Assembly: GCA_013115145.1 (NCBI GenBank)
Contig: JAAPAO010000022.1
Coordinates: 67,444 to 131,443 of the forward strand
Length of the DNA stretch: 64,000 nt
Reading direction: 5' to 3'
From: Perkinsus chesapeaki ATCC PRA-425
Lineage: Eukaryota > Protista > Perkinsozoa
Shown here piece after piece: positions 1 through 64,000 of the stretch. Position numbers and translations under genes: made by a program. How positions within the stretch are numbered: position 1 is the stretch's first letter; each line of letters opens with the position of its first letter. Below the pieces are notes generated by a model. It had not been told where the DNA came from, made no database searches, and worked only from the letters and a program-made list of their open reading frames with translations.

Positions 1-950
1 CGATGCTGCCAAATTTTTCTTCAAGAAAATCAACAAGCAGCAGGCTATGAACCTTGCCAGAACTAGATTTTGGTATCCGAACTCAGGGCTTTAGTCTTCG
101 ACAGTCGGAATTATAAAAGGGAGTCTAAGGATACTACTCAAGAGTCTCGAGGGATCCGGTTGATGATATAGTGCTCACTGATTTCGCTTCTTGATGATGG
201 CTGCTTTGGGACTAACCCGCGAGCCCTACATGCTCAACAACTGCAAGTCTGCGACAGCATTACTCTTGGTAGCAGTCTGTAACTGTAACTTTCAAGAATC
301 CTTTTCGCGCTCAAGGCCACCGATTCGGCGAGTAGGCAAATCATTTTTCGCGGATAGGGACATCAATTTCATGAAGAAGAAGGACTCCTTCTTCTAGGAG
401 TACAAATCCACGGACAAGGACAACAATTTCGGGTTGTACTTTCAAGTATACAACTACAATGAATTTTTACACCAACTACTATCGTATCAATTACTGACGA
501 CTGCACTTAAAGAAAGCTTCTCTTTACGAAGAATAGTTCGCTTAGCTAAATTCCTTGTTCAGCCAAAGTGAAACAAGCGTTCTGTTTGGCAGTGCCAAAC
601 TGGTATTCCTGTATCATGCTAGGTATTGCTATTTTTTTGCGGAAGGACACGAGTTAGTAACTCATGGACCGTGAGTTTGGAATCCAAACTTTGGATCACA
701 ATTAGCCCAATAACCGAGGATCTCAAGGCTAATTAGGGTACTGGATCTTTCGGACTTCTCGAATCGTGGAGGTGAAGGCAGAGAACCCTTCTGCCGTTTT
801 GACGGTTGACCATCGCTCGCCTCTCTCCGACCAGGCCTTTGTCGAATTATTCACGAACCTTCGTAAGATCTATGCAATCAAGGTCCGTGAACTTGAAGTT
901 GCTTCGAAGTTTGGTGAAGTTACTCCTAGGGATTCAGCCAAACACAGGGT
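1..950 (+). pseudogene. Degenerate coding-like segment with in-frame stops and frameshifts; member of a locally repeated family
   Basis: Frame 2 reads as protein interrupted by several stops. The peptide CNCNFQESFSRSRPPIRRVGKS (about 265-330) recurs at about 3700-3760 as CNYTFEYISRLRPPIWRVGKS. DKDNNFGLY (about 415-440) recurs at about 4345-4372 as DKDINVGLY. Confidence 0.35.
676..695. repeat. Inverted triplication TTTGGA-a-TCCAAA-c-TTTGGA
   Basis: Read directly; exact 6-1-6-1-6 pattern. Confidence 0.95.
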
Positions 951-1054
951 TTAACGAAGAACGTCAGGATGACGCCCGTCGGACGAGTAAATCCGGTATA
1001 GTCACTATACCAAAATCACTGTACTGTAGTGAGAACTCACAATATGATGACATA

Positions 1055-1078
1055 GCCGTTACTAACGGCCCGTTAGCC
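1055..1078. repeat. Inverted triplication CCGTTA-c-TAACGG-c-CCGTTA; inverted homologue of 4430-4453
   Basis: Read directly. Its reverse complement matches 4430-4453 at 21/24 positions. Confidence 0.95.
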
Positions 1079-1425
1079 ACGAATATTGGCACACTGGCGG
1101 CCCGTGTGTGGGATCTCCACGTTTTGAAAGCGCCGGGACCAATATAATACGAATCGGTTGTTGTTTGCGGCTCCCAGAGTAGTTCCACTGGATGAATGAG
1201 TGAATGGCTATCTGATCGCCCGGTACCCCGATCGGAGAACCAGACTGGTTCTTCTTAGTCGTCGATTACTCCGGAATAAATGTTTATGGAAGAAAGAGAA
1301 TAATAAGTACTTACAAAAGAACATTCTATAATAATACTAGCTTCAAGCTAAGATATGGGAGTCCCATGATCGAACAGAGATTGTGTGGGACACAGTGGTT
1401 GGGTGATAGAGTGATCAAATCAGTG

Positions 1426-1445
1426 GTGTACCGTACACGGTGTAC
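1426..1445. repeat. Inverted triplication GTGTAC-c-GTACAC-g-GTGTAC
   Basis: Read directly; exact 6-1-6-1-6 pattern. Confidence 0.95.
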
Positions 1446-1551
1446 GCACGGGTGGTGCAACTAGTTGAGTTTGTAACCCAACGCTATCTCATGACAATGC
1501 CAAAAATAAAAGATGAGAAATAAGAACATGAATGACATCTAATCATTACTT

Positions 1552-2667
1552 TTAACCCTCGCTCTTCGCATAAGGAGCTAGTGTTACTGTTCTTCGACCT
1601 TCCCTAATCTCCCGAAATGAAGAAAAGTAGGTTGTGAAAAATGGGCGACCAAGTGTTATGTAGGGTAAGTTGTAGTGTCGTAGTACAAGGTGACACCAAG
1701 TGCCACCACAGTTCTCCGTATACTGGCTAGGAGGGATGTATATAGTTGTATGACTGGTGCGATCACCGAGGGCGAATGCCAGCGTAGGAAAGTACTCATA
1801 TCCCCTCTCTTCGATGAACCATGCACTTCCCTTCGTTACAACGTGAACGTCCAGGCCCGAATCCTGTTTGACAATCTCGGTAATCTTGTTCAATACAAAC
1901 TCGAAGTAGGGCTTGGGTAAAAAAACCGAATATGCACCTGTATCATAAATCACCATACCATCGGGTACTCGTTGCATGAAAGGTCGGCCCTTGGAACTCA
2001 CCAAGGCAAGTGAGAGGAGTGCTGTATTGAAGAACCCGGATGATTTCATTCTAAGAACTATTTTGGGGAAGGCGGTTGGACACTGCTCCTCCCTTAACGA
2101 GCCAAGTATAACCACGCCGGTGAAGTTTTTAAGATCGCTAGGAGCACATACCGATACCGTTTTGTCGGATATAAGATTCTTCAGGAACAGCTGAATCATA
2201 ACGGTCTCATCATATCTATCCATGCGGTATGCAATCCCCAAGTAGTTCATAGGCTTCTCAGTCGGGATTGTCGGACTTGGAGACCATCCTACAATAAGTC
2301 GGAACTTCATCTCGAGCTTATGACCGGCGAGTTCTATAACACCATAATGATAAACAGTCGTGATTGCACTGCCGTCATCGAAATTTATCATGAGCTGTTC
2401 CTCACTGTAGGGGTGGCACTCGTTTATACAAGTATAGCAAGTCTTAGGGGGACATATACCATAGGTCTTCTCATACCAATCTTTATATATAACATGAGTT
2501 CCTATGAGGCCTGAGTCCAAATATAAGTCTAATGGCTGACCATCGAAGGCTATCCCGGTCACTCTATTGCCGCTGAAAGGTAAAGATATCTGACTGCGTA
2601 CCAAATACACCATACTGCTCATGCTTGCCAAATAAATGGCAGTAACCATTAGACTGTAATGGAACAT
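1552..2667 (-). CDS. Secreted pepsin-family (A1) aspartyl protease, intronless
   Basis: 371-aa ORF with a hydrophobic N-terminus, two catalytic motifs (YLDSG and IYDTG), a C-terminal TLGRPFF motif and Cys pairs typical of A1 proteases. Confidence 0.9.
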   Translation of the reverse strand: MFHYSLMVTAIYLASMSSMVYLVRSQISLPFSGNRVTGIAFDGQPLDLYLDSGLIGTHVIYKDWYEKTYGICPPKTCYTCINECHPYSEEQLMINFDDGSAITTVYHYGVIELAGHKLEMKFRLIVGWSPSPTIPTEKPMNYLGIAYRMDRYDETVMIQLFLKNLISDKTVSVCAPSDLKNFTGVVILGSLREEQCPTAFPKIVLRMKSSGFFNTALLSLALVSSKGRPFMQRVPDGMVIYDTGAYSVFLPKPYFEFVLNKITEIVKQDSGLDVHVVTKGSAWFIEERGYEYFPTLAFALGDRTSHTTIYIPPSQYTENCGGTWCHLVLRHYNLPYITLGRPFFTTYFSSFREIREGRRTVTLAPYAKSEG

Positions 2668-3689
2668 CGATTATCAGAGATTTGAAATGATAACACGCTG
2701 TGTATTTACACTATTATTGATAATAAGAAATAAGCGAATGAACTATATTTGATAAATTATTGAATATAACTCATACCCGTATTCCTTAGACCGCCTAAGG
2801 TTTGGACCTCCACGCCGTGGAGCGCACGGTGACCGCGCGTTTTCTAAGCGATGTACTCGAGGTAGCGCCATCATTGTCTATATATCTTAGCCTGTCTACT
2901 GTCCTTTGGCCGTCAATATGACCTGTATAGTTCATATAGTCCTGTATAGCATGAGTCCGACTGCACTCACTGCAGTCATCGCTTCATAGTGCATCGGTAT
3001 TAGCTACGAGTGCGCGATACCCAAGGGCCGCTCCCTCCGTTCAATGGAGTCCGTACGCGAAGGTACTCCTTCTCAACCCATCGAGCGTACCTTCCCAGTA
3101 ACCTTACTAGCGGAGGGGGACGGGAGGGAGGTCCGTGGTTTCCTGCGGGCCACTCGTAACACCGCGCCGACGGGCCCATCGCGCCGAATCGGCGCCGCTG
3201 ATCGGTACCTCTCAATATGGTTGTACGAGAAGGGAGGGGTGGGCGGTAAACGCAAGGCTTGCGTCGCAAGGGCAACCTTGCACAGCGAGTGCTCCACGCT
3301 CCTTCCCTAGTTGGTCGGCTCCTGCAGTGGCCCGTTGGGAACACGTTTGACGGCCAAATAGAAGCCAAACTTTGACCTCTATTTGACCCATCCGGCGTAC
3401 CTTGGTTGCTTCGGGACTCGCTGGGTTCACGCTCCTCCTGGTCAGAACACGCTAATTTGGATGAAATCCATTCAATGAATCACCGAGGGCCAAAGCGAGC
3501 CTACACAGTTGATAGAAACCCCATCCACAGACCAACAAACCGCGAGCACGGATGGTATGGTATTACTTGACAGCGACTCATTTTGGAGTGCAGCGAGCCA
3601 AATCACAGTTACTCGTCTCAGACAAGTCGTCTGGCATAACCAGGCCCTTAATATAATTAAGTTGATTGTACTATCTGGATCGTCGCACC

Positions 3690-3800
3690 GCTCTGCCAGC
3701 CTGTAACTATACCTTTGAGTATATCTCGCGCTTACGACCACCAATCTGGCGAGTAGGAAAATCACTTCTGCGAATAGGGAAATCAATTCAGCGCAGGGTG
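3690..3800 (+). repeat. Diverged copy of the 265-370 segment (degenerate gene-family fragment)
   Basis: cgcgcttacgaccaccaatctggcgagtaggaaaatca versus cgcgctcaaggccaccgattcggcgagtaggcaaatca. Confidence 0.7.
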
Positions 3801-4269
3801 GCCGGTGGGAAGAGAAATAGCAAGTCCTTTCTTCCTCGTATTTTTCATTTCGAAAAATACGAAAATTAGTAAAATCATCGGAATTTTTGCTCAAGTAGGG
3901 TAGAAGTCGTAAATTATGTGCATCATTGAGGTGGAGCATACTACCAAGTCGATATAAGACAATAAAAGCGAAAATTCATGCCGCATGATGCCTCATGCAT
4001 CTCAGCAGACGAGAAAGGAGCGGGTTCGATCGCTGGTGGGGTCATATAAAAGCTCTATATTTGTTCCTTATCAACCTCATGGATACTAGATCCGTGGCGC
4101 CGCCACGGTGGCGGGCGTTATGAACGTATCGCGCTACTTGTAAGAGCCTTCCTACACGCTCTTGTTTTCGGAGTTGCTATTCTTTCTATTTTTCCGAGGA
4201 AAAATAGGCATTCTTTCTTTGAAAAATAGAAATTCTTTCTGAATGTAAAACCGGCCACTCTGATTCAGC

Positions 4270-4385
4270 GGTAGGGGCCGATAGAGAAATCAATTCCGCG
4301 AATAAGGCCACCAATTTCATGTAGGAGGATTGGAATTCCAGGGACAAGGACATCAACGTCGGGTTGTACTCTCAACTACTGTAGT
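4270..4385 (+). repeat. Third diverged fragment of the same family (matches about 340-450)
   Basis: ggacaaggacatcaacgtcgggttgtact versus ggacaaggacaacaatttcgggttgtact. Confidence 0.6.
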
Positions 4386-4395
4386 TAATTAATGT

Positions 4396-4888
4396 AATTG
4401 TGTAACACAATTTATGCGCATCGGAGTTGGGCTAATGGGCCATTAGTAATGGCCCAACTTGGGCCGAGATGCGGTCGCTGGGTGTTTACTTCATACAGTA
4501 TATGTGTTCCTCCGGGGGAGACTGTATTACACAGTCTGTGTAGACAGCATAACGTGCGCTGCATTATGCAGGCTGCATACGGTATGCAACATACTGTGTG
4601 CTGCTAACATACTGAGGCAAGCACACTTGCTGAGGGTACTCCCTCAATTTGAGGGCCTCAACTTGTATAATAAAGAATTTTTGTATACACCACTCGTCAG
4701 CAGCTGTATTGGTATTTTGCGTCCTACCAGTCACATAAGAATTATCCTTGCTTGCAACAATCATTCGAGAACGTTAACTACAGATCTAGCGGACCTAGCA
4801 TTGTTACGATATGATACTGTAACAATGCTGGCATAATCTCGAGGGGATTGGCTCCCTCGGGATAATCCCGACTCGGGATTCCCGAGGG
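4396..4888. repeat. Palindrome-dense non-coding segment: four 6-1-6-1-6 triplications plus other inverted repeats
   Basis: AATTGTGT-a-ACACAATT at 4396; TAATGG chain at 4433-4452; CTGCAT chain at 4559-4578; CCTCAA chain at 4642-4661; 11-bp stem at 4797-4829; TCCCGA chain at 4866-4885. Confidence 0.9.
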
Positions 4889-5177
4889 CATTGGCACCAG
4901 GAGAGACAATGCACAGATTTCCAACCAATTCTGGTCAATAGGGTTTTAATTCAAAGTATAATAGTAACACATCACATTTTAATGGCTGACAGCTCTGAAA
5001 ACGTGTAAACATAGTGGAGGGGATAATGAGCTGTACATCATCTTCAATGAAATGATTAGTCAAGTAATCTGATAACCGTATAATCCATCTTAGTGGTTCC
5101 CTGCATATTGCACGCGAAGACAGAAAGCGGCAAATAATGCGTAACGTCATTTATAGTAGCTAAAGAGGGTGATGATA
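4781..5177 (+). repeat. Segmental duplication copy 1 (non-coding), paralogous to 6925-7242
   Basis: Shared blocks cagatctagcggaccta, ggcattggc, atgcacagattt, catattgcacgcgaagacagaaagcggcaaat and agggtgatgata occur in the same order. Confidence 0.9.
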
Positions 5178-6111
5178 AGAATGACTGATAGGGGATAAGG
5201 CTCAACTGCTCTGCGCAGGCTGGTAGCAGGTGGACTTGACTAGGTTCAGCCTATCAATCTTATACCAAATGAGATCTCGTTCACGTGCTCCATATTTCCT
5301 GAATGCAGAAAGTCAGCTTGGATCTCTATAGACAAGAAAGTCGGAAAAGCTGAGGGTGTTTCAAGATGTGTCAAGATTAACACCGGTCACATTCTTCGGG
5401 GTGAACCATACAGTAACAAGACAATCTAGTTTAATATCTACTGGGTATTAGACTCTCCCGGCAGTTACACATAGAATGGATGCTCTAACTTAATAACTAC
5501 TGTTCGGAGCTGAAGCTTGACACCGATTTTACAAGTTCGAATCCGTGCCCGGACGAACACAATGGAATCCAAGAGTGGTAGGTGGACGGACTTATCCGAT
5601 TTTGAAGTAGAGGGATCGAATCTTTCTCATTGATTCAAAAGTAGAGAAGCCTCTTGGTTCATCATAAGTCGCTCGTGCTGGCAGCGGTGATATAATGATA
5701 GTTGGCGGGGAATAAATACTAAAGTGAATTCACAAGCGATTATATTGTTTGAAGTGAATGGAGGAGACACGATTCCCAAGTGTTGACAGACATAGTGTTT
5801 ACCAGGCCATAAATTGTACTGTCCGAATCTTCGTCTGGGTCCGGCTTAACCCATGAAGAAGTGCCAGCACTACTAGATCCACCTGAAAGACAGCCTGTAC
5901 TCAATCATAGGACCACGCTCCTCTTACCAGTCACTGAGCCTTCAGGGGCATGACATTCGACGGGATCATCGCTGGGACAGCTAGATAAGTCTGACACACA
6001 AAGACTGCCAAGTTTCAGTCATTATCGTCTTCAAATAGTTTCGAGAAACCAAACCTCGAGGACCTGCCCATATCGGCCTGTCTCGTGTTCTCCGAACATA
6101 ATCTTTCATTA

Positions 6112-6846
6112 CTATACGAAACATCCTTCTGTGCACTCCTGCGACTTACTCTTCTCAAAAGTCTCGCCGTTTCCTACGCTCAACTTGAGGACAAGCACAG
6201 AGTCTCCAGTAGACCTCACTACTTCGTGGGCAAAGCAGTCGAAGAGTCCAGGCAGGCTTGCGACAGTTACGGACATTGCGTCTCCTCCATCTGCTGTCTG
6301 CACCAGCAATTCACTCCCTGCAATTCTCGGCCAGATCTGATCAACGTCCTTTCGGATAGTCTGCCAGGAAAAGCCGAGCGTGTTGTAATGAGGGCTGATA
6401 AAAACCTCGTTCCCATATCTAACTTGATACCGATAACGCATCGGCCTCGGGCTATTCTTGGATTCTTCCTTGCCACTCGGTTCCGGACGATCGACCGAAT
6501 GCTTCGGACGCGCGTCAACAGCCACGGTGGGAGTAAGTTTTGCAGCTTTTGGCTGGACGGTCATATTCAGCATCAAATAAAGGCGAGTGCGAGGCCCCTT
6601 GTGTTCCTTTCCAAACATATCGAGCAACAAGTCTACAGTGGACTCTATGTCTTCGCCATCCACATAGCACGTCCGTCCCTTTTCATCATGGCACACGATA
6701 GAGTAGTCGAGGCATTCAAGTTCGGGCCATCTGGTCTCTATTCGACTGACTAGATTGCCAAGTTGCTGGGAGGGAACCCTAACCAGGTAGAGATCAGTAC
6801 CGTATGTGACACGGCAAAGATAGGTAGTGCCTTTGAAAGGCTCCAT
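6112..6846 (-). CDS. Hypothetical protein with two internally duplicated PB1/ubiquitin-like-fold candidate domains (main exon; further 3' exons probable to about 5800)
   Basis: ATG ORF of 244 aa, clearly paralogous to 7574-8536 (RVTY...RWPEL...VCHDE.GR; GLFDCFA.EVVR..GD). The acidic CHDEKG stretch resembles the PB1 OPCA motif (inference). Confidence 0.6.
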   Translation of the reverse strand: MEPFKGTTYLCRVTYGTDLYLVRVPSQQLGNLVSRIETRWPELECLDYSIVCHDEKGRTCYVDGEDIESTVDLLLDMFGKEHKGPRTRLYLMLNMTVQPKAAKLTPTVAVDARPKHSVDRPEPSGKEESKNSPRPMRYRYQVRYGNEVFISPHYNTLGFSWQTIRKDVDQIWPRIAGSELLVQTADGGDAMSVTVASLPGLFDCFAHEVVRSTGDSVLVLKLSVGNGETFEKSKSQECTEGCFV

Positions 6847-6924
6847 TAAGACTTTCCAAAAATTCTATTAACAAGTAGTGCGACTTTCCCTCGCTCCGAG
6901 AGTACGCGTGTTGCACGCACGCGC

Positions 6925-7242
6925 CAGATCTAGCGGACCTAAGGTAGCTACGATATCCCAAAGGCATTGGCAGCACAAGGGACGATGCACAGATTTCGAA
7001 CCAATTGTGGCCAATATTCATTTTTTTTTTCAAAGTATAATAGTAATAACCACCTTTTGATGGCTGACAACTCTGAAAACATTTAATCATAGTGATAATG
7101 AGATTTAAGTCATCTTTAATGAAATGATTATTTAGGTAATCTGATAAGCGCATAACCCATCTAATCATGCATATTGCACGCGAAGACAGAAAGCGGCAAA
7201 TGATGCATGACGCCACTTATAGTAATCAAAAGGGTGATGATA
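6925..7242 (+). repeat. Segmental duplication copy 2, directly upstream of the 6846 start codon
   Basis: Colinear similarity to 4781-5177. Confidence 0.9.
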
Positions 7243-7573
7243 GGTGGGGCAGCTGTCAGGAAGGTTGACCAAGGCATTGGAGGGCGCTGATGACCTACTT
7301 CACACGCTCCACTGTTCCTGAACGGAATGAGAAAAATGAATTAGTTATCTTTTCGGAACAAGATCTCCGCGGGAGCACGGCAATCCACAGGGAAGTTGCA
7401 ACTCAGAAATTCCATGAGATCTCTACTGCATCAAGGTTGATGTGCATGGACTACACGAGTTACCAAGCTGGTGATACCAACAATATGATACCTAACTTCT
7501 CGAACATGGGCAAACCACTAATCAAAAGACTTAGGTAAGTAGACGGTATTTTTCGACAAGGATTTCAATGAGA

Positions 7574-8536
7574 TCATTTCGTTCCAGGGGATGCCGAAGA
7601 GGAGCGGTAGGGCCCGGCGATACCTGAGGACTCAGATCCTTGATTATGTTGTTCCACTGGCATAACCCATGAAGATGTTCCCAGACCGGCGCTGCTGGTC
7701 GACAAGACGTCCTCGGGATGGTAGGAAGCCAAGTCATGCTCTGAGCTCTCGTCATCAGTATTCGAGTCCTTGGCAGTTTGGCATTCTGACTCTTCCTCGC
7801 CCGAAGTAGACTTGGGCCAGCCACAGCACGAGCAGCACTTACCGCCGCCCTTCTCCGGGTCTACAGTCAGTTCGAGAATGAGGATGTAGTCACCATTAGG
7901 CCTCACAACCTCTTTGGCGAAACAGTCGAAGAGCCCATCAACACTCGAGCTCTTTGTGGTCAATTCGTTCCTACTTGAAGAAATCTTCGCACTCGCATCG
8001 CGGCACCGCAGCGGAAAGTTGGTTTGAGAGAGCTCGGGCCAAACATCTTCGATGTCCTTGCGTATATCGTCCATAGAAAAGTCTATCTCATTGTGAATAG
8101 CACTGATGAAACACTCATCACCGCGGAAGATTTGGTATTGGTAGCGAGGCGGCCTTGAGATCTTTGGACCATCATCAGCTATAGTCGGGCTAGCGCACCT
8201 CTCTCTCACTGATCCACCGCCAGGAGTTACCGAACTGAGACTTGTTGACCTCGGTACTACGGTCAAATCGAGTACGAGATAAGTGGAACCGTTATACCCC
8301 TTGCACTCTTTAGCCGCGGTAGCGAATATCGGGTTGATATTTCCTTCACTCACAGAGCATGCCCGTCCTTCTTCGTCGTGGCAAACGAGGCGGTGGTCGA
8401 TTCCGCGGAGTTCGGGCCATCGGTCTTTCAACCGAACCGTCATCCACCCGAAGTTGAGCCTCTGGCCGGTGTCATCTATGTAAAATTCCGACTTATATGT
8501 CACGCGGTAACAATAGTGGAAGTCAGCAGAAGCCAT
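7574..8536 (-). CDS. Tandem paralogue of 6112-6846; two PB1-like candidate domains and a Ser/acidic tail
   Basis: 320-aa ATG ORF that aligns with its neighbour, including the downstream GTSSWV motif. Confidence 0.65.
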   Translation of the reverse strand: MASADFHYCYRVTYKSEFYIDDTGQRLNFGWMTVRLKDRWPELRGIDHRLVCHDEEGRACSVSEGNINPIFATAAKECKGYNGSTYLVLDLTVVPRSTSLSSVTPGGGSVRERCASPTIADDGPKISRPPRYQYQIFRGDECFISAIHNEIDFSMDDIRKDIEDVWPELSQTNFPLRCRDASAKISSSRNELTTKSSSVDGLFDCFAKEVVRPNGDYILILELTVDPEKGGGKCCSCCGWPKSTSGEEESECQTAKDSNTDDESSEHDLASYHPEDVLSTSSAGLGTSSWVMPVEQHNQGSESSGIAGPYRSSSASPGTK

Positions 8537-8791
8537 TTATCCACAATCATGCAGAATGCGTTCTTGAAGGCTGCCACGGCCTCGATTCTATTGTCACGGG
8601 CATGCGTGCTAACTTCCGCACGCGTGCGCTAAGACGAGCAACGGGTGGAGAAACACTGATGGCGTCAGGGTGCTAGGGCTTTTCATCCCGAGATTATCTC
8701 GGGTTCCTTGGCGAGATATGTACTATGACGCGACTCAATTGAGTGCAAGAAAGCTTCATCGAGCCTGCCTCATCATCATGCGGTTCTTAAA

Positions 8792-10870
8792 TTAAGGTCT
8801 GTTGCCTCCAACAAAGATATCCTCCACCTTCTCAGTCTGGCCACAGTTAAGACGATATTCATCGATTTCCCTCTGGGTAAGGGCGTCGAAATACCAACAC
8901 GCGCTGGACCCCCTGAGGAGAGCATTTAAAGCAACACCACCAAAGCAAGGGAGGTCACCGCTTTCGGCGAGGCCTGTCCATCCTCATGTGCCTATAGTTG
9001 CCATCGTTGAATATTTGATCAAGATCGGTGGCCGGTACAGCACAGCCAAACACAGACTCGGGATCCACACTAGCTTGGTCCCTAACCTGAAAAGGAGTCG
9101 TGAAAGTGCAGCACGGTGTGATACTTCCTACGAGGCGCTTCCACTGTCGAGACCACTCTGGAATGCGCTTCTTCAATTTGGGTTTTCCTCCCTTCTCTTG
9201 GTCAGAGTTATCAGTATCCTTCTCCGACACATCGTACTGAGAACCCCTCATAACTGCTGTGTAGAGAGCAGCGTGATCTCACCTGGTCGTTCGGGTTCAG
9301 CATAGGCAAAGGCTTCAACTGCTGTCGTTGTGGAGCGCAACTCCTCCTCCCAATAACCACTGGAGTGGTGTTGAGTGTTAGTGTGCCTGCAGCTGCTGGT
9401 AGTGACAGCACCACAAGTGCAGACTCTTACATGCCTTTACTGGCGTAGGCGGAGCATTCTTCTTCATTGAACCAAACGATTCCAGAGCATCCACGAACCT
9501 GGACATGTCACCATTACGTCGAATGGCAGGATTCGAAGAACAACTCGGAAGAAAAGTAGGCTTACTTAACGTCATCCTCACTGCGGCTCTTCTCTGAAGG
9601 GTATCCCGGTAGCGAATCGAATGCTGCAAAGAGACAGCTCGGCATCAGCATTCGATCAGATCTCACCGTTGCTTTCATAGCAAGTCTTCATAATGCTCCT
9701 CTCATGCTCACTCTCCTCACTCTCGTCATCAGCGTCATCACTATCATCAATCTGCATGGCCTGACCGAACAGATAAGACCTACGACAATGTTTATGGGCT
9801 CACCGATGGACCAGCGTCACAATGAACGACATCTTCATCGCGCATCGGAGGTGGTGCAATGAACCGTGGAGTTTTGAAACCGGGAGTGACTTTACCTGAG
9901 GGAGATAGGCACGCCCAGAGGGTCGTTGGATCACCCTTGTCACACGCCTTGAACGGGTTGCTCGCTTGTGATGGTATTTGCCGAAGGTCTGCAAAGTGCA
10001 AATCTCGGAGAATCATGCAGGTGCTCTCACCCTCCGCACTGGGAGTCTTCGGGGCAGCTGGCTGCTTCTTGTTGAGCATAAATCGGTTCTTCAGCTGACT
10101 GACCAAGCCTCCGGCCATCGTTGGCTGCGGAGGCGGTGGGCTGTTCTCTTCCCGAGCCGTTATATCAACCACGGCTTCAGAGATGTCCGCTCCGGCATCC
10201 TGAATGATGAAACGCCCTCGGTGAGTTGCACTCGACACTCGCGGTTGAACGAGCGATCGTATCATTCAGGAACGACTGTGTACAGTAAGGTGTACTCACA
10301 TAACTCTCGGTGCTCTCATCAGCTTCATTGCTATCATTTGCTTTGGCTTCTACTGGTTTAGTAATCACTTCTGGCTGTGCTGGAGCAGGAGGTATGAAGC
10401 GTGGTTGAGCCTTCGCAGGAGCTTGATGCAGGATTCCTAAGGCAGAGTTGGCCCGCTCTTTCGGCAAGTCACTCGCCTTTGAGATTGGGGGCCGTCTTGG
10501 GGACTTTGGGGGCATCCATCTCCTCTAGGGCTCTCACTGCCTTCTCTACTCTCTTAACTTGCCTTATCACAGCTGCTTCCTGCACTGATGGTAAACCTGC
10601 GAAAGCCTATATCCTCGACGAATAGCATCGTAGCCTACTCGGGAAAGGTGTCCCAGCGATGAGCTGCAGCGCTTGTTCCTCGAACGTGTTCAACTTGGCC
10701 ACGGCAGCCCGGAAATCTCGGCTGGCCTCGGTGAGCGTGCTGAATTCTGCCTCGGCATCGTGAACCTAACAGATTATCTATATCACTCGATGCCGGCAAC
10801 AGCAACTAACTTGAAGCTCAACCCATTCCCCAAGTGCCTCTAGGATCTCCGACAGGTGTTTGCTGGCCAT
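8792..10870 (-). CDS. INCENP: INCENP-like chromosomal passenger protein (C-terminal Aurora-binding IN-box), multi-exon
   Basis: Spliced C-terminus reads QYDVSEKDTDNSD...KKRIPEWSR...DPESVFG..VPATDLDQIF...PRRKR|GSSACWYFDALTQREIDEY, matching the IN-box pattern. The middle is Pro/Ser-rich and low-complexity; the N-terminus is helical (MASKHLSEIL). Confidence 0.8.
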
Positions 10871-11000
10871 CGCAACGAAAATGACAACTTAAGAATAATC
10901 GACACGCACTCTCCTTATTAAAGGTAATTCGACAACAATTGTTATCAGACACTATATTGGCATGCCGCCTGGTCAGTTCGCAGCTGAGGTGTCAACTGTG

Positions 11001-12836
11001 TTACTGGGCCCTAAGCCATACCCTGCGCCAGGCCTCCAGACTTCGACCAAGCTCTTCATGAAAGAAATCCCGCATTTTCGCGCTAGTCGACTGCGCATCG
11101 CTATCGTTGAAATGATCCAATTGCCGCAGCAGATCAGCGATGCTGCTGAAATACCGAATTCCTGGTAGAGAGAAGTAATCCACGAACCCCAGGATCTCTC
11201 TGACGGCTGAAGGGTTGCCCTCATCAAACGGGCTCGTCGAATTCCCCCGCCACTGTACGGGAGCCTCCTTGGTGAATCGACCATCGTAGGACTTGTGGTT
11301 CTGGAAGAATAGGTACTTGTCGAGGGACGACGGCATAAAAAGTGGCGTGAACATGGAATAGAACTCATAGAAGGTTACCAAATCCATATCATAGGGGAAC
11401 AGCACCACTGCCTGGAACTGGCTCATGGCACGGTAGCTGGTATCCTCGAGGGCTTTGCGGGTGACCAGAGTATATGGGAAGTTGACGTGGCCTGCCATGG
11501 TACGGAAACCTTGACCATCAGGGTCGTAGCCACCCCCACGGATAGCCGGCTGCGGCCCTCTTTGTTCTTGTTCTTCTGAAGCGTCGAATAGCTGCTCCAT
11601 AATATGCTGTATAGTCCCCGTCAGTGCCGTGTCATGTGGCCTGTCCCAAACAAGGATGTGATGCCTGTACAGAGGACGGTAGGTTGCGTGAGTGTAGAGG
11701 CCGTGGGTGCGGATGAAGGGAAGGCTAACTCCCAGCTGGTATTCATATTGCATGCTTAAGAAGGGGTCAGAGGTTATCAGAATACCTCGCTTGGACAGGT
11801 CCACCAGAGCAGACCAAACCTTCTCCTTGGTAGAGGTGTCCTCCCTATTAACCATGAACAGAGCAGGATGACCAAAGTAGCCCACCAGTAGCACGTCCAT
11901 GGTGACAGCGAGATCTGACAAGACTACACAAAGCACCGGCACTGTGCACACTATCATATCGGGCTTTGGTGCGGAAGCCCTCAAGGCCGCTGCGACAGTG
12001 TCCGCCTTCATGGCTTCTATTGTCTCCCAGTTGAGCTCCTTATTGGTCGTATCCGAGTCGGGCAAGTAGCGCTCAAACACTTCGGTCAAGGAGTCACGGT
12101 GTGTGTCACAGCCTATTGGTCCAGAGTAGAGTTGACCGCAGATGTCTGGCAGCCATCTCGGGTACTGTCGTTGAATGAGCCTTCGGCGGCCCTGGAGTCT
12201 GGTCCCGCCGACCAGCTTCAACATATTGAGGACCTCAGCGCTCAATGAAGCATGGACACCAGCCTCCCAGACGACCATCGGGCCGAGCTCTACCAATCGA
12301 ATCGGAGCAATAGGCGGAGAGACTCGAGGCTGTCTTAAAGATGTCTCCCCAAACGGGAACAGAGGACCGTTGTGCAGCGGCCTGCCATCACCGATGAGAG
12401 CTGAGACACTCAGCGGCCATTGAGAGTCTTCGAGGAATGCTAGGTTCCTCTTTGTCCCAGATGCACCCAAAAGATGGTCGGCCAGCTCAAGCATTCTTTG
12501 GTCGCCGCCAACATCTCCAAGGAGCCACAAAGCAGAGGCAGCTCCATACAGGCATTGAGGACGATGACCGTGACCGTTAGCTTGCAGCCAGAAGTCTATC
12601 ATCATACCAGAGGCTCTAAAGGGGAGGGTATCGTCCGGTAGGATATCGGCCTCGTGATGCTGTACCAGGTCTGAAGCCAGGCCGAGTGCCTCGCTGGAGA
12701 TGGTACCTTCACTTAAGTCCCTGGTGAGGACTTCACGGAAGGTAGCCCATCCCTCTTGCCCTGTGCAGTCCAGGAGCGGTACCGCCTTCAAGGGCAGTAA
12801 CAACATAATAACCGTCAGTCCAGTCATATGGCCCAT
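11001..12836 (-). CDS. Intronless, probably secreted or type-II membrane uncharacterised protein, glycosyltransferase-like
   Basis: Long ORF of more than 600 aa with signal-like MGHMTGLTVIMLLLPLKA. The C-terminal motif AVVLFPYDMDLVTFYEFYSMFTPLFMP resembles GT-B sugar-donor-binding regions. The function is inference. Confidence 0.55.
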   Translation of the reverse strand: MGHMTGLTVIMLLLPLKAVPLLDCTGQEGWATFREVLTRDLSEGTISSEALGLASDLVQHHEADILPDDTLPFRASGMMIDFWLQANGHGHRPQCLYGAASALWLLGDVGGDQRMLELADHLLGASGTKRNLAFLEDSQWPLSVSALIGDGRPLHNGPLFPFGETSLRQPRVSPPIAPIRLVELGPMVVWEAGVHASLSAEVLNMLKLVGGTRLQGRRRLIQRQYPRWLPDICGQLYSGPIGCDTHRDSLTEVFERYLPDSDTTNKELNWETIEAMKADTVAAALRASAPKPDMIVCTVPVLCVVLSDLAVTMDVLLVGYFGHPALFMVNREDTSTKEKVWSALVDLSKRGILITSDPFLSMQYEYQLGVSLPFIRTHGLYTHATYRPLYRHHILVWDRPHDTALTGTIQHIMEQLFDASEEQEQRGPQPAIRGGGYDPDGQGFRTMAGHVNFPYTLVTRKALEDTSYRAMSQFQAVVLFPYDMDLVTFYEFYSMFTPLFMPSSLDKYLFFQNHKSYDGRFTKEAPVQWRGNSTSPFDEGNPSAVREILGFVDYFSLPGIRYFSSIADLLRQLDHFNDSDAQSTSAKMRDFFHEELGRSLEAWRRVWLRAQ

Positions 12837-12974
12837 AGTGGTCACACGCAGAAGGAAGGTGCTGTCATCTACCAAACTCATAGAGAAGCTTCGCTCAACG
12901 CAACCGTGATATCCTTTACAGAAATATAACGTGGACAATGCGAGACCATGATAAATGACATGTTACTGTAATGG

Positions 12975-15900
12975 TCAGTGAATGTCCAGGGCTTCCCAAG
13001 GGGCAACATCCTCGACGCCCTGAACGAACTCGCTGGTGAGGTGCCGCCAGATAGCCAGTCGCCAAAGCTGCCATGGTATCTCCTCTAGCTCTGGCGGAAT
13101 CTGTATGTTGTAAGCCTGGAAAAAGGTGGCATAAACATAAAGTAGAAGGGTATATACATGACGCTATTCATTACGGCACATATACAGTGGAGACACAAGG
13201 CTATTAGTGAAGCAAGTGGAGGCTTAATGAGCAAGAGGAATCACACAAGGCAGAACTGCTGTATTGAGAGTGGGCGTTGTAGAAGAAGACGACTAAAGAT
13301 TGAACACACCTCTGTCATCTCAGCTGCCAGCTGTCGTCCAGTGCATTGGCCTCCACCTTTTACTTGGCTTGCTAACTTCTCAAGGGAAATGAAGCTGACA
13401 GAAGTACCCTGTGAAACCTGAAAAGCAAAGGTAGAAGTAGGATGTGGCTACACCGAAGGGTACCTCTTGAGACCATACCGCAATAACATCGGCAATAAGT
13501 CGAATGAAACCATAGTCTCCAATGAAGGTCTTGATACCTTCGAGCGCCAAGGCTTCATCCTGGCATTAGGGAAGGAGGAATTCGAGAAGACGGGACTGCC
13601 AATCACCTCGTCAATGATTCCGTTAGCATCAGTGTCCAGGAAGCTGAATGCTTGAGCAGCAGCTGCTCGTGTGGCTGGTGTGGTAGCTTCCAGATAGTCC
13701 TGAGAATGCTGCCTGGACGTGGCTCGAGCCAGCATACGTACCTCCAAGCCCTGCAGGTCCATACCTTTACCAGGGCCCAACTCCTCTTTCTCTTCCTCCT
13801 TGCCATGTTTGGTCGTGTGCTTAGTCTCCAGGAAGGACCCCCCACTGCCAGGTGAGCTGGTTCCCATTACAGCTTCGAAGCCATGGAATAGCTGCATGAA
13901 CCACAACCTTCGAGACTGGCTGTCATACGCCAGAAGCCTCAGGAGACCGAGCTCATTCGCTGACACCGTGCCTGAGAGGCTCACGCCCACTGGACGCCAG
14001 TCGACGTCCCCGAGCTCACCGTCGCCATCGTGATCGAAGTATTCCTCAAGCAAAGTTCGAGTACCCACAGGGAGAGCGGCCAGCAATGTCGGGACTTCAG
14101 CCGAGTATCGAGATGCCCTTGCCAAAGCCCTCGGAGTTAGCAGTAGAGGAGCATGCCGGAGGGATGGAGGAGCTGCTGCCTCAAGACGAGACCATTGCTG
14201 CCATTCTTCGAGAGAGATCGTCCAGCTGCCATCTAGATCGATAAGGGAGAGCAACTAAAACGTTAGTACTCAGCGCAAGGCAGCGCCAGCTACCTCAAAT
14301 CCCCAACGGTTGGTCGTCCACTCGGTGCCAGCCAGTTCGGTAGGAGTGAGGACACCATCATTGTCGGTATCCAAGGTCCAGAATCTCGCCCGCATAGTAA
14401 CAGCACTGAATGCTGCCGCCAGCATCGGTATAGATAGCCTAGGGCGGATACTAGGAGGGCGATAGCTACATGTAGGTCACCTATCGGTAGACCATAGGCG
14501 CCCCAGTAATATCAAAACATCTATTGGAATACCATCCTTGCCAATATCGAGAAGCGCGTCGAATGCCTGGACCAGAATCACCACAGAACAGACGCGATTC
14601 GCACCTCCTTGGAGAAGGCACCGTCTGGAGCATCAACATCTATACCATAACGAACGAACTCCACGGTATCAATGACACCGTCGCTGTTCTTGTCCATGGA
14701 CCTCAGCGAGCTTTCCACCGACACTCTAGAGCTATCCATCAGTGGCGCCAGGCTTTGCCGTGCAACAGCTACGCGCAGTAACGCAGTCGCGACCTCCTCT
14801 ACAGCAAAAACACTAGGCCTCCTGTCGACAGAGCAGGTAGAGTACTGTTATCAGAGACGAGATAGTCTTTAATAGCATCACGGGTGGCTTTGGGCAAATC
14901 CCTCAGCACTTCTCTGTACGCAGCCATCGGATCGCCAGAGCCACTGTATCGTTCAGCCAACCTGCAACAGTAATCGCATTATCGATAATACTGAGATACT
15001 GTTCAGATACTTCGATGCAAAAAGCGATGCCGCCGGTGGCATGATGTCATCCTCCGAGTGAGCTAGCATTTGCCATTCCCCTCGACCGAGGACGTCTGAT
15101 GGAATGAAGGACATCAACTTGGAGTAGGCTGCCTGAGACGGAAACGGCTGAACAAACCACACAGGAGAAGTGGCTTACACAAACCGAGGAAACAGTGGAG
15201 GTAGAGTTCCTTGAAGGACATCCAAGATCACTCCGGTCTATGCGACCGTCCTTGTTATTGTCCAGCTCAGAGAATCTCATTTCTAGCTCGGCGGATCGTA
15301 ATAGACGCAGCAAGCGGTTGGTCTCTCTAAAGGCACCCCTCGGCCATATATTCGACCAACGGAGCATCGCCTACCGGCCGTCCTTGAACGCCCGATAGAG
15401 CCGGTCAACCAGACGCCAAGATGGTTGGCCTTCATGGCTCTTATGCAGCAGGCTGAGGAGCTACAAAGGGAATATGGTGATTAGAAGAGGAATCACAGAG
15501 ACAGATCACTTCGGAGGTGAAAACACCTCGCGTGCCGAGGCCTCGACCGAACTCCAGCCAAGTAGTCTCGGTCAGCCTCCCCTTAGGGAATGCCAGCTGA
15601 GCCTAGGACGCGAATTGGTAAAGCTGGCTTAGGTTGCCCTACATGAATCGGCAAGACGACTTCAGGATACTCGAGGGGCTCCTCTGATCGAGGAGCACCA
15701 ACTTCGAAGAAGGACCCCTACCAGTAACACTAACGGCAGACAGCATATTCTAGCATACGGTAACAGAGTGCCACAATGATCTCATCCAAGAGCCCTGCTT
15801 CATTATCGATGTGTCAGCTTCAAAGGCCTTCTGCAGTAGATCACCGTAAGTGGTGTCGAATGTAGGCGTGCCATGATCCAGCCCGATGAGTAGCCGAGCC

Positions 15901-18900
15901 AAGACTGCCTCTTCCTCTTCTATATCACCTAGCCATCAACGCCTATAGCAAGAGGCAAATAAAAAGCAACCTACCGTCACCATTGATATCGAAGAACTCG
16001 AACCCTTCAGCTTGGCGGTGTTTATGTCCCTTTCCCTTGTTATGCTCCTTTTTATCTCCTTCGCCTCCTTCATTCTTCAATAGAGAGCTCAGCCTGAGGG
16101 CCAGCTCGGGTAGGCTTGCTGTTTTCAGCCTATCGCGGTGCCTGAGCTTGTCAGTCCCGTCAAGGCCCGAAGCGGCTTCCCCTACTCGAACAACTGGAAA
16201 CGAGTTTCGATAGGAATGCTCCTCACGTACGCCCATTTCTGTAAAGATCTCCGCGAGGCTCCGCTAAGACCACTGGTACCGTGCTCGAGGATCTCCATAA
16301 GCTGACAACGAGAATTTTACGCGCACACTTGACTGGTAAGAGTCACCTTCTCCGAGGGGCTGCCTTCCCAACCTAGTTCCTTTGGAGACAGGACGCCATT
16401 CTTATCAGCATCAAGACTATAGAACAATGGCCCCATAGAAGCAGCGCTGAATAGGGCTGCAGTCTCAGCGAGTATCCTGAGTACAGCGGGAGATGCGCTG
16501 TCGACAGCAAAGCAGGAAGGCTGACAGCTCACCGGGAGCTTCTGAGGTTCATCCACTCGGTGATCACTTCAAGGAGGATCGTGTCGTCTTCGGAAAGCTT
16601 GTCAAAGTTCTGATGAGCCCAGGTCCTTTGAAGCCTTTGAAACTGACGTACCGCGTCGGAGAAGATCCTACTGCCTGCCAAGATAGTCTGGTCAAGCTCC
16701 AAGAATGTGCCTCGGGCTAGATCAGTCGACACAGCACCGTGGCCTGACGGCTCATAGGGCATCAACTCCTCCATGATGAAGGAGAAGTCAGACGTGAGAC
16801 GAACAAGTGCGTACTCGGCCGCGTCGAGTGCACCTACGAGGTTGGATAAAATAGGACTTGATCCTGGTGTCCGTAGTATGTAGACATGCACGCCAGTTGT
16901 TCGAAAGGGGCAGAGTTACGGAAGTGCAACAATACAGAAACTGCTGTTCGGTAGGATAGTTCCGAATCTTGAAACACTTGCAGCGTGTAGATTTTTAATC
17001 AGCATAAGAGCGCGAGGAATCATTCAGTACTGTGTAATTGGTAGGCCACCAATGACAGCTCTCACCATCATCATTCTCGTCAAGGAATGCCACCGTCTGA
17101 TGTATATCCTGCTCAGCTAGCTTTGCCAGCTCCTCCATAATCTCGACAGTAATAAATGCAGTATCCTTCTCAAAAGTCTCCTTTCGCTCATCCACCCTAC
17201 ACTTAGAGCCTCATCGACCACGAAAGCATGTACCGTACTTCCTAGCCAACCACCGGACAACTGCCGGAGTTGCGTCCTCACTGCGACCAGCTAGTCTCTG
17301 CCACTCTGTACGAGACAGTTTGCCGGACCCGTCAGCATCCAGTATCGCCAGGAACTGCCATCCCATTTCTGTAATGCACATTCCAAGACCTTACCCATCT
17401 CTTATCATCCTCGGTAGCGTTGACATCCAGCTCCTCCAAAGTGAGCTCATTATCAGCATCCTTATCAAACTGCATGAACCGATCATGCAAAACAAGCGCT
17501 TCCACGAATCGATATATCAGGGGCACATTTCTAAAGGAGTTCATCTTCGACCGGTGGAACGGGTAAAGCGGTTACGATGAGTCCTTTGTGGCCATATGAA
17601 GCATCTCGTACCGCTGCAGCTGGGCCCCTTCAGCCCTTTCGGCCGATAGATGCTTCAGTACCTGATCGTGAACTCGTCCACCACTTCGATAGGAATAATG
17701 GAGTATGAGTGGCGGCTGATAGAATAACACGTCATCCAAGCCTGATTAGTGCCGTGTAGCATTATCATAGCTTTCTTGCCGATCAAAAGCCTCACCCTTC
17801 TCGAGAATAGTCTTTGGTACGAGCCGCTGCTAGCTCGCATAGCCTGCAGCTCTGCGGTAGACAGACTGCCATCTCCATCCAGATCCGCAAGGTAGGCAGA
17901 CACTGACATATAGGGCTAAAATAACACCACTAACAACTGGTCACGGCTGGTATCGGCTACCCCAGACGGTGTTGCAATTTCCAAAAGTGACGGCGAGGGT
18001 TCCTAAGGAATTACACGACTGCTGTGCTCCAGGCCGTCTCGGCTCCTACCGTCAATTGAAGCCAGGACATGTCGAATACCTTACGTTGGCTGACATCGAT
18101 ATTAGCATCAAAGCCTTTCTCTAATATCTCAGAGAACTTCTCCCTATACGAGGCACCATCTGATTTGCCATGCATCAGCCGGCCAAGGCGGCCCTCTCGA
18201 AAGCTAACTCTTCCTGAGCAATACCCTCACTCCATAGCCGAGTGTCCCGCCTACCTTTCTTCTGGGAATCGGTGGCATTAGAGCTCTCTGGAGAGGGCTC
18301 GTTCTGATCCCCAGCTGCCTCAGCTGTGGAGTTGTTCCCCGCTGACTCGCCCTGGCTTCCATCTTCACTAAGACTGATAATGTCGGGCTGGCTGAGACAG
18401 GTTTCAATCTGAATTTCGTGGCGTGTGACTCTCACTCCATAACATCCATTCTTGTTTTGCGTGGTGCCGAATTAGCGTAGACCCAGTCCTGGAGATCCTT
18501 CCGAGATACTCCGACTGCTGCCTTCGGCGGCTCACTCCGAGTTAGCTCCTCGAATAGCTGACAAGCGCCAACAGCAACCGGAGCTCGACTGCACTTCCAG
18601 ACTCACTTGCTTAGCGTCATCATCCCAACCAAGCTCGTCCATCGACAGCACACCATTCCTGTTGGTGTCTGCAGTATAAAAGAAGGTGTCCATATTGAGG
18701 GCCGAGAACACCGCTGCTGCTTGCCGCAGAGCCCTAGAGGTCATCTCATTGATAAGGTACAGGAAGATACTTTTTGTTCCGAAGCTCCATCCAGCGGCTT
18801 ATAACATTTAAAGGTAGCAGCTGCCTCTCTGCGTCGGAGATGAGCTCGAATAACTGAAACTCAATGGCAGCAAAACCGCTGCAACCAGCGCCATGGTGCC

Positions 18901-21900
18901 CACCTTTGGCTTGAAGAATTTATCAGACGCTCCGATCCGTTTGCCGACCTTCTTGAACTCAGCCTCGGTGAGATCTTCAGAGATTGCTGGGCTCACTGGT
19001 GCCCCTCTGTGAGGCAGCACAGCCTCCGACACGTGACGCATGTCACTAAGAAGCCGCAGACGGGGAAACTCTCGGAAGGATAGCTCCCCTGAAGAAGAGA
19101 CAGCCATGCAATACGATAACTCGCGCTGAGAAGTTGAAAATGAAAAGATGCATGTAGAGACAAAGTGGGCTGGCAAGCGGAACTCATTCCAATGACTGCA
19201 AAACCTTAAGCTCCTGATATCTGATAACTATCCCACTCGGACTAGACAAGAGCACATATTTCGTAGAGCAGGTATGGTGAGCCCCGAGCATACCATCGCC
19301 ATCGGTGTCGATGAAGGCTTTAACGGTCTTCACTTCATCTCCAGGAAGTCCATCCAACTGCTTCAATACAGCGGATGAGACCTTTGCCGAGTCCAAGTCG
19401 AAATCGCCATCACGTTCTGGTAACCTGGTCAAGCCACTCCATGAAGTTGTTACGTCAGCCAAGCCCTTACTTGCCAGCAAGCCAGACAGCGGCATCGGGA
19501 GCCGCGTCGTAGGAGTAGCCGGCCAAGGACATCCACTCGGACGTAGAGATAGTCGTGCTGTTGTCAACATCGAGCAGTTCAATCACCTACGTGGCCTTGA
19601 ACGGCCATTAGTGTTCGGAGGAGCTCACCCAGTCAACATCCTCGGAGGAGAGGTCCAGGCCATTAAGCTCCTCATGGCTGAGGTCTTCGCTCTCGTCGTG
19701 ATCCAAGTCGACGAATTTGGCGTGCAGCTGCAGCGCTTCGATGACACCATGGATGGCTTCGACTGCCCTGACGAGCACCAGCGTTCAGAGATGCCCCGAG
19801 AGCTAAAGCCCACCGATGGTCTTTGGTACAGCGGTGAAGCTCCTCGAAGGCGTCCAAGTCAATCACGCCGCCTTTTCCAGCCCCAAGGTCCTTAAAGACC
19901 TGCGAGACGAGTCCGATGAAGGAGGGGCGTGGAAGGCACACTTCAGAGGAGAACACTCTAGGAGTCGCTCCCATGGCGTCCCTTAGGTCATCGAACTCTG
20001 GCGCTGACAGGCGGTGATCGCTATTATAGTCTGCTCGGTAGCCTGACAGTGTCCTATAGACCTGATTCCCAAATAACCGGAGTCCCAAGGCTGCAAGCGG
20101 TGACCTTAGGCTGTTGGCACTCTTCTGAGCGCATTTGGAGCAGCGCCGATGGGCTTGAGAACTAACAAAGGAGATGGTACGCTTGGCGTGGCCCTGAGCA
20201 ATAGACCTCCTGCTTGGTTTCCATCACCACTCGGAAGCCTTTATGCATCATAGCGTCCAAGACCTCCATGGATTCACTCTGGCCCAACAGACGCAACAGG
20301 CCCACTTCGTCCACATTCAGAGTCCCTACCAGGATGTGTCCGACGCCTCCCTTGCCAAGCTCACCATCATCATTGGTGTCGAAGACCTCTAGGATGGCAT
20401 TGCGCTCCTCTAAAGATGCTTCTTCAATTGCCTTACTGGCCGCCAGACGGAGGTCCGATGCGCCAGCTTCCTCAACGACGCTAAAAGCACACGGTGGGCC
20501 ATCCGACGGTTCGAGGTAAGGCCTACTCAAGGGCAAAAATCTTAACGGTGCCCGGGGCAGAGAAGGCGAAAGTGAGCTGTTGGAGACTGAAGCGGTCGAT
20601 GTAGCTGATGCCATCGGTACCATTGATACCAATGGCACTGAACACCTGAATGCTTAATGGGACGGGGCAATCACGGCTTGTCCATCCGTGCTACGGCACT
20701 ATAGGGAATCAAAAGTCAATTTGCAGTTGAGAGCATACGGGACTAGCTGACCTCGGTGGGGCGGAGCCGGGGGAAGTCCGTGTGGAAGTCGGCGAACTCG
20801 TCCATGGTTATCCTGCCCGTCAGGTCAAAGTCCTGACTTGAAAAGAATGCCTCGCAGTTAATAGCACTGAACACTCTCAACAGCTGATTCACGCGCCTGA
20901 AAATACCGTAATGCTCGTCATCTTCGAACACTCTACCTTTCGGCCACGGCCCTCAACCACACTCTAATAATTTCGGGAGGTATAACAGTATCGATCGAGG
21001 CCTGGCCGATAGGAGCCAATGCCGTGAAGGACTGGTAGGGGGGCTAGTTCCTTAGAAACAGCGGGGGAATGTACCTTCTCGGTGAACGCCGCGTGGTTCG
21101 CCCTCGTCTTCGAGGAGTAGGCCAGGAACCGTCGTCGGTCCCATGGTGTGCTGAGCGACAACCCATCAGTGTTGTAAAGGGCGCGAGGCATAAATTCATA
21201 AACGATCTCCGGGGTGGCGAGGAACCGCAGCAGGATGAGCTCATGGTCGTCCAGGGAGCCTTAATGCAAAGCCATGTCCGGCAGGGCTGTAATTCAGATA
21301 CTGACCATCTCCGTTGAAGTCTAAGAGCTGGGAGACCTCCGCTTGCTGGAAGGCAGTAAGGTCCTCCAGCTCCTTCAAGACAACACCTGCGCTCCATTCG
21401 AGAGTCTCCGCTATTCTGAGGAACATCTGGCACACTAGCGCGCCTCAAGCGGCCACCTTCTGGCGAGCAGCACTGCGCTTGGTGGGGCGGCCTCGGTGTG
21501 CAGACCTGCTAGGACTTGGACCTCCGACAGCTCTAGAGACTTCGAAGAGTCCCGATCCAATGTCTTGAACACCTACAAAGGCGTCGGAGTTTACAAACTC
21601 CGAGAGAGCCGCTCACCCAGACTCTGTCCGAGTCCAGACCGATCTCATCCCAGCTGATCTTCCCATCGCCGTTCTTGTCCATGGCATGGAAGTTGGCCTC
21701 GAGAACAAAGCTGTCGAAGATGAGATAGATCCTCCGAAGGTTCCTAGATGACCATACGGAGTAGTAGATGAGATCATGACTCCACCTCATGTCCTTGGAT
21801 GCGTAGTGAAGTTGATCAGCTACAGAAACGTCCAGCATGCCGGAGTCGTCTTCGGCAGTGAAAAGATCGAAAACCTGCCCAGGCCGGCGAGCAACACGTG

Positions 21901-24900
21901 ACCCTAGCGGCCTCTACTTCCTCCGAGAATGCTCTCTCTGGGGCCCTTAGAGTAGTGCCATAATCTCTAAAGGCATCGTAGGGAATCATCGTTCCCAGCG
22001 CCAAGCTACCAATGGAATAAGGGGATGGAATCCGGGCCTCCGGAACGACCTACGAATCAAAGACAATTCTAGGTTTGTCCTTCGTCCCACCTCCTCTGAG
22101 CCGAGTTGGATGAAGGCCTCAGGCACGCCATCCTCGTCCTCGTGCTCCTCGATAACGCCTTCCGGCAACACTTGCTCATCATCGGCAGTATCTTCACGTT
22201 GACCGTGCTTCCCGTCGGCAGCATCCTCAGGTTGACCGTGCTCCTCGTGAGAAGCATCCTCAGGTTGACCGTGCTTCCCGTCGGAAGCATCCTCAGGTTG
22301 ACCGTGCTCCTCGTGAGAAGCATCCTCAGGATGACCGTGCTCCTCGTCCTCTATAACACCGTCAGCTTCGGGCTCTACGGTCTTTACTAAAGGCTCTTCC
22401 AACAGGCCCGTATCGTTGTCGAGAGACATCGGCCGCCAGCTAAGCCTGGGCCTTCGACCGTATCCGAGGAGGACCTCAGTGGCGATGAGATCGGCCATTT
22501 CAGTGCCCCCTCCAATCGCCCGAAGGATGCTGTAGTCTGCATCTGTCGGCCGACCTGATGCACACATCACGAACTTCCACACCGTGATCTTCAAACCATT
22601 CCCAAGAGTATCCAAGGCTCTGTCGATGACTCTCATGTAGGTGGGTGGCAACTCGGTAAGCCTCTTTTGCGCCGCGGCAATGAAGGGTCCTCCGGGTATT
22701 GGGAAAGGCCCATCTTCGAACGCTTCAGTAAGCCTGATCAGTACGGGGAATCCACTGCTCAGCTGGTACTATCCAGCCCACCACAGTGCAAAGCGCTTCA
22801 CCACTATAGGCGCTCTGTTGATGATAACCATTCTCTGCCACTCGTACCGAGACAGATAACCATCGCGGTTGGTGTCAAGGTAGTGGAAGAGCTGACCAGA
22901 GAAGGCTTCAAGTGGACGCCGGGAGGATTCGAGACCCACCGCGCGCCCGGACAAGGTGCTCCAACCAATCTCATCAATAGAGAGTTCGAAGCTTCTAAAG
23001 TTGTCCAGTTGCGAGAATCTGCTCTCGAGAGCGAGCGAGTCAGAAACGAGCCGAGGGAAGTCATCCCGCTCGTCCATGGAGTCGAGCAACCTGACGCAGC
23101 CGACGGTCGAAAGTGGCAGTAGCCGAAATGGCGCACTCCCCCTTGGCAACCGTTTGGAAAATGTCATCGATCTCGTGGACCTTTATGTGCTCTGGATCAG
23201 CCTCGGTGGCGAAGAAGGAAAACGACTGGGGCAAATAGTAACAGACGGGCCGCTGTGTGAGGTGGTGATACTTTGTCTGTGAAGACGAAGGCCGGGGCTC
23301 TGATGGTATTCCCAAACTTGGTCCATTCGGTGAGGTTGACAAGCCCATCGTTGTTCTCATCCATCAAAGTATATATATCCCCCGGAGCATCCCGGAACAA
23401 CTGAATAATAACTTCGGCGTGTGTAGTGGACAAGATGGACACCTTGATCAGGGCCAGCTTGGCCGGTGCTCTCATTATCATCAACCAGGCATCTAGAGCC
23501 GAGCTCAAACCCTCACGGATGGGCTCGGAGGTGTCCAAAACTACATAAGATTATTGATGAGAAATCGGAGACCTCTTACGGCCACGAAGATGCTCCACTC
23601 CATCCTGGAGACGATGAAAGGCAGTGAAGTCGATGTCATCACCGAGTAGACCCTCTCGTACAAAGGCGCCAAAAACCACCCTGTCGTGCATGGGTGCTTC
23701 AACCTCGTAAACCTGGAACGACGAAGGATTGAACTGGTCAACACTGAAGGGGAGGGATACCTCCTCCATAAAAGAGCGTATCTCCTCTACTTTATGAATC
23801 GTTGAGTTATCAACCCACTGCATGAGCCCACCCAGGCACTCTCCAGGGGGTATCTGACACCTCTAGCTGTACCACTGTGGCCTGTGCCTGCTTACGAAGC
23901 CTCTCATGCCTATAATGAACTCAGCATCTGAAGGCGTCGGCTCTCGCCCCTTGAATTCGTTTGCCTCGTAACTGTCCTCATCCCGGTGGCCGCCCCTCCC
24001 TCAACGGCTTACATCTCATGTAGCGTCTGTTGTCTTAAGGCATGCGAGTAGCTCCCCAGCGACAGTCCATCGCTGCCGCCGGCGTCAAGGGAAGTTTCGT
24101 GGCTGAACAACACCATGACCAACCTTCCGTACAGCGTCTTCTTGCCTGAGCCGGAAGGTAGCAGCAACCTTGAGAGATGCTGCCCCTCCACGCCGTGTAT
24201 GCGACAGGGCCGGGGACATTGGTATGACAACTCTATCTGGTGGATGTGGCGCTGGTGGACTGTAGACCAGTCGTGGAGCGAAGGGGTGTATGTTGAACAA
24301 TGGGTCATAGTACGGCCTGAGGTGCGGTATCTGTGAGATGGCACGATCGGCTCACCCTGTCGGAGCCGTAGTGTTGGTACAGTTCAAGCAGTTAGTTATA
24401 ACATCACTGCCATCCCTCAGTCTGTAGATGTGTCTCCTCGATGGCAGCACCCTCGGCCCTGGTTCAGCCTGGGGTGCCCCATGTGGAGGATCAAGCCTGT
24501 CAGCCGCTGCGGCTTCACTTCCAAGAGTGTTGCCAAGTTTCTCAGGCGCCAGTGTCGTTGTTGTTGTTACTTCTTCCTCTATCTCAGCGTCTGGTAGATT
24601 GTCGTTGACCTCCTCCTCAGGCTCCCCCTCCGGCAGAGTTTCATTGACATCTTCCACCACACCATCCTCCGCTTCTCCCTTGGGAACTCCGTCATCATCC
24701 TCGGCAACTCCGTCCTCACTCGCATCCTGGACCTCACCGGCCTCATTCTCAGCCTCGGCGGCCCCGTCCTCTTCCTCAGCCACACCATCCTCAAGACCAG
24801 GGCCAAAGTCCGGCTCAGGAGGCTCTACCTCGACGACTGGGTCAAACTCATCCTCAACTGGGAACCCATCTGACTCTATCTCAGCATCAGTAATAGGATT

Positions 24901-25897
24901 GAGGTCCGGTCCGAATGGTCCGACTGGCCCCTGCGATGGTGGGACGGTTTTCCTCTCTGTAGATGTGGGTCTGGGGGTGGTAGGAGTGGCAGTAGTCATG
25001 GGAGTTGCGGTAGTCTTAGGCTTCGTCGTCTCCTCTACTATGGTCTCTTCGTAGTCATCAATCTTTGGCGGCTTCGGAATCGGTTTGCTAATTCCCTTAG
25101 ACGCCGCCCTCTTGGTCGGCTCAGGTGTGGTGGCCTGCGGAGTGACCATCGACGAGTCCGGTAGGATATCAGGAACTATGTCATCGCTGACCACAGGATT
25201 CAGATGAGATGGCAGCCGAGCCAGGTCGCCCAAGGTGTCATCATCATCATCAAAGTTGTAGGCCAGCTCATCGTCCTTGGCCGCCGCCGGTCCGAACATC
25301 TCGTCTGGCCCTTGTTCCTCGGGAGCTCCTTCGTCCGTCTGCCCGGCGTCAAGTCCGGGCCCAAAGTCCCCCGGAGGCCCTGGATCTTCTAGGACACCGT
25401 CCTCCATCTGATCATGGTAGTCTGCGGCATCTATTTCTTCATCTGTCGGTGACTCTGCGACGCCCTCCTCGGTTTGGCCAGGATCCAAGTGGTCACCCGA
25501 ACTCGCTACATCCTCAGTAGGATCGAAGTCGTATGTTCGTGAAGGGCCAATAAGTCCTTTATTGATCTGCTCCAAATCCCCTTTGTGATCATCGATATCC
25601 TCTGGTCCTTCCTGTACACCATCCTCAGACTGGCCTGGGTCGTCGAAGGTCCCCTCTTCTGGCCCTTCCGCGGTATCATCCTCAGGCCCTTCTGGTACGC
25701 CCTCCTCAGACTGGCCAGGGTCATCAAAGTCCTTCTCCTCCGGTCCTTCGTCATCCTCAGGCCCTTCTGGTACGCCCTCCTCAGACTGGCCAGGGTCATC
25801 AACGTCTCCGTGCTGAGGCCCTATGTTACCACCCATCGCAGCAACTTGTTCATCGTATGGTAGTTCCGCCTCACCAATATGGTTGACCTGCTCATGC

Positions 25898-25931
<34 letters not shown>

Positions 25932-27969
25932 CAATAACACCATCCCTGCTCCCGTCATCGATATCATCCTCCACAGCCTCCTCAGGCACACCCTCTCGCC
26001 CCTCGATCTCATCCGTTATAGACTCCTCTGGTCTCTCCCCCTCCTCCTCTTCATCGACCCTCTCGACCTTCTCGTCTTTGTACTCGCCAAACCTAGTCCT
26101 CGGAGGCCGCCGCCCTAGTAGCTTCTGTAGTGGATGAAGAAGCTGTGGTGAGGTGCCAGACTTCTTCCGCACCGTGGTGATCGCCGTAGTGGTCCCTCCC
26201 ATGCCATCATAATAGGAGCTGATCATCCTTAACAACAACTCGCTCTGGGCCTCCTCCCTGCCCCACTCCTCCGCTATGGAGGCTGGTGCCATGAAAGGTA
26301 AGTTGCTATGGTCAAGGTGCGAACAGTAGGAGTACAGCGCCTAAGCCCAGACGCCCGTCTGACCACCGACGCCCGACGGTCTCTTACCCGCTTCGCTCTG
26401 TGGGCCAGGCCGCTCATTATCCTTATGTCGTGCACGCGTATCAAAGATTCTACCCCAGATTGCGACAGTCTCACCTGCAACCGCCGAAGATCGTCCAGAA
26501 CATCCAGATGGGCCCTTGCCCCGCCCCAAGCCGCATCGGCGTAGGCCGTGAACCTGATGCCTAGGTCACAATGTTACCCACGAGGAGGGGACAGCTTACC
26601 CTATATGGGGGCCAGGGACCTCATGAGCCAGAAGTATGCCTTCATTGTGGGAGCTTACTAACACATCATCACCAGTGATGCCTGAGCTCGCCACAAATGG
26701 GGACAAGGCACATGAAAGCCAGCCTTTTACCGTGCTTGAGCACTCTGTTGGAGATGTCACTAACTGGTCCTTCGAGGATTTGAGTAACCTGATTGAACGG
26801 TAGCTCTGACATCTTCCTACATAAGGTCGTACCAAATCGCGAAACCCTGGGGCTTTGTCCCAGTTAGTAATCTCAATGTCACCCTCGACCTCCAGTGGCG
26901 ACGAGTCCAACGACGACCCTCGGTACACCTCAACCTCGAAGGGATTCCCCACAAAGGCACCACCCATCAGTTTCGACAAAGCATTCTGGCAGCACCAGGT
27001 CCGATAGAGACAAGACATTGCAGAGGCCCACATGTATTGCCCAGCTGGCTGCATTAGCCGCTGCAGCATGGTCGATATTATTGGACTGCCCATGGCTCAT
27101 CGAGTCTGCCTGAGACCATTACTCACCATGAGATGGCGCCGGTGGGACTTTACAGAAAAAACAAACTTATTATTGTCCTTCTCGGACTCGTAAACGACAG
27201 CATAATCCCTGTCGAAGCCAGCAGCGTCGACAAGAGCACGCAATCTGGATCAAAGGCATGGTGGCGATAGGTCGATGCATGGCAGCTTCTACATGGTGGA
27301 CTTAACTATCTTTGACGACGGCCAGCTGTATCCTGCGACTTCGTGGACCTTGACCTCACCAATGATGGCGGCCTGTTGGGCGATATGATCTCAAAGGCTG
27401 TGATTTACCCACCGAGGATGTCCGCCGTTTAACTGGCATCGCTCTGAGGGCCGGATTAGGGGCCAGAGCAAAGGAGTTAACGAGCTGGATGAAGCTGGCT
27501 GGCTGCAGGTCCTCTAGAAGGACGTTGCACTATAAGATGGGGATAGGCCACAATACAGGCATTGACAGGACCCACCCCACACTGTGGATAGGCGGCCATA
27601 TCGTAGCGGTAGTCACCACAGACACTCGAAGCTGCCTGGACTATCTGATGAAAGGATGGGATTGGCTGGTAAGGCAGGTGCCCAGCTAACCTCAATGAGA
27701 TGGGGAAGGTCAGTGCCACCAGCCTCGAAGTAACGGCTAAATGGTAGGCAGACAGACTCCTCCATATCAGATATACATCGGCCATGGTCCCCCAAGGCCG
27801 CCACCGCCGGGACCATCCATGACAGCATGACCCTGGAGTGGAGGACCATGTCGAATAGGATGCTACGGAATAGGTCCGCCCACCGTGGCTGCAAAGTATT
27901 TCGCAGTGAGACCAAGTGCCTACCAACAGCATTCCGTGAGGAAATACGTAGAGTGGTGAAACACTTCAT
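12975..27969 (-). CDS. Giant multi-exon EF-hand repeat protein, paralogue Y (at least 20 EF-hand-like loops); start uncertain
   Basis: Canonical loops include DENNDGLVNLTE, DTNRDGYLSRYE, DKNGDGKISWDE, DTNRNGVLSMDE, DLDGDGSLSTAE, DADGSGKLSRTE, DADKNGVLSPKE, DNNKDGRIDRSD, DKNSDGVIDTVE and DTDNDGVLTPTE. It is colinear exon by exon with 28174-42305 and ends in EIPWQLWRLAIWRHLT...DIH*. Confidence 0.8.
22186..22350 (-). repeat. Coding 33-bp tandem repeat, about 5 copies of (H/D)(E/G)(E/K)HGQPEDAS
   Basis: Visible in the 21986-22651 ORF and as gttgaccgtgct repeats in the DNA. Confidence 0.9.
25595..25805 (-). repeat. Coding repeat, 3 copies of DDPGQSEEGVPEGPED, within the acidic exon 24352-26292
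   Basis: Near-identical cctcagactggcc(a/t)gggtc blocks. Confidence 0.9.
25898..25929 (-). repeat. (GAT)n microsatellite encoding poly-Asp
   Basis: Run of tca repeats on the plus strand. Confidence 0.95.
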
Positions 27970-28173
27970 TTGCTCGTCATTTCCCGAGATTGACTGTTAA
28001 CTTGAACACTGGAAGTGAACCGTCTATTGTAGGTTAATAATCATACAACAGCAGCAGTAGCATTGGACAACATGCGCTGGCCCATTCGGGCAGCAACCCT
28101 CACATCGGTGATAGCTGGAAAGAAGCGGCATTGGTGATACTAATTAATATCCATCAATGTCCGAAGGAACGCG

Positions 28174-31100
28174 TCATCCTAAACAACAGCTTCCACTAGG
28201 CTCGAACGAGCTAAGACCCACCTCGGGGCCCAACGGGGCATGGGACCTCCTACTAACATGTGGAGGAGGGTGAGGCAGTCGTCTCCTAGCATGGGCAGTA
28301 TGATGGTAGTCTTCCTTGTCTCTAGCAGCGAACGGCGATCGACCCTCCAGCTGGTTGACAGTCTGAAACAGGCTACTATGGACAGCAGGGAGCGCTGCCG
28401 ACTGACATGCTCATTTGTGAGATGTCGCCAGACTATCAGCCTCCACAGGGCCCATGGCACCTCCACAGTATCATCGGGGAGATCTATCTCGAAGGCCTAA
28501 TCATGATGAATCTTAAGGTGGAGTGTAATGCCCTGTTTACATCGTGGATCTCCAACGCCAGCTCACTAGGCGTGCAGTCACCTGCCTTGGCAGAGTCAAT
28601 AAGACACTTCAGCGATACAGCCCCTGCCGGGCCCTTCACTTTCTACAGTCGTAGCGATAGACAGTCTACCAGAGAGGAAGCCCACCTTGAACACAGTAAG
28701 GGCGGTGAAGTCTGATATAAAGCGGAGGAAGCCATAGTCGGCAAAAAGCATTCTCATCAGCTCGAACTCCTTCGTTTCGGCCTGCCAATGACCAGCATAT
28801 CACCGACCAGAGAGAGTCGGCTCACATCAGAGAGCTCCCCATCATTATTGGTATCCAAGAACTGGAAGGCAAAGCGTGCCGACTCCACATAGGGGGACTG
28901 TACAGCACCGATACGGCCCTACACAACAGGCAGATGGGCAGCAGCAGCAACCAGGTAAGAGGTGTACCATAAAGCCTGTGAGAGTCCTATCGTTCTCGGT
29001 CAGTGTGACCTCTTGAAGTAAAGATTGGCCGGAGCCGACGCCGGTGTTGACAATTTCAAAGCCGAAGAACAGCTCCCGATAAAGCAGCTCTCTAAGTGCC
29101 CTCCCACCGCCGACCACCCTCAGTAGGCTGATCTCCGGCTCAGATAGAACGCCTAAGGCGAGGACCTCCCCAGTGGGGCAGACAACCGGGAATGGCCTAC
29201 CGTCCCCATCGAAATCGAGGTGCTTTTCAATGAGATGGACTTCATCAGGAAGGTAGCTCTCTATTGCGCTCCGGTATTTTTTCGCGTACTCAGCAGCTGA
29301 CATTTTAACCTCAGGAGATATCCCCAGGGCTAGAGCTCGCATGTGCGGTCGCGCTTGGGCAACAAGATACCCCCAATGCTGCCACTCTGGCCGACCGATG
29401 CTCCCGCTGCGATCCAAGTCCAGCAGGGTGAACAACTGAAAATGAAGAAAAATACCCAAACCAGGGATCGAACCGGCGTAATAAAAAAGAGACAAATCTT
29501 GTGCTCTTGCTAATTTCATACCACATTTCCTTCGCATCGCGCCATAATAATGCCCTACCGTGACATACTATTATCGGTGTGATAGATACCTTCTGGTTCT
29601 ATCATTTCATATGATGAGTTCCTTTAACTGACCTCCCCTTTGGAGATGCCGTGGATCGGCCTACTTACCTTGTTACGCTTTGGCCCTGATTTACCAACAC
29701 CCACAACACTTACCATCGTTCCCGCAATGGAATCCTTCCACTCCTTCTCAGTCAATTCCTCCTTTGTTAACAAACCGTCGCCGTTAACGTCGATGGCATC
29801 AAACCTTGCCGCCATGCTTATCGATCCTAGCGATGCCGCCAAGTCGTAGAGATATCTATTGTGATGAGATAGCTGTAATCGAAACAAGTCTATCAGCCGC
29901 ACCCTCCCTTTCTGGCTGTCATATAAGCCTCTAATATGTCTCTGGGCAGAGTCTCGCCAATCGGGAAGAGTAGAGCCCCAAAGGACTGTAAAAGGCGCTG
30001 TGTCGGGCTAAAGGTATCTATACTGACCTTAGCCTTAAACCAGTCTCCGGTGGTCTCTGCATGCCGGCCAACCTCCTCAAATGTGGCCTCATCCATCTCA
30101 TCAGCACCAGGCTTAAGCACTGTAGAGATATCCCGTGGGAAGTCGAAGGAGCTTGGCAGGAATCCAGCAAGCCTTGACCGAGCCGCTGCCACACGAAGGT
30201 ATCCAATATTCCTCATGCCGCCTGTACATAATAATAACAGTCGATTCTTGATGATGATGATGCTCTTGTCCTACCAGCCTCGTCGCCGAGGAACATCATA
30301 GCTTCCTCTCGCGCTCCCGGGAACTTCTTCGCCTCATCCGTGTAAAGCTGCTCGAATACTTCCTCCGACATATCTCTCGGGACATCGCCCATACTGACAA
30401 GCTTTGCCATCAAATCCGCTCACGCTTGAGGACGGGTAGCTTACCTTCCCAGGACGACTTGGACGGCCGGGGGCAGCAGGTCTGCTTCAACCAGGACAAG
30501 CCTCTGCCAGTTACGGCGGGATATTGAACTCTTGTTGAAGCCGTCCGCGATGAAGTTGAAAAGGTCATTTACAGCACCCTACAGTGGAAGCAACTTCATT
30601 CTTCTGGACATCACTTGGGAGAATACTCTTCTCGAGAGGCATTCCTAGTGCGGCGAGACGGTTGGATTCATGCAGGGCAAAGTTTGATGCCTTCCGCCAA
30701 GAATATTCCACCTTACCCCGCGACCACCAGGCCTTACGCATTCCTCCTCAGAGGTGCTGTCAGACTTGCAGTCACCACAGCCCAGCTCCTTCACTGTTAT
30801 CTTCCCATCATGATCCTGGTCCAAATCCGAGAACCTCATGTCCATCTTTATCGAGTCGAGGATGTGGAAGACGCGAGCAAGATTTCTGAGGCGAATCTTC
30901 ACTCCCACCACGAGACCTATCCCCACCTGACATCCTTGAAGCTCCTGTAAAGGTCATCATATCGGCGCATCTCCAGCGATGTTGCGTCCTTGCCGGCCAA
31001 GGCCTCGAATGCCTGATCGACGAGATGGAAAAGGCCAAGGGGAATGAAGTCAAACTGACCTCCTTATCATACGCTTGCGTCGCGTCCAACCGAGTGCCGA

Positions 31101-34100
31101 TCGCCAAGAGATCCTCTTCTGAGATGTCGTCACTGAGCGAGTGGCCGATGACCTTCTCGAAGCTCTCCGACGGGTATTCCTACGAATGCAGTACAGCCAG
31201 CAGCACCCCAAGTATTCACCCCTTACGTGCATCGATATGCTCCATGTGTTATTCTCCCTACTCTGTGGGCCACCCTGCAGGTCCGGACTATACTCGTCGT
31301 CCTTCTCATCCCAGTCCTCCGTAACAAGTTCCTCATCCTGTGTTGCATCCCTGGCTGAGTCATCCACAGACTTCATATCTCCATCATTCATCTCCTCATG
31401 TATATCCCCCTCATCAGGCCAGCTGTCATCTCCATGCGGTCGAACATCTCGGGTAGTAGAAGTCTCCTCGGCCTCCGAAGCCTCCCCGTATCCGCCATCT
31501 TGGCCTTCCTCCTTCATTTGCTCATCATCTCGCTTCTTCCTAGAGTGCTTCCTATCATGCTCCTTCTCCTCCTCAATAGTCTCTCCATACTTTGGCATCC
31601 TGTCCTTCCCAGTATCCTTCATGTCCATAGTGTCTCCATATTGTTCCTCGTCATGCATATCTCTCACGGCAGTAGTAGCATCTCTATATTGGTTCCTCTC
31701 TCCATCTTCTCTCTCTATAGTCTCCCTATACTGCTCATCCTCCCCTCCATCTTCTCTCTCTATAGTCTCCCTATACCCTTCATCCTTCGACTCCTCCTCC
31801 CCCCTGTACCGTTGGTGCTCAGTTCCCTTCTGCCCGGCCCCTCCGTGTCGGTGCCCCCTATCCTTAGTGCCCCTGTACCCTTCATCCTCGTGCATTTCCC
31901 CCACCTCTTTGCTAGCGGTATCCTGATATCCGTTCCCCTGTCCTCGTTCTCTTTCTATTGTCTCTGTATAATCTTCATGCTGCTCCGGTTCCTCCTCCTT
32001 CGTATGGTCCTTCCCTTCCCCCTTCTTCCTCATCGTCTCATATCCTCCCCCACCGCTCGCCAACGACCCCTCGTGTCCTTCAACAAGACCAACTTCTCTT
32101 CTCCCCTCCTCCGACATAACCTCCCTATGTATCTCAGTCGCCCCAATAATATCCGATGCCTGCGAGGCCACACTTCCCTCTGGCGCCTTACCCGAGGCCA
32201 TCCCGTCGACCTCCTTTGCAGCCGCTGCCTCCTCCTTGTGCTTCTTCGTCTTCTTTTTCTTTGAATGTTTCTTCTTTTTCCCCTCATGATCGAACTTTCG
32301 GACCTGCTGCATCGTCAGACCCTAAAAATAACGAATACCGACGGCGGAGCGACGCAGAGCCTCTCACCCCTCCGCCTCCGCTAAACTTGTCAGCAGTGCC
32401 GTTACCATCACCGCCTCGAGTTTGATAAACCTGCCGAGGGAAATATTCTCTGAGAAGTGCGCGAGGAGATGCAAGTATTACCGAGTCGACCTCGAGGAAG
32501 GCTGGCTCGAGTCGTTCAACCGTCGGCATCTGCAATATGCTTGTCACAGTATGGTTACTTTTCCCCCTCACCTTTCGAACCGTCTCCAGGAAGCTGCTCC
32601 CAGCAGCGCTGGTGATGGCCGAGAAGCCATGGTGGAGGAGACCTTCATAGACCAACATTAACTCCGCGTGATGGATGGCTCGGAGACTGAGAATCTCCTC
32701 ATCGCTCAACTTGCCTACGAAAGTACCATGTTGCCATCTCAAGTAGTATCATCAAAATTCTCAGTTTCAAAAAATTTTCCCCATAATTTTATTAAATTTT
32801 CCCCATAATTTTACTAAATTTCCCCCATAAATTTTACTAAATTTTCCCCATAATTTTACTAAATTTTCCCCATAATTTTACTAAATTTTCCCCATAATTT
32901 TACTAAATTTTCCCCATAATTTTACTAAATTTTCCCCATAACTTTACTAAATTTTCCTCGTTGTTTTCTTAACCCCCCCTAACTGCTATCGAAACCTAAC
33001 CGTCCAGTAGCCAAGGCTTCACCGCTCCAATCCCGCCGACGTCTTCTGCTCACCATCATTGTCCAAATCCAAGGCATGACGAATAGTTGCCTTTGTCCTC
33101 TCAGATTTGATCCTTTCCATTACGACATTGAACTCCTTAACGAACTTAGATGGGCTGGAATCCTCCCGAGGGATACTACCGAGAAAGCTACCCGACATAG
33201 GCATATGATGCTCACCTCAACGCCAGCAGCTTCACAGACGCCGGCACAGTAAAGAGGTAAGAGAATCTTTGAAGGTCTTTCCTAGTAATTCCTAGTCCAC
33301 CTTCACCGACCACATCCAACACCTACAGTGCAGATGAGTGGATTCACACGCTTTGCAGTCCCCACTGTGTTGAGTCTGACCATCGGGAAACTGCCGAGCC
33401 ATTGGCCAAGCTCGTCCCCGGTCAGATGACCATCATTGTTCTTGTCGAAGTTAGAAAAGAAGGCATCGGTATTAACCGCCGAGAACACCGCAAGAAGCCT
33501 CTTCAACCGCCTGAGTCACGCGCCACAAAATTCTACAATAACTTCGCCAGCCAGTGCCGGCTGCTCACCTGTGCTTAACTGCGTTCATCCAAGCCTCCAC
33601 CGATGCCTTCGGTATTTGGCCGTTCCAGAAGAGTGCTAGGGATTGGAAGCTCTGACAACACATGCTAGCTCCTCTTACTTCTACTGGTAGTAGTAGTAGC
33701 TTATCATTCGATATGAGGATAGGGCATATACTGTATGTTTCTGTGCGTGCCAGCTTCGACTTCTACGACATTGCAGTGTGATTATTTTACTCTCCTCGAT
33801 GCGCTTTAATTATTCCGTGGATTAGCACCTTCGGATTCTAAGCGCGGAAGAGATGCACCAAAAATGCGCATGAAACGTCCCCAGTGGCAAAGTATTCCAT
33901 CTCCTTTCTAGATACATAGCCTCCATCAACATTCACTCTACTCTCCCACTCGGAATCTTGGCTGTAATCTTCAAAGGTAATAATTGTGTGTTTTGATATT
34001 AGTCACTCGACAAACAAGTGCGAGTCTTCGAACGGGCGCGCCCATCAATCCCCCGCTTTTTCTAGTAGTTGATGAGTACCCACCATACCCATGCGGCTCA

Positions 34101-37100
34101 CCTGCTTGGAAAAGGCACGGTGATTGGCTTGCAGTTCCGTTGCCATTTTAGCAAAGTCCTCCTCCGACCAATGAGAAGGGATTTCGTCCATCTTGTCCAT
34201 GGCGTAGGAGGACTGTGGGAGGTACTTAGCCAATACGTGAGGCATCGACAGGACTCTTAACATGGCTATCTCATGGTGGTCAATATAACCTATGCAAGAT
34301 GTAAGGCCAATAAGGCTCCTCGAAATACTCTTATAATTGCTAATATAAGATATACCACACAATGAGCTGCTAGTCTAATAATCATAATGATGATATAATG
34401 TCGTAATTATACGACGTATTATTCATATAAGGTATATAATAACAACCAAACCACTACATCCTTATTATCAACATATAACCCTCTTGTGGGGAGAGTGGTA
34501 TGGTATTATATATCACAAGTACTCACCGCCAAAAAGCATGTTGATGCATTTGCCAATCAACAACTTAAACGGTAAATTTCCTTTAACCAGCAGCAGAGTA
34601 GTGTAACCTTTAATTGGTTCTACGAATATGCTACGAAAAGCTTAAGCGGTAAAAGCAGCCTTCGCCATCAGCTTACCGTCTCCATCAAAGTCCAAGAATT
34701 CTCCAATCTCAACACTCTCAAAGCCAGTGTATTCCTCCATTGATTTCATCACAGCTGCCACATACTCCTCTATAGGTCCATCAGCCTTCTGTTGTACCCT
34801 AACAACACCACCTTCCCGATTCACACGGCAATACGGCGCCCCACTTCTGTGCCAGCATGATGGCGCTGGCTGGAGCTGCCTCCTCGCTGAAGCCTGCTAA
34901 TCTTTGGAGCTCTCCCAGCGTTATAGAGTTGGAGCCGTCGAAATCGACTACTGTGAAAACCTGAAGTATCCAAGAGAGTATCTGTGTACTAGAACGCCTT
35001 CCGGAAAGAGCAGCAGTGTGCACTTCATTAAGTAGTGTAAACGTGCGAGGCGGCTTGCTCCTATTTCGGCACCAAAGCTTCCCACTGTGCACCTTAGAAT
35101 TCTACAGCAGTCGCTCTGTAACAAGACTTGCCACGAAAAAGATGAGCAGTCAAGGCGCAGGGGGGAGATCCATGCGGATGAGGGCACCGCAACGGCGGTG
35201 GTTACCATTACTCACCGCTTTGTCTGATGGCTTCAAAGCTAGCTCTTGGAAAGATATACCTCCGTCCCTATTGGTGTCGAACTCCTTGAACCGATTATGC
35301 AAGACGAGGGAATCCAGAATTAGGCTGATGCGACGATGGTTCCTAACAGGAATGCAGAGGAGGAAGCATGCGTCAATGTGAGGAGAGAATCTCAATAGTA
35401 ATGCAGAGGAGGAAGCATGCGTCAACGTGAGGAGAGAATCTCAATGGTGGGGATGACCTACCGCCACCGTTCAGTCATATCTAGGATACGACTGATGATG
35501 AGATGTTCACAAGCAACATACCAAGCATGAGGGGGGTTGGTATTGGAGGAGCACATTATTGAGCTATCACTACGTACTTGTCTATTCCCCCGATACAGGA
35601 ATGACAATTATTTGTTATGATGCCAGCAGATACTGTACAAGTTAGCCATACAGTGTGCAATAGGCGGTGAAGTAGAATTAGACAGAGCAGTACGACAGTT
35701 GAGAGATACCTCATGTCCTTGGAGGCAGCATGAAGGACATCGCTCTCGCTGGAATCGAGATCCTCAGCGTCCTTGTCGGCAGGATATTCGACGAGGTCAT
35801 ATGCCTGCTCGAGAAGGCTGTCATAAAGAAAGCGAGGGAGAGTGGCTTACCGTTCTGGAGAAAACAGTGGCAGGGGCGGAGATGGACTTGCCGAGATCGG
35901 CAAAGTCATGGGATGTAACTCTTGTTGATGGAGATAGCTTCCTTAGGCTGAACTCCAAAGGCAGCCGGCTCCACTGACAAAGACAGGAAGCTGCTGCTGC
36001 TGTTAGTGTGATACTAGCGTGGTACTTAAGAGGCTATAGCCGTCTCCTGGCTAATATACCCGTCATCCATATAAACAGCTTATATTGCAAATGTAAAACG
36101 GTCGCGATATATTATGTACGTAGTTGAATTAGTATATTATATACTGTTATTATAAGGTAATATCAATTACTATCAGCCGAATTACCGTTCTACTGAAGAG
36201 CTATCAAGCATCAACGTGCGGGGTAAATAATCACCAAAGACAATATTTATGACTCATCAGGGCATCATGGGGCCCGAATCAACAACGTCCACAAATGGCA
36301 ATATGGTCGAAACGAACCACCGTCGTTCGCACTACGACTGTTGCGACTCCCTACTTGATCAGATTCCTGAATAAAGGAGCCAAGTTGATGATGGCCTCCT
36401 CTATGGTGTTTCCTTCTCCTATTCTCCCCCTCAGGATTCGGTGAGTAGACCTCCCCTCCTGGAGCCTGCTGTCCTGCCTCCACCTCGGGCAAGGGCGATA
36501 TAACTCCTCGGCCCTGCTGGGCAGCACTTAATGCGTTGGACGTCAAACGGGGCCGTCGACCGTAGCCGAGATAGAACTCAGTGGCAACTAGGTTATTCAT
36601 CTCATTTCCGCCAGCCATCGCTCTCAATAGACCGTAGTCACCATCTGAGGGCTCACCTACGGAAGGGGACACTGACAGACTACACAGCGGAGCGCTGGAG
36701 GGCCGATATAACTGTCACGGACATTTCTAAGCTACCAAGGGGCGTGGTGGTGAAAGGGATCGAGAACGTGTCTCTGTGGTCATAAGCCCAGAAAGAATTC
36801 AAGGCCCACCTGCTCCTAGTGAGTCCAAAGCTTGCTTGATGACCGGTACGTATCTTTCCGGCATAACAGCCAGCCGATCCTTGGCCTGCGTCACGAATGG
36901 TTCCACAGAGTAAGGCAGTAGATTGTCCCCAATCATATGAGCGATCCTGAGGGGCTACCAGTATACCACCAAATGGGCAAGCCCAAACCCACCAGAGAGC
37001 AAAGCGTCTAACAATGAGCGGCGCTCGATGAATCATCACAAGCCGTTGCCACTCGTAGCGGGACAGCACACCATCTCTGTTGGAATCAAGGTAGAAGAAG

Positions 37101-40100
37101 AGCTGATAGGAGGAGACTTGTGACGTGACGCCACCGCCGACATCTGAGACATTACCGCCTCTCCAACAGGGCCCTTCCAGCCTATGTCCTCCAAAGAGAG
37201 GTCATTATGGCGACCACCATCAAGGTCAGAGAATCTGCTCTCTAAAGTAAGCGAGTCCATCACCAACTGAACGGCAGTGTCAGCTCCTCTGGTCGATGAA
37301 CTCAGCCTGGCAGGCAAGTAGTCCGAAGGTGGGCAAAGGGCGGCGGCGGTCTACCTCCCCTGCGCTATGGTGCGATAGAGCTCTTCAAAGTCCTGGACGC
37401 GAATCTCCTGTTCTTGTTCATCAGACACTAATTCGTTAAATGCCTGATAAGAGCCATTAACCACACCGAGGGGCTATATCATCTCATGTGGTGCCCATAC
37501 ATATTCACTACTAGCTGTAATGTTATAATGCAGAAAACGCCAGTGTATAGTTGATGATAGATATATTATACATTCCGGGCTTACCGAAAATTTGTGTTTT
37601 TTGAAAGGAGAATTCCCCAGGAAGGCTAATGTGGTGTTCATCGATCCTGACGACCAGTTGTTGTTATCTTATAGAACACGTAAATATATAATAAATATAT
37701 ATTATTAATAGGCATACTGTATTCTATATTGTAAGAGTAACATAGTAAATAGTTGATGAAGATTATAATTACTGATACAGATGGTTAGGTGGTTATAATA
37801 ATACATATCATTATTATATCTCATATATAGTGACATCTTATTATATACTTCGGGACTCCCGAGAAAAAGTGGTTTTAACTAAATTCTTCAGGAGGAGGGA
37901 TATTTTAGCAACACAGGCCAAATGTTAAGTCCCTTCAAGGCCAGTGACGCCTCCCTCCTCTCTCCTCACCTCCTTATTAAATACAAAAGCTGGAGCTGCA
38001 ATGGTCCGACCAAAAGTCATGAACTCATCAAATGAGATGAGACCATCGCCATTGGTGTCCAGCAAAGCGTATATCTCAGAAGGAGCTTCTCGGAACAACT
38101 GAAGGCAACCGATCTGGACCGGAATCGACCGCTATGATGATGATGCTCACCGATACTAATGTGTGCTTGTCGGGGGCGGTCAAAAGGAGGATCCAGGAGT
38201 CCAGTATAGTGGCGACTCCGGCACGGAAGGAATCAAACCGAGGAAAAACTGACATGACCCGGGATCGACCTGGCGTCCTCAGGAGACCTACTTTCGCTGA
38301 CGTGCTTGATACCGCTGCGGAGGCCCCTCATGGTCCTAATAGGAGTTATGTCGCCCTCGAACAGACCGTCCTTCACAAACCGAGCGAATGCTCTTGTGTT
38401 CGCTGTTGTAGGGTACTTGCTGTACAGCTGCAAACGGACATAGCCATCATCGCGCCGTCTCCACGTACATGCTCCATCTTCTCCCTTAACGCCTCCACTG
38501 TCGACAGAGCCGTCTTATCCACCCAGGTGAGGGCGGCCTCCAATGCAGGCTCGGGGAACTGAACGGGGGAGCTAGATGCTGAGGGACAGATGACAGGCTC
38601 ACCCGACCGATGCGGCCAACGGTGAAGTCGACCTCTTGCGGAGCTAAGACATTCTTAAACTGAACGTGATAGGGTATGTCATGGTGCTGGTGGTAGCTGA
38701 CCAGCAAATCGGATGAGCCCGACAATACCGCTTTGGTGCTGACCTCTCAATCGTGTGCTGCACCACCGCCGGGCTGCTGCTGCCTGGCTGCCCCACTGTC
38801 ATCGAGGAGACCGTCGTCCTCTTGTGACTGAGAAGGGCACCCAATGCAAAAGCACTGCGCCTTTCAATGGTGGCCTTACTCCGAGACTCCCGGCCAAGGA
38901 GAGTGCTGTGTGGTGGTCACCACAGAAACCCTACTGTGAGGTGGACGGCCAGCAATACGAAATGGCGACCCCACCGCTGACGGCATCGGCAGGATCATAG
39001 CGCTCGGTGGCCTCGGGGCAGGCGGATGGAATATGATCCTTGGTTGGAAGGGATGAGGGGCAAATAAAGGAGCATAGTGGACAGCCCTAACAAGAGCAAC
39101 CCGCTGCTGAACCACAGTAGCCAGCAGCACTGGCTTACCCTGTAACGTGAGTTATGATTGGTGGGCTGAAGAGACGTTGACCAGACAGCAGTCTGTATGG
39201 CACTATAGGAGACTTCATCTCCCCCATGCCACTCGCCACACCCTTCAGCTCGCCTGCTCTCACCCTGGGGACAAACGGTGTCGGCTGATGCTCCTCTGGT
39301 TCAGCTTCTCTATGACCATCAATATTATTCGGCGACCAAGGCTGGCCAGGTATCACCGGGCTCTCCGGATGGTCCATATGCTCCTCCTCGGGATGGCCGC
39401 CTCCCTCCTCCTCAGGTACTCCCCCGATATCCTCTTTGGAGCCTTCTTCCTCCCCCTCAGGTCCTGCTGCCCCTCCCTCCATATCAGTCATGGCGTCCGG
39501 TACGACCGGATTGGTATCGCTCTTGGTGTCAGGGGACTCCTTACCAAATACAGCATCCAGCACCTTATCCTCTGGGCTCTCATCCTCCTCCTCGGAGGTC
39601 CCTGGTTCGATTCCCCCCGACGGCTCTTTATCATCAATCTCTCCCCCCGAAGGCTCCTCCCCCGCGACCGGGTTAGTGTCATCTCCAGGCGGCGACCCGA
39701 ATTCCTCCTCACCCTCCTCTTCAGGTATCCCTTCATCCCCATCCAGCATGCCCATCTCCACCATGGCCGCTGGCCGCACCTCCAGCAAGCTGGTTGCGCT
39801 CTCCTTCTTGTCATCACCGTAATAAGTCTTAACTATCTCCCCCAGCAGCGCGCTCTGTATTGCTTCTCTGTCCCACGCTATCTCCGGTGGCACCAACGCC
39901 TCATGTGGGACAGCCGTTTGTGGCAGCGCCCCCAGCCCATGGCAGTAGGAGTAGAGGACCTGCCCGACAACTGGAAGCATCACAGCTTCACGTCCTCGGC
40001 CACCTACCCGCTTGGTCGTATAAGTGACCCCACTCAGGCTGCGAACATCGCTCACTCGGACGAAGGTCTGCATGCCCGCCGAGGCGAATCTCCTTTCAAG

Positions 40101-42305
40101 GTCTCGAACGTCAGCCAGGACGTCGAGGTGCGGTCGAAGTCCACCACCATTGGCGTCGGTATAGATGGTGAAACTGACACCAGAGATCCTCGGCAGACCT
40201 TTTCCATTTCGACCAACCTGACGAAGCTGCCCGCGAAGCTGTGCGCTATGATGGTTCCTCTGGCACTTGAAGATACCTGCATATCCTCGCCAGTGACACC
40301 TAAGATAGCCGATAGCCGCCCGGAAGTGGTGATAGTAGACAGGCACTTACCATTCCTAAAACTGAGGTCCAAGTTGTCCTTGGTGACCTTCGACATGGCC
40401 TGCCGGAGGACCAAGTTTACCTGTCGACCAACAAGCCGTTAGAGGACACCAACAAGATAAACGTAATTGCGGCCAATTCCCAGACTTATACATTAGGCAT
40501 ACCCTACAACGGTTAGATAAGGGAATCCTAGTAACCTGCCACGGGGAGGCTAGGACACTGATACCGGATATCGGTAGCTCGATTCTAGTATGTTTGCCGC
40601 CGCCGTCCGACAGCTTTCCCGACAATAAGTCGCTGGGGCCATCAACGATCACCGCCGCTTACTCTATCTCTGAACTTCTGAGTGTTCTCTGCGTTGAGGA
40701 TCTCTATCTCTCCCTCGACCTCCATAGGAGAGTTGTCCAGTGGGCATCCTCGGAACACTTGAAGATCGAAGGATGCAGTCTGTCCAGCTGATGACATCAG
40801 CAAAGCCTTCGCCAAGCATCTCTGAGACATCCGAACTATCCAACCACACCTGCCATCAAATGCTGCCCACATGAAGGGCCGCGTGGGCCGCTCGAGCAGT
40901 CTCTTCATGCTGCTCTGGAGTGAGACCACCAACTGGTACGTGGAGAGGCTCCGTCTAATGGAGAGAAATGGTGAAGTAAGAAAAGTGGTGAAGGTCACTT
41001 ACCGAGAAGACCAGCTCGGCGAACAGACCATCCTTAGCAACATCGTATATCACCGTATAGACTGGGTTAAAGCCGGCTGCAGTGAGGGCGTGTACCCTAA
41101 TAAAATGGTAATTAGCTCCTCCTCCTCCCCACCATCGGCATAGCTCTACATGATATCCTTGATCTTATCCATAGAAGGATGCTGGACATCCTGCTCTAGG
41201 AGCACCGGGTAAGGGAAACGTACTTTACCGATAACAGCCTGAAAAAGACGACGGTGATGCTTTTCGAGACAGCTTGCACTATGGTAGCTGCACCTATCAT
41301 ATAAGCTGCTGCCGGTCTGGTAAGCATATAAAGTAACCAGACCCAGAGGCTGAACTATGTACGGTTACCACTGTACAACCTACACCCCCTTTAAAGCAGA
41401 AGACTGACAGCTTTTACCGCAAACATCTACAAGGTGGGACACTTTTATCATAGGATAGTGTTGCACTGTGAGTGTTAGAACAAAGAAGGAATCCTTAAAA
41501 GGGAACTCAGTCTCAGTATCGAGCAATACAACTGCACAGAGCGAACCCCTTGAGCGGCCCGAGTCGTATGAAAGGCTCATATCGACCAAATCCCTCCTCA
41601 GGCCCTACCGCAGCGGTTGTTGTTGGTCGTTGTTGTTGTGCCGCTGACATGACCAGCGTATTGGTCGACATGGCGAAGGACCCAGCTAATTCGTAGAAGT
41701 GGCTGGGCTGTAGGCTGTCCAATAGATGGGAGCACTGAGAATAACATCCTCACGTCACTGCGCCACAAAATTAATCCTTCTAACTCCACAAGCTGATGAA
41801 GTATACACTTGAACGCTTCGCTCGGCACACGCTCCTTCCGCCGCTGTCACCACCTAAAAGAGAGGTATTGGCAATGAAGTGATCTATTTTATAATATGAA
41901 AACGAGTAGAAGAAATGTTTTACTACGAATAAAAACCCAGCGACTTATTCTACAAACCATAGAAGTTTCCCAGTGGTACGAAAACAACAACGTCATCATC
42001 ATCAATGGGAGCCACGAGCAATAGACCACTCGCCGTTGCGGTTGCTGTACCAAATGACTTTTGGTAACAAGTAGAGTGGGAAGTGTAGACGCTGCAGAGG
42101 ACTTCACTCCTCCACCTCTTCCACTTACATGCATAAGATCAACAACACCAACCCCACCAGCGCTCATATAAGCCTCGAATGGCCGGCAAACTCGACCACC
42201 CATCGACGAGCGGCAATCAGCAGACAGAAGACCCTTTTTAGTAGCATCCACCAAGGTGGTGGTGGCTAACCCCAGCACGGAACAGCAGTAGCCTATCAAT
42301 CTCAT
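28174..42305 (-). CDS. Giant multi-exon EF-hand repeat protein, paralogue X (at least 12 EF-hand-like loops), with predicted signal peptide
   Basis: Start MRLIGYCCSVLGLATTTLVDA at 42305. Loops include DTNGDGLISFDE, DSNRDGVLSRYE, DTNRDGGISFQE, DFDGSNSITLGE, DKNNDGHLTGDE, DQDHDGKITVKE, DVNGDGLLTKEE and DLDRSGSIGRPE. Acidic exons lie at about 39135-39800 and 31050-32300. The C-terminus has EVPWALWRLIVWRHLT. Confidence 0.8.
32772..32957. repeat. Intronic 22-bp AT-rich minisatellite (aaattttccccataattttact), about 8 copies
   Basis: Read directly; lies between the DLDNDG exon and the GKLSDEE exon of gene X. Confidence 0.95.
35351..35448. repeat. 49-bp tandem duplication at an intron 3' end in gene X
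   Basis: aatgcagaggaggaagcatgcgtcaa(t/c)gtgaggagagaatctcaat occurs twice. Confidence 0.9.
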
Positions 42306-42436
42306 TAAATAGAACAGGCTGTACACATGAGACGGCGCTTGAATTAACAACTCAAAGCTGCGGTGGTGGAGGCAAATCAATCTTTGGAAGTTTATTCACA
42401 ATTTAACGACTGCTGGAAGTAGGCAAGTTGAGCTCA

Positions 42437-43690
42437 TCAGAATCTTGGACGGAATCGTTGTTTTTCACGATACTTCTTGCGAGCTTCCTTCATCTCATGA
42501 TTAAAACTAAACATCAATAAAGGCTGGTCGTGCGATTGGCCCAACACACACAAGGGAGTCGTCGAGTAGTCTCAGGTGCCAGACGGAGGAGGAATGTATG
42601 AAATGTTTCGGCCGTCGAGAAAAAATATTTTCCAGCGAAATTTCCGTTGTTTCTCCTCCACCGCATTTTTGTGAGGCGAGATGACTCCTTGATTAAATTT
42701 AATGTGATGAGACATCATCGAGGTACGTATTAGCTGGCAATTTTGTGGCGCGTGACGGAAGACCTCTTACTTTTCTTGCAGATTCTCCGGAGGTTCCCAA
42801 GTCATATCTGTATATCCCTTCCATTTAACCAAGTATTTACGCCTAACAATTAGCAATATTTCTTGCGCGCCACAAAAAATTAAACTTACCCATCAAACTG
42901 GACAATACTATCAACTATGAACCTAAAATATGGTGTCACCACCCCGTATCACCACCCTCCACCTACCGACGCTCCCCATCGTCGTCCTCAAAGCCATTCT
43001 CGACAACATCAGAGTCACTCAGTATAGACATATCACTCGATGAGGAAGAGGAGGATGAAGTGTCGTCCTAATAACAATGCCAGCGAACATCACAACTCAC
43101 TAATAACCTCATCATCGATCGGCTCGTTTGTTGGAACGATGAAATCGGACAAGTCGTCTGCGGGCTTCTTCCGTCGTTTCTTCTCCGAAACCTTGTACAG
43201 GTGCCCTACACTCCACCACTTCACTGCCGCCGCTCCCACTGCTCATCATATTACGTTTCTCTGGCTTTCGTTTAGGAGGAGGTGTTTGCTTGACAGAGCT
43301 GGCTCGAGGTGAAACTAACAACACTTCTCCATACCGCTCTCGCCGCAACTCAACGAACAATTTCAGTATACCTCCATCAGAGCTGCTCTTCCGCTTCCCA
43401 CCATCAGACCTTTTCTTTCCTTTTTTCTTTCCCTCCCCAACTCCCTCTGAAGCCGCTGTCGCCGTGGTCTCTGACGGTGACGCCGATCGTCCTGAATGAC
43501 AACGTTCCAGTCGTCCACCGAACGACCCTGGTTCGAATCCCAGGCGCTGTACCTCTTCCTATTCGTGCTAGCTCTTCGCTATCAACCGGCTTCATTTCTT
43601 CCCGTAAGAGGTACACATTCCTTCGATGAACAGCGGCGTTCAACTGGATCAACAGGTCATCCAAAGCTGACATCACATCACAGGGCAATC
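42437..43690 (-). CDS. Chromodomain-containing protein (C-terminal chromodomain split over small exons); 5' end unresolved
   Basis: Splicing GT-AG introns gives R|FIVDSIVQFDG|RKYLVKWKGYTDMTWEPPENLQE|NFNHEMKEARKKY...RF*, which has the chromodomain YLVKWKGY and TWEPxENL motifs. A Ser/acidic linker precedes it. Confidence 0.8.
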
Positions 43691-44097
43691 ATCCTTCACG
43701 CGCCACGAAAGTACGCGTTACACCTAATCTTGCTCGTGTCTATATCATCCTCGGTTAATTTAGTAATGATTTGACTACGCTGATGAGGTGGGGATGTACT
43801 CATGGGAGTATTACAAAATTCAATCTGAGAGAAGTTATCATTCATTCGATCACTGACACCTCAACTACGACTGGAATCTATCCCCCCCAGTGGAGCAGCT
43901 GACCGCGATGACTTCTCACTCTGTCCCCATTACTCATTCGACGGGCGGAATACCAATAACGAGCCAACTAAGCATTGTCAAGGCAGCAGCCTCCTCACGA
44001 TTAGTAAGTCACCGAATATTTAGTTTCAACCCAAGTCAACAACCCTGATGAAATGGAAACAACCATCACCAATAACTCAAAGTATCTCTTTGCCTCC

Positions 44098-45990
44098 TTA
44101 TACGATACGCTCAAGGTCAGTGGCGTAACCTAGAGTCAACCTAAGATACGCCCCATTCATCACTCATTACCAATCATATTCGAAATCAAATCCAACGCTG
44201 GCATCGCAGAGGCATCATCGCGGATCTTCTTGAAAACAAGCCTAGCACAGCTAGAGGTGTCAGAAAAGCGCCGACAATGGGAAGATGATACCTATCACCC
44301 TCCACAACCCAGCGGGTGCTTAGTCTGTTCCTGAGCCTCGCTTGAGCTGGTGTAGATGGATCCTCCAACTCCAAAGTCGATAGATTGGCTGAGAAAATAA
44401 GGAATGTTAATAAAAATACGATGATTAATAAAGTTGAACGGATTCCCACTAAAGCGACAACTTAGTGTAATACTTCCCAACCTACAGCCTAGGTAGAGGG
44501 GCCATATGGAGTACTCAATAGGATGTATCAACAAAAAACGGATATCTTCACTTCCACGGCGGTGGAAATGAGCTTGAAAGTGATCTGCGCTATCTTATGA
44601 GATCAAAAATTAGACATCACGTCTATGTAATGAATAGTCTGTAAATGATACCTAACTCGCCGAATGGTAGAAACGATCCCTTCTAGGTGAAGTGACCCAT
44701 AAGCATATAGCGACTGACTAAGTTCAACTGCTGACAACAGCATCTGATATGACTTTGGTAATATCGAATTCATCATCTTATTATTCGAACCTATAGAGCT
44801 GCGTTATGAAAGATTCTGCTCTTTCACTATGAGCTGCTTGTATCCCCTATACCCATTCTACCTTCATCAGCGGCCTTCCTGTCATTCTCCGCCTTAGCAA
44901 ACAACTCCAAAGACTTTTTATCATTCGGATCCATTAATAACATCTTGCACGCCGTCTTGGCGTTGAGTGAAGTATATGCCCTCTCCAAAGAGGAAGCTAT
45001 CTTAATCCTATCACATTCCGCCATCCTACCGCTCCTCTCACGAATCATCTGCTATTACCGCACTTGGTTAACCACACTCTGCAGCAGGAGCTCAGAATGC
45101 GGCAGATCCTTCGTGGCTTGGGATACGCATGCCTTCAGCTTTGTTCCATTACCCTCCATAATGCAACGCTCCACTGCTACCTAATACAACAAAGGATACT
45201 AACATACGTCGAGCACGCATATCCAACGTCGACAGCAGCAGCAGAAGCAGCAGCCAAAGATGCGTCATCTCCCACACAGAATTGAACCGGGATGATACAG
45301 AGTAAAGGGTGAAGATCCTTCATGAAGATTGAACCTTAACGTGGTTGCCGATAGGCTTATAACGGTTAGATATCCTATAGAAGCCCCCCCCCGATTTAAG
45401 CTCCTCAATGCAAGTGATATTGAACTATTCATCACTTTATGCCACAGTATTAGTCACACCTTGCTCTTTACAACCCACTGCGACTACCTTATCACGTCAG
45501 GAGATTTCTGCTATTACTACTAACTAAATGAAAATTCAACCAAAAACTAGCCCTTCGCCGATTCCCAAATGATAAACCATCTAACCCTTAGTCACTCCCA
45601 AACATGCAACTTTATCAAGCAAGTTGTTACCGGCAGTTGAATCTGTGGTGTCCTCATTAGCTCCTCCGGAAGCTGTTCCACCTCAGTATGAAACTCCCCA
45701 GTCCTATCAGCACTCTGAGGAAAGCCAGACATTAAAGTGCAGATGTTATAGAGCAATACCAATAGGAATAGGAGATAGAGCCCCATAATAGTAGGCATGT
45801 TCGGTGATGCAGCCTGGTGCTCGGGGTTCTCAAAGTAGTAGCGTCGAAGCTGGGTCACCCGCCTTTCGAAAGCTGAATTAAATAGAGTTAAGCCATCATA
45901 CGCAAGACGTCACGGAGGAATGCAGTTAGCGCTTCCTTCTGGGCCAAGCTCGCCGCAATAGGAAAACTCCTTGGTCCACGAAAAACAAAT
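44098..45990 (-). CDS. RPN12: 26S proteasome regulatory subunit Rpn12/PSMD8, multi-exon (a further 5' exon may lie at about 46700-46843)
   Basis: Exons FERRVTQLRRYYF..MGLYLLFLL, SADRTGEFHTEVEQLP, VERCIMEG, IASSLERAY, PALDLISNMI and GYATDLERIV* match the PCI-domain Rpn12 family. Confidence 0.9.
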
Positions 45991-46532
45991 TCCTGTGAGG
46001 TTAGATGAACGCATTCCAACTTCGGCAAGGATTGGCGATTATTTGTACAATAAAATATAGATTCCACTATTCAGCGTCGAGATCGCTGTTACTTTTCTTA
46101 AATGGAAGTCTAAACTTCCCCATCGATCCGCTATATAAAATACATTTTCCAATAGACGGAAATCACAGGAAATTTCCCCAAAAAATTTATCTTTCCCCGG
46201 CAAGATGTAGGCTACTGCTGGATTTATTCTATTTGTTTTTGCAGGTAACTACCAAAAATAGACTCTGAACGGCCAAAAAATGTACTCAGGATTATATCAT
46301 TAGTTGTATTGTAAATTTGTAGCGAACAAACGGTAGTAATTACTAGCAAAGTCATGAGAGTAGCAATATGAAGTGTATTAGAGGTAGTACAATATTAAAC
46401 CGTTTATGGTACCTCCCATATCCCCAGCTTTCAATGCATCGACGGCAGCGGTCTCTAGAGTACCTCTGGCCCACTTGATAAAATCATCTAAATAAAGATC
46501 ATCACATTAACAGACGAATTGCATTCTAAACT

Positions 46533-46604
46533 CGACATGAATTGACAGCATGGTATTCTTTATAGTGCGACATGAATTGACAGCATGGTATCCTTTATAG
46601 TGCG
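46533..46604. repeat. 35-bp tandem duplication
   Basis: cgacatgaattgacagcatggtat(t/c)ctttatagtg occurs twice. Confidence 0.9.
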
Positions 46605-47302
46605 TTCTTGTACAGATTCCCTAACAACAAGTCCTCCAATTTTCCCCTGTATCTTCGTTTCTATATATTATATTTTCCCCAATCCATACCAACCTTGTGT
46701 TTTTAATCCCAATGTATTCCTTGCCTTAACAATGTCATCAGTGGGTGTGAACCCAAGAGCTAGCATGGCTACCTGCGACCACCTCCTTTCAAAGGCCACA
46801 CTGATATTATTACCTCGGATTTGTCAATAGTAGCTGTCGACATTATACCAAGTTGGTTGGTAACGGTATGGTGGCATGATGTTGAGCTTCACGCGCCACG
46901 AAATGTAGCGCACGCCCAGCGGCTCATTTTCGATTTGCGTGCCAATGGCGCTGGGAAAGATACAAAATAGGTCAACTTGGTTACCCCTTTCAGCTTGCTT
47001 GATTGTATGAAGGCCCGGATAAATTTACGGCGGAAAACCCCTGGATCGCCTATGGCTGCCACACAGGCTGTGACCATCCCTGCAATAGGTAGACTCAGAC
47101 TTTATTTTGATTTGAGCCTTGGCAAATAAACTTAATGGGGTCAAAAATGGAGAATGTTACCTATAAGAAGGGAAATGAAGTGTGGAATGCATTTCAATAG
47201 AAGTCTTACAAGATTATCAGTTCATCTTACCGGCGAACGCATTCCAGGTTTCCTATCCGTCTAGGGGCATGATTCTTGCAACATGTCCATCGTGTGTCTG
47301 CA

Positions 47303-47441
47303 TTCTATAATAAAGGGGAGAGTGAATAGTGGAATGCCTTCTATAATACAGGGGAGAGTGAATAGTGGAATGCCTTCTATAATACAGGGGAGAGTGAATA
47401 GTGGAATGCCTTCTATAGTAAAGGGGAAAGTGAATAGTGGA
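47303..47441. repeat. 36-bp tandem repeat, about 3.8 copies (ttctataataaaggggagagtgaatagtggaatgcc)
   Basis: Contiguous copies with no spacers. Confidence 0.95.
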
Positions 47442-48607
47442 TTTGGTTCTATTTAACGGCTAAAGTCAGGTGCTAATAGTGGATATGATCCTAGTGCTGG
47501 CTCGAGAAGCGTATCTTTCTCAAGTGAGGATCAGGAGAATCAACCTCCGGTATAAGTCTTGGTTAATAGTATTATTACATGCTTTTTAGAATGACCAGAA
47601 TGGCCTAACACCACCAATGCGATCGAGCAATAAACGTAGGAGGCCATCTGTGGTAGGAAAGGGGGTTATGGGCACTTCATCGAAACTTAGTCAACCTCCT
47701 AAATAAGCTGGATCACTGTTAAGCCATCAATCCATAGTCTAAGTCTCCTCGTATTCTACTCCTTCAGAGCCTTAGACACATTACCTATTGTAACAACGCT
47801 CATTAAGAAGATAATAAATATAGTTGCTTAATATAGTGTTTTAGGCCAAATGCGAGACCTTTATCGGTGGCCCACCCTCCAGTAAAACATCCAAACGCAT
47901 GCCAGAGGCCTCGGATGGAAATGCTCACTCGAGCGGTTTGATAGTAAGATACTTATTCATACCAGTAACATGCAGCTTAAGTTGCTCAGCTATTTGAGAA
48001 TCCTGAGGATGGTAGTAGGCGGCTGGGCAACAGTCGAGGGGCCAGCAGTAGCAGTCATCGTAATGTCGATAAACGACCGGGAACGGAGGCTGAAAGGGAA
48101 GATAAGGAAACTATGATGATGGACTGGAAATCTAAATTTACTGTAGGAATGGACGGGGATTTTCTGAGGGCTTTTTCCCAAAAAAATATTTCCGAAAATT
48201 TTGCCGGGGTCGGAAAATTGAGAAGAACTATTTGCTAACGGCGAGTAAGGTATGCATCAGAAACAGTAATACGTCGAAGAAAAGAGCTGCTTTTGGTTCT
48301 CGATCGCAAACTATTACTGGAGATAGTTGGGAAATTGGAACGTTGGTTCTATTCGTTATGTACTTCGGTATTCAATGTATCAATTCCCTTTGTATTATTA
48401 TTATATTGATTATTATTTATCAAGCTGTAAGTCATACGTGAACGTCTTTTCAAAATTATATGATCCACCTATAATTTTCGATCGTTTTTTAATATAGCGG
48501 CTTGATATATTTTGTGTATAATTCTTCCATGAATCTTCCATACTCCTTTTGGTTGCACTTTCGGGTGAAGAACTCTCCACCATCGGAATTCGCTGTCTCA
48601 TCGGGGT

Positions 48608-49640
48608 TTGTTCATTCAACCTCATAAAGTATCTTTCCAGCCGGGTGAGATAGTGATAATACCACGCAGCGAGAATCGGTTGCATTATGGCACTGTTGTG
48701 GCAATTGATGAGAAACTGGTCAGTGTGGACTTGGGCAACAATATGGTAAAGAGGATGCCAACGCTACTTGTTGGAAAGTTGAGTAATAAGAGGAGAGAGC
48801 GGTATGAAGTTACGGTAATGTTATTTCAGGTGATTCCTCCAATGGGCATAACAATGATATAATGTCGAAGGCTAAGACGGTTATGCATACTGTGGAGGCC
48901 ATTAGCCATTACCTTTTAACCTCAGCTAAGTTGAAGAAACCTATTGATGATAATGTTAGGTGATACTGGTAGTTGTGTTGGGATGTGGAAAATGTGTAGA
49001 GTATATAACAAGTATTTCCCCCAACCTCACTTGTGCATCTGATACCATCGTTGACTCCACTTATATCCCCTCTCACCAATATCTGCCTATAAGGATTCTA
49101 ATTGATGCATATAGAACGGTGAAGCATTGTGTAGTGTACCGCAGGTGCTCTGAGTGATACACTCAGTATGCTTACTGACCACTAGCTCAGGGTATCTAAG
49201 ACTGGTTCATATGATATAAAGCATTGTTTATCGTACTTCTACTACCCTATATTTATCAACCCGTATTATGTCTATACCGTAGAAGCAGGGAATGAAATGA
49301 TCGTTGAACAAGTATCATCGCGGAATGGCTTTTTCGCCGATGAGTCGTTGTTGTTGTTTCGACTACAATTGCTGCTCCCCTCAGGAACCACTGTGTGTTC
49401 GTTCTTACCTATCAAGCCCGTCGCCTATTCGCCTTGCTTACCAAACAAGAGCATCAATACAGTACTAGAGTAAGTGTAGAAGTGTTACGGTCAACACTTT
49501 ACACTGCACCTCAGGTAGCACATGAAAACCATTCAATCGACGCTCTTGTGAGAGTCCGACAAGATCTTAGTAGCATCACCGGTACGATCGATAGGTTCCT
49601 GTCCCGGGAGCAGCATAGTAGCCAGGGCAGCGCCCAATAA
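48608..49640 (+). CDS. Hypothetical multi-exon gene; first exon has an SH3/KOW-like beta-barrel pattern
   Basis: FQPGEIVIIPRSENRLHYGTVVAIDEKLVSVDLG, followed by plausible GT-AG-bounded exons. The model is incomplete. Confidence 0.35.
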
Positions 49641-49746
49641 GAAGGTGCATCTCAGTCGAACTGTATCAAGTGATTTTCAAATTAGTGTGATAACCTTCGT
49701 GTCGAGTTCTAGTCTGCTGGAAGCCAATCAAGATTCCTAGTATGTT

Positions 49747-50598
49747 ATGTCATCGCGGACCTCACCAGTGTTGATACATCTGTGAGGGTCGTGCCAGCTA
49801 GCAAGGGGAGAGAGTCCCTATCAGTTATGATCTGACATCCCCCACAGTAAATACTGTCTTGTCCGAAGTAGTGGGAATTGGTGGAGCGTTCCATGCGGCA
49901 GTTGAGGTTGGCCAGCAGGCAGTGGGATGCTTATCTTCTCGGATTCGCCAGGTCTACGGTGTTGAATGGAGCTTTGGGTACTGCCAGTACGGATGCGGTA
50001 TTTTTGCAGTCCTACCGAAAGCTAGTAAGACATAGCTATATGTGTGTTACGAGTACAATGGTGATAAGAGTTTCATGGCTGATGTGCTTAAAGTAGAGTG
50101 ATCTATTCAACATGCGCTCATTTGCGAACAAAAACTTCGCAATAAATGATCCGAAGTTCCGAAAGTTAACAAAGTAGTAGCTCCTTCGGTGAATTACTAC
50201 TAGTAATACTAATGAAGTACTACCTTAAAAACTGGTAGTGCTGTATTAGGTTCTATAGGGTACTATAGAGAGAGCCTGGCAGTCGGGGAATGCCAGCTTG
50301 AGGTGGTTCAAGTTGTGGGGGTTCTCGAAGATCTCAGAAAGGACTGGTCAGGAAAATGCTATGATTTACTTAATAAGAACTGCACTCATTTCTGTGATGT
50401 ATTTTTACATCTGTTGTTTCCTGAGCGAGGTGAGGATGGACTGATAGTGTAGTTGTGATAACAGCTATTCTATCGAGGTGGGCCATTGCTGCCCCGGAAA
50501 GTCATAAGGCTGGCAGAGTTAGCTGACACTTGGATTAGAGGTAAGTAACAACCTTGCTGATATGCTGCCTAGGGATGGCACGCTCCTTTGAGAACTAA
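49747..50598 (+). CDS. PPPDE/DeSI family deSUMOylating/deubiquitinating peptidase
   Basis: Spliced model MSSRTSPVLIHL|YDLT...GGAFHAAVE|VYGVEWSFG...YRESL...WSGKCYDLLNKNCTHFC contains the catalytic His and the NCxHF Cys motif. Confidence 0.9.
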
Positions 50599-50952
50599 AC
50601 CCCCTCACAAAATAATATGGCCTCTACACTTTTGAGCATAAAATACTAACGAGAAAGAGTTAGGACTTGATATTTTGTGAGAACAACTTTTTTACGATGC
50701 TGATATAAACTGTCATGAGACTTTATATTGGTTGAAGGGGGTCGTTGCAGCATCATTCGAGTTGCTTTTCGCATGGCCCAGTGGTTGGTCACGACTACAT
50801 CGTTAAAAATAAGATTTTCTAATTCCCAAGGAGATGATTCTTAGTCGATGCCCCTCTCAATTAGATCCCTTGATGGATAGAATCTTGATGATGAATCCAA
50901 ACGTGCAGTAGCAGATTGTGATACTCTACGAATTCCAAAAAGACCTTGGAGT

Positions 50953-50995
50953 CTCCGCAGATCATATCTCCAAGTTGGAGATATGATCTGCGGAG
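50953..50995. repeat. Perfect 43-bp palindrome (21-bp arms, single G spacer)
   Basis: ctccgcagatcatatctccaa-g-ttggagatatgatctgcggag, checked base by base. Confidence 0.97.
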
Positions 50996-52670
50996 TTGTT
51001 CGTGGGGCGCTCTCCTGCTGCCTCCCCCTTCATATCAGGTCTCATCGCTACAGATGGTCCCCCACCAGAACGAGTAACCATATCAACTGTCGCCGAGGAG
51101 AGTATAATGCTTAGGGACTGGCAGGATATGTGGGATTCAGCGGTACAGAGGATGTACAGCGAGGTGGTCGAATGGATAATATGACTTGTGCTTGCCAGGC
51201 GAGGGGTTGCATGGAGCTGCTGGGGGTATAGTGTGGCTGTTGGTGATGGTGGTGTGATACACTCTATGGTGGATTATGAGCACGGAGGAGCTTACACATT
51301 TGATAGGGAGTGTCGGTCTACTTATCAACTGTAGGATGTTTGGGGGTAACAGTGTCACTGTGGTCGTACAGCTGAATTTAATATTATGGTATTATGCTAT
51401 TACGAAATTCTACTTTGTATGTTTCTAAACCTACCTAGTAGTTAGTTACCGACTATTTATGGTAGCTTACTAATACCTCTACCGTCACGGTTAGCTGCGT
51501 TTTCGATACTTGAGGCTCTTACGGCAAGAATGAGTTGCTCGAATAGCCAAGGTGATGAGCTCTGGAAGCAGCTTCCCTCATTTTTGCACTTGATGATATT
51601 TCATAAGGTCGCCCTCCCCCTTTCTGGAACTGTGTGGTAGTTAGCACTGTGGCATGTTTATACCACTCCAACTTCTTCCTAGCTCCTCCTCCGATGAGCA
51701 CGGTACTCAATGAGGTGATGGTTAGTAGGCATGTTAGCCTTCAGGCACGACAGCGTGGTTCGCCTTGCCATCGCTCAGTTTGCTTATGTCTATCGCATGA
51801 CACAGCCTAAGGACCCTCCACATTGAGCACAGCATGCCCTCTAACTTGCTGTCTACATCAGCTCTGCGTTGCGCTATTAGTTATTTGTTATTCGTTGGCA
51901 GTTGGTTGAATGTTGTTATTTTGATATGGTGTTCGGCGGAAGCTTTATGAAGCCACCGGTGCGGTATCCAGACGTCCAGGAGGATGCTCGCTCGCCGAAG
52001 GACGCTGGGCTGATATCGGTAGGTCATTGAGTGGTTTGTGGTATGATATGGCCCTACCTTCAGAGAGGGGACTTGAGACAGATTCGAGGGACATGGCGCA
52101 GCTTAGGACAAACCTGCCTTTTCGTAAGCCATTGGTTCGCAGTCATCCCGGAGGCGTGCCAATCTTCGCGCCTCTCTGATCATTAGCATTGGTGTGATGA
52201 GCTCCGAGTTGTCCTTTAGTACTCGGCTGACCGTCCAAGCAACAACGGACTTTATTCGTACCATCTTATACTCAACAGAAGCATTCGGTAAGGCATCATC
52301 ATCGCAGCTGTTCGAAAGGAGTGCGGTCGTCTGTCAGTCGCTGTAATGAGATCCTGGATGTCTTCGTGCCGGAGAAGCCTATTGAGGAATGCCACATTGA
52401 GATCATTCAAGTAGGTCACTAGTCGATGATGATAATGATGCACTTGCAGCATTTCAGGCATTTAAAAGGTGCGAGAATGAAGCCAATCGATCCTATCCCG
52501 AGCGAGACATTCGCGTTAAGAATGTAACCCTTCGCTTCTTGCCACTTCCACACATTATCGGCAGTTGACTCAATTCCGTCCAGCCTTCACCTCCCGTGAG
52601 ATGGAGAAGAGTATCCAAGCCAAGATAGAACAAGACCGTCTTGACGCCCTTGAAGAGGACAAGTATTTGC
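50996..52670 (+). CDS. Possible hypothetical multi-exon gene (unresolved)
   Basis: Exon-like pieces MLRDWQDMWDSAVQRMYSE|, LWKQLPSFLHLMIFHK|, RCNEILDVFVPEKPIEECHIEIIQ| and REMEKSIQAKIEQDRLDALEED|. No family recognised. Confidence 0.3.
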
Positions 52671-52882
52671 CGATTACCACGTAGCTGTTTACATGTACTT
52701 TTCTCGTCGTTATAACAAGCATTTCTGAGAGCATATCTTTGCTTTGTTTAGCTTCATTACTGCCCTCGTTGTGTTGCCGATATCTCGCTGATGAAAACTG
52801 TAAAACATGAAACGCTTCGCTCCGCTGTAGTGATCTCTCGCTCGCCCGCGTATTTGGCGTCTCCTCCTTGCCCGATTCTTGG

Positions 52883-55800
52883 ATGTCTTCTCCCCCTTTC
52901 CCTTCGAGTTCATCATCACCTCCGTCGACCCCATCAACCCCATCACCGGCCGCTCCACGAGCCATCTCTCGTGGAAGTGTCGCCCAGGACGTCGAAGCTG
53001 AGCTCCGTATTATATGTGTTGAATCAAGAAAGAAGTATAGCCAGATTAAGGAACATTCAGAGCGAGTGATCGCGAAACTGATAGCCAGCAATGGCAATGT
53101 CCCAGTGGAGGAGGTCCTCGCTGTTGTTATAGTGGCCTCAGAGACTCACAATCCTAAGCTAGTGCTGCCTTGCCTTGGGTGCGTTCAAAGGCTTATAATG
53201 GGCCAACTTGTGAACACCAGCAAATTGCTGGGAACGGTTGTGACGTATCTGCACGATAGAGCCAACGATAGCGATCCAACGGTACAAGTTAAAGCTCTGC
53301 AAACCATATTGCTTCTATTAACTCCATCCTTTGCACCATTATTAACCGGCTCTGAGATATTCATGGAGCAGCTCTTATCAGCCTGTGTTATCCTATTGGG
53401 TAGCGATTCCGGCTTAGTTCGACACACTGCCGTAGCCTGTCTTCGCCAAGTCGCTGATTTTTTGATTGATGAAGCCGGCAAGGCTTACCGTAACCTAACT
53501 GCGGACGCCCTTGAGAACTTGGGGACGGGTCGCGATGACAGTGGCAGTAGTCGCAAAGGTCCAAGTGGGTCGTTAATGGTTGAGGCAATGCCTGTGCCAG
53601 ACAGACTTCCGAGTGGTAATACTGCCTTGCGAGAACATACAGAAGTATCTAGTAGAGTGTTGTTGTTGTGGTATATCTCAGGTCCACTTCGATTACTATT
53701 CCTTTTTGTCCACGACCTGTGCCTTATTTCGATGGGTCGAGCATCACGTGGTGAATGGCTTGGTGAACTGGCCATATCAAGAGCATTAGCACTAGAGCTT
53801 ATAGAGAGTACGTAGAGGGGGTTAAAAGAATAACAAAAACAGCAAGAAGACGACGCATGATGATTAATATACTATAATACTTGATTATTTTATAACGATA
53901 TACTGATGGAGCACGTATAGCGGGCCAGTATCTGCCGCCGATTGGGAACAAAGCTCATTACACTATTCAACTACTCGACAACGTTCCATTTATTACACTA
54001 TTAAGACGCTTGGAGAGCTTGATGTTTTAAAAAGGTGCGTTGGCCGCTCAAGCTGATGTGTTCGCGTCCCTTCCCGATTTCACGGAACTAGTCCGTCAAG
54101 TAGTCGTGCCCACAGTGGAAAGCACTATTGCTGTTTGCCAATATGATTTCAAAGTAATAACAATTGAAAGAAGAACTACCGCGCGCCACGAAAAGGTTGC
54201 TTTGAACAGGTTCTAATTCGTGCACTAAGAATCGTCTACCGCCTTTGTTCATATCCTCCTCTGTGTGCCAAACTGCGCCGCGAAATCTGCGGCGAATCCT
54301 CAGCTCCTGGCGAGCAGCAGCAGCCGCATTCGGGCCCTCATGGTCCAGTCCGTGGCCTGGTGCCTCTCATGTTGCGCCAGCTCTTACTGCGGCATGACCG
54401 TCCACTGTGGGCTAGGTCGGCCGTGTTGGAAACATTCAGGAAGATCCTGCAGTCTGGCAACGATGCTGCAGATGGTTTCCTGAACACCCTCTTCCTTGGC
54501 TCCTCCAGTAGCGTCTTTACCACTTCCCCGTTGAACGATGATATCCTCGAAAGCGATGACAATAGCAGCCCATCGGCATCATCGACGACGAGGGCAACAC
54601 AAGTGGTAACTGACCCGAAGTCGAATAGGTTCGTGGAGCTTGTCAACAGTCTAAGCCATGTACTTCATCATCTCTGGTTTGCATCGGTACCGACTCAGTC
54701 CGCTGAAGACATATCTGAAACGGTTGTCTACGATGAGCTGGATACCAACAATGCCACTTCAGGCAGCGATCTCCTCACTTTAGGAGTCTCGAGAATCTTT
54801 GCCGGCGAAGGTCGAGTGTCCTTACTAGACTGTCTAGCCGATTCAGATGCGCCCAGTTTCGTGAACCCCTCGTTTGGTGCTGCCATGGCAGCCGACACTA
54901 TACTGTTGTTAGTGGATCACATCAACACCTGTGCGATGCTCGCTTGCTCCTGGGCGCCATTGCTGTCCTCCCTGAGCCTTCTCTTGAGCGTCCGCCTTCC
55001 CAAGGCTAATGTACAGTCCAACGGCAGCGACATGCTTACTGATGATGAGGAAGCATTCGATGTGTTCCTTCAAGGCGTTCTCACTGCACTGGAGCGCCTG
55101 CTCCTAGGCTGCGCCAAATTCCCTCAGCTCAGTAGTGGCCGAGATAGCTGTCTTGAGGCACTGGCGAAGGAATCCTTGCCGCGTCGAGGCGCGCAGGAAC
55201 TTGATTCCCACACAGCAGCCTGCGCGAAAGGGTTTCTGAATATCTGCCATCGCAGCGGTGAGAAACTGTCCGTGCCTGGATGGTCCCTGGCGCTGCGGAC
55301 GTTCGAGACCCTCTATCTTCGATTCATCAGCCCAGAGCAGCAGGCCGTGTCAGCCAACTCCGACAGCGCCTTGGAATGCCAGATGCTCGCTGTTTCCATG
55401 GACTCCTTGTTTTCTACTACCCCCGAGTCCGATGGCTCCTTCATCGACATGGTCAATGCTTTGGTCCATCGAGACACTTGTTGGTCCATTCAAAGACTGG
55501 CCATGGCCCTGTCATCGGCTGATTCAAGAAGACTTGGTCTGGTTCTTGATAGCATCGTCACACCTAATCTTAAGGGCAGTACCCACCCCGAGGAAGCTGC
55601 CATCTGTATGGGCAAAGTGCTCACTGCTCATATATGCCGACCTGGCTGCTCGACCTCGAGCCTGATAGAGCCCCTGAAGGCCTTTGCTACATCTGCACCT
55701 GAGACCGTGGTGTCCATCCTTAAGGATGTCATGGTCCACTCGCCGGTCTCCTCTAAGCTGGATGAAGCTGGCTGGGTCTCTCTCAGCGAGCTGGTCCGTG

Positions 55801-58394
55801 ACCTCTGCGATGTTCCCACTGTCGTCGTTGCCAACCAAGCCAACGCTTCCGCAGGAAAACGGTCGAGCCGTCTGATGTCCAATCAACTTCACCTATCTGT
55901 ATATTCCCTCCTGGAGGTCCTCGTTGTTGAGTGCATCGATGTCCTTCCTAATGCCAGCGTGTCTTTGATAGTAGACGGTCTCCAACGCCTATGCACCAAC
56001 AGCGTTGTTAACACCTCCTTGAAGGCTCTAGGTCTACTGTGGAACGTGTCTGATGCCCTAATGAGCCGGATGTCCGGTAGGGTCAGCACTGCAGCCGACC
56101 AAAGCCGGCGACACTACAGCACGGGCAGCAGTGATGGTGGCACGCCCACTGTTGAGCCCATTGTGTGTAACCCTGAGGAAAGCGCCCATTTATGGTTCGA
56201 CCTGCTCACCAAGTTCAAGAGCGCCTCCTTGGACCCCCGGCCGCCGGTCAGGCACTGTGCCATCAGGACCATGGTATCGATGCTTAATGCGGCCTGCGGA
56301 TGCCCACAGGTGGATTCGGCCGCAGCTGTTGGTGTGATGTGTGATACATTGTCAGAAGTAGTCGAGGCCAGTATGGCAGCCTCCTCTGTGGACACACCCC
56401 CACTTGAGGACTCCCCTCGCTACACCCGAGGTTCATCGTCGGAAGGCCTCATTGTCCATCATTCGAGAGACTCCCTCCAAAAGCAATGGAACGAGACATG
56501 CGTCCTGGCCCTGGAAGGGTCTGTCTCGATTGCCACCAGATATCACCCATATATGACCGAGGACCAGTTTGACCGCCCAACTCAGGCCATTCTGGACTTC
56601 ATTCGCCCTCGGTTGGTAGGCCGTGACGGTGAGGTCCATGGCGCATGCGCCAATGCTCTGGTGGAGCTCCTCCGTCTTGGTGCTGTCGAGAAGGATGAGA
56701 AGCTTTGGTCCGAAGGCTGGCAGCTGGTTGCCTATGTTGCCGATTCTCTGGTAGAGGAGCCCATCTTGACTGAAGAAGCCAGCGTACTGCTGCCAATAAG
56801 CCTTGCCGAGCTGGTCAAGGATCCGCAGTGCTTGGAGGCGTTCCGCGCCGATGATGTCATTGTTCTAGCCTTGTTGGTGATGGCCACTGTAACGAGGCCA
56901 TCGATCTTCCTGCAGTCCGCCCTGCCTTTCAAGGACATATGGGTACCCACTACCCTCACCAACAGGCCTAGCAAACCGGTTAGGGCCGGAAGTAGCGTCA
57001 GCCAAGGCCTATGCGAGGTAACCTCTCGTGGACGGTGTGCAGAGCTCCTCTGGGGCAAGTCCAGCGATTCGTCCTCATCGATGACAACGCGCTACCGCCG
57101 CTTGCCTGAGGTGGTAAAGAGCCCTCTGGTGGAGGCACGTGAGAGAGGTGACGGTCATGATGAATGTCACCAGCCAGCCGTAGCCGATGATATTGTATTC
57201 TCGAGAACGGTCCAGCGATTGCCCCACAAGTTCATGGAGCTTTGGTCTGTGATAGATCTCTTGGCAACGAGTCCGGTCCCTGAAGATTCTCTCGAGGTGT
57301 TGGTGCGGCTGTTGTGCAACGGGCTACTCGACGTCAACTACTGCCTTCGGGACTCCCTCACAGCCGCCCTAGCCGTTCGAGCTGGCACCACTTGCGAGCT
57401 CATCGCGCAGAAGCTGCCTGCCTCGGCCGAGGTGAAGCCATCAATCTTGGAGATGATGGCATCGACAGCGATGGACTTCATGAGGACCTATTACGCTGGT
57501 GGGACTGGCGGTGGTCAATCTTGGAAGGCCAGCGGGTTCTGGCAGCTCAGCTGCGAGATAATCTCAACTGGATTGGACCAGCTGCGTTCCATGGTCATTG
57601 CCGAGCCCACTGAAGGTTTCTGGTCTGACTGCGTCTCCGAGCTGTGCAAGAGCTTACCGGCCGTTTTGAAGATCCATTTCCGCTACTACCAACCTCCTCA
57701 GCAACGACCAGTGTCAAGCCCGGCCGCCGGGACCGCCAACGACGCTGTCGACTGGGCAACCACGTCAGCAGTGGCCATCTTAATAGCTCTTTGCCGCTCC
57801 AACTTTGCCGATCCCACAAAGGTCGTTGAATTAACCAGTACGTTGTGTGACACACGAGGCAGCGGCGACCTCGGCAGATGCGCTCTTCGAGTCCTCTTTG
57901 CTGTGGCCAGCCCACGTGGCATCCTTTGGTCAACCGAAGATATGAAAAGCAGCTCGATGATGGTGGCAGAGCGATGGGTGGGCCATCGGTACTCTGGAGC
58001 AGTCCATCAGCCATCAAGTCCTGTTCCGAGTTCTGTGGGGCGTGACTCTGGTATGGACATCAGCCCCCAGCTTCGCAAACTTGGGACCTCCGAGCTGTGT
58101 AGGAGGGTCTGTTGCACTTTATCTCAATATGCTGAAGATGACAAGACAACATCATCGACCGAGAAGCCTATGCCGCGTCATCGGACCGAACAAGTTCTCT
58201 TCGTCCTTGGCCGATTGTGCGAGTCCACCGATCAACAGCTGCTCCTAGCGACCTTGCCGGCGCTGTCTAGGATTGTGGCGAGTGCTCGTGATGATGATGT
58301 TCGGCGAGCAGCGTCAGATGTTTTACTGTGTCTGGCCGACACCCTTGGCAGCAGAGCTGCTTACAAAGATCTTGTCGGTACAGAGTTTGTGTAA
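52883..58394 (+). CDS. MON2: MON2 homologue (Arf-GEF-like endosome/Golgi trafficking scaffold)
   Basis: N-terminal DCB pattern (ELRIICVESRKK..IKE; KLVLPCLGCVQRL; VQVKALQTILLLL), plus LKALGLLWNVSD, DPRPPVRHCAIRT and HHSRDSLQKQWNET, all typical of MON2. The terminal exon is about 4 kb. Confidence 0.9.
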
Positions 58395-58483
58395 CAATTG
58401 TAGTTTCCTGATTTCTCAGTGTGTCGTTACATTTCGATTTTTCCAGCCTCCCAGCGCTTCCAGTGACATTAGATCGTTTGAAA

Positions 58484-60620
58484 ATGTCCCACACAAGCGA
58501 CTCAAAAGACGCCGGGGTTGCCTGGTCCACCACGCCAATCACTGACAACTATATGCGCGGCTCCGATTGGAGAGGCAAATGGCGTCAAGCAGCAGCAGCA
58601 GTCCAACATCAGTCGGCGGAGCAGAAAAGACCTCAGCAGCAACAACAAGCACACTTTGTTAAACCAACTACAAACAGCGACCGTCCGGCGACTGGTGGCC
58701 CTGTGATCATGGACTGGCGCAAGGTGTCCCCTGCTGGTGTCTCCCCAACCAAGAGGTCAAGGCCATGGTCTGGTGAGCCTCACTGGCATCATGGAAAAGG
58801 TCACCACGGTGGCAAAGGTCATCACCATGAGGCTCACGGTTGGCCACAACAACAGGCTGGCGAGTGGCAGGGTGAACAGCAATGGGGAGAGAACGGCTGG
58901 TGGAACTGGGAGGGTGCTCCTAATGCTGAAGATGATCAGAAGTGGTTACCAGGTTACGATCAGCAGGGTGATGGCTGCTGGAATCAAGATACTCAGTACA
59001 ACCATGGTGGTGGTGACACGAATGCCTGGAGTGGTGACGGCCCTTGGCAAGGACGGGCCTGGACTGACCAGCAACAGGGGTCCACCGACCCTCAGGAGAC
59101 CCCTGCCCCCGAGCCTACCTCCGAGGAGCCCGCAACTAAGAAGCCCCGCAGTGCCTCCAAAAGCCCCGATGCTCCACAGCCTGGTGGAAGTACCAGCTTC
59201 GTGAATGCGCTTAGGAAGCTGTTCAAGGCCAAGAATGCAGCCCCTGCCAAGCCACCGCCCTCCAACACTGCCACTACCAACAATCCGTCCCTTTGGGAGG
59301 CTGGAAAAGGCCCAGACAACAACAAACCGCAAGGCGGCGGAGCTCTCGCATCCCTACTCGCTAAGCAAGCCTCGGGTACCTCTGCATCATCCACGGCAAA
59401 GGCCCCATCGCCCGGACCGTCACCTGGTAAGCGCCTCGCAGTCTTTTACTTGTCTATTTCATTTGTAGGTTCCCCAAGTGGTGGTCCCAGTGATACTGAA
59501 CTACGCAAGAACGTTCTTACAAGATTGCTGTCGAGTGACAATGCGGGAGAGCTTCTTGAAGATCCAAAAGGTGAACTAACGATTGCCACTCAACTTCGGA
59601 TATCTTGTGTCTTGTTTTCAGTTGTGGAGATGCTCCTTCAAGTTGCATCCCAGCTGGACGAGACTGGCCTCGCCGATCTTCAGAAGTCTGTGGTTAAGAT
59701 AATTACCAAACTGCAGTCATCCTCGTCTGCTGCTGCTAATGGTGGTGCTGGTGATTTGCCGCCGGATCAATTGGCTAAACGGAATGCTTGTGTTGAGCGT
59801 CTCAAGGCAATTCTTGAAGGGTTGCGAGGACTATTTCTTAAACGCCAAGAAGAACGCATCAATCAGGGTAAAGCAAGCGCCGCCGCTGCCGCTGCCGCAC
59901 AGCAAAGCAAGGCTGCTACTACCACTACATCAACATCAAACACGAGTCACAGCGCTCTTGCTAGCTTACTCTCGGGGGTGTCGGCTCAGAATCAACCGAT
60001 ATACGATCATAAGGTTTGGACTGGTTACGTTCAACGATCCGGAGTGAACAAGGCAAAGGTTAATCTCTATGCTACATTACCAGTACACTCGCTGACTACG
60101 GACATGGTGGCGCAACTTGGGAACGAGCTCAACTTGAAACTCCGTGTCCCCGATAATGAGGTACGTCTCTTCTCTTAATCGAACTCTTAATGTATTATTT
60201 AACCTTATGCGTCTCCTGTTTCCGCACAAAGTGTTATGAATGGTAATAGAGCGATCCTTACGTAGGTGTTACATCAGCGGCAAATCCATTCAGAAAGCTC
60301 ATCACTATTACTTATGAAGGCCGATTCCGCAGCGGGTAATACAACTACTAATCGCAACAACTGCAACTCGATGATGAATATTTAAGAAAACGATATCAAT
60401 TTATTTCCTTGATCAGATCAAGCGGAGCTTAACGCGCAGATTGCATACTTCAATGGACGTAGCCGATCAGGTGTGGCAAAGCTCGAACGAGACGGGGTGC
60501 ATTATGCGGCATTTATGATACCACCGGGGCCTCTTGCCGAGAAGTAGGCATCAATTCCACCTCTCTTCTAGGTATTATAATAATCAGGTTAATTGGTTCC
60601 GATAATTACAAAAGATGTAA
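58484..60620 (+). CDS. Low-complexity (W/G/Q/P-rich) protein with a C-terminal SPOC domain; 3' end approximate
   Basis: VWTGYVQRSG...LNLKLRVP.. and the later exon YFNGRSRSGVAKL...AFMIPPG fit the SPOC fold. Confidence 0.65.
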
Positions 60621-61294
60621 TCCTGATGATATGGCGACGGTATGCATGATAACAAAATCTGATACTGTTCATTGAGAAGAAAGACTCGGCACGTTCTACT
60701 GTAACATTCTTATAAATTTGCCACCAGTATTCTGAACCTTCTGATACCAAACGGGTTTGTGTTTATACGTCATCACCAACCGAAAAGTGAGAAGGTTTAA
60801 TTCCCTAACTGGACATGGAATTGGAAAAGTCTTATAATGAACTGATGGAGAAAATATTTCCTAAGAAATCATTTTCTTCCGTTCACCTGGTTGCTTTACT
60901 GCTTGCACACAAGGAAAGGTAAAATAGGTTTTTCCGCTCTTACCTTCACGCCTTGCATTTTGGCAACGTCATAATAAGCAACCAAAATATGTCGCTCAGC
61001 CACAATAGTTCAGCAACTCTCTATTCATACGATTAAATACATTTAACCCACTTAATTGCTAATTGACGACACAGCACTTCAACACATCCTCTGAAACACA
61101 CTCCGGAACAGTATATCTATTTTGTAAAAGTGATGGAGATAGTAACAAAGGCACGAGGGTGTTTGATATTTCCTTACAATTGTTTAGCAGCAGCAGCCCC
61201 AAATGTTGAATCGGAAACGGATTACACTAAGCTAAGACTATAGCTACTTCAGTTGGAAAATCATGCTATTTTCCTTTCTATCATCGAGCTAGAT

Positions 61295-63818
<2,524 letters not shown>

Positions 63819-64000
63819 TCAATGCTAATATTGCACGAAAATTGCAAGAAACACAACCGTTTTAGCTACGCCCGAGTAATCGTCAAAAAGATACGGCATT
63901 ACCAAGGGTGAAAGACACGGGGAAAACGGCTCCGTTACGAAAGAGCAACTGAGCAAGTAGTAAAATAGTGCTAGTATGCTAGAGTGTATAATAGCTGTTA

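What the first reader, a model, noticed from the sequence alone, without database searches (positions are those of the whole stretch)
584..4888. Seven exact 6-1-6-1-6 inverted triplications, each from a different hexamer: a candidate mutational mechanism
Seen: exact a-N-a'-N-a 20-mers at 676 (TTTGGA), 1056 (CCGTTA), 1426 (GTGTAC), 4433 (TAATGG), 4559 (CTGCAT), 4642 (CCTCAA) and 4866 (TCCCGA). There are also many 6-8 bp palindromes with a single-base spacer (584, 651, 995, 1236, 1338, 1355, 2808, 4100, 4396, 4451, 4574). Chance per site for the triplication is about 4^-12, so far fewer than one is expected in 5 kb. All lie outside the intact protease ORF. The geometry is shared but the sequence is not, which points to a process rather than a binding motif. 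Inference: repeated snap-back templated synthesis at breaks (Pol-theta-like end joining), or hairpin-opening footprints as left by hAT-type transposon excision.
Basis: partly seen in the sequence, partly recalled or inferred. Interest (0 to 1): 0.8.

Follow-up and report, generated by a model that had tools for sequence, protein, structure and literature searches.

The report
Uniform jumping-gene excision scars
The small mirror-image triplets are real and are most likely repair scars left each time a hAT-type jumping gene cut itself out of this shellfish parasite's non-coding DNA; the chemistry is known, but scars this uniform and dense are unusual and make past jumps countable.

Summary
All seven 6-1-6-1-6 sites are exact, and there are two more at 3251 and 4094. 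Positions 1-5000 hold 35 palindromes with a one-base centre (shuffles give 1.3) and no even palindromes.

The true unit is a 22-mer: N1-7 + reverse complement of N1-8 + N2-8. It is specific to an 8-base core. There are 5 perfect sites and 11 with one failed pair or none, against 0 for a 7-base core and 1 for a 9-base core.

This is the geometry expected of hAT excision: an 8-bp target duplication, a flank hairpin offset by one base, and long hairpin tails that anneal.

Support inside the window:
- A 469-bp element at 3794-4262 has CAG-type inverted termini and a perfect 8-bp duplication.
- Two paralogous empty sites differ from their scars by exactly 14 nt.
- An asymmetric footprint with a 21-nt arm lies at 50946-50995.

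Short-read contigs from two studies reproduce the sequence. Five other contigs of the assembly (Perkinsus chesapeaki) show the same scar, with 27 perfect sites in 94 kb.

The Pol-theta snap-back reading is not supported. The hAT reading is. No transposase was verified here. Earlier notes of this scan reported the same scar on other DNA of this genome.

The parts
675..696 (.). 22-nt scar, perfect; inferred target 8-mer GTTTGGAT
   Evidence: 0 of 14 pair constraints fail
1055..1076 (.). 22-nt scar, perfect; 8-mer GCCGTTAG
   Evidence: 0 fails
1425..1446 (.). 22-nt scar; 8-mer CGTGTACG
   Evidence: 1 fail (first base)
3181..3202 (.). 22-nt scar; 8-mer GCGCCGAT
   Evidence: 1 fail
3250..3271 (.). 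22-nt scar; 8-mer ACGCAAGC
   Evidence: 1 fail (last base)
4093..4114 (.). 22-nt scar, perfect, nested inside the 469-bp element; 8-mer CGTGGCGG
4432..4453 (.). 22-nt scar, perfect; 8-mer CTAATGGC; a further odd palindrome follows at 4451-4465
4521..4542 (.). 22-nt scar; 8-mer ACTGTGTA
   Evidence: 1 fail
4558..4595 (.). three overlapping scars starting at 4558, 4567 and 4574, read as repeated hits at one spot
   Evidence: 1, 3 and 2 fails
4641..4662 (.). 22-nt scar; 8-mer CCCTCAAA
   Evidence: 1 fail
4865..4886 (.). 22-nt scar, perfect; 8-mer ATCCCGAG; last unit of the four-arm accordion 4857-4886
3612..3633 (.). degenerate scar whose paralog just upstream of the window start has a single 8-mer (TTCGACTG), exactly 14 nt shorter
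   Evidence: 2 fails; alignment; gap count
3647..3668 (.). degenerate scar whose paralog has the single 8-mer CTTAATTG, exactly 14 nt shorter
   Evidence: 3 fails
585..606 (.). degenerate scar (8-1-8 palindrome plus a partial third arm)
   Evidence: 3 fails
1354..1375 (.). degenerate scar
   Evidence: 3 fails
2808..2829 (.). degenerate scar
   Evidence: 2 fails
3459..3480 (.). degenerate scar, weak
   Evidence: 3 fails
3980..4001 (.). degenerate scar inside the element
   Evidence: 3 fails
4397..4418 (.). degenerate scar (8-1-8 palindrome plus a partial third arm)
   Evidence: 3 fails
2959..2975 (.). 17-nt classical short footprint: 7 nt + ctc + 7 nt, 8-mer GACTGCAG
   Evidence: perfect for 1+2 P-nucleotides; 0.13 expected for this class
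3794..4262 (.). 469-bp non-autonomous element, termini CAGGGTGGCCGG / CAGAGTGGCCGG (11 of 12)
   Evidence: about 4x word depth over 3907-4240
3786..3793 (.). left copy of the 8-bp target duplication ATTCAGCG
4263..4270 (.). right copy of the 8-bp target duplication ATTCAGCG
4797..4829 (.). 16-1-16 odd palindrome (14 of 16 paired) centred on G4813, the first base of the 68 nt that paralog 6925-7016 lacks
50946..50995 (.). asymmetric footprint: 7 nt of the 8-mer CTTGGAGA + 1 P-nucleotide + 21-nt inverted tail + centre + right copy
   Evidence: 0 of 8 mismatches
1552..2649 (-). intact peptidase A1 gene, free of scars; it separates the two scar-rich intergenic stretches

Best explanation
These are excision footprints of hAT-type cut-and-paste transposons in non-coding DNA of Perkinsus chesapeaki. 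An element inserts and duplicates an 8-bp target, N1-8. On excision the transposase nicks one base into each flank and seals each flank as a hairpin: N1-7 + c8..c1 on the left and c8..c2 + N1-8 on the right, where c is the complement. The host opens the hairpins well away from the tip. The resulting 3' tails carry inverted copies of the same 8-mer, so they are complementary at their ends. Whenever the two openings together span at least 8 nt, annealing or end-to-end joining gives the same product: N1-7 + reverse complement of N1-8 + N2-8. That product is 22 nt, 14 nt more than the empty site, and reads as two overlapping 7-1-7 palindromes. Unequal opening gives the other forms seen: 1+2 nt at 2959, 1+22 nt at 50946, and one-sided palindromes. 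Repeated insertion and excision at one spot builds the accordions. Shown here: the geometry, its statistics, the +14-nt derived state, one resident element, and replication on other contigs. Inferred: the identity of the transposase, where the hairpins are opened, and the annealing step.
For: The geometry is specific to L=8. In 1-5000 there are 5 perfect sites, 11 with one fail or none and 21 with three fails or fewer, against 0, 0.04 and 0.28 in shuffles; L=7 gives 0 and L=9 gives 1. Five other contigs (94.5 kb) give 27, 47 and 73 sites at 0, up to 1 and up to 2 fails for L=8, against 1, 2 and 21 for L=7 and 0, 0 and 1 for L=9. Only odd palindromes are enriched, 35 against 1.3, and even ones number 0. 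Both arms reach 7 in most sites, as the model requires. P-nucleotide totals are bimodal: a total of 8 dominates and totals of 4-7 are absent. Two paralogous empty sites carry one 8-mer where the scars sit, each exactly 14 nt shorter (the gap total of 29 = 14+14+1). A third paralog comparison shows the extra DNA starting with a centre base followed by an inverted copy of the left flank. The resident element at 3794-4262 has CAG termini and a perfect 8-bp duplication. The footprint at 50946-50995 fits with 0 of 8 mismatches. Literature: hAT makes 8-bp duplications (PMC10368747, PMC4423477) and forms the hairpin on the flank (PMC6900584). Cleavage is at the flanking 5' nucleotide (PMC1978519). 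Ac/Ds footprints are palindromes centred on the complement of the base next to the element, with arms up to 20 nt in yeast and microhomology in 85-100% of cases (PMC5873905).
Against: No hAT transposase was identified by me; none lies in the window or the six fetched loci (and the gene lists), and its presence in the genome rests on unchecked earlier notes. No site was seen in both filled and scar states. The empty-site evidence comes from diverged paralogs, not alleles. Only one resident element was found against about 58 good scars in 158 kb. The inferred 8-mers show only a weak Y2Y3/R6R7 bias, not a clear nTnnnnAn pattern. Several solitary 8-1-8 palindromes and the 68-nt segment at 4813-4880 are not fully explained.
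Confidence: 0.85

Rival explanations
1. Snap-back templated synthesis at random double-strand breaks (Pol-theta-type end joining): a resected 3' end folds back on itself, is extended, and repeats, leaving inverted and direct copies of the flank.
For: The extra DNA is templated from the immediate flanks. The 68-nt segment at 4813-4880 also contains a diverged direct copy of the right flank, which looks like filler synthesis. Microhomology-driven joining is part of the best model too.
Against: This process has no reason to fix the unit at 8 with one-base centres. L=7, 9 and 10 are essentially empty in 5 kb here and in 94 kb elsewhere. Even palindromes are absent, and intermediate P-totals are absent.
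Confidence: 0.04
2. Footprints of another hairpin-forming element or nuclease with an 8-bp stagger: a MULE, an undescribed superfamily, or a domesticated transposase that cuts without moving an element.
For: MULEs also form flank hairpins and can make 8-10-bp duplications (PMC5499845). The transposase was not identified here. Scars greatly outnumber resident elements.
Against: The Muta1 flank hairpin is 43+43 nt with no offset, which would give even palindromes, and none are seen. The resident element has short CAG-type termini, the hAT type, and not long GAG-type MULE termini (PMC4423477 Table 1). A 9-base core is almost absent.
Confidence: 0.08
3. Selected functional hairpins (protein-binding or RNA structure elements), or a sequencing or assembly artefact.
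For: The sites cluster in gene-flanking DNA, and all can form cruciforms or hairpins.
Against: Every site has a different sequence. Sites decay continuously from 0 to 3 failed pairs. Paralogs lack them. Contigs from two independent studies reproduce them exactly. ARAGORN finds no tRNA or tmRNA genes in the window; Rfam was not searched.
Confidence: 0.02

Closest known systems
Ac/Ds (hAT) excision footprints in plants, budding yeast and Candida
   Same: They are palindromic P-nucleotide insertions centred on the complement of the base next to the element, between two copies of an 8-bp duplication that each lose one base. Microhomology is used after hairpin opening, and arms reach 20 nt in yeast (PMC5873905).
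   Different: Experimental footprints there are heterogeneous and mostly short: arms of at most 3 nt in Candida, and 28 footprint types among 128 events. Here one product dominates, the full inverted 8-mer (22 nt), totals of 4-7 are absent, and the scars are fixed in the genome at up to about 5 per kb.
Hermes transposase mechanism (hAT) and V(D)J coding-end hairpins
   Same: The non-transferred strand is nicked first and a hairpin forms on the flanking DNA. The host then opens the hairpin and joins the ends (PMC6900584). The duplication is 8 bp (PMC10368747).
   Different: No enzyme was studied here. The opening position far from the tip is inferred from the products only.
Pol-theta templated insertions (alternative end joining)
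   Same: Short inverted or direct copies of the flanks appear at repaired breaks, and microhomology is used.
   Different: That process has no fixed length, no one-base centre rule and no dependence on a target duplication.
MULE (Muta1) excision
   Same: It forms a flank hairpin and makes 8-10-bp duplications (PMC5499845).
   Different: Its hairpin has no offset, more than 90% of its excisions in yeast are precise, and its termini are long.

Membership tests
hAT excision footprint | Built on an 8-bp target-site duplication | tested here: met
   The scar model is enriched only for L=8. Empty paralogous sites hold one 8-mer and are 14 nt shorter.
hAT excision footprint | Palindrome centred on a single base, the complement of the duplication's terminal base (one-base offset nick) | tested here: met
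   Odd palindromes number 35 against 1.3 expected and even ones 0. The last base of the 22-mer pairs with the first centre in 16 of the 21 listed scars. At 3612 the centre is the complement of the paralog's eighth base.
hAT excision footprint | Resident elements with short CA/YARNG-type inverted termini and 8-bp duplications in the same DNA | tested here: met
   One element at 3794-4262, with termini starting CAGGG and CAGAG and the duplication ATTCAGCG. No others were found in 158 kb.
hAT excision footprint | A hAT transposase (DDE core, hAT dimerisation domain) encoded in the genome | not tested
   None in the window or loci L001-L006 (and gene lists). I had no tool-supplied seed sequence to search with. 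Earlier notes report relics but I did not check them.
hAT excision footprint | The same site seen filled (element plus duplication) and as a scar | tested here: inconclusive
   Logan contigs of four runs show no alternative allele at any scar, but contigs drop rare variants and the runs may all come from the source strain.
hAT excision footprint | Target preference nTnnnnAn | tested here: inconclusive
   Among 29 inferred 8-mers, pyrimidines number 18 and 20 at positions 2 and 3, and purines 17 and 21 at positions 6 and 7 (A at position 7 in 13). The bias is weak and symmetric.
Pol-theta templated insertion | Variable length and position of the templated copy, with no fixed geometry | tested here: not met
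   The geometry is fixed at 7-8-7.
MULE excision footprint | Flank hairpin without offset (even palindromes) and 9-10-bp duplications | tested here: not met
   No even palindromes in the cluster. L=9 gives 1 site and L=10 gives 0. The Muta1 hairpin is 43+43 nt.

The most novel reading that the evidence does not exclude
Perkinsus may open transposase-made hairpins far from the tip, for example because it lacks Artemis-type tip opening. Nearly every hAT excision would then converge on one self-identifying 22-bp product through the complementarity of the two tails. These scars would accumulate in intergenic DNA and probably in introns, attract further insertions that build accordions, and add measurable DNA: 21 candidate scars with up to 3 failed pairs overlap roughly 14% of the non-coding part of 585-4886. 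That would be a countable fossil record of excisions and a minor mode of non-coding DNA growth not described elsewhere.
Probability: 0.45. Interest if true: 0.65.

Novelty: new variant of a known kind. Interest (0 to 1): 0.55.

Why it matters
Excisions of cut-and-paste transposons are normally invisible in genomes, because their footprints are short and heterogeneous. Here each excision appears to leave a 22-bp mark that names its own target 8-mer. Past transposon traffic could therefore be counted, dated by decay and mapped, with no outgroup needed. The uniform product also reports on how this early-branching relative of dinoflagellates and apicomplexans processes DNA hairpins and joins breaks, which has not been studied. 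In practical terms, these scars explain a large share of the short palindromes in Perkinsus non-coding DNA and should not be mistaken for regulatory hairpins.

Tried and rejected
- An exact-product look-up of the 371-aa ORF found nothing, because the recorded gene model starts 6 codons later. This was solved through.
- Pfam gives no hit for the protease itself or for any ORF in the cluster, even at E up to 1. The family assignment rests on paralogs that carry PF00026 and on the DSG and DTG motifs.
- Global MAFFT alignments misplaced the gaps, so a local alignment with the element removed was used.
- My first scan of L002 counted a run of N as perfect scars. This was corrected.
- A TIR plus duplication search with 7-, 8- and 9-bp duplications found only the one element; two 7-bp hits in L002 look like chance.
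- BLAST of the element against all held loci found no other copy.
- Solitary 8-1-8 palindromes were tested for an adjacent copy of the 8-mer, and none was found.
- Four papers (PMC321453, PMC6212770, PMC4105704 and Lazarow 2012) were not available, so the one-base offset is cited through PMC1978519 and PMC5873905.
- No tRNA genes were found in the window.
- I could not search for a hAT transposase in the genome, because no tool supplied a seed sequence.
Full report
OBSERVATION. A scan of the whole window for a-N-a'-N-a with 6-nt arms finds nine, adding 3251 and 4094, and all nine lie in the first 5 kb of 64 kb. In 1-5000, palindromes with a one-base centre and arms of at least 6 number 35, against a mean of 1.3 and a maximum of 5 in 200 dinucleotide-preserving shuffles. 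With arms of at least 7 the count is 26 against 0.36. Even palindromes number 0 against 1.09 expected. The other 59 kb is near expectation. Logan contigs from four runs in two studies reproduce 400-2539 and 2609-5131 with 0-1 differing letters, so the structures are not an artefact of this assembly. Those runs may be the source strain, so they say nothing about polymorphism.

THE REAL UNIT. Earlier notes of this scan, on other pieces of the same genome, proposed a 22-nt scar: N1-7 + reverse complement of N1-8 + N2-8. I tested this as a general model with core length L. In 1-5000, L=8 gives 5 perfect sites, 11 with one failed pair or none, 14 with two or fewer and 21 with three or fewer out of 14 pairs. 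Shuffles give 0, 0.04, 0.14 and 0.28. L=7 gives none up to two fails, and L=9 gives a single site. The 21 sites run from 585 to 4886, and the rest of the window has only three weak three-fail hits. Each site has a different 8-mer.

CONTEXT. The closest relatives of the ORF at 1552-2649(-) are 13 Perkinsus chesapeaki proteins named as peptidase A1, many of them carrying PF00026. The window's own model is 365 aa. It lies on contig JAAPAO010000022.1 of GCA_013115145.1. The scars fill the two intergenic stretches on either side of this gene and avoid the gene itself. No ORF in the cluster matches any Pfam family.

A RESIDENT ELEMENT. Positions 3794-4262 are a 469-bp non-coding element. Its termini are CAGGGTGGCCGG and, on the other end, CAGAGTGGCCGG (11 of 12 matching), and it is flanked by a perfect 8-bp direct repeat, ATTCAGCG. 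A blind search for inverted termini flanked by 7-, 8- or 9-bp repeats finds only this element in the window and in five further loci. Part of it (3907-4240) has about four times the word depth of its neighbours, so similar sequence exists elsewhere in the genome. Two scars, at 3980 and 4093, lie inside it. An 8-bp duplication with termini starting CA is the hAT signature (PMC4423477 Table 1; PMC10368747).

EMPTY SITES. The intergenic DNA is partly duplicated. The stretch from about 190 nt upstream of the window start to position 10 is a paralog of 3470-3700 (confirmed with locus L001). Where copy 2 has the degenerate scars at 3612-3633 and 3647-3668, copy 1 has single 8-mers, TTCGACTG and CTTAATTG. 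The two gaps are each exactly 14 nt, which is the 22 minus 8 the model predicts. A second duplication, 4781-5158 against 6925-7224, shows 68 extra nt in copy A. The extra DNA begins at G4813, which is the centre of a 16-1-16 palindrome (14 of 16 paired) made of the left flank and its inverted copy, and it ends in the accordion at 4857-4886. That segment also holds a diverged direct copy of the right flank, so it needs at least two events plus filler synthesis. I did not fully decompose it.

OTHER PRODUCTS OF THE SAME PROCESS. I scanned the family N1-7 + a + b P-nucleotides + N2-8. A total of 8 dominates, totals of 4-7 are absent, and there are two short classical footprints with a total of 3, for example 2959-2975. 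The 21-1-21 palindrome at 50953-50995, 46 kb away, is preceded by exactly the first seven bases of the 8-mer CTTGGAGA plus the complement of its eighth base, with 0 of 8 mismatches. This is an asymmetric footprint of 1 + 22 P-nucleotides.

REPLICATION. Five other loci on five other contigs of the same assembly (94.5 kb) give 27, 47 and 73 sites at 0, up to 1 and up to 2 fails for L=8. The figures are 1, 2 and 21 for L=7, 0, 0 and 1 for L=9, and 0, 0 and 1 for L=10. Several of these sites lie inside the spans of called genes whose products are much shorter than the span, so they are presumably in introns; I did not verify that. Earlier notes of this scan reached the same reading on other DNA of this genome.

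MECHANISM. The following is established knowledge. hAT transposases cut the non-transferred strand first and form a hairpin on the flank (PMC6900584). [quoted passage not shown] Ac/Ds footprints are palindromes centred on the complement of the base next to the element, with arms up to 20 nt in yeast, and 85-100% show microhomology after hairpin opening (PMC5873905).

The following is inference. The left hairpin reads N1-7, c8, c7..c1 and the right reads c8..c2, N1, N2-8. If the two are opened dL and dR nt from the tip, the tails carry c8..c(9-dL) and, on the other strand, N1..N(dR). For dL+dR = 8 they abut. For larger sums their 3' ends are complementary over dL+dR-8 nt. In every such case the joined product is the same 22-mer. 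This explains both the stereotypy and the absence of totals 4-7 if opening is usually at least 4 nt from the tip. Unequal opening gives the 1+2 and 1+22 forms. Loss of one copy of the 8-mer would give solitary palindromes. Re-insertion into or beside a scar gives the overlapping sets at 4432-4465, 4558-4595 and 4857-4886.

RIVALS. Snap-back synthesis at random breaks has no reason to fix L at 8 or to forbid even palindromes. MULEs form flank hairpins but without an offset (43+43 nt for Muta1) and mostly make 9-10-bp duplications. Functional hairpins are unlikely, because the sequences all differ, they decay, and paralogs lack them.

WEAK POINTS. I did not verify a hAT transposase in this genome. 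No site was seen both filled and scarred. The empty sites are paralogous, not allelic. Scars outnumber resident elements by about 58 to 1 in 158 kb. The inferred 8-mers show only a weak Y2Y3/R6R7 bias. Solitary 8-1-8 palindromes (584, 995, 1236, 4396, 8687) and the 10-1-10 palindrome at 375 have no adjacent 8-mer copy.

NOVELTY. The chemistry and the idea of palindromic hAT footprints are textbook. I found no description, in the searched literature, of a genome in which one full-length product dominates and accumulates at this density, nor any report for Perkinsus. I rate it a new variant of a known kind, of moderate interest.

Noticed in passing
window 1552-2649 (-); proteins P0001-P0014: The scar-free ORF belongs to a peptidase A1 (pepsin-like) family. 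All 13 detectable relatives are from P. chesapeaki itself, several in a tandem array on one 81-kb contig. The window's copy has DSG and DTG motifs but no Pfam hit of its own.
   Followed up: partly
window 305-460, 3726-3793, 4271-4378: Arrays of a 21-bp unit (about GCGAATAGGGAAATCAATTC) occur in two paralogous intergenic copies. The 469-bp element is inserted inside one array. Loose ends in the read data show similar arrays elsewhere in the genome.
   Followed up: partly
window 6112-6846 (-) and 7574-8536 (-); 4781-5158 vs 6925-7224: Two paralogous genes of unknown function with no Pfam hit. About 300 bp on the higher-coordinate side of 6112-6846 (6925-7224) has an 84-91% identical copy at 4781-5158, which provided the internal control.
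   Followed up: partly
window 4682-4744: A segment of about 63 bp has 4-6 times the word depth of its neighbours and sharp loose ends on both sides in all four runs, so it is a short multi-copy repeat of unknown nature.
   Followed up: no
window 373-393: A 21-nt insertion relative to the paralog at 4313/4314 forms a 10-1-10 odd palindrome that is not a simple copy of its flanks.
   Followed up: partly
window 584-600, 995-1011, 1236-1252, 4396-4412, 8687-8703: Solitary odd palindromes with arms of exactly 8 and no neighbouring copy of an 8-mer. Why the arm length is so often 8 is unexplained.
   Followed up: partly
L003 1-10000 (contig JAAPAO010000115.1): A 10-kb stretch with only one small called gene (132 aa at 3203-3601) and no ORF above 138 aa holds most of that locus's 28 scars with two fails or fewer, and no recognisable element.
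   Followed up: partly
window 52868-58394 (+): ORFs with the Mon2/Sec7 DCB domain and the Mon2 C-terminal region, probably exons of one Mon2-like trafficking gene. An EF-hand ORF lies at 13448-14254 (-).
   Followed up: no

Follow-up and report, generated by a model that had tools for sequence, protein, structure and literature searches.

Two paralogous intron-rich genes, X and Y, lie head to tail within the window, which is the whole 64,000-nt stretch of Perkinsus chesapeaki DNA that was analysed. Both are on the minus strand, as are all the features described for them below. Judged from their sequences they are functional, tandemly duplicated genes, each predicted to encode a giant multi-EF-hand protein. 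They are almost certainly real coding genes, and their products probably bind calcium. The explanation taken as a whole, that of tandem functional genes encoding a secreted calcium-binding matrix or sink, has in our estimation an even chance of being correct.

Gene models and exon structure

Gene X extends from its ATG at 27849 to a stop codon at 12975–12977 (12975–27849), with 74 predicted exons encoding ~3,690 aa and a pI of ~4.5. Gene Y (28182–42305) begins with an ATG at 42305 and comprises ~55–60 exons encoding ~2,700–2,800 aa with a pI of 5.0. The original prediction placed the outer limits of the pair at 12975 and 42305; these are exact, being the last base of the X stop codon and the A of the Y ATG, and its expectation of several thousand residues per protein agrees with the splice models. 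Exons 2 and 3 of Y were placed by homology at ~41785–41853 and ~41606–41734. The 3′ end of Y is uncertain, with the last conserved exon at 28407–28496 and the modelled stop near 28182, and the spacer that separates the two genes (27850–28181 as modelled, up to the X ATG) is ~330–560 bp depending upon where Y truly stops.

The termini of X were located separately, and the remainder of the gene was taken from a splice-aware dynamic-programming model. The median intron in the splice models is 45 nt, and the exons are ~120 nt in length. The intron penalty was tuned on the X–Y alignment score, a low penalty having over-split the exons, and small spurious exons of Y were deleted after comparison with L001, a contig from a related organism that contains an orthologue of Y. 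A long-intron splice model skipped most of the exons and was dropped; no repeats common to the long introns were found. The assembly was confirmed between 12900 and 18890, where public-run DNA assemblies show no differences.

The collinearity of the two genes exon by exon, as originally proposed, is borne out by two kinds of comparison. ORFs of X matched Y collinearly by tblastn, and the spliced sequences of X and Y align over segments of 344 aa (36% identity, E = 3e-41), 1,019 aa (30%, E = 7e-119) and 592 aa (27.5%, E = 1e-49). Homologous X and Y exons are identical in length in 13 of 18 cases, the length differences in the remaining five being multiples of three.

It might be argued that X and Y are decaying pseudogenes, or many small independent genes misjoined by the splice model. 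Transcripts of the locus are absent from the only two RNA-labelled runs (both tiny), and since the model picks introns that avoid stop codons, the open frame alone is weak proof. Several properties of the models argue against this reading. Exon lengths and phases are kept among X, Y and L001, each of which was modelled separately. In each gene the first exon alone has an ATG with a signal-peptide-like segment downstream of it. Moreover, splicing creates EF-hand loops: seven strict loops in X and Y, and two in the orthologue, are formed only across predicted junctions, and in these the junction always falls after the first base of the codon for Gly 6.

The N-terminal region

Starting at the N-terminus, exon 1 of X (27691–27849) encodes a signal-peptide-like start containing the hydrophobic segment VMLSWMVPAVAAL, followed by a conserved C-x8-C motif. 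The hydrophobic 10-mer has a KD of 1.87, a value matched by no more than the top 0.3% of internal windows. A further ATG lies upstream in the same frame of X, and a start at that position would bury the hydrophobic segment. Exon 1 of Y (42129–42305) has the signal-peptide-like segment MRLIGYCCSVLGLATTTLVDA, again followed by the C-x8-C motif, and here the ATG is the first of the open frame. Thus in X, Y and the orthologue an N-terminal hydrophobic segment precedes a conserved cysteine motif (C-x8-C, then C...CGC). These putative signal peptides were judged by a heuristic of simple hydrophobicity and conservation. By that measure X has a signal-peptide-like start, in line with the earlier claim of a signal peptide, and Y has one likewise, which goes beyond that claim.

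No transmembrane segment is evident, with no 19-residue window reaching a KD of 1.6, and neither model has a KDEL or HDEL ending (X terminates in ALDIH). For giant extracellular proteins both cysteines (~14 per protein) and N-glycosylation sequons are few. On balance X and Y probably enter the secretory route; given the lack of a transmembrane segment and of a KDEL or HDEL ending, they would then pass onward as soluble cargo, bound for a secretory organelle, for the wall or for the medium.

The rest of the X N-terminal domain is encoded by ten short exons (26173–27690), reaching to ~aa 405, and is 36–37% identical to that of Y over ~300–340 aa. This domain of ~380 aa appears to match no recognised family. 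Single-exon queries of Pfam with the N-terminal exons of X, Y and L001 (E up to 10) gave nothing credible, nor did comparison with PDB profiles and the ESM Atlas exon by exon. Replication-protein neighbours in the ESM Atlas were of low recognition and were rejected as chance. Structure prediction for a fragment of the domain gave a pLDDT of 39, which is unusable.

The acidic insert, proline-rich motif and C-terminal tail

From the N-terminal domain the chain continues as a long acidic insert. In X this is encoded by a low-complexity exon (24356–26124) of ~589 aa (aa 408–996) that is 30% D+E and 11% P, with a net charge of −142; no homologues were found in a word-index search with the 662-aa X ORF. 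The corresponding exon of Y (39139–39959) holds the end of the N-terminal domain together with the acidic insert. The inserts are 230–590 aa in length and are read as disordered, and the net charge of the whole of X is ~−350. There follows a proline-rich motif, which in X (24192–24316) reads Y-x-PLF-xx-HPF-x-PR ... PPAPHPP. The Y-x-PLF-xx-HPF-x-PR motif is common to X, Y (38982–39086) and L001 (7530–7727 of that contig).

Following the EF-hand array the chain ends in a tryptophan-rich, amphipathic tail. In X this comprises three exons (12978–13559), with the W-rich motif IPWQLWRLAIWRHL at the end (exon 12978–13115), the counterpart of which in Y is the exon at 28407–28496. All the predicted parts were found in the order expected: N-terminal domain, acidic insert, proline-rich motif, EF-hand array and W-rich C-terminal motif.

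The EF-hand array

In X the array (13607–23400) begins with a canonical loop at 23361 and continues as nine units of five exons, with a total of 17 strict and 21 relaxed loops. The Y array (28826–38098) has five units, with 10 strict and 11 relaxed loops. Within each unit exon A encodes a helix, exons B and C each encode an EF-hand, and exons D and E jointly hold a split EF loop. Each unit thus has three EF-hand-like helix-loop-helix motifs, and there are ~15–27 EF-hands per protein.

The five-exon repeating unit, together with an internal duplication in X that is absent from Y, adds to the earlier account. On unit-by-unit alignment scores units 4–5 and 6–7 of X (16347–19899) are mutual best matches, with no counterpart in Y. 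Where X carries the extra units Y has a specific charged exon (31227–32321) of 365 aa, rich in K, E, D, R and G.

Strict loops were defined by PROSITE PS00018 (12 residues, with ligands at positions 1, 3, 5 and 12, glycine at 6 and a hydrophobic residue at 8). X has 17, Y 10 and the orthologue fragment 7, compared with shuffle means of 0.04, 0.02 and 0.01 respectively (two thousand composition-preserving shuffles for X and Y). The EF-hand_1, 5, 6, 7 and 8 families were the sole Pfam families matched on the 68 exons searched. The ORF at 13451–14254 scored 28.8 bits for EF-hand_6 (curated cut-off 25) and 26.0 bits for EF-hand_5 (curated cut-off 25.9), and 22772–23182 scored 26.4 bits for EF-hand_6. 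An AlphaFold2 model of one B–C pair, of low confidence (pLDDT 55), forms a helix-loop-strand-helix twice, and its best 50 Foldseek matches in the PDB are all EF-hand proteins, at E of at least 0.25 and TM of at most 0.36. Paired loops are located 26–29 residues apart.

Conservation in the orthologue

The exons of the Y orthologue are conserved while its introns are not. Well-predicted exons of L001 are 65–83% identical without frame-breaking gaps, compared with ~40% identity in the introns. Over 1,722 aligned columns Y and the orthologue are 59.5% identical, with pN = 0.20, pS = 0.73 and omega ~0.09. Within the EF loops the ligand positions 1, 3, 5 and 12 agree in all 28 comparisons between Y and the orthologue, against 22 of 42 for the remaining positions.

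On these measures the predicted build of X and Y is kept by purifying selection. With pN far under pS, ligand positions invariant and exon phases conserved, many small genes or pseudogenes, an outcome that would have refuted the original prediction, are very improbable. The canonical loops and the conservation of their ligands in the orthologue make calcium binding likely, as had been anticipated.

Comparison with known proteins

With single-exon queries no described family beyond the EF-hand superfamily appears to match X or Y, in keeping with the first assessment, and such searches found no relatives beyond this lineage. A sensitive search of 1.84 billion protein representatives with a conserved non-EF piece of X returned one match, a 93-aa ORF. 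Word-index protein searches (the 260-aa and 662-aa X ORFs, and P0001) gave nothing new, the protein-collection searches being limited by a length window and exon-only queries. Conserved motifs from the mid region and N-terminal domain found no relatives in metagenomes, and nothing on this family came to light in the literature searched on Perkinsus with EF-hand or calcium-binding proteomics. Introns of ~45 nt and exons of ~120 nt shatter ORF-based calls, so that the public protein collections hold a single 93-aa fragment.

The best sequence match among solved structures is CCDC81B of Tetrahymena (8v3l, chain A), a microtubule inner protein of 1,535 aa with multiple EF-hands; six weak EF stretches align, with a summed E of 1.4e-6. 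This protein begins with a CCDC81 domain and is located inside ciliary doublet microtubules (bioRxiv 10.1101/2023.11.28.569001). That the best match should be an axonemal protein, not a secreted one, counts against secretion of X and Y. Like CCDC81B and CFAP115, X and Y are large alveolate proteins with many EF-hand pairs, and with loops ending in E/D-W. They could on this basis be cytosolic scaffolds of the cytoskeleton or flagellum, associated with the zoospore axoneme or with microtubules, the hydrophobic segment then being no signal peptide. Their low cysteine content is consistent with this, and expression at the zoospore stage would fit their absence from the available RNA runs. However, the match to CCDC81B is limited to generic EF loops, and single-exon Pfam searches of the 68 exons, the sensitivity of which is limited, detected neither the CCDC81 (HU-like) domain nor any other domain apart from EF-hands. 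Unlike CCDC81B, X and Y have a signal-peptide-like start with a cysteine cluster, conserved in both proteins and the orthologue, and their long, disordered acidic inserts are poorly suited to a microtubule lumen. We therefore regard a scaffold as unlikely.

CREC proteins (reticulocalbin, calumenin, Cab45 and PfERC) resemble X and Y in their tandem EF-hands and acidic composition, and they begin with a signal peptide, to which the start of X and Y, as judged by the heuristic above, may correspond. They are ~300–400 aa in length with no other domain, and many have HDEL-like endings. Whereas they have six or seven EF-hands, X and Y have ~15–27, are 7–10 times longer and carry in addition the N-terminal domain, acidic inserts, proline-rich motif and W-rich tail. 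No sequence relationship specific to CREC was detected. X and Y share a strongly acidic character with high-capacity calcium stores of the calsequestrin type, and their extended D/E-rich segments might likewise bind Ca2+ at low affinity but in large amounts. Calsequestrin is built from thioredoxin-like domains and has no EF-hands, and no thioredoxin-like Pfam match was found on the 68 exons searched. EF-hand pairs also function extracellularly in the EC domain of SPARC/BM-40 and in FSTL1, each of which has one such pair in a cysteine-rich multidomain protein. Both came up as weak neighbours by fold and in the ESM Atlas, at levels that are not significant (E ~1, TM ~0.3).

X and Y might then be giant analogues of CREC proteins or calsequestrin, resident within the lumen of the ER, Golgi, vacuole or an acidocalcisome-like compartment as a calcium buffer kept inside the cell. 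The signal-peptide-like start, the acidity and the EF-hands fit such a buffer equally, and CREC proteins provide precedent as EF-hand arrays in the secretory pathway, with an alveolate member in Plasmodium PfERC (PMC4798761, PMC7042697). Against this, X and Y lack both a membrane anchor and the retrieval signal of many CREC proteins, and their size and additional N-terminal domain are unparalleled in that family. The spacing of their paired loops also departs from the ~36 residues of classical EF-hand pairs. A resident buffer is accordingly rather improbable.

Discussion

We prefer a reading in which X and Y are secreted. The proteins would enter the ER, and their numerous EF-hands and highly acidic inserts would bind many Ca2+ ions. 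Calumenin, which is small, compacts on binding Ca2+ (PMC4798761), and by analogy calcium may switch extended X and Y chains into a compact or cross-linked form. The outcome would be a calcium-dependent matrix or a high-capacity calcium sink, a role that we assign tentatively, at somewhat below an even chance.

A more specific proposal is speculative and on present evidence doubtful. X and Y might represent a class of giant exported polymers, peculiar to perkinsids, that act as calcium switches, with EF-hands strung between acidic spacers. Kept calcium-poor in a secretory compartment, they would compact or cross-link at the millimolar Ca2+ of sea water or host fluid, building or discharging a structure, for example the wall or plug of the zoosporangium or the content of an extrusome-like organelle. 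Assembly or anchoring would fall to the two ends of the chain, the N-terminal domain and the Trp-rich tail.

The locus warns against ORF-based or prokaryote-style gene calling for genes of this kind, and the double-unit duplication in X is a clean example of expansion by blocks of exons. Almost all EF-hand proteins act as small sensors in the cytosol, and those of the secretory pathway are few and small. If the signal peptide holds, a conserved pair of EF-hand arrays of 2,700–3,700 aa would be a new use of the motif. X and Y are candidates for the calcium-dependent steps by which a commercially important lineage of shellfish parasites forms its wall, discharges organelles or stores calcium.

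Gene structures of X and Y

The locus at 12975-42305 is eukaryotic and rich in introns, with both of the paralogous giant multi-EF-hand protein genes, X and Y, on the minus strand. Comparison by tblastn of stop-to-stop ORFs of the first half with the second half gave collinear minus-strand matches running from 13023/28496 to 27529/41734. The RNA runs searched contained no sequence from the locus, so exons were predicted from the DNA, using a splice-aware dynamic-programming model based upon a codon log-odds score, GT-AG introns, and site matrices and a length prior that were trained iteratively; the model is blind to homology and to EF-hands. At convergence the predicted introns had a median length of 45 nt. 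Gene X extends from an ATG at 27849 to a stop at 12975-12977, with 74 predicted exons (median 121 nt) encoding about 3,690 aa, and 95% of its predicted introns are 36-60 nt. Gene Y begins at 42305, the first ATG of the open frame, and has about 55-60 predicted exons, giving about 2,700-2,800 aa once exons 2-3 are corrected by homology. The last conserved exon of Y is 28407-28496, and the 3′ end of the model past this exon is uncertain. The limits of the original prediction, 12975 and 42305, match the X stop and the Y ATG exactly.

Four kinds of evidence agree with the splice model. The spliced products of X and Y align over 1,019 aa at 30% (E 7e-119), far better than the raw ORFs, with further alignments of 344 aa (36%, E 3e-41) and 592 aa (27.5%, E 1e-49). 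Homologous exons have equal length in 13 of 18 pairs, and in 5 of 18 the difference is a multiple of three. Strict EF-hand loops are formed only across predicted junctions in seven cases in X and Y and in two in the orthologue of Y from a related organism, and wherever an intron splits a loop, it follows the first base of the codon for Gly-6. The fourth is provided by the exons of L001, the contig carrying the orthologue. The original observation of a tandem pair of giant multi-EF-hand genes is confirmed and extended.

About a dozen predicted introns (including 22892-22939, 13972-14019, 13700-13741, 23713-23760 and 23401-23442) are stop-free with a length that is a multiple of three. Their retention would preserve the frame, and intron-retention isoforms are possible; 22892-22939 resembles an EF-hand entering helix. 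A 653-codon open frame at 11004-12962 (minus strand), with a putative ATG near 12881 and lying ~94 nt downstream of the X stop, matches no Pfam family and probably represents a distinct neighbour gene packed closely against X. A Mon2-like gene lies at 52868-60178 (plus strand), with DCB (E 1.4e-23) and Mon2_C (E 6.8e-22) domains on large ORFs.

Architecture of the proteins

Starting at the N-terminus, X, Y and the orthologue have a hydrophobic segment (KD10 hydropathy 1.9-2.55, which ranks in the top 0.3% of these proteins' windows). Next come a cluster of conserved cysteines (C-x8-C followed by C...CGC) and an N-terminal domain (about 380 aa) that is encoded by ten short exons. The chain continues as an acidic insert rich in proline and glycine (in X 589 aa, 30% D+E, net charge -142; shorter in Y), the motif Y-x-PLF-xx-HPF-x-PR...PPAP and the EF-hand array, and terminates in a tail with the end motif (I/V)PW-x-LWRL-xx-WRHL.

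The array comprises repeats of a five-exon unit, A to E. Exon A encodes a helix (27-31 aa), B an EF-hand, and C an EF-hand with a frequent E-W ending; D terminates in DxDGD and E finishes that loop. Two subtypes, alpha and beta, alternate, such that X comprises unit 1 plus four alpha-beta pairs and Y unit 1 plus two pairs. The best-matching units are X1-Y1, X2-Y2, X3-Y3, X8-Y4 and X9-Y5. X4/X6 and X5/X7 are mutual best matches, indicating an internal double-unit duplication in X; at the corresponding site Y has a 365-aa charged exon instead.

The strict PROSITE PS00018 pattern finds 17 loops in X, 10 in Y and 7 in the orthologue fragment, where shuffled sequences average 0.04, 0.02 and 0.01 respectively; relaxed criteria give 21 in X and 11 in Y. 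The curated cut-offs of the Pfam EF-hand models are reached. Loop starts within a B-C pair are only 26-29 residues apart, whereas in classical EF-hand pairs the spacing is roughly 36. An AlphaFold2 model of one B-C pair has the expected topology, yet a pLDDT of just 55; the top 50 Foldseek matches are all EF-hand proteins, none significant. Model and matches are weakly consistent with an EF-hand fold.

Conservation and selection

L001, a 12.6-kb contig from another sample, was reached through the sole match in a sensitive search of a 1.84-billion-protein collection. Its Y orthologue adjoins the same upstream gene as in the window (44168-50032, minus strand), which is syntenic with L001 1142-4453, in blocks of 67-83% nucleotide identity. 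Between Y and the orthologue, identity is 65-83% in well-predicted exons, with no frame-breaking gaps, and about 40% in introns, where indels are of any length. Six or seven long 'introns' of Y in the window contain 150-500 nt insertions missing from L001, a comparison that led to removal of several spurious mini-exons from the Y model.

Seven Y introns with insertions of about 150-500 nt (37444-37969, 35974-36354, 34290-34676, 33607-34101, 40421-40662, 36657-36809 and about 41239-41605) are about 40-60 nt in L001; these insertions have no repeats in common, and share none with sequence elsewhere in the window. Two long introns flank the Y unit 2 B exon in the window and in L001 alike (35343-35709, 367 nt, and 34961-35215, 255 nt; in L001 9965-10341, 377 nt, and 10469-10690, 222 nt), and their X paralogues are 42 and 44 nt.

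Y and the independently built L001 model share 59.5% identity across 1,722 aligned columns. Aligned codons, 1,515 in number, give a pN of 0.20 and a pS of 0.73 (omega roughly 0.09), with synonymous sites close to saturation. Constraint is strongest in the stretch that begins with the proline-rich motif and takes in unit 1, where identity is 80% and omega about 0.05. On these values X and Y are very unlikely to be pseudogenes, and a modelling artefact is also very unlikely. The L001-Y comparison places the X/Y duplication before the split of the two organisms. In the seven loops common to Y and the orthologue, the ligands at positions 1, 3, 5 and 12 agree in 28/28 cases, the residues at the remaining positions in only 22/42, the pattern expected were calcium binding itself selected.

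Relationship to known families

EF-hands are the sole Pfam families matched by 68 X exons. No other family was recognised in Pfam, PDB profiles or the ESM Atlas with single-exon queries; the N-terminal exons gave no match in these three, and a C-terminal ORF found only generic EF-hand clusters in the ESM Atlas. Single-exon searches of a representative library, word indexes and JGI metagenomes found no relatives outside this lineage. These blanks are weak evidence, because the queries were single exons, the protein length limits of the searches exclude annotated proteins of giant size, and collections built from ORFs break up genes of this kind. The family belongs to the EF-hand superfamily, in which it is a new variant in architecture, so far encountered only in this lineage.

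Among solved structures, the top sequence match is to CCDC81B of Tetrahymena, a microtubule inner protein of 1,535 aa with multiple EF-hands; the E of 1.4e-6 is a sum over six EF stretches, each of them weak. Calcineurin-B-like and neuronal calcium-sensor proteins come next. Two other readings are less probable than the matrix or sink mechanism described below. X and Y could be cytosolic or flagellar EF-hand scaffolds akin to CCDC81B, and their hydrophobic N-terminus would then not be a signal peptide. Alternatively, they might be resident luminal store buffers, resembling calsequestrin or the small secretory-pathway CREC proteins, one of which has been described in an alveolate (PMC7042697); KDEL and HDEL are absent from the C-termini of the predicted proteins.

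A possible calcium-dependent function

The original interpretation, a calcium store or calcium-triggered matrix, wall or extrusome component, is borne out in part: X and Y are two conserved coding genes, whose predicted products are giant acidic proteins with many selectively maintained canonical calcium loops. In the mechanism proposed, the proteins would enter the ER through a signal peptide and be carried onward as soluble cargo; no 19-residue window of either predicted protein has a hydropathy of KD >= 1.6. The EF-hands and acidic inserts may bind calcium multivalently. Calumenin, a small secretory EF-hand protein, is described as compacting on calcium binding (PMC4798761), and on this model the chain would be compacted or cross-linked, and would serve as a calcium-dependent matrix or as a calcium sink of high capacity.
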